A stretch of 63,817 nucleotides of DNA from Vermamoeba vermiformis (taxonomy: Eukaryota). The notes beneath the pieces were generated by a model. It searched no databases. It was not told the DNA's origin and saw nothing but the letters and a program-made list of their open reading frames with translations. The stretch lies in NCBI GenBank assembly GCA_045837725.1, contig JBEWZL010000258.1, forward strand, positions 1 to 63,817, given 5' to 3'. The translations under genes and the position numbers were made by a program. Shown piece after piece: positions 1-63,817 of the stretch; positions within the stretch are counted from its first letter, which is position 1; every line of letters begins with the position of its first letter.

Positions 1-14
1 CCCTAACCCTAAAA

Positions 15-76
15 TGGCTGACTTGCCTCACACCCAACCGCAGCCCCACCAGCCCTAACCCTAAAGGGTATATAAT
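15..76 (+). repeat. 62-bp terminal-like motif ending agccctaaccctaaagggtatataat (copy 1)
   Basis: Identical to 12002-12063; preceded by another ccctaaccctaaa at 1-13. Confidence 0.9.
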
Positions 77-86
77 AGGATGGGAA

Positions 87-1480
87 TTGACAGAGTTTCA
101 AAAATTCAAACCCAAAGCTAGGTGCAACGACGCGGCAGAAAAATTATTGGATACGCTAGGCAAAGGGCGAATAACGATCCAAGACGTACGTAAATTGCTT
201 AAATTCCACGAAGCATTTTCTAATTTAATTAATTTTCGTTTAGATCCACGCGCAAGGAAAAGAGCTGGCGATTATTTTCATGTCTGGTGATGCAATTAAG
301 TTCTCGATGGGGCAAGGAGCTGGGTTTTATGTTGGCGATATGACGGACATTTCAAAACATCCTTTCAACAAGAGAACGAATATGATCTTCAAGTTCTCGA
401 ATGGCAAAGCTGTATTCGTCGTAGACTGCCATAATTTTCAGAATCAAGTGGTAATCTCGTGGAAGTCTCCGTCGGAATGGATTTTTGAACCAGTAAAAGG
501 ACCTCACCTGTTTGAAGATACCCAGAGATTGGAGCGACACATACTCAAAGTGATGCACCAAAACCCTGAGTATTTCGAGGTAATCGTCACTGTTGTTCTA
601 CTTACCAAATTGTAATCGCACATTCCAGACCGCATCTCTCCAAGCAGCTTTGATTAACCAAACTCTGTTTAATGGCATTGGCTCGTATTCCTCATCAGAA
701 ACGTCCTTCCTGTTTCGCCTGAAGACAAGTACGCCAATTTCAAATGCTTTGAGCGGCTAACTTATTGCTACCAGACGCTCGGCCATGGTTCCTTTTCAAA
801 GATATAGTGCGATTTGGCCTCTTGCCTGTCCTCATTGGCATGATTCAGAATTACTTTAAGGAGATGGAGCACTACGTTGACAAGTATATTGGAGAGGCCA
901 ACTGCACCGTTTTCAACGAACGAAGATGGCTAGAATTTAGGTCACTTTTTATTCGGATATATCGACAGCCGTCCGTACTACTATCGTCAAGCCACCGAGA
1001 ATCCACCGTCAAGGTCAATTTTCCCACCTTCAAGAATTTGGCTGCGAACATGAGCGTCGGAAAGCCAACAGGATCGTGCTACTTGCTTGAGTCTGAGTTT
1101 GACCCCAATCTGGCTCCCGAAGGCTGGGTCCTCGCTAAGAACAACCCCTTTCGACGCAGGGATATAGGAGTAGGGAGTTTTAACTGGTGGGGTGCTACTG
1201 AGATGTTGCAAGCTCTCGAATCTCCCGAAAAGAATGTGCGTTACCTAATGTTAAATTCGAACTAATATCTATGTAGATTGTTCAACTGCGTGACTCTACT
1301 CTATTGGCATATTCGACTCCCCCCAGTCCTACCAAAGCCAACGAAAAAAGCAGATCCGATGCCCCATCGCAACACGCAGCATCTCCCAGCAAAAAGAGGC
1401 TCAACCAACGGCAGAGAAGATCGCGAAAGATATTAAAGACGATTTTAATCGAGAAGTAAATCGTTTATTTAAAACTAAAA
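87..1480 (+). pseudogene. Divergent Fpg/Nei-family (H2TH) DNA glycosylase-like gene, multi-exon, frameshifted near 280-290
   Basis: Exon at ~629-730 reads SLQAALINQTLFNGIGSYSSSE (H2TH-like); upstream FSMGQG..MIFKFSNG..VD..F..KGP resembles the Fpg N-domain; N-terminal ELTE rather than PELPE; 3' end approximate. Confidence 0.6.
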
Positions 1481-1495
1481 TAAACTACTTTACAA

Positions 1496-1756
1496 TTAAT
1501 CGTCGCCTAAATAGCTACGATCATTTTCGTCGTCTTCTTCTTCTTCGGAAGGCACGTAGTCCAAATCGTTGAGGCTGTCTACACTCGCCAAGTCCTCCTG
1601 AGACTGAGACGAAGACTCGTCGGCGGCTACAGTGCTATCGGAGTCACCGTCGGACATCTCAGGTTCTTCGTAGGCACCTCCGACCTCGCGGTGAAGAAAC
1701 TGAAGGCGGCGAGGGATGTGAACGTAACAGTCCATTGGTGGCAGGTTTGAGTCCAT
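1496..1756 (-). CDS. Small acidic hypothetical protein
   Basis: ATG-initiated ORF MDSNLPPMDCY.. with D/E/S-rich tail, preceded by an (aac)n/A-rich leader. Confidence 0.4.
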   Translation of the reverse strand: MDSNLPPMDCYVHIPRRLQFLHREVGGAYEEPEMSDGDSDSTVAADESSSQSQEDLASVDSLNDLDYVPSEEEEDDENDRSYLGDD

Positions 1757-2189
1757 AGTCGGTGGTCGGTCGTTGTGTTGTTGTTGTTGTTGTTTCAAAT
1801 TTGTTTGAAAAAAAAAATTGCCTTCACGATTTTGAAAATGAACGAACGTGACGAAATGACGTTTTGATATTCACCTAGTGCAACTAACATTGCCGAAGGT
1901 AGAAATGAATCGTCAGTAGTGCTTATCGAGTCAAGAATCTTGCGGCTAATTTCAGTCTGGTCCAAGGTTCAGGTTTGTTTCAGCAATGAGGTGTGGTTTG
2001 AGGTCAGGTATAGAACAAATACTTTGATAGAGTAGCAGGCCTCCAAACGGACTGTGCCCAGCCAAACGCTCGCGCTAAAAACCACGGAAATAAAAGATCT
2101 GATCTTGTTTTTTTTTAATAAACGACTTTGTTTTTTTAAAATATTTTTTATTTAGTAAAATATACAAGGGGCGAGTAAGATTAAAAGGG

Positions 2190-2792
2190 ACTGAGGTTTT
2201 GTTTCTCGTGGCGGATGCCAAATCTCGCATCTGCACCGGTCCATTAGTGGCCCTCGCGCATGGAGATTTGTGCAACGCCATACTAAACAAGCTGCTTTCA
2301 GCCGCTTAATCGGCCGCGCTACCAACAAAGAGCATAAATTTTTGGGCGGTAGCAAATCTCGCATCTGCACCGGTCCATTAGTGGCCCTCGTGCAATGCAC
2401 TATCGCATACCGTCACCAACAATTTGTGCTTAACACGGTCGTGGCGGACTGCAGTTTTGTTTCTCGTGGCGGATGCCAAATCTCGCATCTGCACCGGTCC
2501 ATTAGTGGCCCTCGCGCATGGAGATTTGTGCAACGCCATCCGAAAAAAAGGCTGCTTTCAGCCGCTTAATCGGCCGCGCTAACAAAACCGATAACAAGCA
2601 TAAATTTTTGGGCGGTAGCAAATCTCGCATCTGCACCGGTCCATTAGTGGCCCTCGTGCAATGCAACACCGCATACCGTCACCAACAATTTGTGCTTACC
2701 ACGGCCACAGTACCTAGGTAGGTACGCAATTAATTGCTGGAGGCAGATGCAAAATCCGCATCTGCACCGGTCCGTTAGTGGCCCTCGTGCAG
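2190..2792. repeat. Tandem repeat, ~260-bp period, core aaatctcgcatctgcaccggtccattagtggccctcg x5
   Basis: Core copies at about 2220, 2354, 2478, 2620 and 2752. Confidence 0.9.
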
Positions 2793-2850
2793 GCGGATTA
2801 CGCAATCAGCCGCGCAATATAGTTGGTGCTGGCCGTGCTGGTAATTGTGC

Positions 2851-2921
2851 TTGGTGCTGGTGCTTGGTGCTGGTGCTGGTGCTGGTGCTGGTGCTGGTGC
2901 TGGTGCTGGTGCTGGTGCTGC
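2851..2921. repeat. (TGGTGC)n hexamer microsatellite
   Basis: About 11 near-perfect copies. Confidence 0.95.
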
Positions 2922-3497
2922 ACCAGTTGTGGTTGTGGTGTGTGGTTAGCTGAGAGATAATGGTTGCGGCCGAATTTTTAGCAACCTGAACTCAGTCCAC
3001 GACGAGCGAAGTAGCGAATGGCCAATTGCCAACCGTGAGGAGCATCGCGGAATGAAAAGGGAGGGAAGCAGAGGCAAGTAAGCATTAATTAATGTTAAAA
3101 AAAAAATTTAAATCCGGATTCGAAAAAAAATTAACGTTACAAGAATTACGCAGGGCTTATTGATCCCCGTATATATTTCTGCTTACACACAAATAGACAT
3201 TGTGCAGTCAATACGGTAAGGAACACTTGGGACATTAGATGCAAAGCGGATCAAGGAACAACACTGCCTCGATGAGTCTTAGTGAGGTTATTGTCAAAGT
3301 CAGCAAGACGAGCTTCGGCATGAATGAGTTTGTGTGATAATACGACGAAATCAATATGCGATTTTTGGCAAAAAGGAAGTTGCACTTGGCAACTAGCCGT
3401 TACAAAAAATAAAAAAATTGCGCGCAATTAATCTTCTCTGCGGTTTTATGTAATCTTGTTTATTTATTATTACCAAAACAAATAAAATTCATACAGC

Positions 3498-4395
3498 CTA
3501 TTTTGTTTTAGGCTTACTTTTTGTTTGTTCGGTTACTTTGAGCAGCGCCTCAGTCTTGGTTTTCCTGACTTTGGTATCGTTAGCTTGGCGCGTTGATTTT
3601 CTTGTACATTTGGGTTGGTTTCGGGGTCTGCCAAGCCGCTTTACTTCAGATCGGTGTGTTTTTTTGATTTTTAGCCGGCGAAAATAACCTGAACCTAAAG
3701 ATCAGGTTAGATTCGGATCAGTAAAAAAAATCCATTAACTCAACTTACCATATCTAATGAAGAATTCTTCTCCTCGGCTAATTTTGCGGCTTGCAATCAA
3801 TTTGATTGCTTTTGTGCCGTTCTCCTCGACAACTTTTCCAGTCCTTACGTTATGCTTCTCACCTACTGGGGGGCAATTAACGAATCGACCAAGTCCTTGA
3901 AGACCTTGCCAACCAGTTCGTCCATCAATTGCCTCGTGGTAGCCTAAGTGCATCACGTATGAGGGATCCTTAAGAGTTGGAACGGAGTCGCGAGGAATTA
4001 CGTCGCCCATATAAAGGGTAACTACCTCGTCCTTCTCATAGTCACGTGCTGCAAAGAGACCTTCACGAGATAAACCAAATTTAATAACTGAACGTAAAAA
4101 TTGACAAAAAATCTGAAAAATTGGACGTACCTTTTCCTGAGATGGGCGACCGAGATACAATAGGTGATATTAAGTTTTGATTCTCATTGATCTTCTTGGG
4201 CGGAAACTTTTCGGCAACCGGATCTGGTACTGCAGTTCGTAGACTTCGAGCACATGAGCTGCAAAACACATTTTTTTTACGTGAGGGAGGCACTGTCTCT
4301 ATGGTTATAAAAACCCGCCATTCAGGTTTGATCTGCCGCCACTCGGATGAGGAGGTAGTTCCGCACTTCTGACAAAAACCTCGGTATTTTGCCAT
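3498..4395 (-). CDS. GATA-like zinc finger + SET-domain methyltransferase + AT-hook-like basic tail (3 exons)
   Basis: CQKCGTTSSSEWR..FCSSC; spliced SPISGKGLFAARD..GRFVNC..ASRKISRGEEFFIRYG; tail KRLGRPR; GT-AG introns restore one frame. Confidence 0.8.
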
Positions 4396-4740
4396 TTTAA
4401 CGATTGACCCAGTTGCGTATTTGTGTATAAATAGTATTTCAAAAATGTTAGGCGATAAACGGTTCGTTTTTAGCCAAAAAAAAATGGATGACTGAAAATG
4501 TTAGATCGGACCCGAAGTTCGAACTGAAACCAAGTCTAAGTATCAATAATTGCTTAAGTAATACCGTGTTGGGCCCGTTTGATATAGACAAGAAGGTAAA
4601 TAAGAGTTGAAGGTTGACGCATACCTGCGAGGTGTGGTTTGAGGTTAGATATGAAGGGAGGTGTGGTTAGAAGGTAAAAAGTTTATTAACTAAAAATACA
4701 CTAACTATGGTCTAAAACTAAAAAAGGAACAATAAACTAA

Positions 4741-5778
4741 TTAATTTGGCTTGTGCTTCTTTTTTGGAGGTGACTCATCATCCTCGATGATAATGCGCGA
4801 TGAAAGAGTGAACCGTACTTCTCCGTCCGGTTCAGCCTCAACAATTTCCTCGTCATCATCGAAGACAATGTCCGAGCAAAGACTGAAGGTACTTTGCTCT
4901 CCAACAGTGTCAGTCTGAGCGATTTCAGTCACGTTTTTTGACGCTGAAGGCTGGTCGGGTCCGGCATTAGAGGCAGGAGGAGTTTGTGGCTGCTGAACAT
5001 CACCAAAGACATCTGACTTTTGAACGATGCGCTCTTTGTTGACTTTGGGATGATTGTGATACTTCTCTACGACGAGCTTCTGAACCTTGCCGTTTCTATC
5101 AACGCGTACCACTGCTGGAAGCTTTGGCAAAGGCACCTGTCCCTTCGTTGGGTATTGGCTCTTTGTAGGTGTTGGACGAGGGGGTGCACCATGTTTTGCG
5201 GGTGGGGCTCTCTTTGGGCAACCGTCGGCATTGGTTTGCATCAGGGTGAGCCAACGGATCTTGGGTGGTGATTGATCCCGCCACGGCCCACCAGTTGGAG
5301 GTCCGCTGCATTTCGAAGAAGTTCCACCGCGAGGCTGATTTTGGGGTCTCAACGGCCGATAATACCCCTGAGGTACCGCACATGGCTGAGGTCCATTCTT
5401 AGCAGTGGGGGTAACTTGCTTTCACCAAGTGCCTCGTTTTGAAGAGGTGCCGCGAACAATGGGCTTCGGGTGATGTTGCGGAGCCCGGAAGACATCATCT
5501 GCTGGCTCGTCTTCCATGCTGTAACTGGAGCCGCTATAAGAGGTACGTGGCGAGGTACGTGGAGAGGTACCTGGCGAGGTATCGGGGCTTGACGAAGAGC
5601 TAATGGTAATGGGCTTCGGCCAATTTTGCGACGCTTGCGGAGCACTCAAGCCATCCCCTGTTGGCTCGTCTGGCATGCTGCGATGAGAGGTGCTGTTTGA
5701 GGTACCTGGTGAGGTATCTCCGCTCGGTAAAGTTTTTTGTGCATCGCTCCATCTCGGACTGAACGCAAAATTAGCCAT
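4741..5778 (-). pseudogene. Low-complexity S/P-rich protein with one in-frame TGA at 5422-5424
   Basis: ORFs 5422..5778 and 4741..5352 are in the same frame, joined by 23 open codons after a single TGA. Confidence 0.55.
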
Positions 5779-6458
5779 TAGTAATTAAATTATCGAAATA
5801 CATAAAAAATGTCAATAATATGCGTACGTATAATAAATAAAAAATTTTTAGTGTCTTTTTAGATTAAATTTAAAAATTCCTTACCTAGGAATAACTTCTG
5901 TAGGAGGTATTAATACGTTATTACCGAACTTCATCCATTTACCGAAAAAAAATATTATGTTATCCTTTTCATTTGTGTTTTTTTGCATCGTGTTTTCGGA
6001 TCTGACTATAACTGCTGGCTTTGGGCTTGAATGATTGAAATTCTTTCAGTGCGTGATAAAGTGTTAATATTTAGCGTTGAATTGTCGTTAAAGGACGAAA
6101 CCTAAAGATATAGCTCAATTCTGAAGATTTTGACAGCTAATCACCATCGGGATTACCAAAAATTGAAACGTTTGCGCATTAGATGGGACATATTACCTGG
6201 TTTTCGATGTAAAGATAAAGAGGGGTGATTAATAATTTTTTAATTTTTTTTTTGACAGATCCAAGTGTATTTTGAAAATAATAGTCTTAAAATGCACAGG
6301 TAATATCAAACGGGCATTGGCGGGATAATTAAATAATTTTTTAGAGTCAGAATCAAACGGCAAATAGTACGGCTGATTTCTCCAGGTGTAGCTTCAGGTG
6401 TAGGTTCAGGCTGAGCAGAGTAATGAGGCGTGGTTTGATGTGAGGTGTGGAATTGAAT

Positions 6459-8952
6459 TTATTTTGGCCGTGGGGGATTGATCTCAGCAATCATTTTACA
6501 AACAAGATGGATATCTTCGGGACGGACACTATCGCGGCCTGCGTGTTCCGAGGTTGACTGGGCAAGGCGCATTAAGTCTGTGATCCAATTTTCAGCCGCA
6601 ATCTGCAACGTAAAGACAGCATCACCATGCCACTCAACTTCTTCAGGACCTCCCTCTGGCAAAGACTCAAGTACTCTACTTGTTGCCGACATCACCATGC
6701 GCATGAAATTCGGTGGTGGGATTGCACGTTCTTTTCCACGCGAAGTTGTCTCCATGAATTTCTTAATACCTGAGAGTTTTTAGCCAAAATACGTAGTACA
6801 AGATAAAGCTTACGTTCAGGTACTTCTTCTTCTTCTTCAGGTATTTTGTCAACCCTTCGTTTCTTTTTTGGCGGAGATGATTCTGGCTCGTTACTATCTA
6901 TTAACCGACGCTTTTGAGGGGTGTTCTTCTCTTGTTTCACGATGCTAGGATTGCTGTCGGTATCCACTATAACGTGCTTATTATCCGAGCTGTGACTGCT
7001 ATCATTTTCAGGGCTGTCACTGCTGTCTGTATCCACAACGATAAGCACATTATCGTTCGGATTATGGCTGCTTGTCGTATCAATAACAAGCGGCACATTG
7101 CTGTGCAGACTACCGCTATCGTCATCTGGACTTCGACTGCTGCCAGTGTCTACAATTAGCGGCACATCATTGTCCAACATGATTGCATGTTGCTCGGAGA
7201 TGGTAATGCGCCCAGGTTCTTCTTTCAAATCAGCGTCGTCATCTTCCTTGCTCAGCGCCTCATCTGGTCCGTAGATTTCTTCAATGGCACTGTTTTCGCA
7301 TTCTTCACCTTCTGCCGAGAATCGAGGTGATACGCCCAAGTCTGTCTGGATGTTGTCGATTTCCTTCACAGTTGCTATCCTCGAATCGGTTTCATCGCTC
7401 GAGTAAGGTATTGTGCCATTGTCGTCTAACGGCACTTCATCGGCCTGGGGCTCATTGAACTGATCTGGCTTGGGCTCGGGGACTCGTTTAGGCCTTTGGT
7501 AGGGCGGGATATAAGAGCTAGTTTCACTTTGTGCACCGACGTTAGCTCCCGTGTTCGAGGTAACCTCCGCTGACTGAGCAGAGTGTTGAGTTTGAGCCAG
7601 TTTCGCTTCAGGAGGAGTGGGTTCTGCCAGTATCCTATGAAGCATCTCCTGAGTAGACCCTTCCTAGATCAAATATAAATTAATACATTTCTCGAGTTTA
7701 ACACCAATACTTACGTCATTTTGCGTTTCATTTGGTGCTGCATTTTCGTTAGGGGAAGGACTTGCATTTGATTCGTAAGGTAAAGTCTCTGCAAGCGCAA
7801 CATTATCCTGATCGATTTGCGGCTGCGGGCTCGAGTTTGGGGGCAGCATGGCGATTCCAGGAGACGAGGAGGGACGAGGCGATGAGACCGAGCTTTCCAC
7901 CTTGCTGAATGATGGTGCCAGTAAATCAGCCGCCAGAAGCTGCGTTGCATCATCATCATCGTCATCTTCTAAATGGATAGAAGCAAGGTTGAATTGCGTA
8001 CTGCTCTGCGATAGCTGTCCAGAAGTATTAACGAAGTCAGCAGATTGTAGAATAATGGTGCTGTTGGCGCCTGGAGATAAGTCGAGACTTTCAAATACAG
8101 GGCCTTTCCACGCAGGCACTGCATTTTTTGCATTAGAAACTACAGGTGGCTTCCAAGAGGAGCTTGTTGGAGAAGGATGAGGCATCTCGGGACTAGCACT
8201 TTGCGAAGCTCGAGCTACGGCCACAGGTTGAGCTATAGCTCTAGGTTTAGCTACAGCCTCAGGTTGAGGTTTAGCCTTAGGCTGAGGTACGACGGTAGGT
8301 TGAGGTACAGCTTTAGGTTTGGGTACGTTGGTGCGGCTCTTTTTCTTTGAAACCTTTGGCGGCTGCGTAGAAGGCGGTGCACTTTGTCGTTTATTGCTAG
8401 GCTGCTGCGTGCTGAGTGAAGTGACTAGATTCGTGCTCTTTGGTGAACTCCGCTCTTGTGGCGCAGGGTTGACCAATACTGGGCTAGTAGTATTCGTTAT
8501 ACTGGGTACGTTTTGGGTGAGAAGTAGACCAGACGGCTGAATCAAGCCTTGACGCGATGAAGTCTGCTCTGCGGCTGATTTGGACTCGACTGGAAGATTC
8601 AGATCTTGTTGGTTAAGAGGATGAGCAGGTTGTTGACCCCTACAATGGTTTGCCACGATACTATCTAAAACTGCATCCCAGATCTGATGTTGTTTACGTT
8701 GAATCAATGTTACCAGGCTAAAAATATTAAAAAATTAGCCGTGGCCAAAATAATATGAAAAAATCCATTATTAATGCCAAGCAGTAATTTCCATTATAAT
8801 TTACATATTAATTAAATTAAAAGTTGAATTCCTTACTCGGGAGCAGATTGGGCTGACGATGGCTGAACACGGCTATTACTTCTTCTTTTATTTTTTTTTG
8901 TTTTATTTTTTTCATTGTTATTTTTATTAGTATTGTTCTTGTTATTATTCAT
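6459..8952 (-). CDS. H3-like histone-fold protein with a very long (>600 aa) low-complexity N-terminal extension
   Basis: C-term IPPPNFMRMV..WHGDAVFTLQIAAENWITDLMRLA..HAGRDSVRPEDIHL matches the H3 fold; introns near 7714 and 6813 join ORFs 7664..8707 and 6692..7645 in frame; PPKKKRRV NLS; first exon tentative. Confidence 0.7.
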
Positions 8953-9018
8953 GTTGGTCGGATTTGAATGTCTAACTTTGTGTTGTTGCGGCTAATTTTT
9001 AAAACAAAATCCGCCAAA

Positions 9019-9982
9019 ATGGATTACGAGTAAGCACTTCATTTAAATAAATTATAATTTATTCCTATTATTAACAATTTAATTAGGTACTACAAAAAGC
9101 ACCGTATTGTCGTCGATAAGCGAAAAAGATTAATGTGGTTAAATACTGATGGAATTAGTAAGATAACATCTATTGGCATTACCAAAATTAAAGAATTGGC
9201 AAAAGATATATATCCTGCACAAAGTAAGTAGAAAAAATTTAATTAAAATTAAAGATGAAATTAATTTATTTTTTTTTAGACTGTTCCGAGTTCATAAACC
9301 AATTATCGATACCAGGAATACATGGGCAGCAATTAAAGGGATATTGGTTTGAACTTGGCACAGTGAATGAGATTTTGAGAACTGTCACTCCTAAAACAAA
9401 GGATCTTAGTTCTCAATGCGACAACATTCAGTAAGTCATCAATATGCTGTTAATACAACCGAACTAAACATGGCTGTTAGGAAGGTTCTGGAAACTTACC
9501 AGCTCAATCAGCTATTTCGGGTTCTTCGTCAAAACGGCAAGCCGCAGATCTACGCAAGAACCCCAGATGGTGCAGAACCTCCAACAAACGTGCCATCGAA
9601 CGTCAAGCCAAAATCTGAGGTTAAGGCTAAACAGAAAGAAAAGAAAGGAATTGGCCTTCCCGGTGGTGACTTTTTGACGAGTGGCGAAAAAGAGGACAAA
9701 CTACACGCACTGCGTTACTTCAACTATGGGCTTCATACTGATGCCAGCAAGATGGTAATAAAAAAAGGAATGCTAGATGCGGACTCACCTTTCACTGAAA
9801 TGGATCTTGATATCGATTTGAGGGAGTCCTGCAACGAGTCCAAGTCTGCCAGCGAAGAAGATGAATCCCAGTCCAGTGCTTCGTCAGACTCTTCCCCTGA
9901 TGTTGAATCCTCTTCCTCTGACTCCGAGAGTTCATCGCACCCTTCTTTGGCCGATTTTCAAACTCCGAAGAAAGGCTGGTAA
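9019..9982 (+). CDS. Hypothetical 'GYWF' family protein, copy 1 (multi-exon)
   Basis: Exons give KHRIVVD..GISKITSIGITKIKELAK and GYWFELGTVNEILRTVTPK; paralog at 12952-13930. Confidence 0.6.
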
Positions 9983-10479
9983 TTTCGTATCTTGCAATTT
10001 TGTAACCTGTAACTGTTAATCTTTGTAATAAATTATTTTCTTCGTTAGTCAAAAATACGTGCAGGTTTGGTTTTCTGAAACTCGACCGTTCCCCCTCCGC
10101 GGCCGATTTTTTATTCAGCCTAATGCTCGCAGCGCAGCCTATGCTGTACAGACTGAGCCATCGAGAGGTTTACCAGTGTCGATTTCCCATTCAGTTTCAA
10201 TTTCCCATTCAGTTTCAAGCGCGTTAGTTAACTAATGCTGCACCAGGCAGGTGAGGTTCTTCATCCAGACCTAATGCAGGAGGTTAAGGTAATATCGGAG
10301 GTGCTAGTTTGTTCCTGGTCCTGAACCAAGTTGCTAGATCATGTATAACTCCACCTTATTGATCATTATAGCTATCTTTGATAGTGCAGTTTTAAACAAA
10401 TGTCAGTTTGACAAATGACAGCTGTCAAAGATTTCGTTTTGTTTTTTTGCGATGAAATAAATTAATTATCACCGCAACA

Positions 10480-11154
10480 ATGATGAATACACGCGCGCAC
10501 CTTCGCAAAATTAACGAGCGAATTGAAGAGCTCGAATATGAGTTGGAAATTGCGTATCTGAAAATGCGCTGCAGCATCGGTTCGTATATTGCAAGTAAGT
10601 ATAATTTTTAGTTTGCAATTTCTATTACTTGTAGTTTAATTATTATTTATAATATTATTCGGGATTGATTGCAGTAAAAATTAACAACGTTTTTTTTTAC
10701 AAAATAATTTTTTGTAATTAAAATATAATATTTAAGGCGCCACAAGACGGCACGAATTCATACCAGCTTCCCACGACATTGGTCAAGAGTTGGCAAGAGC
10801 GAGAGAGCAGTTCCCTGACTGCAACTTGTAAGTAATGTACTTTTAAATAATTTTTCAATTTTTTAACTAACTCGAGCAGCAACTTGAATCATCCCGATGC
10901 GATCTACGCTCGCACGCTCTATTGCAGGGCTTCTCGTATGGAGCAGTACACCAGCATTCTATTGCTGGGCGAGAAGCTCAAACGAGATGCCATCATTCGG
11001 GACTACATCGAAGGTAAGTACTTAGTTTATTTTATCTTATTTTGTGAAAATTTTACTAATTGATTTGTTTTTAGCTCTCACCGGCCAGCTTGATGAATCC
11101 GTAGGACCTTTTGTTGACCTCGATGCGGAATTAGCCGCACGAGGCTTGAATTAA
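10480..11154 (+). CDS. Small multi-exon hypothetical protein
   Basis: MMNTRAHLRKINERIEELEYELE.. with GC-richer exons separated by AT-rich gtaagt..ag introns. Confidence 0.5.
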
Positions 11155-11186
11155 TCAATAATTCGGTACTTGTAATTGGCCGTAAG

Positions 11187-11880
11187 CCCCCCCCGTCCCC
11201 CTGGCGGACGGGGTCTTATTAAATAAATATACCCCCGTCCCCCTGGCGGACGGGTATCAACCAATTTTGTAATTTGTGGATTTCTGAGGCTGAACCTGAA
11301 AGGTTAGGTACTACTTTCCAACCTGACCTCAATGCGGAATCAGCCGCACGAGGTTGCTGATACTTGTAATTGGCTTTATGCCCCCCCCCCGTCCCCCCCT
11401 GGCGGACGGGGTCCTATTAAATAAATATACCCCCGTCCCCCTGGCGGACGGGTATCCATCAAGTATTTCAAGCCCAACATACCTGAGGCTGAACCACACA
11501 GGTCAGGTATAAAGTAAGTACCTAGTGAGGTTGAGGTTGTGCATTAGCATTGAGTATGTACCTGATGCTGAACCTATCAGGTTGAGGTATTTGCTACAAA
11601 CCTGATGCAGGAGGTAAAGGTACATGACAGCGATCCCGAGGTGGATACAGCACCCCCCGTCCGCCAGGCGGACGGGTCCTTATTAAATTAATATACCCCC
11701 GTCCCCCTGGTGGACGGGGTCCTATTAAATAAATATACCCCCGTCCGCCAGGCGGACGGGTATCCATCAATTTTATAACTGGGTATACCTCAGGCTGAAC
11801 CTGGCAGGTTAGGTACTATTTACTTTCCCAGTGTAGCATGGGTTGATAACGTGCCCCCGTCCACCTGGCGGACGGGGTCA
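11187..11880. repeat. Array of 8 hairpin palindromes ccccgtcc-N7-ggacggg(g) with AT-rich spacers
   Basis: Copies at about 11191, 11232, 11387, 11430, 11654, 11696, 11738 and 11854. Confidence 0.9.
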
Positions 11881-12001
11881 GTTATCAACTAAGGCACCAA
11901 TTTCCCAGTATACAGGCTACTCCAAACATCTTGTTTATTTAATGTCACATACATTGGCCATGGGTGGCGGCTGATTTGTACAAATGTTTGATTGGCCTCT
12001 G

Positions 12002-12063
12002 TGGCTGACTTGCCTCACACCCAACCGCAGCCCCACCAGCCCTAACCCTAAAGGGTATATAAT
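12002..12063 (+). repeat. 62-bp terminal-like motif (copy 2)
   Basis: Exact match to 15-76; directly abuts a 5'-truncated Nei-like gene. Confidence 0.9.
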
Positions 12064-12945
12064 CAATCAGAGTTTATTTAATGGAATTGGGGCGTACGTA
12101 TCTTCTGAAATATGCTTCTGGTTGCTTGAACTGAAAGGTATTTTAATTAAACCGGATTTGCGATCTGTCGAATAATTTATTAAGTACTAGGTGTTCGCCC
12201 TTGGACTAATTTTAGATCATTTTGCGGCCAATCTGCAGAAAACCTGGGCTGCTTGATTCGTATCATCCGCGTATATCTACAATTTATGGAAAAATACATA
12301 GCAACTCACGGCTCTGAATCCACATGCATCAACTACAATGAGTGGAAATGGCAAAACTTTCGTGCCGTATTTTTGCGAGTTTATAGACAACCAAGCGTAT
12401 ACCGATCTGGTCAACGAGTGAAGATTCAGAAATTCTCGTTCGGATTAACGAAAGCAGGCAGCCAAGGAATGAAAATAACTCGCTCTAAAGCTCAATGTTT
12501 TACTCCTGAACTCAGCGAGGATGAGATACCGCCAGCGAGTTGGTCAGAAAAGCGGGTGAATCTGATCGGCAGGAATTCCCTGGGTGTTGGTTGGTTCAGT
12601 TGGTTTGGCGCAGTGGATCGGAAAATTACTCTGGAAAGCGCCCAAAAAGACGTACGTAATAAGTAACTGTTACAGTATTCTTATGAAGTTAACTACTTGA
12701 AGGCGATCCAACTCCGACCAACTTCGAAAGATCTGCTTTTTGGTAAAGAAAAGTCTGAGGAATGCTACAGTAATTTCGACGACGATATGGAAAGCGAGGA
12801 AGATTGCGACTTGAGTACGGAAGAACAAGCCCAACGGAATGACAATAAGCCTGAACCAAAGGAACCGAAGAAAAGAGAATCGCAACGCAAGCGAATAATA
12901 AATCGCCTAAATAAAGAGATGGCTGAAATTGTCTCGCAAAAATAA
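12058..12945 (+). pseudogene. Second Fpg/Nei H2TH-like paralog, 5'-truncated
   Basis: INQSLFNGIGAYVSSE and NEWKWQNFRAVFLRVYRQPSV..R..LGVGWFSWFG align with the 629-1240 copy (NERRWLEFRSLFIRIYRQPSV..R..IGVGSFNWWG). Confidence 0.65.
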
Positions 12946-12951
12946 ATTTAT

Positions 12952-13930
12952 TTAATAACTTGAATCAGTGACAGAGTCAGACTCATATCCCCACGCCGAA
13001 GGAGAGTCACCAATAGTTACGCTGAACATACATGTTTGTGCCTCGCTATTTTGGAAGGTGTGGCTCGTAATAGCGGTCTGTTTGTAATTTGAATATTTAC
13101 TCCTCGTTGAACTTCGCTGAATTACAGCGTCACTACGTAATACTGGATACAGAGTTTGGTTCGCGTCTTCTTGAATTGATTGAGTTACGTTGTGGCTAAA
13201 TATTTGTTCGAAAAATACACCTTTTTCATAAAGCATTCTGCCGATCTGCCTTTGCTTTTCATTCATGAGACGAAAAGCCCTTTCGATATTATCTTCAACA
13301 TCGATGGACTCGATGGAGTAATCTTCTCTGGTTGCTGGCCTCACCTCGATCTGCAATCGTATTAGTATTAATGACAAGTATCGTTTGCAACAAATATTAC
13401 CTGAAATGCACCATTTGTGAGAACAACGTGATAAAACCTATCCAGGCTCGTTTCGAATAAGACCTGTCTATTCTACGGTCAGTAGTTACTATGGGTTAAT
13501 GAAAAGATCTTACCTCATTTTCTCCAGTTGCGCTCCTGGCCTCGTTTGCTTGGGTCGAGCGCTTTTTAATATTGAATTTACGACGCAAAGTCCAAACCAG
13601 TAGCCCTCACGAGTGCATTGACTAATGTTAACTCGAAGATCGGATATGTTCACGCCTGAAAATAGTTTAGTGCTAACATTTCATCGAAATAATATCAATA
13701 AATACTTACTTAAATTATTATATTGTTCTTTTGCAAGTTGCTTGATTTTAGAAAGACCGATCGACGTCAAATTTGATATTCCCAGTGGACTAATTAGCAA
13801 CTGGCAGGTTTTGACGTCAAACAATATTCTGTGCTCCTTAAAATATCTAACGGTGTTAAAATTGAGTTTTGATTAACCTACACTTACGTGTAGTCCTGAT
13901 CGAGTGACATGTCAAAATAATTTTACTCGT
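12952..13930 (-). CDS. Hypothetical 'GYWF' family protein, copy 2 (multi-exon; start uncertain)
   Basis: EHRILFD..GISNLTSIGLSKIKQLAK and GYWFGLCVVNSILKSARPK align with 9019-9982. Confidence 0.55.
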
Positions 13931-13972
13931 ATCCCGATGAATCTTTAATGAAATCAACGAATAGCAACACCC

Positions 13973-14382
13973 ATGCAACACGGCGACGAATCAAAGGAAA
14001 CTAATCCCGAACAAACACAAAGTGAAAGCAACTCAACCTCCAACGTCACAAAACAAATCGAATTGCTTGATTATTATAATAATATGTGTATTGATCGTGT
14101 AGCATTCAGCAGACTTGTTTAGTAAGTGAAATAATTGCGGCAATTATTGTGAGTTGTAAGATCTTACGCGCATCTCTAAATTTATTTTGCAGTGAAATTA
14201 CTCGTTCAGTTAAAGACGACACCCGCTGGAATGGCGATGCTCTATTAATTTTACACGTTATATCCGAGCAATTCCTTGTTGAGTTTTTCGAACTTTGTGG
14301 GATCAAGGCGACTACAGAAGATCGCGTTACGATTACCGCTGCAGATATAAAATCATTTATCAAAACACAGCAGTATTTGTAA
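13973..14382 (+). CDS. Second divergent H3-like histone-fold protein (start uncertain)
   Basis: LFCSEITRSVKDDTRWNGDALLILHVISEQFLVEFFE..RVTITAADI resembles H3 (DLRFQSSAV.ALQEA.EAYLV.LFE..RVTIMPKDI). Confidence 0.6.
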
Positions 14383-14754
14383 GCCTCTGATTTACATTAT
14401 ACACAAAATAAATTTGAGTACGATTTCTGGACATAGAGCTCGGTTGCCGTACTTGCACCTGACAAGAATACCACAATTTATATTTCGTGGACCAGCATCA
14501 TCTTCGTGCGCATCTACATTTTTCATTATCCCACACGCCACCACGTTAGCACAACAGCGCAACAACAGAGCAATTTCGTGAGATCGGCTTTTGCTCATGT
14601 AGTCGCATAATTGCTCGTTCAAATAAATGTAAGTTCATTAAACCGACTTGGAACATTTTTTTACGAACGGATTGACATCTTGAATCCGTTCAAACACGAC
14701 AGATCATTCATTTTAAATTTTAAAAAAAATCCCAAAGTATATCGTACTGTTAGC

Positions 14755-15062
14755 GATGCTGAGAGGGTCTCCAATGACCCGTTGGCAGAGTTATAATGGT
14801 ATGAATTTGAAGCGATCTTGCACGAAGTTTATCAAATTTTTATTCCGTTTAGATTTAAATGACAACCAAGTGTAATGCTAGTATCAATGCTGAGAGGGTC
14901 TCCAATGACCCGTTAGCGGAGTTATTAAGCGTGACACTTTGCGCTGTCTATCCGGATTTATCTGGCTGCTTTTCGAGCAGGCTTGAAGAGAGGGTCACCA
15001 ATGACCCGTCTAATAGCCCAACAGAGTCTAAGTCTTGCGGGGAGGGTCGCCAATGACCCGTC
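14755..15062. repeat. Four copies of palindrome gagggtc-N6-gacccgt
   Basis: Copies at about 14761, 14892, 14988 and 15041. Confidence 0.85.
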
Positions 15063-15179
15063 TGCATGATTGTGACCTGATCGCTTGAGTTGTGACAGAT
15101 TTGATCCGTTCTTTAATCAATTAATTTAATAAATATACGACAAGAGATTGCTGGTTGGATCTTACATGGTTCTTGATTT

Positions 15180-16290
15180 AAGGACTGCGATAATCTTCTT
15201 GTGCGCGGTGATTAGACCGTCCAGAAGTTGGACGGTCAGATGCTAGTTGCGAATTCGCCCAGATCTGGGAATTTGCAACAAGCAATGCCCTACAATAAAT
15301 CAATACGTATCGATGGTATTACCCGATGTGTACTTACTCCGTTTCAACGCTTCGACGCGTGTCGCCGGGTCACTCAATAGTGAAAATTGTTTAGCTCCGG
15401 ATTCAAATTTGAACAATACTAAATTATGTTATTCATATTTAAGTGCTGCTTTCATTTAATTGATCTATATTAGTTGTTTGTACTTACCTGTAGCGCGATC
15501 GATGCGCACCAACAACTTCTTTCCTGATCGGGATCCGCGACGGGTTATCTATGGACCCCAGTTCCACATCATTTTTCTACATAATAATTATTGTCAATAC
15601 ATTGTTGGAATAATTCTTAACAGGGACCACCTACTTTTAGAGTAATTGATGTTCTGTATTAAAACTTTGATGGATCGAGACAGGCCGAATCTCGATCTCA
15701 CTCATGCACTTCAAGGGTCGCTGCGACGCATAATAACCTGCAATCATGTTAGAGGTAGTACGCTAACCGTTTTTATACATACTTAGACTGCTAATCACTG
15801 CATTAACGGAAATTATAACACACCAGATCGCGCGTCACCGAATTCACTAATGTTTTCCTCAGACCCTTGTACTAACAAATAAACAATGTTAGAACTTCAA
15901 AACAACATATATAACTAATTGACTTACTTTTAGCTCGGTCCACGCAACGTTGCATAAACTCGATCAACGAGGGGCAGGGATGTCAGCGGTAAAAGCGAAG
16001 ATGTACTAATTCTAATAATATTACAGAGTTAGTAAGTATTAATATATTATAATAATAAGCATTAATTACTTACTAATTGACGGCTGCTAATTTTCTCGCT
16101 GAGTGTCTTTGTCACGGTCGCAATGGGATTCGTGACCGTTCGTTTCCAATACAAGGGACACATTGACTCATCCTGAGAAGAGGTTTGTTAGTAGTGACCG
16201 GTAATAATGTATTTATGGACTTATACGGACTAAGAGGACTTGCGACTGCGCAGTCGATCGTGCGCCGAGTTGAGGTCGTCTGAGAACACT
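15180..16290 (-). pseudogene. Degenerate multi-exon gene remnant of unknown function
   Basis: Regular gtaagt..ag intron pattern on the minus strand, but exons contain stop codons. Confidence 0.3.
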
Positions 16291-16439
16291 GCACTGACCA
16301 CGCGCAAGCACGTATGAACTACATTATATTGTATAATAAATAAACCGAGAACCAACAAAAAAGCGTAAATTACGAGCACTAGGCTCGATCTGATAATTTT
16401 GAGTTTAACTTGAAAATTTAAAATTGAATTTACAATAAA

Positions 16440-18330
16440 ATAATAATATGATAGGTGGAAATATTATAAGTATTACCTTTAATAATCTCGGTCACTGCAC
16501 CGGAGATTCGCACGACTTCGGATTGCGCTCTGAGTCTCGCGCTGGAACGACGCTGCTTGCCGTTTGGCGCGTGTTTAATATCAATTATAACGATATTAAT
16601 AATAATAAATCGACCCTTGTGGTCGATCTGACGCGAATCCAAGTTCGCATCACTTTTCATCCAAATAACTCGCGCTGAACGGCCGTCGCGACCGTGGCGC
16701 GTCACTGTCTGCTGATAATATTCAATGAATAATAATATTTCGACCCTTGTGGTCGATCTGTAAACTTTTAAATAATAATATTTAAACTGACACGCGATTC
16801 GAATTTGTTCTAATCCGACATAACTCGCGCTGAACAGCGGTTGCTGCTGTGACGCGTTACTATCTGCTGTTAATTCATCAGAAGAATATCAATAACTCGA
16901 CCCTTGTGGTCGATCTGTCGCGTGTCTATTATTGAATTAGAATTGATCGAGTTTTCGAAAATGCTGCCATCTTTCGTTAATAGTGCATTAAATTCAATGT
17001 AATATATATACAGCCTATAACTCAAAACATCCATAATATCAAAAATTTAATTTCCCGATCGGTTTTGATCTTATCGCATCAAAGTGCCTGTAATGGCTTG
17101 CAGCCTTGTCCGAGCTCATATGAGTTTTATTGTTTAAATAAACGAACAACCATCGGTGTAATTGAAAGGCAAAGCAAGCAGCTATGATCTCACCCAACTG
17201 CTATCCAAGGAAAGGCCATAATATGTTTCTTTAAAGAAAAATAAACAAATAATTCTACTCTTTTGGCCGATGATACGTTGATCTCAACTTTCTAGAAACT
17301 AAGTGTAATTGGGTATCTTTAGCCGACCTACGCAACGGTCACTTCCTGATTTGGTCGGCCGCACACGTGTCTGCCAAATATTGCTGTTCTGTGTTGGGAA
17401 ATAACCTGGCACGGCCAAATTTTCAGTGAAAGGTATCAATTGACACGTGTCACACTCCGGGCATCCCGGTCCCGTTCACAAATCTATTTCCAAACCCTGA
17501 CACACGCAACAGGATCGACCACAAGGGTCGCACTGTTTATTGAATGGTTCTTTACAATATAATAGCACGCGCCAAACGACTCTCAGCGTCGTTCCAGTGC
17601 GAGACTCAGCGTACGATCTTCAGTCGTGCGAATCTTGGTGCAGTTTTAAGTTATTTCTATCACTTGGTCGATCAATTATTGATTATTTATTGATTATTAG
17701 ACCTGTTAGTGACACGCCACGACGCCAACGTCGTTTCAGCGCGACGTATTTCGGATTAGTCAAATTCGCACGCGTCAATTTTAGAAAGTATTTTTAAACC
17801 GAAGACAGATCGACCACAAGGGTCGATTTATTTATTTGTTGGTATTACAACGTTGTAATTACAGCTGACAGTAACGCGCTGTGGCATCAGAGCCGCTCCA
17901 GTGCGAGTTATTTCGGATCAGAGCTGATGCGAAAATGGCGCACTGGCTATTTCGCATCAGTAATTCAACAGAACGACCACAAAGGTCGTTATATTTATTT
18001 ATTATTGTTAATGAACAACAGATAGTTACGCACCACGGCCACAACGGCCGTTCAGCGCGAGTTATTTCGAGGATTGGCAGTCGCGAACTTGGATTCGCAA
18101 CAGGTTGGCCACAAGGGTCGATTTGTTTATTTAGATAGCTTATTGTTTATTAGCACACACGCGCCAAACGACATTCAGCGTCGTTCCAGCGCGAGACTCA
18201 GCGTACGATCTTCAGCAATCCGAAGTCGTGCGAATCTCGGTGCAGTGACCGAGATTATTCAAGGTAATAATTTTTCATTAATACAGCCACCAATTAACAT
18301 CATTATAAGAATTAATAGTTGTTTTAATTT
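16440..18330. repeat. Large modular imperfect inverted repeat (arms ~16440-16930 and ~17510-18330)
   Basis: 16482-16574 is the reverse complement of ~18154-18259; cgacccttgtggtcgatctg (16611, 16741, 16898) is mirrored at ~17513, 17806, 17970 and 18105. Confidence 0.9.
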
Positions 18331-18759
18331 TTAAAATTACGGCTTTGAACTCAATTTTTACTCTTTATTCTAATCCAACCAAATATTTACTTAATTATGG
18401 TTTTATTAAAATTACAATATACTAACACATTATTGTCAATGTACAGAAACCTGGCACGATGCGCGATCAAATCTGTCCTCGTTCAGCATCGTAAGTTTTT
18501 GAATTTAATAATTATAGCAATGCGTTAATTTCGATATTTTATTAATTCCTAATAGGCGAGAATTAAATGCCTGCACCATAATGATCGCCTTTGTAAAAGA
18601 ACGAGCACGCAGCATCACGTAAGTATTAATCTGTTCATTTTATTATTTACGTTACTAAGTAATTTGAGCACTAATAATTTAATTAGCATATGAAGTAATT
18701 GGTGTTATGACACGATGCTTCTACATCCAAGTCTGCATGCTGTCTTGGTGTTTTGCTCG

Positions 18760-20563
18760 TACCGTCCAGTTATTGGACGGCCCTTCGTGCCGCACCCTTG
18801 ACACAACACCGTCCAGTTATTGGACGGTCCTTCGTGCCGCGCCCTTGACACAGCACCGTCCAGTTATTGGACGGTCTCCTCAGCGTGGCTCGCACCGTTC
18901 TCGCACTGTCTAACACTTGGACACTTCAAACGATGCTCAATGATGGTGCACGGGGTAAGTTTTTTGATTTAATTTATTTTAAAATCAAATGCGTGGTATC
19001 TAACCTTTTTGTTCTCGTAGCACTCCTGGCCTGATTTTGCTTGCTTACAAGCGTGCACTTGTATATTTTCAAAGATGATTCCTAGCACTGGTAGGCTTGG
19101 CTGAAGTTGGGTAAGACGCTCTGAATTTTAATTGACTTTAATTCACTAATCGATCAGTTCTCTTTCACAACAGCTGTGTGGCTCGCACCGTCCAGTTATT
19201 GGACGGTCTCTTCTGTGGTTTCTTGGAGCGTGGCTTGCACCGTCCAGTTATTGGACGCTCCCTTCAGTGCCACGCCTTGACACAACACCGTCCAGTTGTT
19301 GGATGGTTCCCTCTGCACCGTGCCTCAGTTCGACACCGCCCAGTTATTGGACGGTCCCTTCAGTGCGTGCCGCACTGTCCAAGTCTTGCTTGGCTCAAAC
19401 CGTCCAAATTCTGGACGCTTTTTTTAGTGGCTTGCACCGTCCCCTCTGCCCTCAGTGTGCCACCGTCCAGTTATTGGACGGTACCCTCTGTGCCGCACCC
19501 TCACGTCACACCGACCAAGTGTTGGAGGTTTTGTTGGTGCATTGCTCGCTGACACCATCATTCAGTGCCACCATCCAGTTATTGGATGTGGCTCCTTCTG
19601 CGTCATGTCCCTTCTGTGCCGTCCCTTCAGCGTGCCACCGTCCAGTTATTGGACAGTTCCCTCTGTGCTGTGCCTCAGTTTGACACCGTCCAGTTATTGG
19701 ACGGTCCCTTCAGTGCTAGCATGCATCTTGGATGCTTGGCTCAAACTGTCCAAATTCTGGACACTTTATTGACTGTAAATAAAGTTTTATTTTTGAAAAC
19801 AACTCCTTATTGTTTGACAGGGTGTGCATGCGCTGTACAGTGTGTGAGGGGGTGTACAGCACGCTACACAGGGGTGCAAGGGGGTGTACAGTGTGCTGTA
19901 TGGGGAAAAAACCTAGCCCCAGCCCTAAATCCTATAAAGTTCACTTCTTTGGACTTAGTTTTTTTTAGGGGTCGGTTTCACGTGATACCGCCCCTTGTGG
20001 GACTTAGTTTTTTTCAAGGGTTGGTTTCACATGATACCGGCCCTTGTTGGACTTTTTTTTTTTTTAAACCTTTTGTGACTTTGTTTTTTTAACCTTTCCT
20101 GTAGGACTTTATCTCACAAGCCTTCACCTTGCCTTTGTCTTGCAGCCTTGCTCTATGATACCTTTGTACACAATTGTAAATTTTAAATAAAAGAATATTT
20201 AATCCCAGCTTTGGTTTATTATTCTCTAGAAACATTGTACAACAACAATAATAAATTTGAATAGGCTTTATTTAAGTTTATTTACTGTGCCATTTTGAAT
20301 ACATAAAATAGAATTTTCAGTCAAAAGTTTAACAAAAAATGAGTTTAAGAGCTCTTTCGCAAACTCGCACCGTCCAAGTCTTGGACACTTTATTGGTCAT
20401 ATCTTGCTCCGTCCAGTTATTGGACAGTCCCAGTGCCTAGCTCGAACCATCCAAGTTTTCGACACTTGTCTCAAACTGTCCAAATTCTGGACGCTTTTTT
20501 TCCAGCACGGCTCGACACAGTCCGCTCTGCCCTCAGTGTGTCACCGTCCAGTTATCCTGGACA
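18760..20563. repeat. Array of ~20 palindromes accgtcca-gttat-tggacggt with related 17-45 nt spacers
   Basis: About 15 copies in 18761-19765, ~5 degenerate copies in 20369-20563, and a lone copy near 15217. Confidence 0.9.
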
Positions 20564-20939
20564 TGTTTGTAATTATAATAAAGTTTTGTATTTAAAAACT
20601 TTTATTGGGTTTATGCTTTCCAGGGGTTCAAGGGGTGTACAGCATGCCATACGGGGGTGTGAAGGGGTGTACAGTGTGCCGTATGGGGGTTCAAGGGTGT
20701 ACAGTGTGCTGTATGGGGGGAAAAATCCTAGCCCCAGCCCCAAATCATTTAAAATCAGCTTTGATGTGGCATTCAAACGGTACGTGCTTCATGGCAACGG
20801 TTTCAGTACTAATCCCATCGAAGATCTTGACAATCAAGCCACACCAACTGCAACACTGCAAAAGAAGCACAAGTACAATAAGAAGTTCCGCCGCATGGCT
20901 GAAAGACATGCAAACAAAATGAAGCTCAGTTAATCTTCC

Positions 20940-21357
20940 TGTGCTGGTCACGCTCTCAGCCCTCCGTGACCTGCTGGTCACGCTCAGTCTCTACCCTTGT
21001 GACCTGCTGGTCATGCCCTCAGCACTCCGTGACCTGCTGGTCACGCTCTCTCTGTCACCATGGCCAGGAGGTCACGCTCTGTCCCTGTAACCAGCCGGTC
21101 ATGCTCTCTATCACCGTGTCCAGGTGGTAACGCTCTCCCTGTCCCTGTGACCGGCTGGTCACACCCTCCCTCTGTGGCCAGCTACTCTCTGCCTTGGGTC
21201 ACACACCCTCTGTGACCAGTGGGTCACTCTCCATACCTGGTCACACCTCAGTCTGCCCCCGTGACCTGCTGGTCACACTCAGTCTCTGCCCTGTGACCTC
21301 TCAGCCCCTGTGACCTGCTGGTCACGCTCTCAGTCCCTGTGACCTGCTGGTCACGCT
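20940..21357. repeat. ~30-bp-period array of palindrome gtgacc-tgct-ggtcac
   Basis: More than 12 variably degenerate copies. Confidence 0.9.
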
Positions 21358-21642
21358 TCTGTCTGTGGCCCTGTAATATTGGCCTTGCCTAGCAGCTGGG
21401 TTGTAGCTGCAAAAATAAAGCAAAATTTAAGGAAACCTGGTTTTTTTTATTTACCCTAAGACCCCTAAGCCCTAAAAGGCTATATAATAAAGAAATAACT
21501 GGTAAGTAAACTGGGACAGAGGTTAGTTGTGGGCCAAAACAACCAAAACATGAAAGCTAACACACTCTAAACCAAAAACAAAAACATGAGTGGCATGTGG
21601 CTTCATCCACATGAAAGTGTTCTTTATCTGCCTGCTAGCAGT

Positions 21643-24600
21643 TTACAGCCACCTACAAACAAAAAGGCTAAAAGTCAATAGAACCCAAGCACCAAAAACG
21701 TGGGAAGCAGCAGATAGTTGTCCTGCAGGTTGATGAACCACTCCAGGAGCATTGGCTGTGGGTGAGGCAGAAGGTGCTATAGGAACATAAGTAGAATCAG
21801 TCCAAACCAAAGAAGTAACTGAGTGAGGTGGAAGTGACAACGAATAGCCAGAAGCAAAGTCTGATTTAACTTGGCTATTAGTGGCAACTGTGTCTGATAC
21901 TTCATTGCCATCAGTAGGATTATTGGATGACAGTTGATAAAGGTTCAATGTTGACGTTGGAGTAGTGGGAGTATTCACAACAACATTGAGGCTTTGAGTA
22001 CGGTGAAGGTTGAACACAATGAGCGACCACTGACCATTGCCCGATGAAAAGGCAAAGCTGTGGATGTAAGGAACCGAAATCTCAGCAGTGATCGAATTGA
22101 TGTTGGTCTGTGTCCACGAAGGATTGTCGCCAGCTTGCGTTGTCGTTATTAGCTTTGACAACATCGCTCTGTTCACCAGGGTGTTGGCTAGCCAAGTAGG
22201 CCGCTTAGTTCCCAAGCCGCTCAAATCTCGCATCAAGCCCCAGACACGGGCAAAAGAGCAAGTTGGGTAGTCGCACTGGAACGGGTAAGCTGAGCCGTCG
22301 TACAAGAAAGAGTAACCCAAGAACGAGAAGGCACACGACGGTTGGGCTCCATAATACTGGAGGTAGTTGAGCATCGACCATGGTAAATTAATGCCGCCAG
22401 CTACACCAGTCATCCAAGGATTGCGCACTGACGGAGGAGGAGTGCCAGCAGTAGCATCGGTGTAGTGAAAGTTAATCTCGTAAATGGCCATTGTCGTTCC
22501 GTGACCTTTGTCAGCAAGGATCTTTGCAGTTTGATTGGTATTGCCTAATGTGCGTTCTTGATAAGGAAAAGCGTACAGAGGCCCGTAAGAGTTCTCGACG
22601 GTGTCGTAGACCTGGAGATTTCCGAAGTAAGGAGCCAGTGCCAAAATGTCGTGTTGATCTGCGTTACTCTCAATGAGTTCGTTTTGCCCGCTCCAACCAG
22701 CTTGACCGCCAATCACCAGCTTGATCTTGTTGTTGAAGAACGTGCTTTGACGCATTTTGTAGAACGTGAAGTTCGCAGCTTTGCCGAGATTAGTGCCACC
22801 CATCGACGCACCACTGTTAAAGTAGTTAGTGTAGTCCAAACGTATTATTCCGTCCGTACCCAAATGGATCGCTTGGACTACCTGAACCCCACAATTCGTT
22901 GCCGTACTCCAAGTAGATATTCTTAAAAACTGACGTCCAAGGATCTGCTTGCCCGCGCGTCTTTCGCCAGCTTCCCCAGTTGCTCGAAGCATCACCAGCC
23001 AAATACTCAATGAGACCTTGAGCCTCATCGGGGAAGAATGTAGGGGGAACGACGTACCACGGATCTGACACGTAGTTAATCGCTGGCGTGAGACATTAAA
23101 TAATATGATTACCTGCTCCGATTTCCTGACAGAGAACTAAAAAGTCGTGCAGAGAAAATGTGAAGTCGCTCAAGTATTGGTCACTATTATAAGTTAGTAT
23201 TTCTTTGACACGTGCCAAGTCGACTACTTACGAAGGCTTGTAACCGTGTGTCGTCCTTGCCAATTCAAAATCAAGCTCGCTCTTTAAACTAGCACCGAAC
23301 TGACCGCCCCAATAGCGCAGCACACCAGGGTTGTATTCCTTGAGTAGATTAACAACACGATCGGTGAAGACAGTTGGATTTGAATCTCCGTCTTGAACGA
23401 GCGACAAGTCATCTACAAGTACTGAAGTGCCATCCGCTGCACACGAGAGCAAGTTAGCATTAAACATCTGTTAGTTAAGTACGCGTGCTCGCTTACACTT
23501 GGAGATTGAGATTTCAACCAGAGGCCGCTGACAATTCGGCCAATTTTGGCACGGACCAGTCGGAAAGAACGGCTTGTCGGCGTTCTGAGGACTAATCGTA
23601 AAGTGCTCGGTGATTTCTTGCCAGTTTGTGTTGTCGAGTGTGTAGGTCTTCTCGAAAAATGCTACACCACCAGCCCACTTTTCACGACCAAAGAAGAACG
23701 TAAACTTCTCGCCAGCAGCGTTTGCTGAAGTGAATTGGTAAAACTAGGAGTAGGAGATTAGATTCGTCGTACCTTTGACCCAGAAATTCAAAGTCCAAGT
23801 GCCGTTGATCAACAACGAGCGGCCTAAAGTGTAGTCAACGTCTCTGTAGCCACCGTCGTAAAGTGCAACCCAGCGCTAGTAGTCAAAGATGAGACGGAGT
23901 GGTTAAATAAAGCTATGTACCGTTGGCGTGCCGGCGTTAGCATCAATGACAATAGACTGCTTTCCGAGCGAGTTTGGCCGCGGATCAGAGCTAGCAAAGG
24001 TCGAAGGAAACTGAGATTTGACCGCCATGACTGTAAAGATATGTCACATTTCAAATCTTCTCAGCGAATGTGGTTACTCACCGTCGTTAGCTTGTGGTGC
24101 ACTAGCAAGAGTAACTGAAAGAGTAAATGTATTCTTGCCGCTTGTTTGAGCGAATGACGTGATGGTGCCGGATACACCTGACAAATATTTGGATGTTAGA
24201 TCGTAATTCCGAACTCGGTATCTTTACTCACCTTGGTTAGCACCCGTAAGAAATAAAAAGCTAGCACCGTCCCAGAATCCATTAGGCTGCGCGTCACTTG
24301 TCCCCCAAGCAGCTTGAACAAATACTTTCGTGGTAGATGTCGCATCTGCGAGCATTATTGTTGCTTTCTCGCGAGCTTCGAATCCTCCATTATCAATCAT
24401 CGTTTTCATCATATGAGAGCCAGTTTCCCTAATTAACAATCGTTAAATCGGAGGTAAATCAGAAAAAAACAAATCAATTAAATATGAAGATTCAAATTAA
24501 GTAGCGTCACATTTGCAGGATGAGTATTAATATTTTGTCTTACCTTCCACCTAAATTTAAACCCAAGCGGTAAATATCGGATTGAATCGTAGTATCGATT

Positions 24601-24674
24601 ACGTTTATCGTTGTCTGCGCGTTACTCGTAGCGAGTAACAGCCCAACGAGGCACAACAACACAAAGGCATTCAT
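21643..24674 (-). CDS. Secreted, probably GPI-anchored glycoside hydrolase (GH-A clan, GH51/arabinofuranosidase-like), multi-exon
   Basis: Signal peptide MNAFVLLCLVGLLLATSNA; PGVLRYWGG, YLEYGNELWG, AIYEIN; C-terminal beta domain ending SLPPHSVTSL and a hydrophobic tail. Confidence 0.7.
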
Positions 24675-25325
24675 GTTTGTATCTTGTGCGATAAAAGTCA
24701 CAATGAGTGGACGGAACGGTTATTACGCCGTTTTTGCGTCCATTGTGAGCCGTATCTTTTCACGACCGGTCCAATAATGACATACGGGACGATTGGACTT
24801 GCAAATTAAATTTTTAACATGCATAGGCAGCCTACAAAGGTAATTAGTGACACCACAAAAATACTTGATCTGGAATAATTTGTAAGCTGAGAAATAATTC
24901 CTTAATATTTATTCTCGCGCTTACTTGGACTTGAATAATCTTCCCTTAAAAACTGGGAATCAACTTAGAGATGTGAGGCGAGATCAGCTAATCTATTTAT
25001 ACTACTTCCATCCATTTCGTGTTACTTGTGGGCAGGATAAGTCATGCGGCATATACCCGCGTTAATCTATGTGTTGTTGAAGCAACGAGCGGTTGTAGAA
25101 TGATACGCATCGTAAATTGTTTGTTTTTTGAATTATTTTCTTGTCAACATCCTGAACAACACAACCAATCGTCTCCATTTATAATAATATTTATTGTAAA
25201 AGTATGCGACGTGCAGAAGGTTGCACGAACGATGAAATCACCAGCAGTTTTCTCGCAGATTTACATAGAAAAGCGAGGCAACTTGTCTTTGGACAGCGCG
25301 TTTTGAATCAATTTACACTTCAAAA

Positions 25326-27518
25326 ATGAACACAAAACAACAGGTAATTATAAAATAATAAATTGAAATTATTCGCTCACTTCCGGTTCCAAGCTTCACG
25401 TTCCAAAGCCCAGAGACAAAAGACCGCTTGACATTTCACTAACTGTGAGCCAAGACGTAAGAGAAGTCAAAGGCAAGGTTTTACAGTAAGTATCGCGCTG
25501 AAACACAAGTTGGTTGCTAATTTCAGATGGGAAATTGATCCCGATCAGATCAGCTTCGATGAAAGTCAAGTGCTCGGAGAAGGAGCTAACGCAACTGTTT
25601 ATAGCGGTAAGAAATTATTGGCGAATTTAAATTTCCTATTTATTCATTATTGAAATTTAGGCGAGCTTGCTGGTACCAAGGTGGCAATTAAAAGCATGAC
25701 GATGAGTAAAGACATCGATGAACGATTAATTGACAAAGAGTGCGCTGTCATGAGGTATGGATTTAATCCCAGCGATCGCGTGGTTTCTTGCTAATATTGA
25801 AATAGCGCGTTGCAGCACCCCAATATCATTTCCTTTTTAGGAAAAGCAAAGAAAAACGGCCACTTACTCATCGGTAATAACCCGTCGATTTATTTACCCT
25901 ATACTAATGTTGTTTTAGTGACCGAACTTCTTCCGAATGGATCCGTGCAAAACTTGCTCGAAAATAATCCTAAAAAAGTCACCCGCGTGCAGAAAATGAA
26001 ATGGATCTTTCAACTAGCAAGTGCTATATCGTTGATGCACGCAAAAGGCTTCGTTCACTTAGATTTGAAACCTGACAACTTGCTCTTGGATTCGAACAAC
26101 GATCTGAAACTCGCTGACTTTGGCTTGTCTCAGCTCAGTTATAGAAAGATCAGACCTAATGGTAATGAGAGTAAATAATTCAGCAATGCATATTAATGTA
26201 GCGAGTAGGTACGCTCGGATACGCCGCGCCAGAAATTTTGAAGGCAGTCAACGATTTCAGTACGTGCTCGAAGCCCTTTTTAACTATTTCTAATAATACA
26301 TGTAACAGAGTATCGCGCCTTCATTTCAGAAAAGGCTGATGTATACAGCTTCGCGACAATTATTTGGGTGTTGTTGTGGCAAGACTTCATGAACTTGCCC
26401 GACACCGAACAGACCTTGCAAGGAATTCACCCGACAATTCCTGACGACTGCAGCGATAATTTGCGCGAATTGATGGAGAAATGCTGGATTGCGGATCCTG
26501 ATGAGAGACCTACTCTGAAGGAACTGATCGATTCGCATCTGCTGCACGAGGTACGTACGAGTATCAAACGACGGGCCAATACTGACGATGCCAATAACAG
26601 GCCCTACTGGATATCGTATTCGACGAGCCAAATTTGGCCGCAGCGCGTGAAATTTGGAAGCGAGTAACCTTAATTAAAGGCATTACAGTGGTACGTACTG
26701 CGGCTCGATTAGGAAGCAATGATCGATTAACCTGCTGCCATTAGAGGCTAGAAAAGGCACCGTTCCTCAAGTTCTTCCAAGAGTTGCGTCAGTACATCAA
26801 GATGCCGCCACAAGAGCTGTCTCGATTACCGTACATGAAAACACTTGAGGGATTGTTTGGTAACGCAATAATAATTAATCATCCCGCGCATAATATTCAT
26901 ATTTTGACAGCGAATAAGAAAGGGCTCATCTCGATCGAAAACTTTGCGCGGATGGTGAATTGTTTTGGTCCAGTTGACGAACACTTCATGCACTGTATCG
27001 TCGATGCAGCCAGACATTCGTAAGTAGCTTTTGTACGTTACAGTCTCTCGCCTAACTTTTATAAGGTGGTTCCAAGGAAAGATCAACCGAGCAGACTCCG
27101 CTATCATTCTCGCCAACGCACCAGAAAACACATTCTTGGTTCGATTTAGTTCGATTCGGAGAGGTAGAACTATTAAAAAGTATTTGCATCGTAAATAACA
27201 CATCACATCATGATAGGGCACTTTTCACTCGACAAAACTATCAAAGGATGCACAGGCAACAAACCGTCAGAAGTGATTCACATCAAATTGCGTCTGAACC
27301 CAAAGAATTGGTTGTTCGAATACAACGCCGATGAATGGGAGTCGCAAGGCAAGATCAGATTCAAAGAAGAGACGTCCAAAATGAAACCTTTGGAAGCCAA
27401 ATGCTCGACCTTGTGCGAAGCGATCGAATTCTTAAAAGAACGATATCAGTTGGAGCATCCTGTCTTGTTGAACAAGTTCCAGCCCTGGTTTGCTCATCTA
27501 CCGCACATTCAAGCTTAA
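25326..27518 (+). CDS. Protein kinase with C-terminal SH2 domain (Dictyostelium Shk-like)
   Basis: LGEGANATVY, VAIK, HLDLKPDN, DFG, GTLGYAAPE; then WFQGKINRADS..TFLVRFSS. Confidence 0.85.
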
Positions 27519-27553
27519 AATTAAAGTATATTTATTTAAATAAAGCATACTAT

Positions 27554-29599
27554 TTACTCGAGTTCTTCCAGCACGATCACTTGCGAATAAGCCGCGGATC
27601 TGCGCCTTCTGATGATCTTGTACGCCACAAATCCAATGACGCTAATGACGAGAACGACCAAGGCAACTAAATTATGCAGCTGATACTGAATGAAACTCGG
27701 TGCCTCGACGGTAATTACCGAGTCTGAGACAGGTGCGTGAGTGGGTGGACTGGTGCTTAATGTCCAACAACTGCCGGTGTTATTGCAAGGTAAAATCACG
27801 ATGGAATAATATCCGCTCAGTGGATTCAACAAGAATTCAAAGTCGGTGTTGCCAAGAGTGAATTTACAAACCGAGCTTGGTGACTCCTACTTCGCGTTAG
27901 CAAATTTAACCGGCACTCTAAGAGCGTACCTTGTAACATATGGCCACGGTGCCATTAACTTCAATGCTCGGCAAGTCTTTTGCACGCAGTTTAACTTGCC
28001 CTACGCCGGCACTTCCAGGTCTGTAACGGAATTTCCAGCTCTGTTTTAGCCAGTGCATGCCCGTGACATCGGCGTCTGGCTTCCATTCGACCGTTTGCAC
28101 TGCATTGTGCGCGAGACACAATGAAGCTGGAACTGACGAAGAAGTCACCAGCGCGTCTATCTCCTCAACTTGTAAATAGGACGAACTGTTAGCCGCCTTC
28201 AATGCTCCACATCCGTAGCTGAATATGCCAGCAACATTCTGCGAATAAGTTTCTACAATTTGATTAGCCAGGCCATGAATACGTATTGTACATGGCATAC
28301 CGTCACGTTGCCAACACTCCCACGAGCCTATATTCATATTGTAAGTCCACGACAACTGCACTGCGGTGCTGTACTTGTCGAAGTCAGAGAGTGGATCCGC
28401 GAATAATTTGAAATTGTGAAGCAAGCCGAAGAACGGAGAATGAATTTGAGGGGATCCACCGAGCACGATTGAACCTATTAATGACTATTATCAGTATTAA
28501 GATCTAAAGCCAACCACGAGGCGGCGATGGTGTGGCCGAGTGCGCCCTTGATGGCGGACAATCTTACCTTCATCGACACCTTCAAAGTCGAATTCGACGT
28601 GTCGTTGAATAAACGCATCGCCAACGTGCAACGACAATACTTTGCCTTCAATAGACGCAAATAGAAGCACTACGTTGTCAGTGCTGCCAATCTCCGTAGC
28701 TAATTTGTCCTCACATAATTGCACTCCTCTATTGCGATAGTAAAATCCCAAGCACTTTGTATCATACTCATATTGCAATGTTATAGCGTGGTTTTGTTGC
28801 GATACAACTACAAAAAATTGTTAATTAACCATTTTTTAAGTCAAACAGATCTTATCACGTACTTGTAAATGGGGCTGTAGTATTAATGCCAGATCTATTG
28901 AATATCGATAATAGCGCAGTTATGTATATTCGATCGCTGGGGTAAGTGAAGGCGCTCTCTAATAATCTAAATTCAAAAAGGAACGTTAGATCCGGAAATA
29001 AATTGTGATTCATTTTGCATCATACAGTCATACGATGACATTAAATATTTTAACGTTGATTTGAAAATCAATGGAACGATAGTTCCTGCATTTGATTTGT
29101 ATCATCTTGAATTATTGCCACATAATTCATTTTTAGTTAAATTACAACGAATATTCTTCCAATCGTCATCAGATTTCAATAAGATTGCCTTATTTTATAC
29201 ATAATCTTCGTATTGATATACAATTGACTGAAATACGATTGCTGTCAATAATTTACATCGATCGTGACATAGGAAAAAATTAAATAAATTTTACGGTGGT
29301 TCTGGATCAGCTTACTTGTTATTTAAATAGCTCTTCGGTAAAAATCCTACGACATTCATGCCATTAAAATTGACCAAGTTTGGTTGCAGGATTGGATCTG
29401 ATTGCCGAAACTCGATTTGTCCTCGAGTGTCGCTCCATTTGCTAATTGAATTGAACGCAGCATTGCCAACAGTGATGGACTCCGCCGTGGAGACTAAATT
29501 GATTGACGGCTGACTTTCTGTCAGCACTAGTGTTGCAAAACACAATAGTAGGGCCAAGTACACGCTGAGAAGGTTCTTCATCGGTGGATGCAGCTTCAT
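27554..29599 (-). CDS. Type I membrane protein with signal peptide and LamG/ConA-like ectodomain
   Basis: N-terminal hydrophobic signal, KWSD..FRQSD..QP motif, C-terminal TM LVALVVLVISVIGFVAY followed by RRRR. Confidence 0.6.
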
Positions 29600-29814
29600 A
29601 GGTGTTGCGTCGATACTGAAATATTATTGTAATAGCTTGCTATTTTCCAAATTTCGATTCTTTGTACGAGCACCAATTTCAGATTAATATTAGGGTAAAT
29701 CTATGACAGGTATGAGGGGTTGTGTAACGATTAGAAACGAGCATAAAACGCTTCTGAAAGTTGTCCAAATTAAATCATTAACGACACTGTCTCATACACG
29801 CAACAACTAAACAA

Positions 29815-31164
29815 ATGGTTACCCTCATATTGCCCGCGGCAGGTCGCTCAACTAGATTCGGTGGCGGAAAACCTAAGTGGCTTTTAACGCAACCAAATGG
29901 TCAAGCGATGATAGTCGATGCACTATCAAATCTCGATATGACCGAGGTAACGCGCATAGTCATTATCTTGCTAAAAGAACACGTGGAAAAGTACCTGGAT
30001 GGCAAAACAGATCTGGTGCTGAACATGTTCAAGAACGAGAGCTACTTGTCCAAGATCGAAACCGTGCTACTAGAGGCTCCGACCGCAGATCAATCGATGA
30101 CGGTCTATCAAGGAATCACCAAGGCCAACATCCGTGGTCCAATCTTTATCAAGGACTGCGACAACAGCTACAAATACAAGTAAGTCAAGAATAATATTAA
30201 ATTATATTTGTACTATTTAAAAACAAGCAAGCATAACTTTGAGATCTCGAAGCAAAAAAATTGGTATTTCACATCAAATTAAATTTAGAGTTACTAGTGC
30301 TAAAACAATATAATATGATGCGTACTTACTAAAATATTTTAGAATCGAAGCTGGCAATTTTGTTTGCACGAAGAAGATCGAAGCCACAGATTTCGATGTC
30401 GGTGGCAAGAGCTTCGTTGTTATTCACCACGATGACCTCATTGCTAATATCGTCGAAAAAAAAGTGATTTCAGATCGCTTTTGTGTTGGTGGCTACGCAT
30501 TTGCGAGTGCTGAACAATTTGCACAAAAATATCTTTCGTTGGCTGACCTCCCGCATGCTGGCGAAATCTATGTAAGCAATATTACTAGTTAGTCGATATT
30601 AATAAGCTGTATGAAGCGCTCTGACGATTTTGCAAACAGATCTCGCACGTGATCTATGGAATGATGCTCGAAGAAAAATTATTTAGAGCGCATCAAGTGA
30701 CTGATTATGCAGACTGGGGCACCATCGACGCTTGGACGCGTTACAAGCAAACATTTAGCAATTTATTCGTCGACATTGATGGCACTCTCGTTCACTCATC
30801 CGCGCAACATTTCCCGCCTTTTTGGGGCACCACAGGACCCATAGAAAAGAATAGTACGTATATAAGCATTTGAATTGTATCATATATTAACATATTTGGA
30901 TCAGTTGAGGTTATTAGACGGGCGTACAACAGTGGTCGATCCAAAATAATTTTAATGACCTCGCGTGATGAGAGTTTTAAAGAAGCAACGGAGAAACAAA
31001 TGAAAGAGTTAAATATTCCGTACCATATGATTATCTACGGCCTATTTCATGCAACAAGGTTCGCGATCAACGATTACAACACGACTACGATGCCTTATCC
31101 GACAGTGGTGGCTGTCAATGTACCTAGAGACGAAGAACGACTACCTCACCTGCTGAAAATGTAA
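29815..31164 (+). CDS. Sugar-phosphate nucleotidyltransferase-like domain fused to HAD-like phosphatase
   Basis: LILPAAGRSTRF..PKWLL, IKDCD, DWGT; then FVDIDGTL, MTSR, IND; three introns. Confidence 0.8.
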
Positions 31165-31540
31165 TGAGAAAGCGAGTAAAGCGCATCTAACCATAATAAT
31201 AATTTATTTAAGAATTAAAAGCTTGTTGGGTGCAATTTAATGTAAATATTGCGATAATAAACAGTATAGAGTATTTATTATAGAGGTTAGAAGATTAGTT
31301 ACCAGTAAAGATACGCGAGCTTGGCATGCTAGTTTGATCCCAAACTGCCCAAGTTAGGGTGGACTTGTTTGGAGAATGAATTAATCGATTAAAATCAATG
31401 GTACTCTGTGTGCGTTTATCAATTTAAATCAAAATGAAAACAGTTCTGTGGCGCCAAAAAAAGACACGCACAAAAATCGTTGGACTATCTGTATTTTTTC
31501 TTGTGCCACAAACCACAGCTCGTTCAATTTGAAATCAACA

Positions 31541-34500
31541 ATGCCCGAGCTGCCTGAAATCAAGCGCTATGCATATATGATTAATAAGAAATGCAAGGGT
31601 CTTGAATTCAATTCAGTCTCGTGCTCTTGGGCCAAATATCCTGCCTTGGTAGTCCCGTGGGGAAGGTACGTAATTAAATACACGCAATATTCGCTTTAAC
31701 GGACGCGAAAGTCCGTCGATCTGGATTTCAAATTCATTTAACCGTCATTAAATATCTACGCCCATTATTTTAAATACATTTGACCCCAAAAAAATAATAT
31801 AAATTATATTTAGCAAATTTACTATTTCTGCCGAAGCTAGAGGCAAGGAGTTAATGCTCACCTTAACAAATCCGAGTTCCGTCAGTCAAAAAATGACAGT
31901 TGTATTTACTCATGGTTTGGTAAGTTTATTGTGTATTTATTTTAATTATGGCACGCTTAAATTACGTGCCCAAACGTCAAATCCATTTCCAGGAAATGAC
32001 TGATCCGATCGAAATTTAGGTTGGCTCTTGGGAGTTTACTTCGAGCTCTAGCGTTTCTAAATACGCTCTCGTTCAGTTTACCAATGGTACCAACACGCTT
32101 AGGTGCGCAGTATTCGAGTTTTCTTTTTTGGTCTTTTTCTAACTCTCGATCAGCTACGTGGACGTGCAAAAGATGGGTGGCTACAATGTGGGTACATGGG
32201 GCAAAGATCGCGGACCAGATCCTGTAAACGTAAGCCTTCGCCGTCTGATTCTATTCTATCATATGTAAATTTCCTTTCTGATCCATTATTTCAGGAGCAC
32301 GAGGCCTTCTGTAAAAATATTATGGACTCCATCAAATACGTGGTGTTCAACAAAGATATTTGCGAAGTACTGCTGGAACAGTCTTATTTCAATGGTAGGA
32401 CCAATTGCATCTCTCGTCTGTGTCAACCTTCGTGCCTATCTAATACTTTCCAAATTAGGCATTGGCAATTATCTCCGAGCAGAAATTCTTCACCGCGCCA
32501 ACATTAATCCGTTTACCAAAGCACGTGATGTTTTTAAGTTCACGAAGCTGGACCAAGGCTTCGACAACATCGATCAGAACAGCGATCGCGGCCTCATCTT
32601 ACTTTATTTGTGCAAAGCTATTCCGTTAGAAGTATTGGAGAAAGGACTCAACAAATATGGCAATGATCAGGAGAAGGCTGCATTCGAGGCCTGGTTGACG
32701 TATGTTCGATGATGAAATTTCTTTGATGACACGTGTTGACACTTGTGAAGGGTCTACAACAAAGGAGACAGCAAAAAAGACAAAAAAGGCCGCACAATTC
32801 ACTACACCAACTCGCAAATGGCTGGTGTCGCCAAAGTATCACTGTACAAGCCTGCGTCACGCACTGCTGAGGAAGCACTCGCACGCTTCGAAGGTGATAG
32901 CATTCCTTCGAGCACATCTACTGCCACGGCAGCACCAGCTACAAGCACCGCAGCGACATCAAGCTTTACATTTGGCACTAGCTCGAATAGCAACACGAAC
33001 AGCTTCACGTTCGTCAACACCGCTTCCAAGTTTGGTGATAGCTGGAAGCAAAACACACCGAAACCAGTTCAAATGTACGTACCAATCCATGCTACTCATT
33101 CATAACTAATACTGTTATGTGTCCCTTAGTTCTATTGACGTCTCAAAAATCGATCGTATTTGCGACTTGTCACGTTCTGCTGAAGCTTCATTAGTGCCGG
33201 GTTATTCTTGCCTCCTTGAACACGTAAGGAATTCAAATGCTATTTAAGACTTGCTAACCACATTTGTAGCCCGAAGAGAACCAATTCCACTTGTTACAAA
33301 TCATTGCTGTGAGCAACGGAGCCGTGTTTTGGCAACGATTCGGACCAAGTAAGCAGCACTCACTAGGAAATTTATCATCGAGCCTAATCTAATTATTCGC
33401 GGACAGAGACGTCTCTCGGTGTGCAACTTCGTCAAGGCCCGTCAGACAAGAATCACGCCATTGCACAGTTTGAAGACATTTTCAAAGAGAAGACTGGCCG
33501 CCCTTGGGAAGAACGTGCGTTTGCAGTGCGTCAGCCAGGCAAATACGAGCTCAAGGAGTACGACATGACCACTAGCGCCAAGTCATTTTCAATCCCAAGC
33601 ACACAATCAGCGGAGGTTGGTGGCATGGACCGAGCTGAATTTGGCTCACTCGATCCAATGGCCAAGCTGCTCGTCATGTTGGCCAGCATGGGTCGCAAGG
33701 GCCTGTTGACCACCGAACAGAAATCACACTTGAAGTACAAGATCCTCAACGAACAATCACCGTTGTTGTACAATGCTTTGGAGGCCTATGAACGAGACAA
33801 CAACGAGGCTGAACTCGCTGACACATTTGCAAGAGTGTTGGCCTTCGAGAAGGGAGAACGACTTCACGACCAATTCACGCCCGCACAGCCCGTGCCTTGG
33901 TCCTCGCAGTTCGGATCTGACTCCGACACATTCCAAGGAGTTGACAAGACTGCACCCGCTTGGCCTAAATTCGCTCCGCCCGTTCAATCATCTTCCAGCG
34001 GCTTGACTTCAACACTAACAGACCCATCGTGGCGAGCACTTTTGGAACCCGAATTCTCCAAACCGTACTTCAAGAAGCTGGAGAAGTTCGTCGAAAAGCA
34101 ATACTCGTCCAAGGAAGTATTCCCGCCCAAGGACTTGATTTTCAACGCGTTCAATTTGTGTCCATTTGACAAGATCAAAGTAGTCATTCTCGGTCAAGAT
34201 CCGTATCACGACAACGGTCAAGCTCACGGCCTCTGTTTCAGTGTCATGCGCGGCGTTCCCGTGCCCCCCTCACTGAAAAACATTTACAAGTACGTTTTCA
34301 CTTTGATTTGAATTAAGTGCTCATTGTGTCCTTTGCAGGGAACTCAAGTCCGATGTCGGTTTTGAACCACCAGAGCACGGCAACTTGGAGAGCTGGGCCA
34401 AGCAAGGAGTGCTGTTGCTGAACACCGTGTTGACTGTTGAGGCTCACAAAGCTAACTCGCACAAGGACCAAGGCTGGGAGACCGTAAGTGACTCTTCGAT

Positions 34501-34779
34501 AAAGCCAATATGGTGCTAACCAGAGAATGACAGTTCACGGACGAAGTTATCCGTCAGATTGGCTTGAAGAAGAAAAACGTCGTGTTCTTGTTGTGGGGCA
34601 CGCCGGCGCACAAGAAAGAAAAGTTGTTGAAGATTGGCAATCATCATATTTTGAAGACTGCGCATCCCTCACCGCTCAGCGCGCACGCTGGATTCATTGG
34701 TTGCAAACACTTCTCGATGACGAACACTTTCTTGAAACAACAGGGCTTTGAACCTATTGATTGGCAATTGCCGCAGTAA
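31541..34779 (+). CDS. UNG: NEIL1-like glycosylase - WGR domain - uracil-DNA glycosylase fusion
   Basis: [35 protein letters not shown]; then [15 protein letters not shown]; then GQDPYH, PPSL, GVLLLN, HPSPLS. Splice phases checked by hand from NEIL1 into UNG with no stop. Confidence 0.85.
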
Positions 34780-34867
34780 ATAATTTGTTCAAGCTGTTAA
34801 TTCAGCTTGTGCATTTCAAGGAAAGGTTTATTTTTTAAGCTCTTTAGCAATCAAATACAAGGAGTAT

Positions 34868-37800
34868 TTAACGTTTGTCGTTGAAGCCCATGCGTTCCTT
34901 AATGTCCGCGGGCAAGTTTTCGATGGCTTCTTTTGACAACTTGTCTTGATTCGCCACGACAGCTGTTGCGCTGATCATCGCCAAGGATTGCACACCGAGC
35001 AAAGGCGACAAGTCAATCGAGTACATTGCATTAGTAACGGTCTCCTCGCCAGTCTGTCCGCCAAACAGAATTAATCTGCGCTTGTGCACGCGCATTGATT
35101 GCTTTTCGGCCAAGACGAGCGTGCCTGATTCACCTCCGATGTGAATTGGGTGTCTGGTCCAGGTCAAAGACTCAGTGTCAAACACGCAGATCTTCACTTC
35201 TTTCGTGTCTTGATCGAAACTCGTGCTCAGAAGATATTTGCCAACAGCGACTATTGACCCAGTAATGTCTTGATCGACTGCACCAACTTTATACCAAGTA
35301 GCCGAGCCTGAAAGCAGCAGTTAGAAACCGACAGAACAGCAATGGGACGGGACATACTGAGATTGAGGCAATACAGTTCTAGTGTCCAGCTCTGATTGTA
35401 TCTCTTTAGCCAAATATTATCACCAACCAACGCACTAAAAATGATGATTGATTAGTAATGCGAATGTGCGTTCTAAGTTTACGTACTGGTCGTTATACCA
35501 TGAACCTTTAAATTCTTCACCACGACATCCCTGGGAGACAATATTTCCGTCCTTTTTCGATATTTTGTGGATTGAACCGGATCCAGGATAAAGAATACTA
35601 GACAATTTAATATGTTAGTTCCAATCATAAATCACGTGTCAGCAATCCATACTGGTCTCCCATGTCATAGCTTTTGTACGTTTTCAAATACTCCACAAAG
35701 TATTTAGTCAGCAGAGCAGGATCTTTGTTCCATTTATCGTTTGTGGTGTCAAATTTCACCCAGCAATCATCAAAACCTTGGAACCAAATCTAATTATACG
35801 TCAATAAATAGGTCGTACGGCATTACTCTGCAACATTTGTACCTCATTACCCACGTTGACTGTACGAATCGATTCATAACTGTGGTGATAGATGTCTCTG
35901 GGTGGCAATGCAACGCGCTCCCACTTTCCCAACAATTCTTTGCCGTCTGTCAGACAATTGCCTAAAATGGCAACAATTAATACATCATGCTGAATATTAG
36001 AATAATTTTTACCCATTGGTACGCGCCATAGGTCATAGAAGGGAGCTCCGTTCCAATATTCGCCATCTTCGTAGTGATAATAGTGCTTTCGATACAATCC
36101 ACCTTGCACGTAAATGTGATCGCCAATGACCATCAGCTCGGCGGAATATCTGTTTCATGAACGATGAGTCTCGCAAAACTCGGTTGTTTGTCATTGGTGT
36201 ACCTGGCAGGAATGGCGTGCTCTTGGTCCTCAAACTCGATACGATGACCTACAAATGCGAAATCTCCGAGAGGCGGTGGCAATTTACGGAAAAATCGCTT
36301 CGTAGCAAACGCAGCCAAGTCTAAACGCGACAAAATTAGTTTTAAATGGTCGAATAAGGAACGTCATCCGTCTCTTACCTTCAGCCTTTTTGCCTTGTTT
36401 GTTGACTCGACCAACATCAGCTCCACGTGCCAACAACAGTTCTGTGATCTCGACGTCACCGCGGGCAGCAGCAAGGTGCAGCGGCGTGTCAGGGCACTTG
36501 GAGCCTCCGTCAATATTCGCACCGAGATCGAGCAAAGCTTTCACTTCGTCCGCTCCAGCCTCTTGAACGGCTGAGTGCAAGACAGTACGGAATTCTTCGT
36601 TGACAGCATTGATGTCAACACCAGCCTAAATAAGGAAATGTTGAGTTTTGAGACGCACTTGTAAAATGCCCAAATCTACGTACTGCGACTAAAATCTTCC
36701 AGCCTTTAATTCGATCTTCAAGTTTTTTGCGGTAAGTCAGTACTTGAACGAGATACTTGTTGCTGGTTTTATCGAGATCGAATCCGCAGTCAATCACTTT
36801 GCGCGCCATCTAATTCAATGAGTTATCATCCCAGTGATAAAAACTTAATAGCGTTATGTTTTAACTTGCCTCGATGTCGGGACATCTAGAAATTACCAAA
36901 TCAAGTAATAAAGCCCCTTCGTTGCTTCGGGCATTGATGTCAGTTCTCGGGTCATCCAAGAACAACGGTAAGGCTTCGGGATAATCCACTGACCTCATCA
37001 CCGGGGTGTACCCATACGCGTCACGAATGTTGACTTCTATTTTTGGATGTTTCAATAAACAACGTACTGGTGTCGTACGATTAGCAAAAATGATCAGTAG
37101 AGGGTCTCTAACAAGCAAAAGTTAAATATTATCGGACTAACAACCCACAGGTCATGAGTGTACCTATTCTCTGGCGGCTTGTTCGGATCTTCCCCGATGC
37201 TGTACAGATACTCGACAACTGGTTCAATATCGTTGTATCTACCGAGAGCACGAATGAGAAGGCCATCCGGTAGCGCGAATGATTTGCTGCAAAGTTTTAA
37301 AAGTCTGCACACGTGCGTAGAATCGCCTTGGTGTATGTACTGCGAGACTAGTCAGCAATGAATTGAAATTTATGAGCTATATATATTACGTTTTTAAGGG
37401 TATCTCTTGTGAGCTGTTGAAGTGCCGGATTGGGATTGAAGATTGAAAGCCAATTGTACAACCGCACGTTGAAGCTCGAACTGTTTGCGTATCTAACAAC
37501 AGAAACATTATATATATAGCCCTCAAATATATAAGGAGTTAGTACGTACACGCCCTCGCCTGTAATTACAGACCATGTGTCTCTGAAGCTAATTTCATCT
37601 CCCAAGTCGTAGTAGTTGTAATTATTCTTGCTCGCCATTTTACTCGCGGCCATGTAGGGAGAACCCGTGCAGGCATTGTTCACGTCGTGCTTATCAAGCA
37701 AACTTTTCAAATTGACATACTCAGCCCCATCAAAAAAGTACTTTCCGTCTTTGCGTTGGATCTCGTGGTCTTGGAGCTCCAAACCGTTGTTTCCTTTTTT

Positions 37801-38640
37801 AGCAACCGTAAGCAGAAATTTGTCATTATTGAATCGCAAGAGCCACAAGTTCTCTTCGTAGAGCAGCTTTCGGGCGTTGTCGTCGCTCACAAATCCGTAA
37901 AAGTGAGGTCTGTAAGTGCAACATTAATCGTAAAACTATGTAATATATGTATAGTGCTTACAATAGAAGTCCAACGTCATCGAGCAGATCGAAGAGGAAT
38001 TCTATAAAATGCCGCAGATCCGACAAAATACCGAAGCACTTGCAAGCTCGGTCAAAGCTAGCGGTTGTAATCGTAGTATATTTGAGGGCTTCGTCTGTGC
38101 ATAGAGCAGCAAATGCGTCCGAGTACCAGCTGTTGTACGGAAGATCTGCATTTGCAAGTTTCGTGCCTTGAACGTAGCTTAATCCACCAATTGCCGTTAT
38201 AAAAGGCTCCAATTGAATAACGAAGTCCTTGTAAGAAACACTAACAGAAGGACGCAGGTCTTTAATTCCCTCGACTGTAAAAATTAAAATTAAATCAGAA
38301 AATTTACTTTTATTAGAAAGGTTTAAATAACACGCCTATTTGGTGTCGAAAATAGAATTTTATCGTCTATAAATAAATTGGGTGTAAAGATACGTACTGA
38401 TCTGATTTTCGTTCATTTTTAGACGTTAAAGTGGCTAGCTTACTGAGGCCAGAGTCTTTCGATTGAGGCAGTAGATCAAAACAAGCTCGAGTTGTCTCCT
38501 TTATCGGTCAGATTCAATAAAAGCTGGTTGAGAAAATCTCGTTAGAGGTTCTTAGCGAGGATTAAATCGAGATTTTACGGCAGTACCTACGTACCCTTTG
38601 CAAATTACCACAACATGTTGCTGACCACTACTGCTGCCAA
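34868..38640 (-). CDS. SH2-like + ankyrin repeat + kelch-like protein with BC-box-like C-terminus (possibly two genes; start uncertain)
   Basis: YGFVSDDNARKLL..WLLRF (SH2-like); DTPLHLAAARGDVEITELLLARGAD; IYVQGG and LILFGG; in-frame splice possible near 37390->37341. Confidence 0.6.
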
Positions 38641-39197
38641 AAGATTGTTCGGTACGTATGCACGCGAGACTTACTTTTACGCTAACCCTTTGACAGTGGA
38701 TTAGGTGCTTGTGTTAGGCAGGATTTTCTTTAAAATTAATAACAATATATATGTATATTGCGGTGCTTTATTATCATAACTGGTACTGATGCTAAAGTGC
38801 ACATAATTTCATCTGATTCAGAAGACACGAAAATTGGAAATAGTCCCAAGTAAGCAGGGAATACCTTATCATTGTAGCGAATATTACTTTTGTTATTTTT
38901 AATTAAATAATTATTGACATCCTGTAAATAGATCAAGATCGAGATTGAAAAATGGAAGATCTTTCAGTTACTGCAAAATTGTTGACTAGTTCTACGATAG
39001 CAGTAAGTGTTATTGTGACCATTGCCTTGCGGATTGCCTGTTAACATCTTGTAATGCGGGCACACAAAGCAAGAATTTTCAGCCAATCATTGACTAGTGC
39101 AATACTAATAATAGACCAATCCGCACACTGCATTAAACTACGGAACTTTAATTAAATTTCTTTAGCTTAAGCTAATATTACTTCCGATTAGCGCAAG

Positions 39198-40859
39198 ATG
39201 GCAATGGCAGATAAAATCAAGAAGCGAGTTTTCGACATTATTCCAGCTGCATCCGGCGCAACTTCATTTGTCGGTCTAATTATCTATGCGGTACGTCATT
39301 ACTTCCTTTCGATTATGAACATCCAAACTAACGCTTTGTAACAACAGGCCTACGTGCATACCCCAGGGCCGATCTACAGATTCAACGCGTTTCTGGGCAT
39401 TTGGATGACGTGCCTCAGCTTATTTCTCGCTGTTCAGTGCTTCTATCTGACGCGCACAGTAATAACAAAGAAGCTCTACACGATTGGATTGGTCTACTTT
39501 AGCGCTGCCTTCGTGTTAACTTTGCTTCTCGTGATTCTTTTTACAATCAGTATGAACACCACTGGACTCGGATGGAGCTCGCTTATGGCTGCTATTAATA
39601 TATTCAACCTTGTCGTGTTATTTCGGAGATATGACATTTACAAGAAGCATATGAACAAGGAAGTCGAAGTTGACGACATCCACAAAGAACAAGTGACCAA
39701 GCTGAAAGCACTGATCATTATCGATTATATCTTCGCTATCCTGGCGTTGATTTTATTGGCGCTGCTCGTCAATGGCGCGTACAATGGAGCCTATGGTGTG
39801 TTTCGATATCCTCCGAGAGGTAAATTCATGACAATTACCTTGTCGGATGGTGAGCCGCAAACAATTCACTACATATGCGAGGGACCAACCAACTCCACCT
39901 ACAATACATTCTGGTTTGAAGTAGGTGGCGGCCACGTTGCGGCTGACTTTTACGGCATTCAACAACTGCTCACCGAACGCAATGTTCGCTCGTGTATTTA
40001 CGACAGACCAGGCATGGGCTGGTCAAGCTTGGCCCACACCACCAATCCATTCTGGTACAAAGAGATGTTACAAGCGAGCGGAGAACGAGCTCCTTTCATA
40101 ATGTGCGGTAAGTTGTTGGTTGCATAAGAACTTCCACCTCACCTTAATCATCGGCTTTAGGCTGGGCTGCTGGAGGACTCATCATGTTGAATGCGACAAT
40201 TCAATATCCTGACCTAGTAGCTGCTCTGGTGCTGATGGATGCATCGACAGCAACCGAAGTAGAGGCATATGCGTACAGTCATCAAGTCTCTGCTGAAGAA
40301 GCCGAACAATGGTACCGCAATGATATTGCGTCACGATTTGCATTATTTGATGCCATTAGAGGCTTTGGTACACCAGCAGGATTGATGCAGTACTTTTTGC
40401 CTTATAACCCGACAGATTACTTGCCGCAAAATCTGTACGACGAGTTTTACTGGTTCTCGCTGCAAGAGAATTTCGTAAGTTAACTGTGGAGTATAATCAA
40501 AGGTATTAACAAAAAAACTCTCTTAGTGGACAACCCAGTTCTTTGCCTTACAAGAACTGGCAAACAACCCACATACCTTCAACGAGGATGATTTTCCGCG
40601 ACAAGTTCCAATCGGAATTTTGTTGTCCCGAGAAAACGCCACACAAAGATGCTTAGATAATAATTACCAGATTGATAGCAACGAATGCCTCGTCATTAGA
40701 AGAGAGACGGAATTCTACGAAGCATCAAGACTGTCATATGTGAACAGAACTGACCACGCTACCGTCAAATATTGCGAGGGGTGCGACCTTGGCTTTCCCG
40801 TCAGGAAACCCCACTTTGTGGTTGATGCACTTATTGAAATATTTGGAATCGAAAATTGA
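39198..40859 (+). CDS. Multi-TM protein with alpha/beta-hydrolase-like domain lacking the catalytic Ser and His
   Basis: About 5 TM helices; YDRPGMGWS; nucleophile elbow reads GWAAGG; YPDLVAALVLMDAS. Confidence 0.75.
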
Positions 40860-41435
40860 AGTGCTAATTTTGAAGCATGGATAACCCTCCTTAAATAATC
40901 GCCTAAAGCAGAAAATAAAAACGGACCGTTCAAAATTGCGTTCTGCTCGGGTTGCTCGCGGTGCAAAGAGAAGAGCGAGGTCTTGCCACCACTTTGCTTG
41001 ATGTTAGTACCAAGCACGGGGTGTGCGGTCAATTCTAAGAAGATAGTGTCGGGACCAAAGACGACATTACGGCTTTCAAAATAAGTTGCGTGCTGATTGA
41101 TTTCAATTCCTAGGTGATTCCTTGACAGAGGATATGTCGCACGGCGAGGAAGGGATGATAACAAAAACACTGCAAGGTGCACTGGTTCATCTCGTGACCT
41201 ACAATTGGGGTCAGTATTTTGAAGTCAAATATCGTGTCAAAAGTTGTAAATAGACCTGAAAGACTCGAAACTTGTTTGCTTAGTGAGTTTGAATTGAGTG
41301 AGCGCAGTAGAAGCGGACCATTATCAACTATTGGTGACATCAAAGATTCGAAACGCAACTTGAATCAGATATTTTTTGGGTCCGTTCACAAAATCCATTT
41401 ATTTCGAATATTTATTCTACCACGTTACTACAACT

Positions 41436-42861
41436 ATGGTGCGGTGTATTATAATTACTGCATTACTTATCACTCTGGGTTGCATCGTGGTTGCAAAAGC
41501 AGGATGGCAACTAACATTCTCGGATGAGTTCAATGGCCAGACAATGCTAAATTCAAGCGCCTGGGTGACAGCATATTCTTTTGCACCCGTAACTATCAAT
41601 GACGAATTGCAATTCTACTCCCCTGGTGGGTTTACTTTCGGATCTGATTATTTACGGATTGTCGGAGAAAAAAAATCAATTAACGGCTTCAATTATCAAT
41701 CTGGAGTTATTACTACAAACGGAAGATTTGAACAAACGTTTGGATATTTTGAAATGCGTGCGCGTTGGATGTCTGGTCGTGGGTTGTGGCCTGCTTTCTG
41801 GCTTTTGGGACAATATGAAAATGGTGAATATTATTTTAAATAAGCGATCAAAACTCATTACCAATTTATTTAAATTTTAGATCTAACAAAAATTAATTAT
41901 CAGCTGGAGTGACCGAAATCGATATACTCGAGGCTTTGTTGCAAAATCCTGAAACAGCGTACATGACATACCACTGCAATAACAAGTCGGAATCAGCGGG
42001 AACCGATTACACTGGTGATGAGCTCGCCGACCAAAGCTGGCACACGTATAGCGTACAATGGAACCCTGATGTTATTATATGGTACATTGATGGCATACAG
42101 CGCTTCAACACATCCGTGTGTGTGCCCGACTACCCGATGTACATACTTGCCAATATGGCAATTGGCGGTAGTTGGCCTGGTCCTCCTAATGCGACGACGC
42201 CATTCCCAGCATACATGGACATTGATTACATTCGTGCGTACAAGTACGTTGCTTCAGGAGGTGTCAGTTTGGATGGTCCCGGCAATGGTCTGCCGTTCAC
42301 AATACCAACCTTGCCTTCGTTACCCGTAGTCACATTCGGTGGTCCTCCTGCAGTGACGCCTAATAACGCTGATCGAGGCGACAATGTGACCTTCATCTTC
42401 ACTTTCACTGTGAACGGAGATGGTTTGACAACACCGGTCATTGGACTGTACGTGCAAAGCTGGATGACCACGAACGGTACTTCAGTCATTTCCGACACGA
42501 TCAATTTGGACTCTTTGACGGCTGGTACTACGCGCACTGTAAGCTTCACGGAAAAAATTCCTGACACGCTCGAGGACGGCTATTACCGCGTTATCTTTGG
42601 CGTCTTTAACAATGGAGGCAGTGACGGAGCATTTTGGCAGGACTGTGTAGCGGAGTTGGGCATCAACAGCATTGTTGGCGGTCGAGGTAAGATCCACTCT
42701 AATATTGTCTGAATTACTCGATTAAGACTTCTTGTTCAGAAATGCCCATTGGATCTACTCCTAACGCTGAATCGAGTAGTCCTTCGTCGTCGAGCGAGGC
42801 TATCGCTGTAAAATTCGATTGTTTCTTGATTTTAGCTGTTTGGCTCAAACTGCTCTTGTAA
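41436..42861 (+). CDS. Secreted GH16 beta-glucanase with C-terminal Ig-like domain and GPI-like tail
   Basis: WQLTFSDEFNG, GYFEMRA, WPAFWLL, catalytic EIDILE, WYIDG, MDIDYIRAY. Confidence 0.9.
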
Positions 42862-43190
42862 GCAAACGAAATAGATTCTAACCCACTCTAATATTTTCGT
42901 CTCGTACAAGGTGAAACTTCAACGGCAAAAAAACCGGTGTTTTGAACAAATTCTAAATTTGGGCATTACCTTGTTTCTCCAGAGCGAGTTTAACTAGTTA
43001 AACTCTCCAGATTATATGTGATACCATTCTATATATGCATCCAGATTTTAAAATTAGTTCTTGCCTGGATTAGGAAATTAAGAAATTTCTTAATTTGTTG
43101 GTTTGACTGATCATACGTCAGTTGTTGAATCACAGACAAAAGGTTATTAATTTAAAATTCCACTTGCCGACACAACAAATCTCAAACCGG

Positions 43191-45022
43191 ATGTGGTGCT
43201 CAAGTACGTTTGTAACGCCCTAATCCATTGTTTTCATTACAAAGAAACTAATAATTCATACTTAGAGTTCTTATCGCTTTTGCTGCTTCTATCAGCATAT
43301 TTTGCCCTGACAACAGCTGAATTAATCGTTACTGATCCTTCTGCACTTGCTGGAACTTATGTGGCCTATCCAGTGATATACAAATACAACTTCCGTAACG
43401 AAACAATTGACGGCGAGATGGTGTTGTTTAACGCGACAGACGTGTTGGATAAGATCGTTCTAGTGCCTTACTATCGCAACATACTTGACACAAATCCGTG
43501 CACAGCAAAGTCGTGGAGCTCGAGCAGTTGTAATTAGCGTCACTCCTGGAGGTAAGTTTACTGCAGGACAGACTGCCATTTAGTCGTAAAGAGCGCAATG
43601 CTTATGGATTTACAAAATTTAATTCTTTTCGTTCAAGTACGCGATTTCAAAATTAACGCTACTTAGTCATCCCTGGCCAAGCTAATAATGTATTGGACGG
43701 AACTACTCAAGACGACATTACCTTGAGTGCCTGGCAGATTGGATCTGACACTTACGGAGCATTGTCGGCATTTCTTGCCACTCACCCGAATAGTAGCATT
43801 ACTGTGACAATTAATCCTGATGGTAAGCATTTTATCCAAGGCAGAGTAATAGACAGACCGTGCAAATTATGTAATTTATATTTTTCGATAACGTGATTGA
43901 CAAGATTACTGTCAGGTGTTAATCCTTGGCAATACATGTACGACACGTTTATGATCTTTTTTCAAGTATTTATCTCCCTATTCTGCGCCGTCAATCTCGC
44001 CTTGGCTATTTTTAGACTGGTGAAACACATCCGAGCTGACGGATGCAGACGCAGACTGCCTCAATCATGCTTGCAGCTCATTATTGTCGGCAATATATGT
44101 AAGCAAAATTTACTTAACCATTAGTAGAAACATACTAATGATTCACATTAGTCCGACTTTTACTGAACGCTGTCGATCCAAACTTTTCTCGTCCTATTTA
44201 TCCTTTGCCCTTAAAACATCTTCTTTGGACCTTTTCTTATCCATTCAGCTTAGCGGTAACTATATTAATCACGTTCTACTGGTACGTCCTCCTGTTCCGA
44301 TTAATTAAATTCAAATTTCATGTCTAATTATGGTAAAAATTTTTAAAGGCACGACGTCATGCACGGCATGTCACTCAACATTAATCAAATGCTTGGAAAG
44401 TTCAAAGTACCATTCTTTGTGGTCATTGCACTCTTGTTCGGCATCGAAATCGGCTGTGGCATCACCCGAGCCCTAATTACGGTGACAGGCATTCCCGTTA
44501 CAGCTATGATTACCACGACAACGTCATTTTATTCAGCTGTTTGTTTCAGCTTTGCAGTGTTTTTCTTCGTGACAGCGGGCAAATTAATTAAAGTCCTCGC
44601 GCAGAAAAATGACGACAAAAGCAAAAGACGCAACACACTTCGTAGAGTAAGTCGATGTGCCTCAATTAAATTTAAAGTCTTTTTAAACTTAGAATTGATA
44701 ATCGCCTTATTTGGAATATTTAAATCAAATTCAAACTCTAACCTCCCTGTATCAGATAACGACACGAATCGTTGTAATTGGTGGATGCCTGCTCGCTCAT
44801 ATTATCATCTTCAGCTTCATCGCCAACACAGCGCTGACGTTCAAACCAGTTCCGAATAGCATTCTGTGGTTTTTGTCATTTGCGGTGCTCTGCGTGCAAG
44901 ATCTGTTCCAAATTCTCGTCTTGGTGCCAAAAGCAACGAAGAAAACCTCTTCGAACTCTTCGAACAAAACTAGGGCAAACGAAATGACGAGCACTGTCAG
45001 CGGCACGACAATGACGGTTTAA
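43191..45022 (+). CDS. PA-domain multi-TM (GPCR-like) protein with an apparent frameshift at ~43488
   Basis: Signal peptide; DKIVLV then, in a shifted frame, QIRAQQSRGARAVVI; about 7 hydrophobic segments. Confidence 0.6.
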
Positions 45023-45071
45023 GCCTTGTAACATAATATTTAACATCGTAATAATAAAACCTAAACTGTAT

Positions 45072-45420
45072 TAGCTTTATTACTGGACAAGGCAAGTGGT
45101 GCTTCTGACGACTTCAGTATCATTCATGCATTGTCTGCCTGCTCTGGATCGACTCGCGTATTTGACCGAAGGTCTGTCTTTCATGACAATTGGTGAATAC
45201 TTACCGGTCGTAGCGATGGATCACTTTGCCAGCACGACAGCATTAAGTCCCTCAAAAATGGCTCGCAATCAGCGGGAATTGTTGGAATAAGACCTTCATC
45301 GCGGATGCTGTAGCCAACGCTCATTGGGTCGTCGTCAACGTTAGGCTCAGCGAGTGCCACAATTTCATAATCGACGATGCCAAAGGACCACACTTCTGAT
45401 TGACGGTCTGTAAGTGGAAG
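45072..45420 (-). pseudogene. Tyr-kinase-like C-lobe fragment
   Basis: SEVWSFGIV.YEI..LIPTIP..LMLSCWQSDPSLRP(SV); no N-lobe present. Confidence 0.65.
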
Positions 45421-45429
45421 TGCGCAGAG

Positions 45430-45695
45430 ATTCATCATTGTGCAAGTTATAGGCTTCGCTGTCGTTGCTAGCCCGCGCGTTCACATATCAAGGCATTACC
45501 ATAACGTGGTTAGTCATCTTCAACGCATTATGTGTGCGAGATTTGTTCCAGATTCTCGCGTTAGTAGCAAAACCAAAGAACGACTCTTCATTGACCCGCA
45601 AGTCAGCGGGTAGCGCGCACAAGATTCAACCAAAGACGACATCCTCGACGCACTCGCATTCTACAGGTGTGCAAGAGCCACAACCAAATGTATAA
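45430..45695 (+). pseudogene. Orphan last-exon fragment paralogous to the PA-7TM gene
   Basis: FNALCVRDLFQILALV matches FAVLCVQDLFQILVLV at ~44880-44925. Confidence 0.6.
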
Positions 45696-45813
45696 TAAGT
45701 ATATATTTGTTTGAGAAGCTACGGACGGAATTTTAGTTAATTTACATCAGTCTATGTACATTTATTTTACAGCTTTACATCAAAATTGACGTCAGTTTGG
45801 CACTACCGACGAT

Positions 45814-46721
45814 TTAATCGACTTCCATCGAGGGTTGAATAGATGTCGACTTGCGACACTTCGGACATCTGAATGAAGAGCTGTTGATGTCCTCATTCTG
45901 AACGCGCAAATACGAAGATAAGCACTCGGTGTGGAACACGTGACCGCATTGCAACACGCTAGTGCTGTGGTCTTCGCCGAGAACGCAATCATCATGCATA
46001 ATTCGTTGCATTTCACAAACGTGCTGGTGAGAGCCTTCGTGTGCCGGGTGTTGCTCCTGTGACGTGGCGGGAGCTGGTTGTTGCTGAACGACAGGCGGAA
46101 TTTCGACCTTTTGCTCGGGAATGTTACGTGAAGCCATTCTCTTTTTTCGCTCAGCCTCGAGCTCTGGATCTTCGACCTCTAATTCGTAGCGGCAAGTAGG
46201 GCAAGTGTTGTGTTGCTCGAGCCAAGGCACGATGCAGTCTTTGTGGTAGAGATGACCGCAAGGCAAGTTAGCCACGTTCTCGCCCTCGCTAAACTCGTCT
46301 TTGCAAACGGCGCATTCAGCTTTGTCTTCGACGTGCTTGGCCTGAATCTGGATCATTGGCAAATTTTCAACGACTTTTTTGGCGGTAGGTGGAGGGCCTT
46401 GGGGCTGATGTTGTTGGAATAATTGGTTAAGTAATTGATCGAACGAAGTCACGCCAGGCATTCTAAAAAGAATAAGAATTGTCAATTTCGGTCCGATCGA
46501 AAAAAATTGAATTTTCAAACTTACCCTCCATTTGGAACGAAGAACTGTTGGGGCATTGGGATACCGAAGAAAGGAAAATTAGGTATCGCACTAGCAGGTG
46601 CAGCTCCTTGTTGCTGGCCAGCCTGAGCAGGAATGAAAACTGGCGCGAAGTGGAACTCGATCCGAGTGACCGTAATCGGAATGCCTTGAAAACTTGGTTG
46701 TTGAGGGGTCGATGATGCCAT
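45814..46721 (-). CDS. RNF115/RNF126-like RING-H2 E3 ligase with a second RING-like domain
   Basis: CAVCKDEF..LPCGHLYHKDCIVPWLEQHNTCPTCR; second motif CGHVFHTECL..CPKCR. Confidence 0.85.
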
Positions 46722-47187
46722 CTTGTTAACCGCGTAGCTTGACAAACTGAAATGACGTCTTCGCGTTTTTTTATGATCTCGTTTTTCCAAGTTTCCGTCA
46801 GATCCAAACCGGTTTTCGCGTGAATTTACATAGAATTTCGCTGAAACTGAGAATGTCCTGCTGTCTGGACCAAGTCTTCGTCGTGTCACTGCCTAGTCAG
46901 TGCCAGTTCTGCTGAGTCAAAACTCATATCATCCAGAAAGCATCGCCAAGGACGGTCCTGACTGACATCCGGTACGTATTAACCAGTGATCACTTATGCA
47001 GTATCTAGGCCTATTGATGACTTACCAAGCTGTTGTTACCACAAAGGACATCGAAATACGTGCTTTCCGAGTTTGCTCCAGAATCTAAAGAAATTCAGTT
47101 AATTCTCAGCTCGTCATTATTCTTTTCCGTCTTCAACAGTCTACCACGAGTTAATTGCAACGAATAGTCTAACACAGCTGTACAATT

Positions 47188-49234
47188 ATGGATGTTCTTC
47201 AATTACCTCTGGAGCTTGTTAAGAACGGCGAAGTGGCTGCAAGCCTGAAAAAACAAGTGCTCGATCTCGTTTATCCACATCAAGACCACTCAAGGTTCAC
47301 CAAATTCCCAGGAGCCCAGCCTGCGGAGTTGTCTAGAAGTGAATTTGAACGACTCAGGCATGCGTCTTTAATATTTGATAAGAGGAATTAATATTTTAAT
47401 TTTCAAAATTTTAAATTCGATTTGCTTCAAGTGGTTTACAAGCTTAATACGCATATGAAAATAACTAAAATAGCGTATATAATATTACAATATTATTTAT
47501 ATGCTGCGTTTTCCGCAATTTGCCGTAAATTAAATAATTTGGAAAAAGAGTGGAATCTTTTATAATCCCGTTTCTCTTACCTCACAATAATAACGTTTCT
47601 TGCTCGTGGTATAGATCCGAAAAATATTGGGTCGCCGAGAAGTCAGACGGTGTTCGCGGCATGTTGCTGAGCACCGACCAAGGAATGTACTTGGTGGACC
47701 GCCGATTCGACTTCTACGCGGTGAGTTCACAACCAAGATTCATCCTGCCGGATGCTCGCAATATTGATAGGCCACAGCACCAGGTATCCATCGTTTTTTA
47801 GTCATTCTTGTTTGTTATTCTTTCGAATCCGTGTTGAAAAAGTCTCACTCACGCTTTCTTTTTCAAAGACGTTGCTTGACGGCGAAATGACTTACAACTT
47901 CCACTATAATAAATACTGCTTTATGGTGTTTGACGTCATCGCAATCTCAGGTGAAAGGTAACCCTAATTTCGATTATCATACTTTGGGTGGATCTTACCG
48001 ATCGTCTCAGCAAAATGGAAAACGCTCTCCCCAAGCGGCTGGAGGTTATTAGAGACGAAGTTGTACTTCCTTTCAGGAAAAGGTAAGGTTCTATGAGTTC
48101 TTAATCGTTGGTTGTTGGTACTAAAAGCTTTGTGTCTAGATACGATTCCAATCTCGCAAACGCTCCCTTCATCTTTTTGGGCAAAGAGTTTTTCCCATTC
48201 GAAAAAATTGCATACATTTTACAGCGCATTTCTTATTTTGCGCCCGACCCTGCCGCTGGTGAAACCTTCCCGAGGTACGTGCACAGGTGATCTTGATCTA
48301 GCTGTTGCATGTTTTGACATAACTTTTTTTTAGATATGTTTATCAAAGTGAGAAGCGATACAACGACAATGACGGTCTCATCTTCACACCTGAAAATCAA
48401 CCATTCAAAGCTGTTGGCTTGAACGGAATCTTCAAGTGGAAGTGGCCGAATCTGCAGACCGTCGACTTCCTGCTTCGTGTCGAAGAGCGCACCAACAAGT
48501 TTGGCAACATCTCTAAGGATTTTGTGCTTTACTTGCAAGGCAACGGTGGCTTGCTTATCAAATTCCAAAAAGCAAAATTCCCTAATGATATAAGAAAACG
48601 CATCTGGCGTATTCTCGAAGAGCGAGACTCGAAGGAGGTTAGTTTGTTTGAACGACACTATCTCATGATCGCCCTCTAATTGTGCTTGTAGGTCGTTGTT
48701 GAGCTTGCCTTCGACCCTAAGATGGGAGAGTGGAAGTACTACAAGGCTCGCACCGACAAAACCGACCCCAACTACGTTGTCATCGCCATGTTGACGCTGC
48801 AGTCAGCGGCCGAAAACATTACTAAAGAAGAGCTCATTCGGTTCGCTGAAGAGCTACGACAAGGTACTAGCCCTGGAGGCTATTCACGTCAGCACCCCAC
48901 TGGCGGTCACTTGAACGTTCCTGCACGCGGCGGCAACTACCGATCACCTTCAAGCACGCATCGTTCGCCGAATGAACAGCGTACTACTGAACGTAGTCCC
49001 GCCAGCGTAGTCAATGCTGGAACGCCCGCTTGGGACACCCTTGAAACCGTTGTGCCTTCAGAGCCAAGCGGTGAAGAGTCCCCGCAACAACTGTTCGGAC
49101 AAGTGACCGGCCACAAGCGAACGTACGATGAAGTTGAGACGTCTGAGCCTTCGAAGTGCTTGGAGGAACCTAAGGACGATCTCGAACACGCGGCCAAGCG
49201 CCCTAAGATCGACGTGAGCCCCATCGCTGAATAG
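47188..49234 (+). CDS. CEG1: mRNA capping enzyme, stand-alone guanylyltransferase
   Basis: FPGAQP, EKSDGVR, LLDGE, FDVI, DGLIFTP, KWK, RTDKTDPN. Confidence 0.9.
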
Positions 49235-49881
49235 ACCACGCGAGGCTCCATCGACCAAGGAGTCACGCAAATAGTAAGTTAACTGGGCAGAGAAAATTGA
49301 TATTTCTTGCCTTTGTTAACTTATAATAAGGCATACGCCGTTGAAGGCATCATAGACAAAACAAACAAAAATTGCAAAAGACAATAACCAACAAAGAAGC
49401 AAAAACGAAAAGACAGGCAAAAAATCTGTCGGCGAAATTAACTCTATTTATTTGTGTCGTTCGAAAGTACGATAGCAAACCGATGTAAATTAGAAACGGA
49501 TTGTAAATAAATCTGCTGCTGATTATCCGAACTTGGTGGGCACAACCTTCCTAATCCAACTCGAGATGCGACCGCATTTAGAAAATCAAAATACCCACAT
49601 AATAATTTCAAAAAATTTTAATATAATATAAGGCATGCATATTAGATAAAACGCGCTGTTTCGGCCAGGTAACTTATTTCAGTATTCTCTGATCTCAAGT
49701 CCTGTAACAATTCGAACGTAATAGCAATTTGATTAATAACAATATCAATATTATTATCATCGAATTTATCTTGCTCACACGTTCCTCAAATTTTGCGAGT
49801 GACATTCTAATTTTTATTTGTTTTAAACAGGTCTATTGAGATAGAATGAAGCGATAAGCAATCACACAGTTCTTCTTAATA

Positions 49882-52800
49882 ATGTCACGTAAAAAGGGAG
49901 CGAACTGGAACCTGACTAAAGGCGAGAAAAAGCAGCTGTCTCCACTAAAAGGAAAAGACAACGTCCACGTCCGATTGGACAAAATCCAACCCCAAAAAGG
50001 TGTTAGACAAACTGGCATTAATAGAGCTTGGAAATTAGAGAAGGAGTTGGTCGAGAAAACAGGTAAGATCTTGATCTTTTCAATTCTTTTGGATTATTAT
50101 TCTTTATAATAATTAATTTCGTCTTCGGTCATGCAATTAAATAATAATATAATAATATATCATATTTATGCAATCAAGCAAACGAATGGTTGTATTCTTT
50201 GTCGGATTCAATTTCGCTAAAGTCATTCAGGCCGAGGAACTCGCAACTGGACGAAGAAGCAAGTTAAAGAATTGCAAACAAAAGGCAAAGTATCCGGTTT
50301 TAAAGGGCATCACATAGTAAATGTCAAAAGCAATGCCGATCTGGCTGGAGATCCTCGCAATATTGTCTTTGTCTCGAAGAAAGAGCACGAACTAGTTCAC
50401 GGCAAAAACTTCAGAAACGACACGCAGGGTCGTGGCATCGATAGGAAGGCGATGATAAAGCAGCACGAAAGCACCGGTATAAAAAGACCTGTTGGTGAGA
50501 AGATAGCCGAGGCTGAAGCACGTGCACTGCAGCGTGTCAAATTACGACCGGAACAAGCACAACAACTCACGCAAAAGGTTGGAGACTTGGGTGCGCGTCT
50601 AAAACCTGGACTTGAAAAGGCGCAGAAGTTGGCAAAGTTTGCAGGAATAGCTGAGGACGTGAAAGAGTTTTGGGATGCAGAGGATAAGTAAGCACACTTT
50701 TTTTGTCTAACAGTAGATCTAATACTCAACAGAATAATGGCGGGAGCCAAAATTATCGGCAAGAGAGCTGGAGCGCGAGTTGGTGCTGTAATCGGAGGAA
50801 CAGTAGGAGCGCCTTTTGGCGGTGTAGGAGCGCCTATTGGCGCAGCAGCTGGCTATATTGGAGGTACGCGCAATTGTTCCCTGTGGCCACATTCGACTCA
50901 TTGTTTAATCAGGCGAATACGCTGGCGAGTACTTGGCCGAGAAAGGAGTAAATTTTGTCCGCAAGGTGAAGAACAAAGTGATGCAAGTCATTGGAGACGA
51001 AGCCCAAGGACCGCCACAAGAGGACAAACCCCTCGAGTTGGAGGTTGTTAAAAAAGTCGTTGTTTATTACTCGAGCGACGACGAGATAGCCTTGCCAGCA
51101 GCTGCATTTGATGACGAGTTTTCCGACGAGGCAAGTAATTGATAACCTGATTGTTATAGGCATTGTTCTGAGTGTTTTGATAGGACGTTCCACCTCCAAA
51201 GAAGGCGCCTCTGCCTCTGCCAGCAAAACCAAAGCAACCCAAAGAACCAGAGGTTGAGGAGGTTGAGGATGACGTTGCGCTCTCGGCTGAAGAAGACGTC
51301 GAAGACATTGAAGTCGAGATGGTAGAGGAGGACGCCGTTCTTGTCAACCAAGGCCAAGAAGAGATTGGGGAGGAGTTGACAGAAGAGGATGTCGAGGGTG
51401 TTAAGGCAATATTCAGCGAAGATCTCGAGCGTGATTTGTTCGATGTTGCCAACTTCGTAGTTGATAACTTTTTGCCGGACAACGACACAAAGAAGGTCGT
51501 GCAAGGTAGGGTTTAAATCTTACAAAGGGTTGGTGCGGACACTAATGGAGCTGTTAGGTGCGCTTGATTGCTATGCATTCGCCCGTGGTTACAAAGACAT
51601 CACAGATCCGCTGGCAGTAGCCGGAGCGCTTGTAAATTATTTGCCTCCAGAGCTTCAAAAGATTGCAAGCCCCGTGCTTAAGGGTGTACAAGCGGCCAAG
51701 ACAATGGCTGAAATGGCCGACAAGTTGCAAAACGGACTTGACGCCATTCAGCTTGCAGATGTTACCAACGTGCTCGGACTCGTTGCTTTGATCCCTGGCA
51801 TTCCTCCTGAAGTATCGGCTGTTATTGGTGTCCTCTCTGCAGCTGCTAAATTAGCTTCGCTCCTCGCAGCTGGAACTGCGCCGATTCTTCCAGTTGCACT
51901 CGCTGTGGCTAGTCTTCTTTTGGCTTTGCACAAGATGTTCGACCTATTTTCGGGTCTGGATCTTGGAGGCGGAGGAGGTGACGGCGATGGTGACGGCGAC
52001 GGCGACGGGGGTGACGATGATGGAGATGATGGTGACCAAGATCCTTCTGATGCGCAACCAGATGATGGTCAGCCTGACCCCACAGCGCAACCAGGTTTTG
52101 GCAACGCTCCGGGCAATGCTCCAGGCTATGGTCCTGGTGATGGGCAAGGAGAAGCTGCGGTTCAACAGCCTCCGCAAGGTCCAAACCGTCCGAATGCAAA
52201 TGAGCCTAGAAACCAACCGCCGAATAAGCAACAAGATAAGCAGGAGCAGAATCGAAACCAACCACAACAGTCTAAGGATAATCCGCCCTTGAACGATCGA
52301 AAAGCCAACCAAGACGGACAACAAAACCAAGCAAAACCCGAACAATCTCCCCAACATGATGATCCGTCTGAAAAGCCTGATGATGCAGGTCAGGAGCTTA
52401 GCGAAGACAACGCCCAAAACGAGCTTGAAAGAGAGCCCCGAGGAGGCGAGAAACAGCGCGATTTACCTCGCCGAAATATTGACCAGGAGAAGAACCTGCA
52501 CCAAAAGGAACAACCTGCCGGTAAACCTCAGCTCAAGAACGATTCCGAAGAGTTTGGTGAAGGCGAAGATATGGACCTTGCGGGCGATTCCGTTGATATG
52601 TCAGACGGCGAAGGAGAGTTCAGCAGTTCGGACGAGGACCTTGCAGGAGAACCTAAAGAGCAATTAGAAGAGCTGACAGGAGACTATGGCGGCTTTGAAG
52701 AGGCGCTAGAGGAGCGCAAAGGAGACTACGACGGCTCTGAAAATGGTTTGGAAGACATCGACGGATCCGAGTTGGCACCAATTGATGCCGCGGAGTTGGA

Positions 52801-55800
52801 CGAAGAACTGCTGCCCACATCTGACCACAAGAGCCAGCAAAAGCAATCTAAAAATAGCAAAGTGACTTCGGATTATGAAAATGTGGACGCAGATGGCGAA
52901 GGCAGTGGAGACGAGGATGGTTCATCCAGTGGTCTGGCTCTAAGCGATTTTGATGGTGAAGAATTCGATCTTGAGCCGTTCTTGACGAAAGGAGAAAAGC
53001 GCAAAGCGAAGGCCGAAATGAACCATGGCGTTAAGAGCGATGGCAGTGGCAGTGAAGAGGCTGGTCATGGCAGTGACCTTGATGAAAACAATGACGAGGC
53101 TGATTTGGGATCTGAAGAGGGAGATGGCTACAACATCGAAGACACTATAGAGGCACCTGAAGGCGCTCAAATGGAGGTGGACAATCCCACAGAGTTTGCG
53201 GGGCACACGGGAGGTGAAACTGACGATGCCACGGGCGATAACAGTTATGAAAGCGAAGGCGAGGATGGAGACTATGATTCATTCTCTGAAGACTTGGCGA
53301 ATGAACTTGAGGCAGATTTCACCGAAGAAGAGGTTGCTGGGGCTAAAGAGCGAATCAAAGAAGCCAAAGAAGGCGTATCATCTAACGCGACTGTTTGGGC
53401 CAAGATCGATGCCTTGTGCCAATTCATCGAAGAAGTTGACTACGTGTCAGCAATTCTAAATGATGATACGGCCTTTGCGGCAGCACAAAAGCAGTTGCTA
53501 TTAGCATATACGCACTACAATGCTCAACGCAACGAATGGCTGCAACGCGAGCGCGTACAAAGAAGAGAAGCTCCAAAGGTGAAAGAACTTACGTCTGACA
53601 ACGACAAAACTGAAGAGTCTGAGAAAAGCGATAGGTCCGATGAAGACTCCATGTCGGAGATCCTCGAAGCTGCAGTTAATCTGGTAAGTTTAATTCACCT
53701 AAAACAGTTGAATTCTAATGTTGATCAGATGGATGAAAGTGATGTCGAAGAGCTCGATGACTTCAATGAAGAAGATCTCAGTGACTTCGATGACACATTC
53801 AGCTGTGCTGAGCACGAGCAGGTTGACGATGAAAATCGCAATATTGAGCATGTGGGCAAGATTGTAGGACATCGTACGATGGATGACGCACCAGAAAGGG
53901 GAAAGGCAATCTATCGCCCGTCAGCGTCGAAGTTACACCACAAAAAATACGATCGAGAAGAAGAGCCCGAGGGCGTAGTTTTCAAAGAGAACTATGACGA
54001 GAACCAGCACGAGTTCATGAAGCAAGTCGCTGAACGGGCTTTCTACCAGGCGCAACAAACCGAAGCTACTGACAAGAATAGTATTTCAACTACTATTGTC
54101 AACAAAGAGAAGCTGTTCAAACAGCTAGTCAGTGGTGATGTTCCATCCACTCTGAAAGCCCTGTTAGCTGACGAGCAAGCGCAGTCGTTGGCACAGTTGA
54201 CCAAAGGCAACGCCTCCTTTTCTCGAACGGTGCTTGAACTACTTAGCGATGAAATTTCAGAAGTGAAGCAAATCGAGCTCTTGATCAAGTTTTGGAAGCC
54301 CCTCGCAAAGCTCTTTGTTATCAGCGATGGCCTCTTCCCTCAGCAATTCTCAGAATTTCAGCCGTTCATGAACAAGCTCACCGTGGCGCTCGCATCTACT
54401 GAGTACCAACAATTTGTGCGAATATTGCCTGATTTGGAAGCTCTTGTAGAACAGGCTAGCGTGCTGAAGTTTGATCTCGACAAACAATCTGATGAGAAGA
54501 AGAACATTGTTGAAAAGGACAATCGCGATGTTGCAGAACGAATACTGTGCAAGGGAATGGCCGCCAGCGACGAAGTTGCAACAGTCAATTGCTTGGAGTC
54601 GCCGCTAGATTTCCAGGGCATTCATTACAGCGACGACATTAGTCATATTTTGCCGATTCACGCGTTACAATTGGATAATCCCGATCTCGAGATCATGTTT
54701 TGGCGAGATTTCACCGAGAAGAGATTAGTCACTTACGAACATGATGGCGGAGTAATTGACGACTCCAACGATGACTACGCGCAGATGCCACGAGCAAAAG
54801 AGACTCTGAACTATTTGATCAATGAGCGAGCACCTTTTGTCGTGTGCTTGAATACGCCGGTCAAAACGGAGAGGAAAGAAGCATTGGCCGTCAAACTATT
54901 GGTCTTAAATGTCATGCGCCAATGTCTGATCGAGCAACGAACTGCCTTTGTTTTTGGTTTCACGTCAAAAGACAATCCAAACGACGTTCAAAAGCATACA
55001 TTGACGCCAAGTTTTGACGGCCTATTAGCACTGTTCGAGATTTGCCAAGCAACATTTGACAGAACTGAAGCTTTCCACGAAGTCTATGCTTGGACAACAT
55101 GCGAGCATGCACCTTTGCACAGCGGTGCTTCATACTTGAAGGAAATGGAGAGCAAAGGACAGTCGTTGTTAGCTGAAGTCATCGTCACATCCGACCGCAT
55201 CACTTCGCTGTCTTGGCCGTATGCGCTATTGCCGTCCCATGGAAGGTTGCTAGTTCACTTGCTAGAGCCAAATACCATCAACTACTGCTCAGCTGTCCTC
55301 GAGAATGATACCTTCAATGTGGTGGTGGAGCCTAAAGTATTGGCAGACCTGCCTATCGTTGGGTTTATCGATAGCAAGTCCAAACACGCACAAGGTTTGG
55401 ATCATTACCGCGCCGAAGAATTGGAAGGAAAGGACGTGCACCACGTGTTCTGGGATGGCAGCAAGACCGGCGAAAGTGCATCTGTGTGTCTGGCATTTGA
55501 TCACAAATGCACTTTCGAATTCAACGCGGGCATCAAATTGAATCAGTTCACTGTGAAAGGAGCTTCGCCATTTGTCAGCGCATTGGGCCAGCCGAAGACC
55601 ATTGCCACCGTTGAGAAGTCTCTAGTGGCATTGACGACCTTCGGAAATAGCGACGAAATTTCGATCTCGTCCAACCTCCTCGTACGTCCGACCTCAATGG
55701 TGTCACTGCCAACTGTTAATTTCTGTTGCTCATTGATTCATCACGTGAACTTTGATGAGCTATCAGCGCATCCTATTAACTCGCCAGTTGTTAAAGAGCA

Positions 55801-56233
55801 CATGGAGTTGTGGTTGAAGGCAGACGCAGGTGTCAGCAAACCTGAGTGGCACTGGCAAGATCAATCTGCCAAGCAGCGAGATGTCAATGATATCACAGAG
55901 GATAACAGTCAATTGCCTGCGTTAAAATACAACGAAGCAACGCAACAGAGATACCTGCAGTTTACTTCAAACACTCATTACGCCGTGAATGAGCTACCAG
56001 AGCAGCTAGTAGATGTGTTCGTCGTGCACGAAAAGCAAGGTTTGCCAGTGACACTTGGCCGAGAAGTCGTGCCATTCAACAGCTTGTCGGTATTTCCAAC
56101 GACGAAAGTGAACTGCTTGAACATACGAGGCGCATTTATTAACGTTTACGAAGTACTGGTGCTGCGACAAGGCAGTCCAGCTGAATGTGTTGAAGTCGTG
56201 CTGAAGTATTTGAAAAAGAAGTACAATGTTTAG
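49882..56233 (+). CDS. Giant (~1,900 aa) Tox-GHH nuclease - glycine zipper - acidic linker - ViaA-like VWA protein with LamG-like C-terminus
   Basis: RAWKLEKELV..GTRNW..GKVSGFKGHH..LAGDPRNIVF..EH..H..NFRN; GARVGAVIGGTVG..GAAAGYIGG; GIHYSDDISHILP..FWRDFTEKRLVTYE..PFVVCLNT; splice phases continuous (one GC-AG intron at ~51131). Confidence 0.75.
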
Positions 56234-56255
56234 ATTTATGAAAATAAACTCTGAC

Positions 56256-58953
56256 TTAGCATCTTTTGTTCGTCTTCAAATCGTTATCAGCGATTGGTTG
56301 AAGCTCCAATCGATGAAAGGCGTTGAATTCTGCGGCTTTGGTTGTGAAGAGTTGCGGATCTCGCAAAAGAATGGTTGCAGCTTCACTAGCGAGAGGAGAT
56401 GAAGTCATATTCTTCATAACATCCAAATGATTGTTCTTAGGGTTGATCAAGTGATTCTTCAAATCGATTAAGAACTGCTTAAGCTTTGATGCCAAATCGA
56501 TTCCTTGAGGTGGATCCAAGCAGTAAATAACTCCATCGGCACTAACCTGTGGATGGAAGATAGGAGATAGTACACGTGCCGAGATAATCGAAGTCAAGGG
56601 ATCGATGTGTACGGCGACTTTGTGCCAGTATTGTTGCTGCTTGATGCCTACGAGGAGGTAGTTGCCAATCAACGTCGATTGAGCCGTCACGAAATTTCTC
56701 ACAACAACGTCATTTGGAAGGAATCCTGCTAGTTGAATCCAGCCCTTAGTGCTAAATTGAGATTCGTTAACGAAAATTTTGCCAGTGCTGTCATGCTTCA
56801 CTGGATGCGGAGCTTGAGGAATTCTTGGAACTCTTTGCAATCCGTCGCAGATTCTTTTCATGTCTTCGCACTCTTGTGGCGATATCCAAAAGTGGTTATT
56901 GCAGTTTTGAATGACAGTGTCTATGTGTTCAGGGAAGAGTTGCAGTGTAGTTGACAGGGCTTGCAAAAAGATGTCATAAATGTCATCAATTTGCGTATGA
57001 CGGTTCCACGTTAAATGTTTGAGAATGGCACAGTCTGAAAGACATATGGGTCTGCGTACTTCACTCGTGTGGGCAACCATTTGAATTACTTGACGGATCT
57101 TGATCCAACGACGCGGCGAGACATAGATCTTCTTCTTGTCAAGCTGAGTCATCATATTATGGAGCAAGAAGAATACGGCGTCGTTTAATTCTTTTGTCTG
57201 ACCTTCTTGGCGAATGACCGTTAGAGCTTCAGGAGTGAATAAAAACGCCTCCGGGATCTCGACATTATCTGCAAATAAATGAGTCAGATTAGAGTATGGC
57301 TAATAAAGAGGTATAGTCTTACTTGAAATAACATTTAACGGATTGATCAGGTCCCTAAAACCGGATCCACCCACATCCGGAACAAGAATCGGTCGTACAA
57401 GGCTTGAAGTTCTCCAGTATTTGCAGGATACTCGTTGCTAGCAGCGACGGCGATGAGTAGAGGAATATCGTACCGAGCAGTTCCGTTGTCGAATTTTCTT
57501 TCGTTGAGAATGGTCAGCATGGAGTTCAGAATTGCGCTGTTGGCTTTGAAAATTTCGTCTAAAAATGCAACGCGAGCTTCAGGCAAGTAACCTTTGGTGA
57601 TTCTATGGTGTCGGTCGAGTTTCAGATCCTGGATCGAAAGCGGTCCAAAAAGTTCTTCGGGCAAAGTGAACTTGGTGAGCAATCTCGAGAACATTTTTTC
57701 GTTTCGTGAAATCAGAGAAGTGATTCGTGAACAAAGTTGACTTTTGGCGACGCCAGGTGGACCCAACAAAAGACTATGTTCTCCGCATAACAAACTTAGA
57801 AGCATTAGTGAGCAGTGTTGTTCTCGTTCAACCAGGCCAGCTCTAAATTTGTTCAATATGAACTTCAAATTTCCAATAATGTTACTCGCGCGTTCGTTAG
57901 GCGAAGAGGAATTGGGGACGAGTGTCGCGGGGGAGTTAGTTGCGTTGACCAATCGTTGACCAGAGTTTGCGAGGCTTCCTGGCGAGTCCTTGGTTTTCTT
58001 CTCATTGGTCACTGGGTTCGTGCTATTGGTTGAAACGTTCGTGTTGTTTGGCGGATCCTGATCCTGATCTTGATCCGACTGAGTTGCCTTTGCTTGTGCT
58101 CGTTGAAGCGCTAAAAACTTTTGCTGAATCTTGACGAGGATTTTCCGTTGACCAATGGTGAAGTTCATTTCGGCGAAGTCTTTCTCCGTCAGCCGTACGA
58201 ACGACCAACCGGATGTGATACTGTTATCCGCTAGTGTTTGCAACCATTTGAAGACGTCTTCTTTAGATATTGATCCGTCCTTAACAAGCTTCGACGAGAA
58301 GTGCGAAAAATACTTTTTGAAGAGCACGTCTTGGGAGGGGCTTTTGTTTTGTTTGAGCGAGCTTTTTTGCTTATCTGGGGCAGAAGAGGACTTCGGTTTA
58401 CGATCACGAGCATAGACGAGAATATAAACGTCTGTTTCATACTCGTCAAAGTCGATAAAGGATTCGTCAACAGCAATGATTTGAAAACCTTCTTGATCTC
58501 TGTGACACTATAGGGATAAAATAAATATAAAGGCAAAGAGGCTATTTTTCATCGATTTACTTACCACTAGGCACGAAAGAACGAATTTTTGGGTTTGCTT
58601 TTGCGAATCCAAAAGCGATAAATTAATTTCAAACGCTGTAACGTTTCGTTGTTTCTGACCGCGAGGAAATCTGTCGACATGAACTACAAGAATATCCACC
58701 GTGCTATCTAAAGCCCTAAATACAATCAAAGAATTAAAAACGTATTCTTTTGGTTGCGGATTTACGCCTGTACTAACCCTAATTTCTCGTTAATCGCTGT
58801 AGTAATTTGATATTCTTTATTTTTATCCAAATTGACTTTGACATTTCGGATTTTATCAGAGTCGCCCGCTAAAGAATGAACAGATTGCAAGGGATCAACT
58901 TTCTGAGCGACGTTTTCCTGCAACTTCGAGATTAATGTTGTTGCTAATGACAT
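56256..58953 (-). CDS. ravA: RavA-like MoxR AAA+ ATPase with N-terminal SAM-like and C-terminal UBC/E2-like domains; apparent frameshift at ~57357
   Basis: LVERE..GEHSLLLGPPGVAKS, LLTKFTLPEELFGPLS, GYLP..FLDEIFKANSAILNSML.ILNER, ASNE, ALYDRF, SPRRW; IFHPQVSADGVIYCLD..PLASEAA. Confidence 0.85.
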
Positions 58954-59085
58954 GATTAAGCAATAGAATAATACTACAAATCAAAAGGGACTTCTCTTTC
59001 CTAAAAATTGGCGTTTTTCGTCCACAAAAACAAATTCAATTCTTTCTTCGCATTCAACACTTTTTACTGCTTGAGAGCCCACACA

Positions 59086-59295
59086 ATGGAAAAGGAAGAT
59101 AAAAAAGGCTCCAAAAAGCCAAAGAAAACCATCCTGGAAAGGGTCCAAAATTGGTTCTTTGGCGAATCTATTGATTTTCCAGCTTTCATTCGCCAAGTAG
59201 ATTCTCTTTTGGCCAAAAATGATGTAGAACCCCAAGAAGTATTAGACACGTTCAAAGAATACGACGACAAAAACAAGCAGGGAAAGTTGTATTAA
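59086..59295 (+). CDS. 5' portion of a gene (EF-hand-like), probably interrupted by the downstream transposon
   Basis: MEKEDKK..EVLDTFKEYDDKNKQGK ends just before the putative element end. Confidence 0.35.
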   Translation: MEKEDKKGSKKPKKTILERVQNWFFGESIDFPAFIRQVDSLLAKNDVEPQEVLDTFKEYDDKNKQGKLY

Positions 59296-59333
59296 ATAAA
59301 TTGAGAGGTATCTCATTTTTTATTTGTTTGACT

Positions 59334-61671
59334 TCAATCGTCATATCGCTTGTTTGGTTTTTTGTTTCGCTTTGTTCTTCCATAGTCAGTTGTGTTTATA
59401 TTTCGGTATTCACGTGCAATCCACTCAGTACTTGTCACTGGCTGTATCAACACTGGGGCATCATAGTCATTTTCATCTAATTCATCTTCATCTGGATAAG
59501 TCTCTGGTATGACAGCATCAACATCAGGGTGCACTGCCTCGTGCACCACTTTCACTGAGGTTGTGGACTGGTCATGGTGACGCTGCTGTGGTGGCAAGAA
59601 CATCAATTCATAATTTGTTGTTGGGCTGTCAAACTCAATATCTAGTAGATCAATTGCAGTTGTGTCGTCTTCTGCAGGCTGATCGGCATTGAATAATTCT
59701 TCAAAGTATTGTTGCTGTTCCTCAGATAGTTTGTCGTAAGTTTTTCTGGTCGCTTCAATCACTTTGTCGTCAATTGGCTTTGGTTCAATCTTGATTGGTT
59801 TGTCCGCTGGAATATTGTGAAGGATAACAATATCGTCACCATCTGCACCCCCTTTCCACTCCTCATCTGTTGCCGTGTAATTGCGCCAATGCATTACAAC
59901 GCTTCCTTGTGCATTGACAGTGAATCGAAAAACATGGGGCTTTGTGTGCCCAGTGAGCTTTGGTAGATATGGGGCAAGCCAGCCACGATAATCATAGATA
60001 GTTTTTACCAATCGCACTTCTGGCGGCGAATTGTAGCAACTCTTAATGTACTCTTTGACATCTTCATCGTCGCCCGTAAGGAGATTATGTGACTTGAGTC
60101 CAATAGCCACTGGCACGTTCTCTTGGTCAATGTCTGTATGAGTGTGTCCTTGAGGAAGGCAAATGAAATAGATGGTATTGGTAAACTTTTTGAGCAGCAA
60201 AACCGCAAAAAAGCCAAAAACGTAGGTATTTTTGTTCTCTCGCCAGCAGTTGTCGCTTTGAAATACCATTGTTGGTGGCAGAGCCTGACCATCTCTGATT
60301 TGCGAAACTATGTGAATGGCTAGTAGATTGATGCTGTAATTGCTGTCGTGACTATACTGTTGTGCAATTGAGACAAACAGAGTACGTCGCTTGGTGTTGT
60401 GGTTGATAAGTCCGGATATTTGCAATCGCAAACGTGCAAGACGGAGCCAAGATTTTGGGAACTGAGACCAGGCAATGTGCGGAATCAAAATCCCTGAATA
60501 GCCATCCCATATCATTTGCCAAATCAAAAAGCTAGCGATTAGCTTTCGGTTAGAATATGTCAGCCGTTCTAACTTTTGCAATGCGTTGTGCTTTGCCACT
60601 TGCTTTTGAACGTTGGTAACTTGAGTTTGGGACACTGCAGCAGCTTGTTGCAACTTCCTACGCAAGATTAGCTTCACTGTGAGTATGGAAGAAACTTACA
60701 TTCTGAGCTCCACACATTCGTCACATTTGCCCAACCGCGTAGTCTTTGGGAATTTGATCCATGCGTACTGAGAAATTGTCGTATAGAAAGTACTCAGCGA
60801 TGCTATGCGATGCGTTTCCTCAAATTCTGAAGCATATTGAGCGTAAAGAAGCTTTTTGTTAAGCGCAATAGGGCAGTGCCATTGATCACTATCAGGTTGT
60901 TCATCGAAAAATATGGACATCAAGCTGAGCACAAAACTTTGCACCGACTGTAATTGAGCTGATGAATACAATCTGAGGGCATTACCATGTGGAATGACAG
61001 AGCAACTAGACTCTTGTTTGATTTGTTGTAGCAGAGGTGCAAGCTTGTTTGTACTGATTCCAAGCAGTTTGATGAAAGCGCGTTGACAGACTTCAAGACC
61101 GTCAAGCTTGTAACAAATCGTCGGAGGCTTGTCACTTCCTTGATCAACTTTCATCGCATTAAGGGAATCAAGTAGCCATCTTGACCTGCCATCGTGTCAG
61201 GCATTTAGCAGAAACATGAGGTACGTACCTTTCGCGCTCAGATTTCTCAGAGTATGGCAGTCGTAAGCGTTCAATCTTCTGGACATTAAATTGCCTCATA
61301 CACAGTTGTTTGCAGCACTTGTATTGCAACAGCTTTTCATTGAAATTACATAGCTTAAGCTGCTTTCGTGATGGTGACGCGACGCGCAACTTTCGAGTCT
61401 CGGATTTGTAAGTGCGTTTTGGGGAGGGGTCATAGATTGAGGATACTCGTCTATTAATATCTATTATGTGTAAGCAATGCAGCTAATTGTAGAACGATAC
61501 GTACCGTCAAAAATTTTATTGCTATCAACCTCGTAAATCCACGACCGCCGATCATCGCTCGTGCTTGTTGTCTCATCTTCATCTACATATATTAATGAAA
61601 TGCAGATAGATATAAATGCCCATACCCTTATTGAAGACTTTTGTTGTGTCAAAATCGCAGATCCAGTCCAT
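59334..61671 (-). CDS. DDD-type transposase (Sola-like), multi-exon, apparently intact
   Basis: CCKQLC, VCQRAFIKLLGIS, KCDEC, IWDG, QSDNCWRENKN, GHTHTDIDQ, HVFRF. Confidence 0.75.
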
Positions 61672-62425
61672 TCGACAATTATTAAATTAATTATTGCGTT
61701 ATCGGCACGTGACGGCTTCAGCAATTTATCTACAATGATGGGTGTTATTGCACATATTATTACTGTTACTATTGTAATTATTCATAATACAATCACTCGA
61801 TTAAATAGCCAAACACATCTGGTCGCTTGGATTTAAAAAAAAATTAACCAAACTGATTACCTTCAAAGTGAGATAGCTGCGACCCTATATAGTGCCTATT
61901 GTGGTGCTTATATCATGTTATATATTGTAAATACGATAAAATTCGAGTTGGTTTTCTCAGGGTCTGAAACTCTGTTTTTAGTTTATTTTATTTTTGTTAT
62001 TGAACACCACACATGTCGGCAGCCACTCTGGACCCTGTTCTTATACGAATTTATCAAGGGGAGTCTATTGATAATATTACATTGCAAGTACGAGATATTG
62101 TCCCGCCATCCACTCCCGGATCGAAGCTCAAACATTATTGGTAAATATTATTAATTAACTACGAGATAATTATATCTATTGTTCTCATTCATAAATCAAC
62201 CTTGTAAATAATATTTAATAATTATTACTGGTAATTAATTTATTGCAACGTATGAAAATTAAATCTCCGTTATTGGCGGGTCGTTACGTAAATTACTTCA
62301 CTACTTCGACACTTGATAATTTGCATTTGTTTACTGCTTTCATTTATTATTTTAACTGATGATTCATAGTTTGTTATTATCTGACGCGCATGTGATGATA
62401 CCGTGCATTTTGCACGAGTCGCTGA

Positions 62426-63759
62426 ATGACAAGATTGCAAATGGTGCAATCAAAACGGGATCAATACTACGTCTTTCGAAATGGAGCTGGCATAACCATA
62501 ATGATCGGTACGCCCCTCAGCATCAATTTACATGATCTAACTACTTGCAATAGTCGTGTGCTCTCTGTCGTTGCATCGGGGCTTACCGTTACTGGGCACA
62601 TGAAGCAGATCAATTTTAGTGCTGTGCGTGACATCTATGAAGCAGTGAATGATTTTGAAGGTGAGTGTTATCGATGCCACGCTGTTCTTATAAATTGCTA
62701 GATGACGGACTTGACATGCCCACACCTACACACGCTACACAAGCCACTGAACGTGAAGCCGATGAAAGAACTCTGCGTAGGTGACCAACTGTACACAGCA
62801 TAATTGTCTTGATTGCTGATCATAATTTAGAATTGTGGATAGACAAAGGCATGAAGCTCATTGATGAAGGCATCGATCACAAATTTTACGACCACGATCA
62901 AGGACTGCAAATCAAGTACAAGAGTCGCTTATACGTTGAATTTGATGCTCTCATCTACAAAGAGGCGTTCCACGAGAAGGGCGATGATTGCTTTGCAAAG
63001 AAATACGGTGTGTGTACAATTGCCGCATGTTTAAAGGCAAAATCCACCTCAAAACCGTTAATCGCCCTGCATATCAACAGTGATGGTGAAGATCATTTTG
63101 CTTTGGTTCAACCAGGATCAGTAACCAATAATGGGTATAAAAACAACGACGATGAGCCTATGCACATTGAACAATTGTGGAGAGAGCACGTGACCAACAA
63201 CGGAACTACTGCACGCCCAAAGAAACAAAGACCAGCCAGTGATGACTCGGAACTGCCATCAAAAAGCACTCGATCTCGTACACGCGAGGACTCTGATAGT
63301 GAAGATGACCGCGCCCGTAAGCGTCATAAATCAGACAACAATCTGTCGAATCAGGTCTCACCACAGCTCACCGAATTGCTTGCTGATGTTGCAAGCATTG
63401 GACAGAATATCTCTGCTTTATCAGCAACCATCAGTTCACAGCATGATAAAACATCTCGTCAGCTCGTACTCTTGAACAACACAACCAACGCAAAGCATAC
63501 TGCCATCGAAGAACGATTGAAGTCTTTGTCTGACGAGATAAAGGCAGTCAATAGTTCAATCAAGACATTGGATGAAGTTGTGCAACGCATATTGTCGCAC
63601 GTGAAAGCTGACGCGAAAGAGAAGGAAAAGGTTGTTGTCGTACAAGCACCAATACCTCAGATGCGCCAAGAGCCTCACTATGTTGTGCCACCAAACTACT
63701 ACTCGGGAACACCCTCATACAATGGCCCATACAATAGTCCTTCATCACGTTTTTTCTAA
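62426..63759 (+). CDS. Transposon-associated hypothetical protein with C-terminal coiled coil
   Basis: Multi-exon; long terminal ORF with heptad-rich LSATIS..IEERLKSLSDEIKAV. Confidence 0.6.
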
Positions 63760-63817
63760 GACGATTTGTCATAGCAAATTTCAATAAAACGAGAGATATC
63801 TCATTTTATCTAATTTA

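Follow-up and report, generated by a model that had tools for sequence, protein, structure and literature searches.

A pair of ancient cassette paralogues with Fpg/Nei-like and H3-fold genes, possibly stacked at a chromosome end of Vermamoeba vermiformis

Positions 77–21488 of a contig from Vermamoeba vermiformis (JBEWZL010000258.1; its full 63 817 nt are called the window here) raise the question of how chromatin- and repair-like genes came to lie there in two head-to-tail units. A first-pass annotation, made from the letters alone, took the units for a candidate new element or an endogenous virus family. The region looks like neither a virus nor a transposase-driven element; it has the appearance of a chromosome-end patchwork. 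With a probability of roughly one half, we read it as old paralogous cassettes stacked in a subtelomere, the stack having grown by repeated end breakage and capture.

That the two units, A (77–12063) and B (12064–21488), are related and arranged head-to-tail is borne out by three diverged genes that they share and by a 62-bp repeat (15–76 and 12002–12063). Both contain an Fpg/Nei-like gene at the left end, as first described, but both copies are 5'-truncated and neither passes a Pfam threshold. Gene A (72–1459, + strand; exons 72–185, 244–579, 629–728, 775–1235 and 1277–1459) keeps an open frame of 397 codons across four GT-AG introns of 41–58 bp, in agreement with the earlier description of intron-bearing genes, and is collinear with its relative P0021 from residue 13 on (68.4% identity, 395 aligned residues). 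Gene B (12056–12945, +) is more deeply truncated, beginning at the putative H2TH motif with the entire N-terminal domain gone; the full-length gene of the metagenomic loci L001–L005 matches it at 67% identity across 156 aa. The copies are only 34% identical to one another (753–1262(+) versus 12184–12663(+), 156 aa, E 1.5e-25; 584–757 also aligns with 11975–12172 at the protein level), and self-comparison finds no nucleotide similarity between A and B beyond the 62-bp module, so that the claim of an old, highly diverged family stands. The family is very rare, with 20 matches in 1.84 billion representatives, and its tree divides into five deep clades, with A and B in separate ones, each beside sequences from other sources.

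Fpg/Nei proteins have a Met-Pro-Glu N-terminus in which Pro2 is the nucleophile and Glu3 is catalytic. Like E. coli Nei, NEIL1 and viral Nei, the relatives begin M-P-E-x-x-E-I (MPEDGEI in L001 and L003–L005, MPEELEI in L007). This first exon is missing from the window copies, and a pattern search for ATGCCNGAR in 1–22000 found none; lacking the catalytic N-terminus, both copies are probably inactive. The name ‘Nei-like’ is itself provisional, lying below every Pfam threshold and drawing on the MPE start, the order of motifs and language-model neighbours. No Pfam family matches P0021, P0006, P0004, P0012 or P0007 at threshold; H2TH gives a weak match to the family (11.9 bits where the cut-off is 34.7, E 0.23), and a profile search of the PDB gives a similarly weak one to NEIL1, in the H2TH region of that protein (E 1.9). 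In an hhalign comparison, the GK, GPD and H2TH motifs follow one another as in E. coli Nei, at a probability of only 3.8% (E 0.011). The ten best annotated language-model neighbours of P0021 are all Fpg/Nei, which serves as a lead only, and two AlphaFold models (pLDDT 52.6 and 51.5) were too poor for fold comparison. Where Fpg/Nei enzymes have a Cys4 zinc finger, the family instead has a long C-terminal domain specific to itself, FxERxW..F..VYRQPS..GVGxFxWWG.

The other two shared genes form a divergently transcribed pair, and the whole block is inverted between the units, as had been claimed. In A, the H3-fold gene (6462–8734, −) diverges from an orphan gene named ‘GYWF’ (9058–9982, +); in B, GYWF (12952–13872, −) diverges from an H3-fold gene whose histone-fold exon lies at 14095–14382 (+). 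The inversion is seen in the Pfam Histone matches, which are on opposite strands, and in the alignment of GYWF A at 9058–9228(+) with GYWF B at 13684–13872(−) (47% over 51 aa); 9243–9431(+) also aligns with 13513–13680(−). GYWF B is 67–73% identical to the gene of L001–L005, and GYWF A has no match in Pfam, the PDB or Atlas. Both H3-fold genes resemble H3 and CENP-A in having an H3-type histone fold above the Pfam cut-off of 26.4 bits (A, at 6459–6779(−), E 7.6e-7, 29.9 bits; B, E 1.8e-9, 38.4 bits). H3 and CENP-A are the best PDB matches of A, and for B, which has 79 PDB matches, at least the 60 highest-ranking ones are H3; the matches cover H3 residues about 66–125. They differ from H3 variants, CENP-A-like and viral histones included, in their extreme divergence, in W-x-G-D-A instead of F-Q-S-S-A and in the ~640-aa, low-complexity N-terminal part of copy A, a gene of three exons whose introns (GTAAGT..AG, near 7714–7664 and 6813–6771) were read by eye. 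Copy B is 57% identical to L003 at 7805–7993, and only three relatives of these genes were found among 5.8 billion proteins. Fungal H3–H4 gene pairs are likewise divergently transcribed; here the partner, GYWF, has no H4 similarity detectable in Pfam or the PDB. Unit A also carries a SET-domain gene (3738–5784, −), with a SET exon at 3738–4169, a Cys-rich exon at 4084–4500 and probably a Pro-rich upstream part at 4741–5784. Its Pfam match (3735–4169(−), E 1.9e-9) scores 38.3 bits, above the cut-off of 22.4, and covers profile positions 3–105 of 105.

Both units bear arrays of the palindrome GTCC-N7-GGAC, confirming the original observation. There are 21 matches in the window against 0.39 expected, a number reached in none of 100 shuffles; seven lie in 11195–11859, 14 in 15219–20478 and none elsewhere in the window. 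The former belong to a block of repeats, rich in palindromes, at the right-hand end of A (10673–12001); this block has other small palindromes as well and a 33-nt unit with CCCGTCC..GGACGGG in eight copies at 11183–11879. In B, a lone palindrome (15219–15233) lies downstream of the H3-fold gene and has counterparts ~100 bp past the gene in L003 (8103) and L004 (6575); 13 matches form arrays of GTCCAGTTATTGGAC and GTCCAAATTCTGGAC at 18764–20492. A further array, of GTGACC-N4-GGTCAC, has seven exact matches (20942–21357), and a multi-copy inverted repeat occupies 16009–18676 (16468–16919 versus 18272–17804, 73% identity). We infer that the conserved palindromes would most likely bind a cassette-encoded protein, for which GYWF is the candidate. 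Summed k-mer depth is 1549–2848 in the palindrome block of A and 2301–3986 at the inverted repeat of B against about 230–480 across genes, and unique contig pieces across both units have a similar depth of 226–377. The gene stretches thus look uniform and unique, with the multi-copy look confined to the arrays.

To what kind of entity might such units belong? When 150 ORFs of 55 aa or more (1–21640) were compared with Pfam, only Histone (two) and SET (one) matched. No transposase, as had been noted, and no integrase, tyrosine recombinase or reverse transcriptase (any family at E of 0.001 or less) was found, nor was any viral hallmark such as a capsid, a polymerase including PolB or a packaging ATPase. 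Giant viruses are known to have Nei, H3-like and SET genes, and the clusters that a language model places near P0021 are Fpg/Nei, most of their labelled members being viral, again a lead only. An origin of the units as remnants of an endogenised large DNA virus with these genes is nevertheless extremely improbable, given the missing hallmarks, the lack of relatives of the Nei-like, H3-like, SET and GYWF genes in IMG/VR, the short spliceosomal introns, a G+C content (0.42–0.44) like that of the host flank (0.43 in the rest of the window) and long-term purifying selection on the genes in a cellular context. The suggestion of an endogenous virus family is therefore not upheld.

Cassettes consisting of Fpg/Nei-type, orphan GYWF and divergent H3-fold genes followed by palindrome arrays form an old family of several lineages in the source organism and its relatives. 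The order found in B (Nei-like, GYWF, H3-like, GTCC-N7-GGAC palindromes) recurs in another organism in metagenomes, complete in L003 and L004 at 57–73% amino-acid identity; other loci end earlier. An estimated dN of 0.21–0.38 between the cassette genes and their relatives, with dS either saturated or at least 1.5, shows that purifying selection has kept the coding sequences. The retention of a three-gene cluster and of non-coding palindromes across lineages with only 34% Nei-like identity would be less usual for host genes than for a mobile or viral unit, and it speaks against a subtelomeric stack. In L003 and L004, TGGGGAC(CCCTAA)2CCC stands immediately upstream of the point where similarity to L001 and L005 starts; the latter two continue across that point without a telomere repeat, and further upstream L003 and L004 diverge from one another. 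This presence/absence junction, 2.84 kb upstream of the gene cluster, has the look of a break that healed and afterwards became internal. Repeats with GTCCA/TGGAC half-sites lie ahead of it.

A new kind of low-copy mobile element, in which genes, palindrome arrays and a telomere-like 3' terminus move as a whole, would account for several of these features, and we hold it to be a doubtful alternative. A Nei-type glycosylase/lyase might cut DNA and GYWF bind the palindromes, or factors might act in trans, with a preference for chromosome ends or other copies. In keeping with this, gene order and palindromes are conserved across paralogous lineages and species, the spacer GTCCAAATTCTGGAC recurs unchanged in the other species, in L003 and L004, despite saturated synonymous sites, the units are head-to-tail, a constant right terminus has unrelated sequences attached at three to four places, five deep lineages exist side by side as in element families, and the half-site repeats precede the telomere-tagged junction of the relative. 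However, no enzyme of mobility was found among the 150 ORFs, the window shows no unit with both ends, and over the genes depth looks unique and the unitigs are long and free of errors. The junction of the relative is readable as a healed break, and we know of no DNA glycosylase that drives transposition. In contrast to a DNA transposon or a Starship-like cargo element, the unit ends share no terminal inverted repeat when the window is compared with itself, and no target duplication was seen at these incomplete units. Of the proposal of a new element, the recurrence of the B-type architecture survives; a transposase, terminal inverted repeats and a multi-copy depth of the genes do not accompany it. 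That the cassette is an undescribed autonomous selfish unit, with its own H3-type histone (and SET in one lineage), GYWF as palindrome binder, a Nei-type glycosylase/AP-lyase that cleaves strands and a telomere-repeat terminus that joins chromosome ends or other copies, seems unlikely.

The junctions are more telling. The window opens with telomere-type C-strand repeats, CCCTAACCCTAA plus AA (1–14, +), followed by the first copy of the module (15–76, +), which ends in (CCCTAA)2AGGGTATATAAT. The second copy (12002–12063, +) is identical to it at 62 of 62 positions; the third (21454–21488, +) is degenerate, with three imperfect CCCTAA repeats and then AAGGCTATATAAT. The CCCTAA end motif described for both units is thus real: CCCTAA-N1-6-TATATAAT occurs three times (59–76, 12046–12063 and 21470–21488) against 0.00 expected in 100 shuffles. 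It also marks differences in flank between copies and samples, in L003/L004 versus L001/L005 and in sequencing run X3, where (CCCTAA)3AAAA precedes the module in place of the CCCTAACCCTAA plus AA of the window start and the sequence diverges from that of the window after position 12066, directly past the module. At least three different sequences follow the module on its right, and telomere repeats stand on its left in two of three observed contexts. Its region has an ordinary RNA fold (z = −0.17). Twelve constant bases, AGGGTATATAAT, separate the telomere repeats from each truncated gene and would not be explained by simple telomerase healing. Nearly the same module edge is used at three to four junctions, which would be easier to reconcile with a defined molecular end than with microhomology at random. 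The telomere repeat at the window start amounts to only 12 bases, and the chromosome end here is putative; these points sit uneasily with a subtelomeric stack.

Cassettes A and B are of different lineages, lie in the same orientation and adjoin telomere-type repeats. The truncation point of both Nei-like genes is exactly the junction module, the C-strand repeats have the same orientation at all three copies, which for the (CCCTAA)2 of the module is the one expected for this chromosome end, and decay of the junctions rises inward, the innermost copy being the most degenerate. The exact truncations and the degeneracy growing towards the chromosome interior favour end breakage and capture over transposition or viral integration. 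The CCCTAA start of the window, the truncations at the module and the telomere-tagged breakpoint of the relative go beyond the initial description. A chromosome end would have been eroded or broken repeatedly, into the outermost cassette. In the repair that followed, the end of a different cassette-bearing chromosome end would have been copied or joined on. The join may have used a microhomology of a few bases at the right edge of the module, ATAAT, which both truncated Nei-like genes share, and would have left the short internal telomere tracts behind.

The subtelomeric Y' and X–Y' regions of Saccharomyces cerevisiae offer a parallel, in that gene-bearing units stand in tandem with short internal telomere tracts between them and their spread between ends is attributed to recombination, not to a transposase. 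The units here are similarly head-to-tail, gene-bearing and separated by short internal telomere-repeat tracts. Y' copies, however, are near-identical and encode a helicase, whereas these are ancient paralogues (34% Nei-like identity) with a Nei-like/H3-like/GYWF cassette, palindrome arrays and genes truncated at the junctions.

A second parallel is with the Terminons of bdelloid rotifers, built on endonuclease-deficient Penelope-like Athena elements. These form head-to-tail arrays at chromosome ends, their copies being 5'-truncated and bounded by short telomeric repeats, with many accessory genes and 3' telomere-complementary repeats (PMC6431247). If the units were copies of this type, their RNA would end at the module and be reverse-transcribed onto eroded ends; the enzyme would be encoded elsewhere or in the 5' portion that was lost. 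The head-to-tail, 5'-truncated, multi-gene architecture with short telomeric repeats between units agrees with that of Terminons (PMC6431247), and the constant 3' edge with its ATAAT microhomology to both truncated genes fits as well. Such an origin is very improbable all the same. No reverse transcriptase occurs among the 150 ORFs, and in Terminons this gene lies in the 3'-terminal part (PMC6431247). An Rfam scan of 1–22000 found no hammerhead ribozyme and nothing at E of 1 or less, its two matches being to other families and at chance level, and the module does not fold unusually. Genes lie on both strands, the sense-strand Nei-like gene retains introns, and depth is low, looking single-copy. 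The twelve extra bases between repeats and truncated genes are a further difference from Terminons.

Finally, the adjacency of A and B could be an artefact of assembly, each cassette having its own chromosome end behind the same telomere-adjacent module. The A/B join passes through the exact 62-bp repeat, which adjoins the multi-copy array, and the Logan contigs of a source-like run end within the module; this, with the several neighbours of the module and the telomere repeats on its left, would suit such an error and is at odds with a stack. The window as given is continuous, though, and one contig of run X3 passes from array into module, and we think an artefact improbable. Were it true, the stacking alone would be affected; the cassette family and the truncations would stand. 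Between the Nei-like and SET genes, unit A also contains an acidic ORF with no Pfam match (1496–1870, −) and, at 2188–2920, a 266-bp tandem repeat in two copies with a (GTGCTG)14 microsatellite.

The two head-to-tail units A (77-12063) and B (12064-21488) are most likely ancient cassette paralogues stacked in a subtelomere, a reading to which we assign a probability of about one half. The first-pass description of the units is confirmed, and its interpretation finds support in part. The surrounding DNA is eukaryotic in character, with an even G+C content of ~0.40-0.49, no tRNA genes in the window and many short GT-AG introns, in line with the first-pass annotation of its genes as intron-rich. 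The Nei-like gene of A has four such introns (41-58 bp), and joining its exons by coordinates yields an open frame of 397 codons. Self-comparison of the window revealed no nucleotide similarity between A and B besides a 62-bp module found at their junctions. At the protein level, the Nei-like genes (753-1262 in A, 12184-12663 in B) are 34% identical over 156 aa (E 1.5e-25), with a second match between 584-757 and 11975-12172. A tree built on the C-terminal domain of the Nei-like proteins resolves five well-supported clades and places A and B in different ones, bearing out the earlier proposal that each unit carries a member of an old, diverged family.

Of the 151 stop-to-stop ORFs of >=55 aa in 1-21640, 150 were scanned against Pfam, one microsatellite ORF being left out. 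The only matches were to Histone (two ORFs), to SET (3735-4169, minus strand) and, weakly, to Bromo_TP on one of the histone ORFs, so that here too no transposase is visible. The H3-fold genes lie at 6459-6779 (minus strand) in A and 14095-14382 (plus strand) in B, and both match H3 or CENP-A chains in the PDB. Each is paired divergently with a copy of the orphan gene GYWF, and the pair is inverted as a block between the units, an arrangement first noticed by eye and now seen at the protein level. GYWF at 9058-9228(+) is 47% identical to 13684-13872(-) over 51 aa, and 9243-9431(+) also matches 13513-13680(-). GYWF drew a blank in Pfam, a PDB profile search and a language-model atlas, and none of 3705 candidates in a protein search was a longer form. 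A suspected likeness of its first exon to a helix-turn-helix, or to the tail plus helix 1 of H4, found no support in the searches. In all three H3-like proteins (6462-6779, 14095-14382 and 7775-7996 of L003, a metagenome locus) W-x-G-D-A replaces the canonical F-Q-S-S-A of H3, a putative derived signature of the family.

The Nei-like gene is accepted as a very divergent branch of Fpg/Nei. Pfam Fpg/Nei models match no exon and no related protein at threshold, and the exons find nothing significant among PDB sequences, NEIL1 being marginal at E 1.9. The family is very rare: HMMER, run over all of 1.84 billion representatives, returned 20 proteins only, two of them repeat proteins that look unrelated by eye. 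The assignment draws on three observations. First, the ten best annotated language-model neighbours of the related protein P0021 are all Fpg/Nei clusters (score 0.95, 188 of 256 features in common). Second, hhalign against E. coli Nei aligns GK, GPD and H2TH in their proper order, albeit with poor statistics (probability 3.8%). Third, full-length relatives in metagenome contigs begin with MPEDGEI (L001, L003-L005) or MPEELEI (L007), the catalytic N-terminus of Fpg/Nei. AlphaFold models of P0006 with A1 and P0021 with A5 (pLDDT 52.6 and 51.5) were too poor for fold comparison. P0021 itself, which belongs to one cluster and has 407 aa, follows gene A collinearly through all five exons and is 68.4% identical to it over 395 residues. 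This Logan contig protein is an A-type homologue that lacks all four introns; it derives either from an assembled transcript, which would mean that a homologue is expressed in some source, or from a copy without introns. Its first 12 residues match up with the last part of the L003 exon that encodes the MPE start.

The MPE exon is absent from 1-22000. The similarity of gene A to P0021 begins at residue 13, in the final bases of the module (ATA ATA GGA TGG), and gene B begins, likewise in these bases, at the H2TH motif. Both Nei-like copies in the window are truncated at the module; the truncation points differ, the attached sequence is identical, and a possible overlap of a few bases (ATAAT) lies at each junction. 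Copies 15-76 and 12002-12063 of the module are identical at 62 of 62 positions, and the third (21454-21488) has three imperfect repeats and AAGGCTATATAAT. The window itself starts with CCCTAACCCTAA. The end motif singled out in the first-pass annotation, CCCTAA-N1-6-TATATAAT, occurs three times (59-76, 12046-12063 and, in degenerate form, 21470-21488), with none expected from 100 shuffles. The module is not the native promoter of the Nei-like gene, a candidate rejected because the upstream regions of full-length relatives are ordinary and lack it. It may have been inserted into intact Nei-like genes, whose missing 5' parts would then be located beyond the window start. An ATG at 11984 opens a frame (11984-12137) that crosses the second copy in phase into the truncated gene B, making an N-terminally replaced protein formally possible; the same module frame is open into gene A, without a start codon.

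Contigs of sequencing run X3, from the species of the window or a close relative, are ~99% identical to it over 10784-12012. One has (CCCTAA)3AAAA immediately 5' of 11964 and diverges into other sequence past 12066, and a second joins the array to the module. Together with the window junctions, these give the module at least three different right-hand neighbours, and telomere repeats lie 5' of it in two of three observed left contexts. Two Logan contigs start within the module, at positions 49 and 12037, so it is the window assembly alone that joins A to B. The stacking itself may, with low probability, be an assembly join, which is compatible with the other readings.

In the favoured reading, a chromosome end would have been repeatedly lost and repaired, running into cassette-bearing subtelomeres. 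This is suggested by telomere-type repeats that point the same way at the start of the window and at each junction, junction decay that increases towards the interior, truncation of the outermost gene in each unit, microhomology at the joins and a junction resembling a healed break in a relative. The closest analogue of the stack is the X-Y' arrangement of yeast. The constant 12-base tail after the repeats and the reuse of nearly the same module edge fit poorly with simple healing and are what one would expect from the attachment of a molecule whose end is defined. Terminons are described as attaching in this way (PMC6431247), and on that account a remnant of a telomere-attaching retroelement would suit the junctions. 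It is nevertheless improbable, as the 150 ORFs contain no reverse transcriptase by Pfam, no special fold is present at the module, and Rfam has no significant match, a ribozyme included, in 1-22000.

A scan of metagenome contigs found seven loci. L001-L005 come from one organism (G+C 0.37, mutual identity 98.5-99.7%) and together show the order of B: a full-length Nei-like gene, then GYWF on the other strand, then the H3-like gene, with identities to B of 67%, 67-73% and 57% (the H3-like gene being reached by L003 and L004 only). The same linkage in a further source is hinted at by P0026 (H3-like) and P0008 (B-type Nei-like), which share a source contig with a listed length of 4850 bp. In four exon stretches dN is 0.21-0.38 and dS 1.5-3.1 or not computable, and this low dN against high dS places the genes under purifying selection. 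Directly 5' of where similarity to L001 and L005 begins, 2.84 kb upstream of the Nei-like gene, L003 and L004 carry TGGGGAC(CCCTAA)2CCC. Upstream of these 22 bases the two differ, L003 having tandem repeats with GTCCA/TGGAC half-sites; L001 and L005 run on at that point into unrelated sequence containing DDE_Tnp_4 and DDE_3 fragments. In L001 these Harbinger-type and Tc1/mariner-type transposase fragments span 677-2523, so the relative's locus also lies in repeat-rich DNA.

The palindrome GTCC-N7-GGAC occurs 21 times in the window against 0.39 expected, all within 11195-20492, and is indeed present in both units. L003 and L004 have a single palindrome 3' of the cassette genes and an array further on, which contains GTCCAAATTCTGGAC, identical to three copies in B; neutral DNA should not retain exact 15-mers over such divergence. 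That three genes have stayed linked with exact palindromes for so long keeps alive, at low odds, the part of the first-pass proposal that saw a new element, with the cassette itself as the selfish unit. A narrow literature search found no description of such a cassette. The other part, an endogenous virus family, is very unlikely: the 150 ORFs have no Pfam hallmark genes, the G+C is host-like, the genes have introns, and the Nei-like, H3-like, SET and GYWF proteins have no relatives in IMG/VR, within a sensitivity limited by the search patterns.

The array of A (10200-11900) seems to be pieced together from several hairpin-forming modules, AACCTG..CAGGTT and CCTCGATGCGG..CCGCACGAGG palindromes lying beside CCCGTCC..GGACGGG units. 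A separate GTGACC-N4-GGTCAC array with seven exact matches, delimited as 20942-21357 or as 20966-21354, is found just 5' of the degenerate junction copy. In run X2, which holds 94% of sampled words, error-free pieces over the genes of A and B have k-mer depths of 226-377, and summed depths reach 1549-3986 over 10673-12006, 16009-18676 and 19344-20000; with the caution that such depth does not give a copy number, the gene-bearing parts look unique and the arrays multi-copy. The region 16009-18676 contains an inverted pair of ~450-bp repeats (16468-16919 and 18272-17804, 73% identity). Its high depth, and RNA reads from diverged copies that map to it, point to the probable insertion in B of a repeat family, foldback-type or other. 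Two raw RNA-seq runs labelled as this species gave 35 and 44 reads on 1-20000, mostly partial and on repeats, counts that have no positive control outside the units, come from a strain that may not carry the locus and neither show nor exclude silence.

If the stacking model is true, the window preserves a clear history, in dated layers, of a chromosome end that was lost and repaired repeatedly in a eukaryote that has been little studied; if the cassette is mobile, it would represent a class of element that is new and lacks any known enzyme of transposition. Irrespective of mechanism, the locus carries a previously unrecognised, very rare Fpg/Nei-like branch undetected by Pfam and a divergent H3-fold histone linked to an orphan partner across species, and the exact conservation of non-coding palindromes would imply a specific DNA-protein recognition system.

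Elsewhere in the window, at 51461-58507, a 1590-aa intron-free ORF has no Pfam match, and its opposite-strand neighbours have bpMoxR/AAA_5 and AAA_lid_8 domains. In bacteria these are part of MoxR-vWA-type ternary systems, and they are unusual in a eukaryote. The DUF7869 ORFs at 59334-61196 (E 1.8e-47), transposase-like from their sequence, would be a transposon-like gene unlinked to A and B.

Follow-up and report, generated by a model that had tools for sequence, protein, structure and literature searches.

Does a single amoebal gene encode one polypeptide in which a NEIL1-type glycosylase/AP-lyase, a PARP-type WGR domain and a family-1 uracil-DNA glycosylase (UNG) are joined, and could its two enzymes act on the same lesion? 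The question arises from a locus on the forward strand of a 63,817-nucleotide stretch of DNA assigned to Vermamoeba vermiformis, referred to here as the window. The original prediction had proposed a single spliced frame from 31541 to 34779, and this frame holds, with start and stop as claimed and a length of 833 codons. The coding span begins with ATG at 31541 and ends with the stop codon TAA at 34777–34779. In the splice model, exons 1–6 (31541–31665, 31814–31919, 32020–32102, 32154–32229, 32295–32394 and 32459–32699) and exons 7–12 (32751–33074, 33130–33223, 33270–33348, 33407–34289, 34339–34483 and 34534–34779) are separated by 11 introns of 46–148 nt, all of the GT..AG type. The spliced coding sequence of 2502 nt forms one stop-free frame, and its product of 833 aa is arranged in the order NEIL1 core, Ser/Thr-rich linker, WGR domain, four-helix domain and family-1 UNG.

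Two exons are informative about how these parts are connected. Exon 10 (33407–34289, 883 nt) is a single open frame that runs from the C-terminal half of the WGR domain through the helical domain into UNG, of which it encodes the N-terminal half with the GQDPYH motif. Because this exon alone carries all three, the WGR–helical–UNG join is independent of any splicing assumption. In exon 7, the frame remains open across the end of the NEIL1 core and the linker up to the GT donor.

When Pfam was run on single exons, each piece pointed to its expected family, mostly below threshold, and only the C-terminal UDG piece exceeded its cut-off. We therefore based most domain calls on P0001, an uninterrupted 838-aa open reading frame of a close relative. 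The window model aligns with P0001 over its full length at 83% identity (701/845 columns), and all 11 junctions are free of gaps within 8 residues. P0001 is one of three distinct uninterrupted 838-aa frames (with P0124 and P0125) that lie on six contigs and match the model end to end, with no gap at any of the 11 junctions. The genomic frames of the same 90% cluster (P0121, P0123 and P0129, on contigs of up to 93.5 kb) run on into intron 10, which identifies the 838-aa form as the spliced product.

Transcript data agree with this model. In RNA-type contigs of run X4, which are 95–99% identical to the window, introns 2, 4, 5, 6, 7, 9, 10 and 11 (8/11) are removed exactly as modelled, including the joint from 33074 to 33130 that connects the linker exon to the first WGR exon. 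At 32102, a loose end runs on into the first bases of exon 4, supporting the removal of intron 3, and removal of introns 1 and 8 was seen in none of the X4 contigs. The RNA-seq runs with the same species label as the window (X21, X22 and X23) yielded 6, 4 and 6 matched reads from approximately 13 million records each, all within the 95–99% likeness band and too few for splicing or continuity; under the species label of the window itself, expression is hardly visible. Two separate transcripts, which would have counted against the original prediction, are opposed by the X4 joints and by the 838-aa frame of the relative. An internal promoter may give rise to a separate UNG.

Comparing the window with RNA reads and contigs revealed 36 single-base differences within the coding sequence. 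In the modelled frame 34 are synonymous, including all three in the WGR domain, and the two non-synonymous differences both fall in the Ser/Thr-rich linker. Identity to P0001 is 84–93% in the folded modules (NEIL1 core 89%, WGR 84%, four-helix domain 93%, UNG 93%) versus 50–59% in the three linkers. All four folded modules are under purifying selection. These observations confirm one real, expressed and selectively maintained eukaryotic gene, which is transcribed as one mRNA in the close relative. Its source is most probably a tubulinean amoeba.

The NEIL1-type Fpg/Nei core occupies 31541–32814 (aa 1–265, exons 1–7). It contains MPELPE at aa 1–6, ARGKEL with its lysine at 50–55, a 12-residue H2TH motif at 162–173 and KKGRTIHY at 255–262. 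Residues 1–302 of P0001 match human NEIL1 chains (1–322) among PDB sequences with E=1.5e-40. With exon 6 of the window alone, 15/15 PDB matches are NEIL1 entries (best E=4.9e-9), and exon 1 alone, which is too short, gave no PDB match at E≤10. On P0001, Pfam Fapy_DNA_glyco exceeds its 25.5-bit cut-off with 37.2 bits, and H2TH, at 30.3 bits, stays below its own of 34.7. The profile Neil1-DNA_bind is found in the relatives P0011 (28.3 bits) and P0169 (18.1 bits) only and is absent from P0001. The N-terminal Met-Pro-Glu is kept in the window, in agreement with the intact catalytic Pro-Glu of the original prediction, and P0001 and four other amoebozoan fusions also start with MPE. NEIL1 has a ‘zincless finger’ where Fpg/Nei enzymes have a four-Cys zinc finger. 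The segment of aa 244–300, which contains KKGRTIHY, has no Cys. The window protein shares with human NEIL1 (PDB 5ITX, 1TDH and 6LWA, among others) the N-terminal Pro-Glu and the H2TH motif, and its Cys-free segment may correspond to the zincless finger. Human NEIL1, however, ends in a disordered interaction tail, whereas the window protein has a linker, a WGR domain, a helical domain and a complete UNG at this place. Replacement of the N-terminal proline (P2T) impairs catalysis by NEIL1, as described in the available portion of PMC5566547. The core is followed by the predicted Ser/Thr-rich low-complexity linker (32815–33072, aa 266–351, end of exon 7), in which Ser and Thr make up 33% of residues; it is 59% identical to that of P0001, with two small indels.

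At the other end of the protein, the family-1 UNG extends over 34012–34776 (aa 612–833), from the end of exon 10 through exons 11 and 12. Its motifs include GQDPYH at aa 672–677 (34192–34209), a further stretch of 19 residues and HPSPLS at aa 796–801 (34663–34680). Residues 622–835 of P0001 match cod UNG (1okb, residues 7–221) with E=7e-83 and human UNG (1akz) with E=2.8e-76, and the UNG exon pieces of the window itself reach E=2.5e-27 and 1.7e-25 against the PDB. On P0001, Pfam UDG (PF03167) scores 64.2 bits over a cut-off of 24.3 bits (E=1.8e-17). A ten-residue stretch and the segment HPSPLSAH in the window are identical to solved UNGs, in keeping with the predicted intact GQDPY and HPSPLS motifs. 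The full catalytic domain and both loops are common to the human (1AKZ), cod (1OKB) and Escherichia coli (1EUG) enzymes. These known enzymes differ from the window protein in its N-terminal extension, which comprises approximately 610 residues and holds another enzyme. In human UNG2, the N-terminal extension is a short PCNA/RPA-binding region. According to the part of PMC5156901 at hand, D145 and H148 of the water-activating loop and H268 of human UNG sit in the GQDPYH and HPSPLS motifs. The catalytic motifs of both enzymes are intact.

Between the linker and the helical domain lies the WGR domain (33073–33576, aa 352–466), which is encoded by exons 8 and 9 together with ~170 nt at the start of exon 10; its N-terminal edge coincides with the position of intron 7. 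A phmmer search against the PDB matched the whole domain to the PARP3 WGR (2eoc) at E=2.3e-5 and to the PARP2 WGR at E~0.01. Among 1.84 billion proteins, we found 43 matches at E≤1e-3, the best being a PARP at E=3.8e-10, and each of the ten that we scanned is a PARP protein with its Pfam WGR in the aligned region. A word-based search with the WGR region alone returned only the query. Pfam WGR (PF05406) scores 21.2 bits on P0001, against a cut-off of 22 bits (E=3.1e-4, profile positions 14–75 of 79), and 17.6 bits on the exon-10 part of the window alone. The AF2 model has a pLDDT of 88 and a pTM of 0.81, on an input alignment of PARP WGR sequences that favours this fold. Foldseek returned 27 matches to the model at E≤0.001, and among those listed all are WGR domains of PARP1, PARP2 or PARP3; against PARP2 WGR the TM scores are 0.71–0.80, with an rmsd of ~2 Å and 0.74/0.80 for the best pair. 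By sequence and predicted fold, the domain is genuinely PARP-type. After it we found no PARP regulatory or catalytic domain, since Pfam on P0001 at E≤0.1 gives only UDG, Fapy_DNA_glyco, H2TH and WGR; as judged from its domains, the fusion protein is not a PARP.

The residues that give the WGR domain its name have changed. The tripeptide W-Q-R was considered as the motif of the predicted WGR-like domain and was rejected: two alignments place F-G-P (within FWQRFGP, 33327–33347) at the W-G-R position of PARP2 and PARP3, and the W-x-R corresponds to an upstream W-x-R of these proteins. As set out in the available text of PMC6294510, the PARP2 WGR contacts DNA on either side of a 5'-phosphorylated break, Y201 is its contact to the 5'-phosphate, and R153A lowers PARP2 activity. 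Mapped onto the contacts in that text, 2/8 DNA-contact residues are identical in the window (the equivalents of K183 and Y201), and the others are changed (K130Q, Y132H, W151F, R153P, Q159V and K179V/I). At four of the eight positions (K130, R153, Q159 and K179) the new residue is unlike that of PARP2, and the equivalent of the contact residue is lost. The domain thus shares with the PARP2 and PARP3 WGR structures (PDB 6F5B, 6F1K, 2EOC) the whole-domain sequence match, the predicted fold and two contact residues, whereas W-G-R and the downstream regulatory and catalytic domains are theirs alone. Of the predicted ‘DNA-break sensor’, the PARP-type domain stands; the sensing function is put in doubt by F-G-P and by the small number of contacts kept.

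A conserved four-helix domain (33640–33858, aa 488–560) corresponds to the small helical domain that had been predicted between WGR and UNG. The AF2 model of a 115-residue piece shows four helices, with block-mean pLDDT of 91–94 over residues 31–90. By local phmmer, we detected this domain in 11 further NEIL–UNG fusion proteins (E≤2.3e-4), and it was aligned across 16 fusions. Of the 275 PDB matches that Foldseek listed for it at E≤10, none reached E≤0.001. No match was obtained in Pfam or in the Atlas, against which exon 10 also gave none, and the best PDB sequence match was at E=0.63. The domain between the two enzymes is a new module for which we found no relative.

The NEIL1–UNG core is already present in public sequence collections and is not unique to the window. 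EukProt transcripts of four tubulinean amoebae (Echinamoeba exundans, Amoeba proteus, Rhizamoeba saxonica and Pyxidicula operculata) contain the NEIL1–helical–UNG core, the best named match of the fusion being the Echinamoeba protein (594 bits). In Pelomyxa schiedti, KAH3743406.1 is a NEIL1–UNG core fusion annotated just as ‘uracil-DNA glycosylase’; the amoebozoan fusion proteins carry only this label or no annotation. Their NEIL1-type core, four-helix domain and C-terminal family-1 UNG follow one another as in the window. Unlike the window, they contain no WGR domain (0/3 by Pfam, none by local phmmer). Pfam found no WGR in 15 other Nei–UNG fusions (0/10 at E≤1 and 0/5 at E≤0.1), of which three are these named amoebozoans, and local phmmer found none in any other stored fusion. 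By scanning metagenome contigs with P0001, we obtained 29 loci, of which 27 are UNG-only and come from other organisms; the contig of P0001 itself is absent. L022 is a third WGR-bearing relative, which ends at residue ~413, and L026 is a distant NEIL…UNG locus with introns, with no detectable match to the WGR or helical domain. The WGR insertion is seen only in close kin of the window. A literature search, outside which most subscription journals lay, found no description of a NEIL/Fpg/Nth–UNG fusion or of a glycosylase-attached WGR. The original prediction had called the architecture not known as described; this agrees with that search; in the sequence collections, the core occurs in other amoebozoans and only the WGR insertion is confined to close kin.

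UNG has also been joined to other AP-lyase glycosylases. The diatom Cylindrotheca closterium has a Nei–UNG fusion (CAJ1969953.1) whose Nei part most resembles structures of Mimivirus Nei1 (E=4e-23); human NEIL1 is absent from the best 60 of 91 matches. Nth–UNG fusions occur in Myxococcota, including a 505-aa Minicystis rosea protein annotated as ‘Uracil-DNA glycosylase, family 1’, and in many metagenome proteins. Some bacterial Nth–UNG forms carry two UNG domains. As in the window, the AP-lyase glycosylase is N-terminal and the family-1 UNG is C-terminal in both groups. They differ from the window in having an HhH-GPD Nth fold or another Nei subtype and no WGR domain, and local phmmer found no match to the helical domain in five proteins of this set (P0021, P0034, P0041, P0206 and P0234). 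Since the Nth and Nei folds are unrelated, UNG has been joined to AP-lyase glycosylases at least twice independently, and the diatom Nei subtype likely represents a third event.

As a whole, these data are best explained by a multi-domain base-excision-repair enzyme in which UNG and NEIL1 act on the same lesion in cis, a reading that we consider rather probable. NEIL1 would be a glycosylase/β,δ-AP-lyase, the Ser/Thr-rich linker would be disordered, and the WGR domain would be derived from a PARP without its catalytic part. UNG would remove uracil and, left to itself, linger on its abasic product. The tethered NEIL1 would take over the abasic site and cut the strand by β,δ-elimination, leaving a one-nucleotide gap with 3'- and 5'-phosphates that would need PNKP and not an AP endonuclease. 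NEIL1 would retain its own role on oxidised bases. Because Fpg/Nei enzymes need a free N-terminal proline, NEIL1 must come first in such a fusion. The WGR domain presumably joined the protein afterwards, in this lineage alone and with one boundary at an intron; most likely it strengthens binding to DNA, either generally or to the nicked or gapped product. Coupling of uracil excision to strand incision without APE1, as originally predicted, is a plausible inference, favoured by the recurrent UNG–AP-lyase fusions together with the known hand-off from TDG to NEIL1. In the portion of PMC5566547 (Slyvka 2017) available to us, NEIL1 displaces TDG, a monofunctional member of the UDG superfamily, from the abasic site that TDG has produced and goes on to cut the strand. 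The same logic applies to the TDG-to-NEIL1/NEIL2 hand-off in mammalian DNA demethylation (Schomacher 2016, cited in PMC5566547). That system consists of two separate proteins in trans with a family-2 glycosylase, whereas the window tethers a family-1 UNG covalently to NEIL1. NEIL1 and NEIL2 leave a 3'-phosphate that is processed by PNKP (PMC5541308, in the part available).

Three other explanations bear on this reading. Neighbouring NEIL1 and WGR–UNG or UNG genes might have been misjoined, or the transcripts might be chimeric assemblies. No single X4 contig crosses the whole gene, two introns are unobserved in that run, and the Trinity isoforms for the gene in Amoeba proteus range in length from 180 to 797 aa. 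Against these stand the open passage from NEIL1 into the linker in exon 7, the RNA-supported joint to the first WGR exon, the intron-free join of WGR to UNG in exon 10, the three 838-aa frames and the core fusion in five named amoebozoans from independent data sets, which leave such an artefact very improbable and close to refuted. On the other hand, the WGR domain may be no break sensor at all, its PARP-derived fold serving instead as a spacer, in protein interaction or in intramolecular regulation. We give this reading a good chance, although somewhat short of even. A changed or non-DNA role is possible because the contact residues are degenerate, and the domain is dispensable for the core function since other Nei–UNG fusions do without it. 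Its conservation relative to the linkers, its purely synonymous variants and the retained equivalents of K183 and of the 5'-phosphate contact Y201 argue the other way, as does the expected NEIL1 product, a 5'-phosphorylated gap.

The fusion may also be real while its domains work independently, the join serving only co-expression or co-localisation and the abasic sites passing mainly to a separate AP endonuclease. The long and poorly conserved linkers would permit independent action. UNG is also fused to many unrelated partners, such as PIF1-type helicases and PF09588 nucleases, so a fusion as such is no proof of a shared substrate. In Arabidopsis, as far as the accessible text of PMC8395712 goes, abasic sites opposite C are the preferred substrate of the AP lyase FPG, and sites opposite G, which arise when uracil is excised from U:G, that of the AP endonuclease; for UNG products at large, this does not favour processing by a lyase. 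However, fusions of UNG to AP-lyase glycosylases have recurred with three different partners in three distant lineages, a hand-off from TDG to NEIL1 is already established, and a dedicated helical domain is kept between both enzymes in the 11 further fusions. Weighing these points, we regard independent action as unlikely and prefer coupled action of UNG and NEIL1 in cis. In its boldest form, to which we give only slightly more credence than to independent action, amoebae would perform AP-endonuclease-independent uracil repair in one polypeptide, and the WGR domain captured from a PARP in this lineage would clamp the 5'-phosphorylated gap until PNKP, polymerase and ligase arrive.

The locus touches long-running questions of base excision repair, namely how abasic intermediates are handed over unexposed and how AP lyases and AP endonucleases share the work in vivo. 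A natural covalent union of UNG, the archetypal monofunctional glycosylase, with the β,δ-lyase NEIL1 is a ready-made test object for cis/trans kinetics, product chemistry and domain deletions. The WGR domain offers a way to study a DNA-break-binding fold outside ADP-ribosylation, and the label ‘uracil-DNA glycosylase’ hides half of the function of these fusion proteins. Since UNG is recurrently fused to three AP-lyase glycosylases, we argue that the coupling is selected. If this is true, the recurrence would mark the hand-off from UNG to a lyase as a general, selected coupling; the amoebal protein would embody the ‘passing the baton’ model of base excision repair in a natural, covalent form, and its WGR domain would be the first of PARP type to sense breaks for a glycosylase instead of for ADP-ribosylation.

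The fusion gene lies in a region of eukaryotic type with short introns. We translated the three forward frames and then located the splice sites, which gives a gene of 12 exons on the forward strand, from an ATG at 31541 to a TAA at 34777-34779, exactly the frame start and end of the original prediction. All 11 introns are GT..AG and 46-148 nt long, and the spliced frame is stop-free over 2502 nt (833 codons). Exon 10 (33407-34289, 883 nt) runs uninterrupted from the C-terminal end of the WGR through the helical domain and over the first half of UNG, past GQDPYH, and by itself it is decisive for the WGR-helical-UNG join.

By querying with exon 10 for longer proteins, we found P0001, an uninterrupted 838-aa frame of a close relative with Fapy, H2TH and UDG domains. 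The spliced model (residues 1-833) matches P0001 end to end at 83% identity in local BLASTP, and in the global alignment of the two none of the 11 exon junctions has a gap within 8 residues. Six contigs of 5.5-9.7 kb supply the three distinct 838-aa sequences in the 90% cluster of P0001, which also includes fragments of 312-313 aa on contigs of up to 93.5 kb. These fragments terminate by read-through into intron 10, as the window's own ORF does, so the 838-aa forms are transcripts, already spliced, from a closely related organism whose gene contains introns. The contigs of X4, a public run with RNA-type contigs, are 95-99% identical to the window and are joined at introns 2, 4, 5, 6, 7, 9, 10 and 11 as modelled. 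The joint from 33074 to 33130 connects the NEIL1 linker exon with the first WGR exon, and a loose end at 32102 continues into exon 4. Among the X4 contigs, no joint was found at introns 1 and 8, and none spans the gene. The stop-free spliced frame, the end-to-end match to P0001 and the X4 joints confirm the predicted single polypeptide.

Three raw RNA runs under the window's species label (X21-X23) match the window at 95-99% with just 4-6 reads each, too few for use; either the gene has low expression in these runs, or the strains under that label are not the same as the window's source. Elsewhere in the window, one open frame of 1590 codons (51461-56233, forward strand), rich in Glu, Asp and Leu with a Gly/Asp run near its start, has no Pfam match and lies in a strongly purine-skewed stretch (AT skew 0.29, GC skew 0.14). 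On the reverse strand, two neighbouring open frames at 56256-58507 encode an AAA lid and a dynein-type ATPase domain of MoxR/AAA_5 (E=1e-51); they probably belong, as exons, to a single large AAA protein gene. A 452-codon open frame at 59334-60695 (reverse strand) strongly matches DUF7869 (E=1.8e-47).

In the NEIL1 part, residues 1-302 of P0001 match human NEIL1 (E=1.5e-40), and all matches of exon 6 alone (15/15) are NEIL1 entries. The segment C-terminal to H2TH is Cys-free, and absence of Cys is expected of the 'zincless finger' of NEIL1. The fusion protein begins with Met-Pro-Glu; a P2T change impairs NEIL1 (PMC5566547). In the UNG part, P0001 matches the solved cod and human enzymes (E=7e-83 and 2.8e-76), and the window exon pieces match UNG with E=2.5e-27 and 1.7e-25. 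At GQDPYH and HPSPLS, the surrounding strings of the window are identical to those in solved UNG enzymes, and residues D145, H148 and H268 of human UNG sit within these loops (PMC5156901).

Comparison with P0001 shows identities of 89% in the NEIL1 core, 84% in the WGR, 93% in both the helical domain and UNG, and 50-59% in the three linkers. Base differences in the coding sequence are synonymous in 34 of 36 cases, the remaining two falling in the linker; an additional difference at 34483 (ACC to ACA) reads as silent. This identity pattern is, on sequence comparison, that of four folded, selected modules with drifting linkers between them. Judged by its motifs and conservation, the gene encodes two intact catalytic domains in one selected polypeptide.

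The WGR domain is of PARP type. The 129-residue region matches the PARP3 WGR structure over its full length (E=2.3e-5) and PARP2 WGRs with E about 0.01, and Pfam scores the WGR of P0001 at 21.2 bits, just under the 22-bit threshold. A search of 1.84 billion representatives returned 43 matches at E<=0.001. Ten of the best were scanned with Pfam, omitting two fragments of the window's kin and one match without a listed stretch; all ten carry a Pfam WGR at the matched place and a PARP regulatory domain, and eight also a catalytic domain. The AF2 model (pLDDT 88, pTM 0.81) superimposes on the WGR structures of PARP2, PARP3 and PARP1 with TM of 0.71-0.80 and rmsd of about 2 Å, and has 27 structure matches at E<=0.001, all PARPs among the matches listed; its input alignment consisted of PARP WGRs, hence the fold result depends on the sequence result. 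By sequence and predicted fold, the domain is PARP-derived. The Pfam scan of P0001 revealed no PARP regulatory or catalytic domain C-terminal to it. F-G-P occupies the W-G-R position in two alignments. We mapped the PARP2 DNA contacts named by Obaji et al. (PMC6294510) via the PARP alignment, with the offset checked on eight residues, and obtained K130Q, Y132H, W151F, R153P, Q159V, K179V (I in the window), K183K and Y201Y. From these residues, the WGR domain is judged degenerate.

Searching with the whole of P0001, we found Fpg/Nei and UDG combined in at least 24 proteins among the 120 matches listed. NEIL1–UNG transcripts are present in Echinamoeba exundans (the best named match), Amoeba proteus, Rhizamoeba saxonica and Pyxidicula operculata, and an annotated protein of Pelomyxa schiedti (KAH3743406.1) has Fpg/Nei and UDG. 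The four-helix domain, confidently predicted by AF2, is common to 11 further fusions in the local search and alignable across 16; Pfam, PDB-sequence, Atlas and Foldseek searches gave no relatives. WGR-bearing forms were found only in the window's close kin, namely the P0001 cluster, the fragments P0242 and P0245, and the metagenome locus L022. The latter represents a third lineage, with identities of 80-88% in exon 1 and of 83% in the WGR exon. No WGR was found in the 15 other fusions scanned with Pfam, nor in the local search. The N-terminal edge of the WGR falls at intron 7. Because the WGR is confined to close kin and has its edge at an intron, we conclude that it was inserted late, into a NEIL1–helical–UNG gene that Amoebozoa already had. 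By protein similarity, the source organism is most likely a tubulinean amoeba close to Echinamoeba. At L026 (429-3785), a distant metagenome locus with a GC of 51%, UNG exons lie about 1 kb downstream of NEIL1-like exons of the same strand, and tblastn gave no match to the WGR or the helical domain in the space between; this locus may hold another divergent fusion, or a pair of neighbouring genes.

Similar combinations occur outside the amoebae. The Nei–UNG protein of the diatom Cylindrotheca closterium (CAJ1969953.1) suggests a separate fusion, since its Nei part is nearest to Mimivirus Nei1 structures (E=4e-23), not to human NEIL1; this part begins at residue 46, which places a presequence ahead of the catalytic proline. 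In many bacterial proteins, including those of Minicystis, Nth is joined to one or two UNG domains. Bacterial-looking metagenome proteins of about 720-790 aa (P0002-P0007, P0139-P0161) contain endonuclease III (HhH-GPD) and two tandem family-1 UNG domains, and shorter forms with one UNG, including that of Minicystis rosea, have about 470-505 aa. Other fusion partners of UNG that we noticed are PIF1-type helicases (PF05970 among others), with dozens of clusters at about 690 aa, and PF09588 YqaJ-like nucleases, with a cluster of 322 members at about 840 aa.

The original prediction knew of no description of this architecture and proposed that it could channel uracil excision into incision without APE1; our analysis supports this interpretation in part. 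Its components all belong to known families, and the core fusion was already in databases, unremarked. On these comparisons, the WGR-bearing fusion is the new form, whereas the NEIL1–UNG core pre-exists; our literature search, of incomplete coverage and so no proof of absence, found no description of the fusion. In the proposed mechanism, the abasic product of UNG would be handed off in cis to the tethered NEIL1. NEIL1 has to stand N-terminally because its proline must be free, and UNG tolerates N-terminal extensions. NEIL1 displaces the monofunctional TDG from its abasic product and cuts that product (PMC5566547). NEIL1/2 leave a 3'-phosphate, which is handled by PNKP (PMC5541308). The expected product of the fusion enzyme would be a 5'-phosphorylated gap, the kind of break held by the PARP2 WGR (PMC6294510). 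The degenerate WGR contacts count against this mechanism, and a plant FPG lyase that favours abasic sites opposite C (PMC8395712) speaks against the coupling. On the other hand, AP-lyase glycosylases of three kinds are recurrently found fused to UNG, which supports a selected coupling of the two activities.

Follow-up and report, generated by a model that had tools for sequence, protein, structure and literature searches.

A eukaryotic RavA/ViaA-like MoxR-vWA gene pair with an E2-like domain on the ATPase and a probably broken ATPase copy

The closest described counterpart of the locus analyzed here is the RavA-ViaA system of Enterobacteria, in which the two genes are adjacent and co-directional and the region of RavA that follows the AAA lid forms a C-terminal arm bearing the LARA domain. 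RavA/ViaA-like relatives in other bacteria pair a MoxR ATPase of about 510 aa with a vWA protein of about 524 aa whose gene lies directly after moxR. Bacterial MoxR-vWA pairs have been proposed to act as threshold-setting switches in conflict systems, some of them being linked to separate genes for ubiquitin-like conjugation. In Marinomonas, the bacterial pair sits in a defense island. According to PMC7159879, the bpMoxR clade has the Walker A motif GXXXTAKS, and in part of this clade the vWA partners have lost MIDAS aspartates. The same paper describes ternary MoxR-vWA systems of the FtsH type that come with a complete Ubl-E1-E2-RING-JAB set; their E2 is a separate, Ubl-fused protein encoded beside the E1, RING, and JAB genes.

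The window, i.e., the whole stretch of 63,817 nucleotides of Vermamoeba vermiformis DNA that was analyzed, contains a minus-strand ATPase gene and a plus-strand vWA-like ORF. As in RavA-ViaA, the core and lid match the RavA model, the neighbor matches the ViaA model, and the genes are adjacent. In contrast to RavA-ViaA, neither score comes near the equivalog cut-off (187 vs 681 and 57 vs 500), the ATPase gene is eukaryotic and intron-bearing, and the two genes are arranged tail to tail; an E2-like domain replaces the C-terminal arm, an N-terminal extension is added, and the partner is 1590 aa long with a degenerate MIDAS. The best Pfam family of the ATPase is bpMoxR (PF20030, 175 bits), and the locus shares with that clade a Walker A (GPPGVAKS) with Ala before Lys and, as in part of the clade (PMC7159879), a vWA partner that has lost MIDAS aspartates. 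It differs from bpMoxR systems in its eukaryotic host, in that no beta-propeller or third component was recognized at the locus, and in the E2-like domain, which occurs in 0 bacterial members of the compared set. The FtsH-type systems offer a precedent for a MoxR-vWA pair functionally tied to ubiquitin-like conjugation (PMC7159879); here, however, the E2-like domain resides on the MoxR protein itself and resembles canonical eukaryotic E2s, and no gene for a Ubl, E1, or JAB protein was seen adjoining the ATPase gene.

Gene model, AAA+ ATPase, and vWA neighbor

The ATPase gene consists of four exons (58953-56256, minus strand), and its intact form comprises 846 codons by our own count. For a closely related organism (X4), transcript contigs show a spliced joint at each of the three introns. 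The features of the two genes are as follows.

58778..58953, minus strand: exon A, 176 nt, with the ATG at 58953-58951, a phase 2 end, and a GTTAGT donor, from reading of the sequence
58777-58716, minus strand: intron between exon A and exon 0, 62 nt, from the joint 58714->58777 (cut +1) in an X4 transcript contig
58565..58715, minus strand: exon 0, 151 nt, from the joints 58714->58777 and 58507->58565 in one X4 contig
57323..58507, minus strand: exon 1, encoding a SAM-like helical stretch, a low-complexity linker, and then the bpMoxR/RavA-like AAA+ core
about 58100-58327, minus strand: SAM-like conserved helical stretch in exon 1
57763-57740, minus strand: Walker A GPPGVAKS of the AAA+ core in exon 1
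57559-57554, minus strand: Walker B D-E of the AAA+ core in exon 1
57359..57360, minus strand: site of a 16-nt deletion; the X4 transcript contig carries 16 extra letters behind 57359
57269..57322, minus strand: intron between exons 1 and 2, 54 nt, canonical GTAAGA...GCAG, from the joint 57268->57323 in an X4 contig
56895..57268, minus strand: exon 2, first part, encoding the AAA lid and a helical linker (AAA_lid_8 and bacterial MoxR profile)
56256..56894, minus strand: exon 2, second part, encoding the E2/UBC-like domain, with the stop codon at 56258-56256
51461..56233, plus strand: convergent neighbor, an open ORF of 1590 aa, ViaA-like vWA partner
about 54293-55336, plus strand: vWA-homologous stretch of the neighbor

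The joint 57268->57323 has CT..AC ends on the plus strand, and its shorter side covers 255 letters of the X4 contig. Scans of the window with Rfam and for tRNAs gave no matches.

The core encoded by exon 1 was assigned by Pfam to bpMoxR (E 1e-51; 175.4 bits against a gathering threshold of 27) and also matched AAA_5 (E 1e-23; 84.2 bits against 22), and the lid in exon 2 matched AAA_lid_8 (E 3.2e-11; 43.3 bits against 22.8). In the window, a stop and a shift of frame separate the lid from the core; in the X4 transcript contig, the lid belongs to the same polypeptide as the core. Both GPPGVAKS and FLDEIFKANSAILN are present, 36 invariant columns are common to the window core and 11 bacterial proteins, and the core is 51-61% identical to 80 bacterial loci. 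A profile of 63 bacterial MoxR proteins aligned with the core at positions 9-183 (E 5e-86) and with the lid part at positions 199-322 (E 5e-17), and this match does not extend past position 322 of 498, the point at which the E2-like part starts. The NCBIfam RavA equivalog model (NF010054) was matched solely at positions 16-178 and 201-295 of 498 (E 5.8e-55 and 1.3e-4), the C-terminal arm being absent. Since its score of 187.3 bits lies far under the cut-off of 681, RavA stands here for likeness only; the initial annotation, which had called the protein a RavA/MoxR ATPase, was right about the MoxR-type core and not about RavA proper. An AlphaFold model of exon 2 (18-row alignment) reached a pLDDT of 80-93 over the lid and the helical linker.

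Exon A, exon 0, and the start of exon 1 together encode an N-terminal region of ~150 aa that matches no Pfam family. From its motifs, we had presumed a resemblance to the C-terminal half of a USP peptidase, a reading that found no support in the Pfam searches. The adjoining helical stretch had been annotated as a SAM-like domain, an assignment that sequence searches did not support: pieces of 136 aa and 76 aa gave 0 Pfam families at E<=10 (SAM families PF00536 and PF07647 included), the homologue P0024 was likewise devoid of a SAM match in Pfam, and PDB searches with the stretch retrieved no SAM protein. The language-model leads from the Atlas were three SAM-clan clusters at 0.83-0.86, all below the bar of 0.9, and only one of the 10 best matches shares a family. 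Over its 78 columns, the SAM-like piece of the window shares 71% identity with P0024, and the flanking linker is less conserved.

The neighbor was recognized solely by a partner profile and NCBIfam, as Pfam and PDB searches of its 1590 aa retrieved nothing. The profile, built from 38 bacterial ORFs located directly downstream of MoxR genes, matched the neighbor with E 1.1e-23 and no other of the 805 window ORFs (next best 0.4). The NCBIfam ViaA model gave E 2.2e-15 (57 bits, below its cut-off of 500), and BLASTP aligned the neighbor with an Archangium locus ORF at 26% identity over 361 aa (E 3e-15). Its MIDAS motif DxSxS is replaced by LNTPVKT; the N-terminal region is long, hydrophobic, and acidic, and about 300 extra residues are present at the C-terminus. 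Identification of the neighbor as a ViaA-like vWA partner suggests that a bacterial two-gene module was acquired. PADLOC, run on five proteins, reported 0 families.

The E2-like C-terminal domain

The second part of exon 2 was compared with E2 enzymes by Pfam, by a family-profile search of the PDB, and by the Atlas, and all three methods place the likeness in one register. Its landmarks are the following.

about 56328-56588, minus strand: best E2-matching stretch, within the second part of exon 2
56555-56547, minus strand: HPQ in place of HPN
56522-56520, minus strand: Cys codon aligned with the E2 catalytic Cys (family profile vs PDB)

In Pfam, the window domain matched UQ_con (PF00179) below threshold, with 14.2 and 13.0 bits against 27 (E 0.033 and 0.079); E-values across the family matches, all sub-threshold, include 0.033 and 0.0016. 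P0023 reached 18.5 bits, under the same threshold, and P0002 had no Pfam match to UQ_con. Two family members matched independently and in the same register, at profile positions 65-138 of 140, and the N-terminal half of the UBC profile had no detectable match in the domain. The family-profile search of the PDB retrieved 154 sequences at E<=10 (best E 0.0024); among the best 60 of these 154, 58 bear an E2/UBC name and two are L3A2-1 in the UBE2L3 register. A single-sequence search of the PDB with the domain gave 0 matches at E<=10. The top Atlas matches were UQ_con clusters at 0.90-0.92, which make up 23 of the 30 in that set. The initial annotation had described an E2 pattern with HPQ and an intact Cys; the aligned Cys and the consistency of the E2 matches bear this out, although every match to UQ_con is sub-threshold.

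Like canonical E2s (PF00179; PDB chains of UBE2N, UBE2S, and Rad6), the domain has H-P, Gly, and Cys-Leu-Asp in register, as well as the crossover-helix region and the P..SEAA helix. Allowing for one residue inserted before it, the Cys of its GVIYCLD motif lines up with that of G.I-CLD in 4gpr_A and 5v0r_A. The domain departs from canonical E2s in its sub-threshold Pfam score, the exchange of Asn for Gln, the extra residue, its fusion behind an AAA+ ATPase, and the undetected N-terminal half. In canonical E2s, a Trp follows the active site, and this residue is absent from the E2-like domain. Predictions of the C-terminal structure, which had been proposed as a check, were confident over the lid and linker only: pLDDT was 30-50 over the E2-like part in the exon 2 model and averaged 35.2 for the 212-aa domain alone (three alignment rows). 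Both models have low confidence across the domain and so leave the UBC fold unconfirmed.

Conservation within the family bears on what the domain does in intact copies. The H and P are invariant in three family members, and the window, P0001, and P0023 all retain the Cys. UEV-type pseudo-E2s, such as Mms2/Uev1 and the UEV domain of TSG101, are a described form of a Cys-less E2 scaffold; the searches run here gave no match to a UEV family. P0002, a distant homologue known as a fragment, resembles them in that it retains the H-P, D-G, and P..EA helix motifs with no Cys at the aligned place, whereas the window's own clade keeps the Cys. Intact copies may carry a non-catalytic, UEV-like pseudo-E2 through which ubiquitin, an E1/E3, or some other partner is docked to the AAA+ ring and which stands where bacterial RavA has its partner-docking C-terminal arm, a reading that we entertain tentatively. 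It is favored by P0002, by the varying residue at the catalytic Asn position (Q, H, or F), and by the exact placement of the domain, which replaces the bacterial C-terminal region from the end of the lid onward. However, the window and P0023, whose domains are 58% identical, have the Cys and its GV[IV]YCL surroundings in common, and the single Cys-less sequence is a fragment.

The fusion of ATPase and E2-like domain in the related organism is evidenced by one spliced transcript contig and a continuous exon 2 ORF, and the homologues P0023 and P0024 bear it as well. Of the 25 listed coding differences between the window and the related transcript, 20 are synonymous; within the E2-like domain, the counts are nine synonymous and two non-synonymous. 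We concluded that spliced transcripts of the intact form are made in the related organism and that purifying selection has acted on it. Judged from these sequences, the combination of a MoxR/RavA-type ATPase with an E2-like domain that retains the Cys is a real architecture in the related organism and in P0023/P0024. The claim of a MoxR-E2 fusion thus stands for those proteins, and not for the window, where a 16-nt deletion and a stop break it.

The initial annotation had not recognized the architecture as a described one. No description of a MoxR/RavA-E2-like architecture was found in the literature searched, and a set of 5.8 billion proteins yielded it only as three unnamed fragment clusters. 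Among proteins of 609-2000 aa in that set, 0 of 8000 scored candidates passed, which is weak evidence, and a scan of metagenome contigs picked up 150 stretches matching the pattern, of which 0 were confirmed. With four unnamed fragments in public data, the family is very rare and would be missed by ordinary annotation.

The frame break in the window copy

The initial annotation had presented its quoted peptides as one protein (56256-58330). All of them are present on the minus strand, but they belong to two ORFs in different frames: 57347-58507, which covers the AAA+ core as well as the SAM-like stretch, and 56256-57299, which covers the lid and E2-like domain. Joining core and lid requires both the intron 57322-57269 and the 16 nt missing from the window; without the latter, the exon 1 frame ends at the TGA 57349-57347, so that the reading frame of the window copy stops before the lid and the E2-like domain. 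When the 16 nt are restored, the frame continues through 57359-57324 (FRDLINPLNVIS, the translation of 57324-57359) to the canonical donor. The deletion was called against the X4 contigs of another organism, and P0024 provides an independent homologue match, since it reads VTSFAGFRELIDPLNVIT after RMWVDP, i.e., continues in the restored frame. The bacterial consensus PVSxxGFxxLL also agrees with this frame, and positions 184-198 of the bacterial MoxR profile are absent from both window ORFs.

Transcription of the ATPase gene was assessed in three raw RNA runs (two samples) with the same species label, in which depth over the gene was near zero and a gene at 49500-49833 was covered. This silence may reflect the conditions sampled, not gene death. 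Considering the deletion, we regard the window copy as probably a recent null allele or pseudogene, which would show the gene in the course of loss; the still fully open downstream ORF speaks against this.

As the deletion is seen only against contigs of another organism, it could also be an assembly error, one of two alleles with the second intact, or a lesion bypassed by an alternative intron, with the gene working here; we consider this rather unlikely. Such a reading would explain why the downstream ORF is open and 98% identical to P0001 and why selection was strong until recently, and a GT..AG intron at 57361-57300 (62 nt, phase 0 to phase 0) exists that would keep the frame. However, separately built contigs of the probable source sample contain a fraction of 1.00 of the sampled words, and the bypass intron would remove the conserved GFxxLL segment and has 0 RNA reads of the source organism supporting any splice at the junction. 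As the core-lid intron, 57361-57300 was ruled out by the RNA joint across 57322-57269 and the 16-nt difference.

Origin and possible function of the module

Taken as a whole, the locus is probably best explained as a descendant of a RavA/ViaA-like module in which the arm has been swapped for an E2-like domain and the window copy has been broken. A bacterial RavA/ViaA-like (bpMoxR) MoxR-vWA two-gene module would have become eukaryotic and intron-bearing, with its genes now tail to tail. In the ATPase, a divergent UBC (E2)-like domain of eukaryotic type would have replaced the bacterial C-terminal arm behind the lid, and the N-terminus would have been extended by a region that includes a small, conserved helical domain. 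The window copy would have lost 16 nt at the core-lid junction, so that its reading frame ends ahead of the lid and the E2-like domain. In intact copies, the ATPase presumably forms a hexameric ring that cooperates with the vWA protein, and its ring-borne E2-like domains would provide the link to the ubiquitin system, either by accepting ubiquitin on the Cys or by merely binding ubiquitin-system partners as pseudo-E2s. The intact AAA+ ring and vWA adaptor would thereby most likely couple ATP-driven client remodeling to the ubiquitin system. If active, the intact form would represent an E2 of a new class, carried on a ring and coupled to an ATPase, and a clear case of a bacterial defense-type module rebuilt with host ubiquitin parts.

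A bolder version of this explanation, which we find doubtful, is that intact orthologues form a RavA-like hexamer with six competent E2 domains and a ViaA-like adaptor, acting as an ATP-gated ubiquitin-conjugating machine derived from a captured bacterial threshold/conflict module, possibly in immunity. It is more improbable still that this genome encodes an intact SAM-RavA-UBC fusion charged with ubiquitin on the retained Cys as a working E2. The alignment of this Cys with the E2 catalytic residue and its retention in three family members, purifying selection on the domain, and the open exon 2 ORF are in line with catalysis. In contrast, the stop at 57349-57347 precedes the lid and E2-like part unless the 16 nt are restored, almost no RNA reads cover the gene, the HPN Asn is lost and a residue inserted before the Cys, P0002 has no Cys, and the SAM part is unsupported. 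A chance likeness of an unrelated fold with an HP...C...EAA pattern would account for the sub-threshold scores, the low-confidence models that showed no UBC fold, the empty single-sequence search, and the undetected N-terminal half, but is very improbable given the two independent matches to UQ_con, the confinement of the best 60 of the 154 PDB profile matches to E2s, and the UQ_con clusters that head the Atlas matches.

Elsewhere in the window, ORFs at 33388-34776 matched two Paenibacillus loci and proved to encode an ordinary uracil-DNA glycosylase, outside the module.

Gene structure of the MoxR-E2 gene

A six-frame reading of the window recovered every peptide of the single SAM-RavA-UBC protein proposed in the initial annotation, but these are split over two long minus-strand ORFs in different frames and do not form one uninterrupted protein. 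The window DNA is eukaryotic, as indicated by visible short GT..AG introns and by RNA reads with poly(A) ends at 49531. Three raw RNA runs carrying the species label of the window's probable source (X21-X23) and the transcript contigs of a closely related organism (X4), whose pieces are 95-99% alike to the window, were placed on positions 49500-59500. The X4 contigs are spliced at three joints, all CT..AC on the plus strand and hence GT..AG on the gene's strand, which define a four-exon MoxR-E2 gene.

Features of the MoxR-E2 gene and its convergent neighbor
57347-58507, minus strand: ORF with the AAA+ core and, ahead of it, the SAM-like stretch
56256-57299, minus strand: ORF with the lid and the E2-like stretch
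58953-58778, minus strand: exon A
58714->58777: splice joint, 62-nt intron
58715-58565, minus strand: exon 0
58507->58565: splice joint, 57-nt intron
58507-57323, minus strand: exon 1
57268->57323: splice joint, 54-nt intron
57268-56259, minus strand: exon 2, with the stop codon at 56258-56256
51461-56230, plus strand: vWA partner ORF, 1590 aa

A last intron at 57361-57300 was rejected, as the 57268->57323 joint places it elsewhere. The first ~150 residues (58565-58953 and 58373-58507, minus strand) resemble by eye a USP-type deubiquitinase in its C-terminal half, with what we take to be USP-like motifs (LVVHVDRF ... FVLSCLVCH ... DVYILVYAR) and no Cys box; searches of the unspliced pieces did not support this likeness. 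The SAM-like stretch matched nothing in Pfam or the PDB, and three SAM-clan clusters of the Atlas, a protein-cluster resource with language-model features, scored 0.83-0.86, under its own bar of 0.9, so that the assignment to SAM was not upheld. The window and the homologous fragment P0024 are well conserved over this stretch, which is likely a real small domain.

A bacterial-type MoxR-vWA pair

Exon 1 matched the Pfam families bpMoxR (1e-51) and AAA_5 (1e-23), and exon 2 matched AAA_lid_8 (3e-11). The match to the NCBIfam RavA model (5.8e-55) reached 187 bits, far below the equivalog cut-off of 681. Walker B is intact, and the Walker A motif GPPGVAKS fits the clade signature of an Ala ahead of the Lys, as given in section 22 of PMC7159879. 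Scanning one prokaryotic genome per species yielded 584 candidate stretches (557 confirmed), from which 80 loci with 51-61% identity over the 187-aa core were kept, mostly from Gamma- and Betaproteobacteria and Myxococcota.

A motif-bearing MoxR ORF was present in 78 of the 80 loci, and in 46 of these 78 an ORF within range followed it directly; 38 of these downstream ORFs, of 440-640 aa, went into the partner profile. Among the 805 six-frame ORFs of the window, its sole significant match was the convergent 1590-aa ORF (E 1.1e-23, residues 1006-1200; next best E 0.4). The same ORF matched the NCBIfam ViaA model at 2.2e-15, below the cut-off, and an ORF of an Archangium locus by BLASTP; LNTPVKT stands where the MIDAS DxSxS is expected. 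The two members of a RavA/ViaA-like bacterial pair are therefore both present, tail to tail. The module is a MoxR-vWA pair that descends from bacteria and whose ATPase bears a putatively E2-derived domain.

In Marinomonas arenicola, a 524-aa vWA gene overlaps the 510-aa MoxR gene that precedes it, within a defence island (11090-16333 of the locus); behind this closest bacterial pair come genes for HEPN (RiboL-PSP), an Mrr-type endonuclease, and a type I restriction R subunit. A few X23 reads fall inside the vWA partner gene (54344-54375, plus strand); their loose ends, left and right, mismatch the window, and the reads may represent a chimeric or repeat-derived fragment.

The E2-like domain

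The bacterial MoxR profile stops at position 322 of 498, where the E2-like domain starts, indicating that this domain replaces the bacterial C-terminal arm. Pfam, a PDB search with a family profile, and the Atlas all detected E2 likeness in one common register. UQ_con stayed below threshold, with 14.2 bits (E 0.033) for the window, E 0.079 when the domain was searched by itself, and 18.5 bits (E 0.0016) for P0023, a homologue with 67% identity; in all cases the match lies at profile positions 65-138 of 140. The three-sequence family profile matched 154 PDB sequences at E<=10, with 4gpr_A on top (E 0.0024); 58 of the best 60 have E2/UBC names, and the other two are called L3A2-1, in the UBE2L3 register. 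In the Atlas, UQ_con clusters ranked first (0.92, 0.91, 0.90), and 23 of 30 matches belong to the UQ_con set. The retained E2 cysteine noted initially was borne out by the printed PDB alignments, where the Cys of GVIYCLD falls opposite the catalytic Cys after a single-residue insertion.

Three features count against E2 membership at the sequence level: the three family members have Q, H or F in place of the Asn of HPN, the UBC domain went undetected in its N-terminal half, and P0002, a distant homologue that is 24% identical here, lacks a Cys at the corresponding position. AlphaFold gave pLDDT of 30-50 for the E2-like part (mean 35.2 in a second job), neither usable for the fold. For the MoxR-E2 family as a whole, a non-catalytic pseudo-E2 role is a possible, if tentative, reading, and true thioester chemistry is only slightly less probable. 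In the intact protein, an AAA+ ring and the vWA adaptor would act on a client, and the E2-like domains borne on the ring would probably couple this action to the ubiquitin system.

The family is rare. With exon 2 as query, HMMER was run exhaustively over 1.84 billion representatives and returned 22 matches at E<=0.001, among which only P0001 (98% identical) covers the C-terminal domain; the other 21 cover the lid region only, including P0002, whose E2-like tail was revealed by alignment. Word-indexed searches added P0023 (three matches among 7280 candidates) and found no longer forms of the protein among 8000 scored candidates of 609-2000 aa, and the N-terminal half as query matched P0024 alone. 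These four fragments have no protein names in the databases. No MoxR-E2 fusion was found in the literature searched, in line with the suspicion that the architecture had not been described. The closest described arrangement, in section 21 of PMC7159879, is the FtsH-type ternary system, in which the MoxR-vWA pair has a Ubl-E2 protein as a separate companion, whereas the MoxR-E2 gene has the E2-like domain on MoxR itself.

The core-lid junction and the surrounding region

Record 5 of the X4 contigs, which covers 56791-58325 with the intron spliced out, has 16 extra letters behind 57359 that are absent from the window. Without these 16 nt, the exon-1 frame reads ...RMWVDPVLGT and then meets a stop at 57349-57347; with them, 57359-57324 translates as FRDLINPLNVIS. 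In our reading, the restored frame would lead to a GTAAGA donor in phase 1 and to in-frame joining with exon 2. P0024, which corresponds to the exon-1 ORF from another source (71% identity, 265/371 residues), continues with VTSFAGFRELIDPLNVIT past RMWVDP, and bacterial relatives have PVSxxGFxxLL at the same place. A profile of 63 bacterial MoxR proteins matched the exon-1 ORF at positions 9-183 and the exon-2 ORF at 199-322, and this gap means that exactly the PVSxxGFxxLL segment is absent from both window ORFs. P0024 and the bacterial relatives are two independent checks in agreement with a 16-nt break.

With this loss and the stop, the window copy would end after the AAA core, at ~495 codons by our count compared to 846 in the intact form, and it is probably non-functional. 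RNA depth in X21-X23 was found in 3 of 30 bins per run, with a maximum of ~0.3 anywhere over the MoxR-E2 gene; the neighboring gene end at 49500-49833 had RNA cover in the same mapping. The exon-2 ORF is fully open, and 20 of the 25 classified coding differences from X4 (drawn from 40 of 110 listed rows) are synonymous, with nine synonymous and two non-synonymous in the E2-like part. This pattern argues against a long death of the gene, suggesting that the break is recent, allelic, or an assembly error. In a relative, the module is both selected and transcribed.

Directly upstream of the MoxR-E2 gene lies a DUF7869 ORF (59334-60695 and 60696-61196, minus strand; Pfam 1.8e-47), presumably transposase-like, which suggests that mobile elements are abundant in this region. 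A Tox-GHH (HNH/EndoVII nuclease toxin) gene (49882-50691, plus strand; Pfam 2.9e-12), in which X4 contigs define a 168-nt GT..AG intron (joint 50059->50228), lies a short way upstream of the vWA partner gene. Between these two genes is a pair of small ORFs (50737-51142, plus strand) joined across an intron of 49 nt (joint 50861->50911); by eye, the first of them is a glycine-rich, hydrophobic stretch of glycine-zipper-like character. A RING-finger ORF (45814-46578, minus strand; zf-RING_2 5e-22, two RING/PHD-like stretches) lies ~10 kb from the E2-like gene. A uracil-DNA glycosylase gene (33388-34776, plus strand) extends over three frames, through introns or shifts, and has 56% identity to Paenibacillus UDG ORFs and a weak WGR match in its N-terminal part (E 0.0037).
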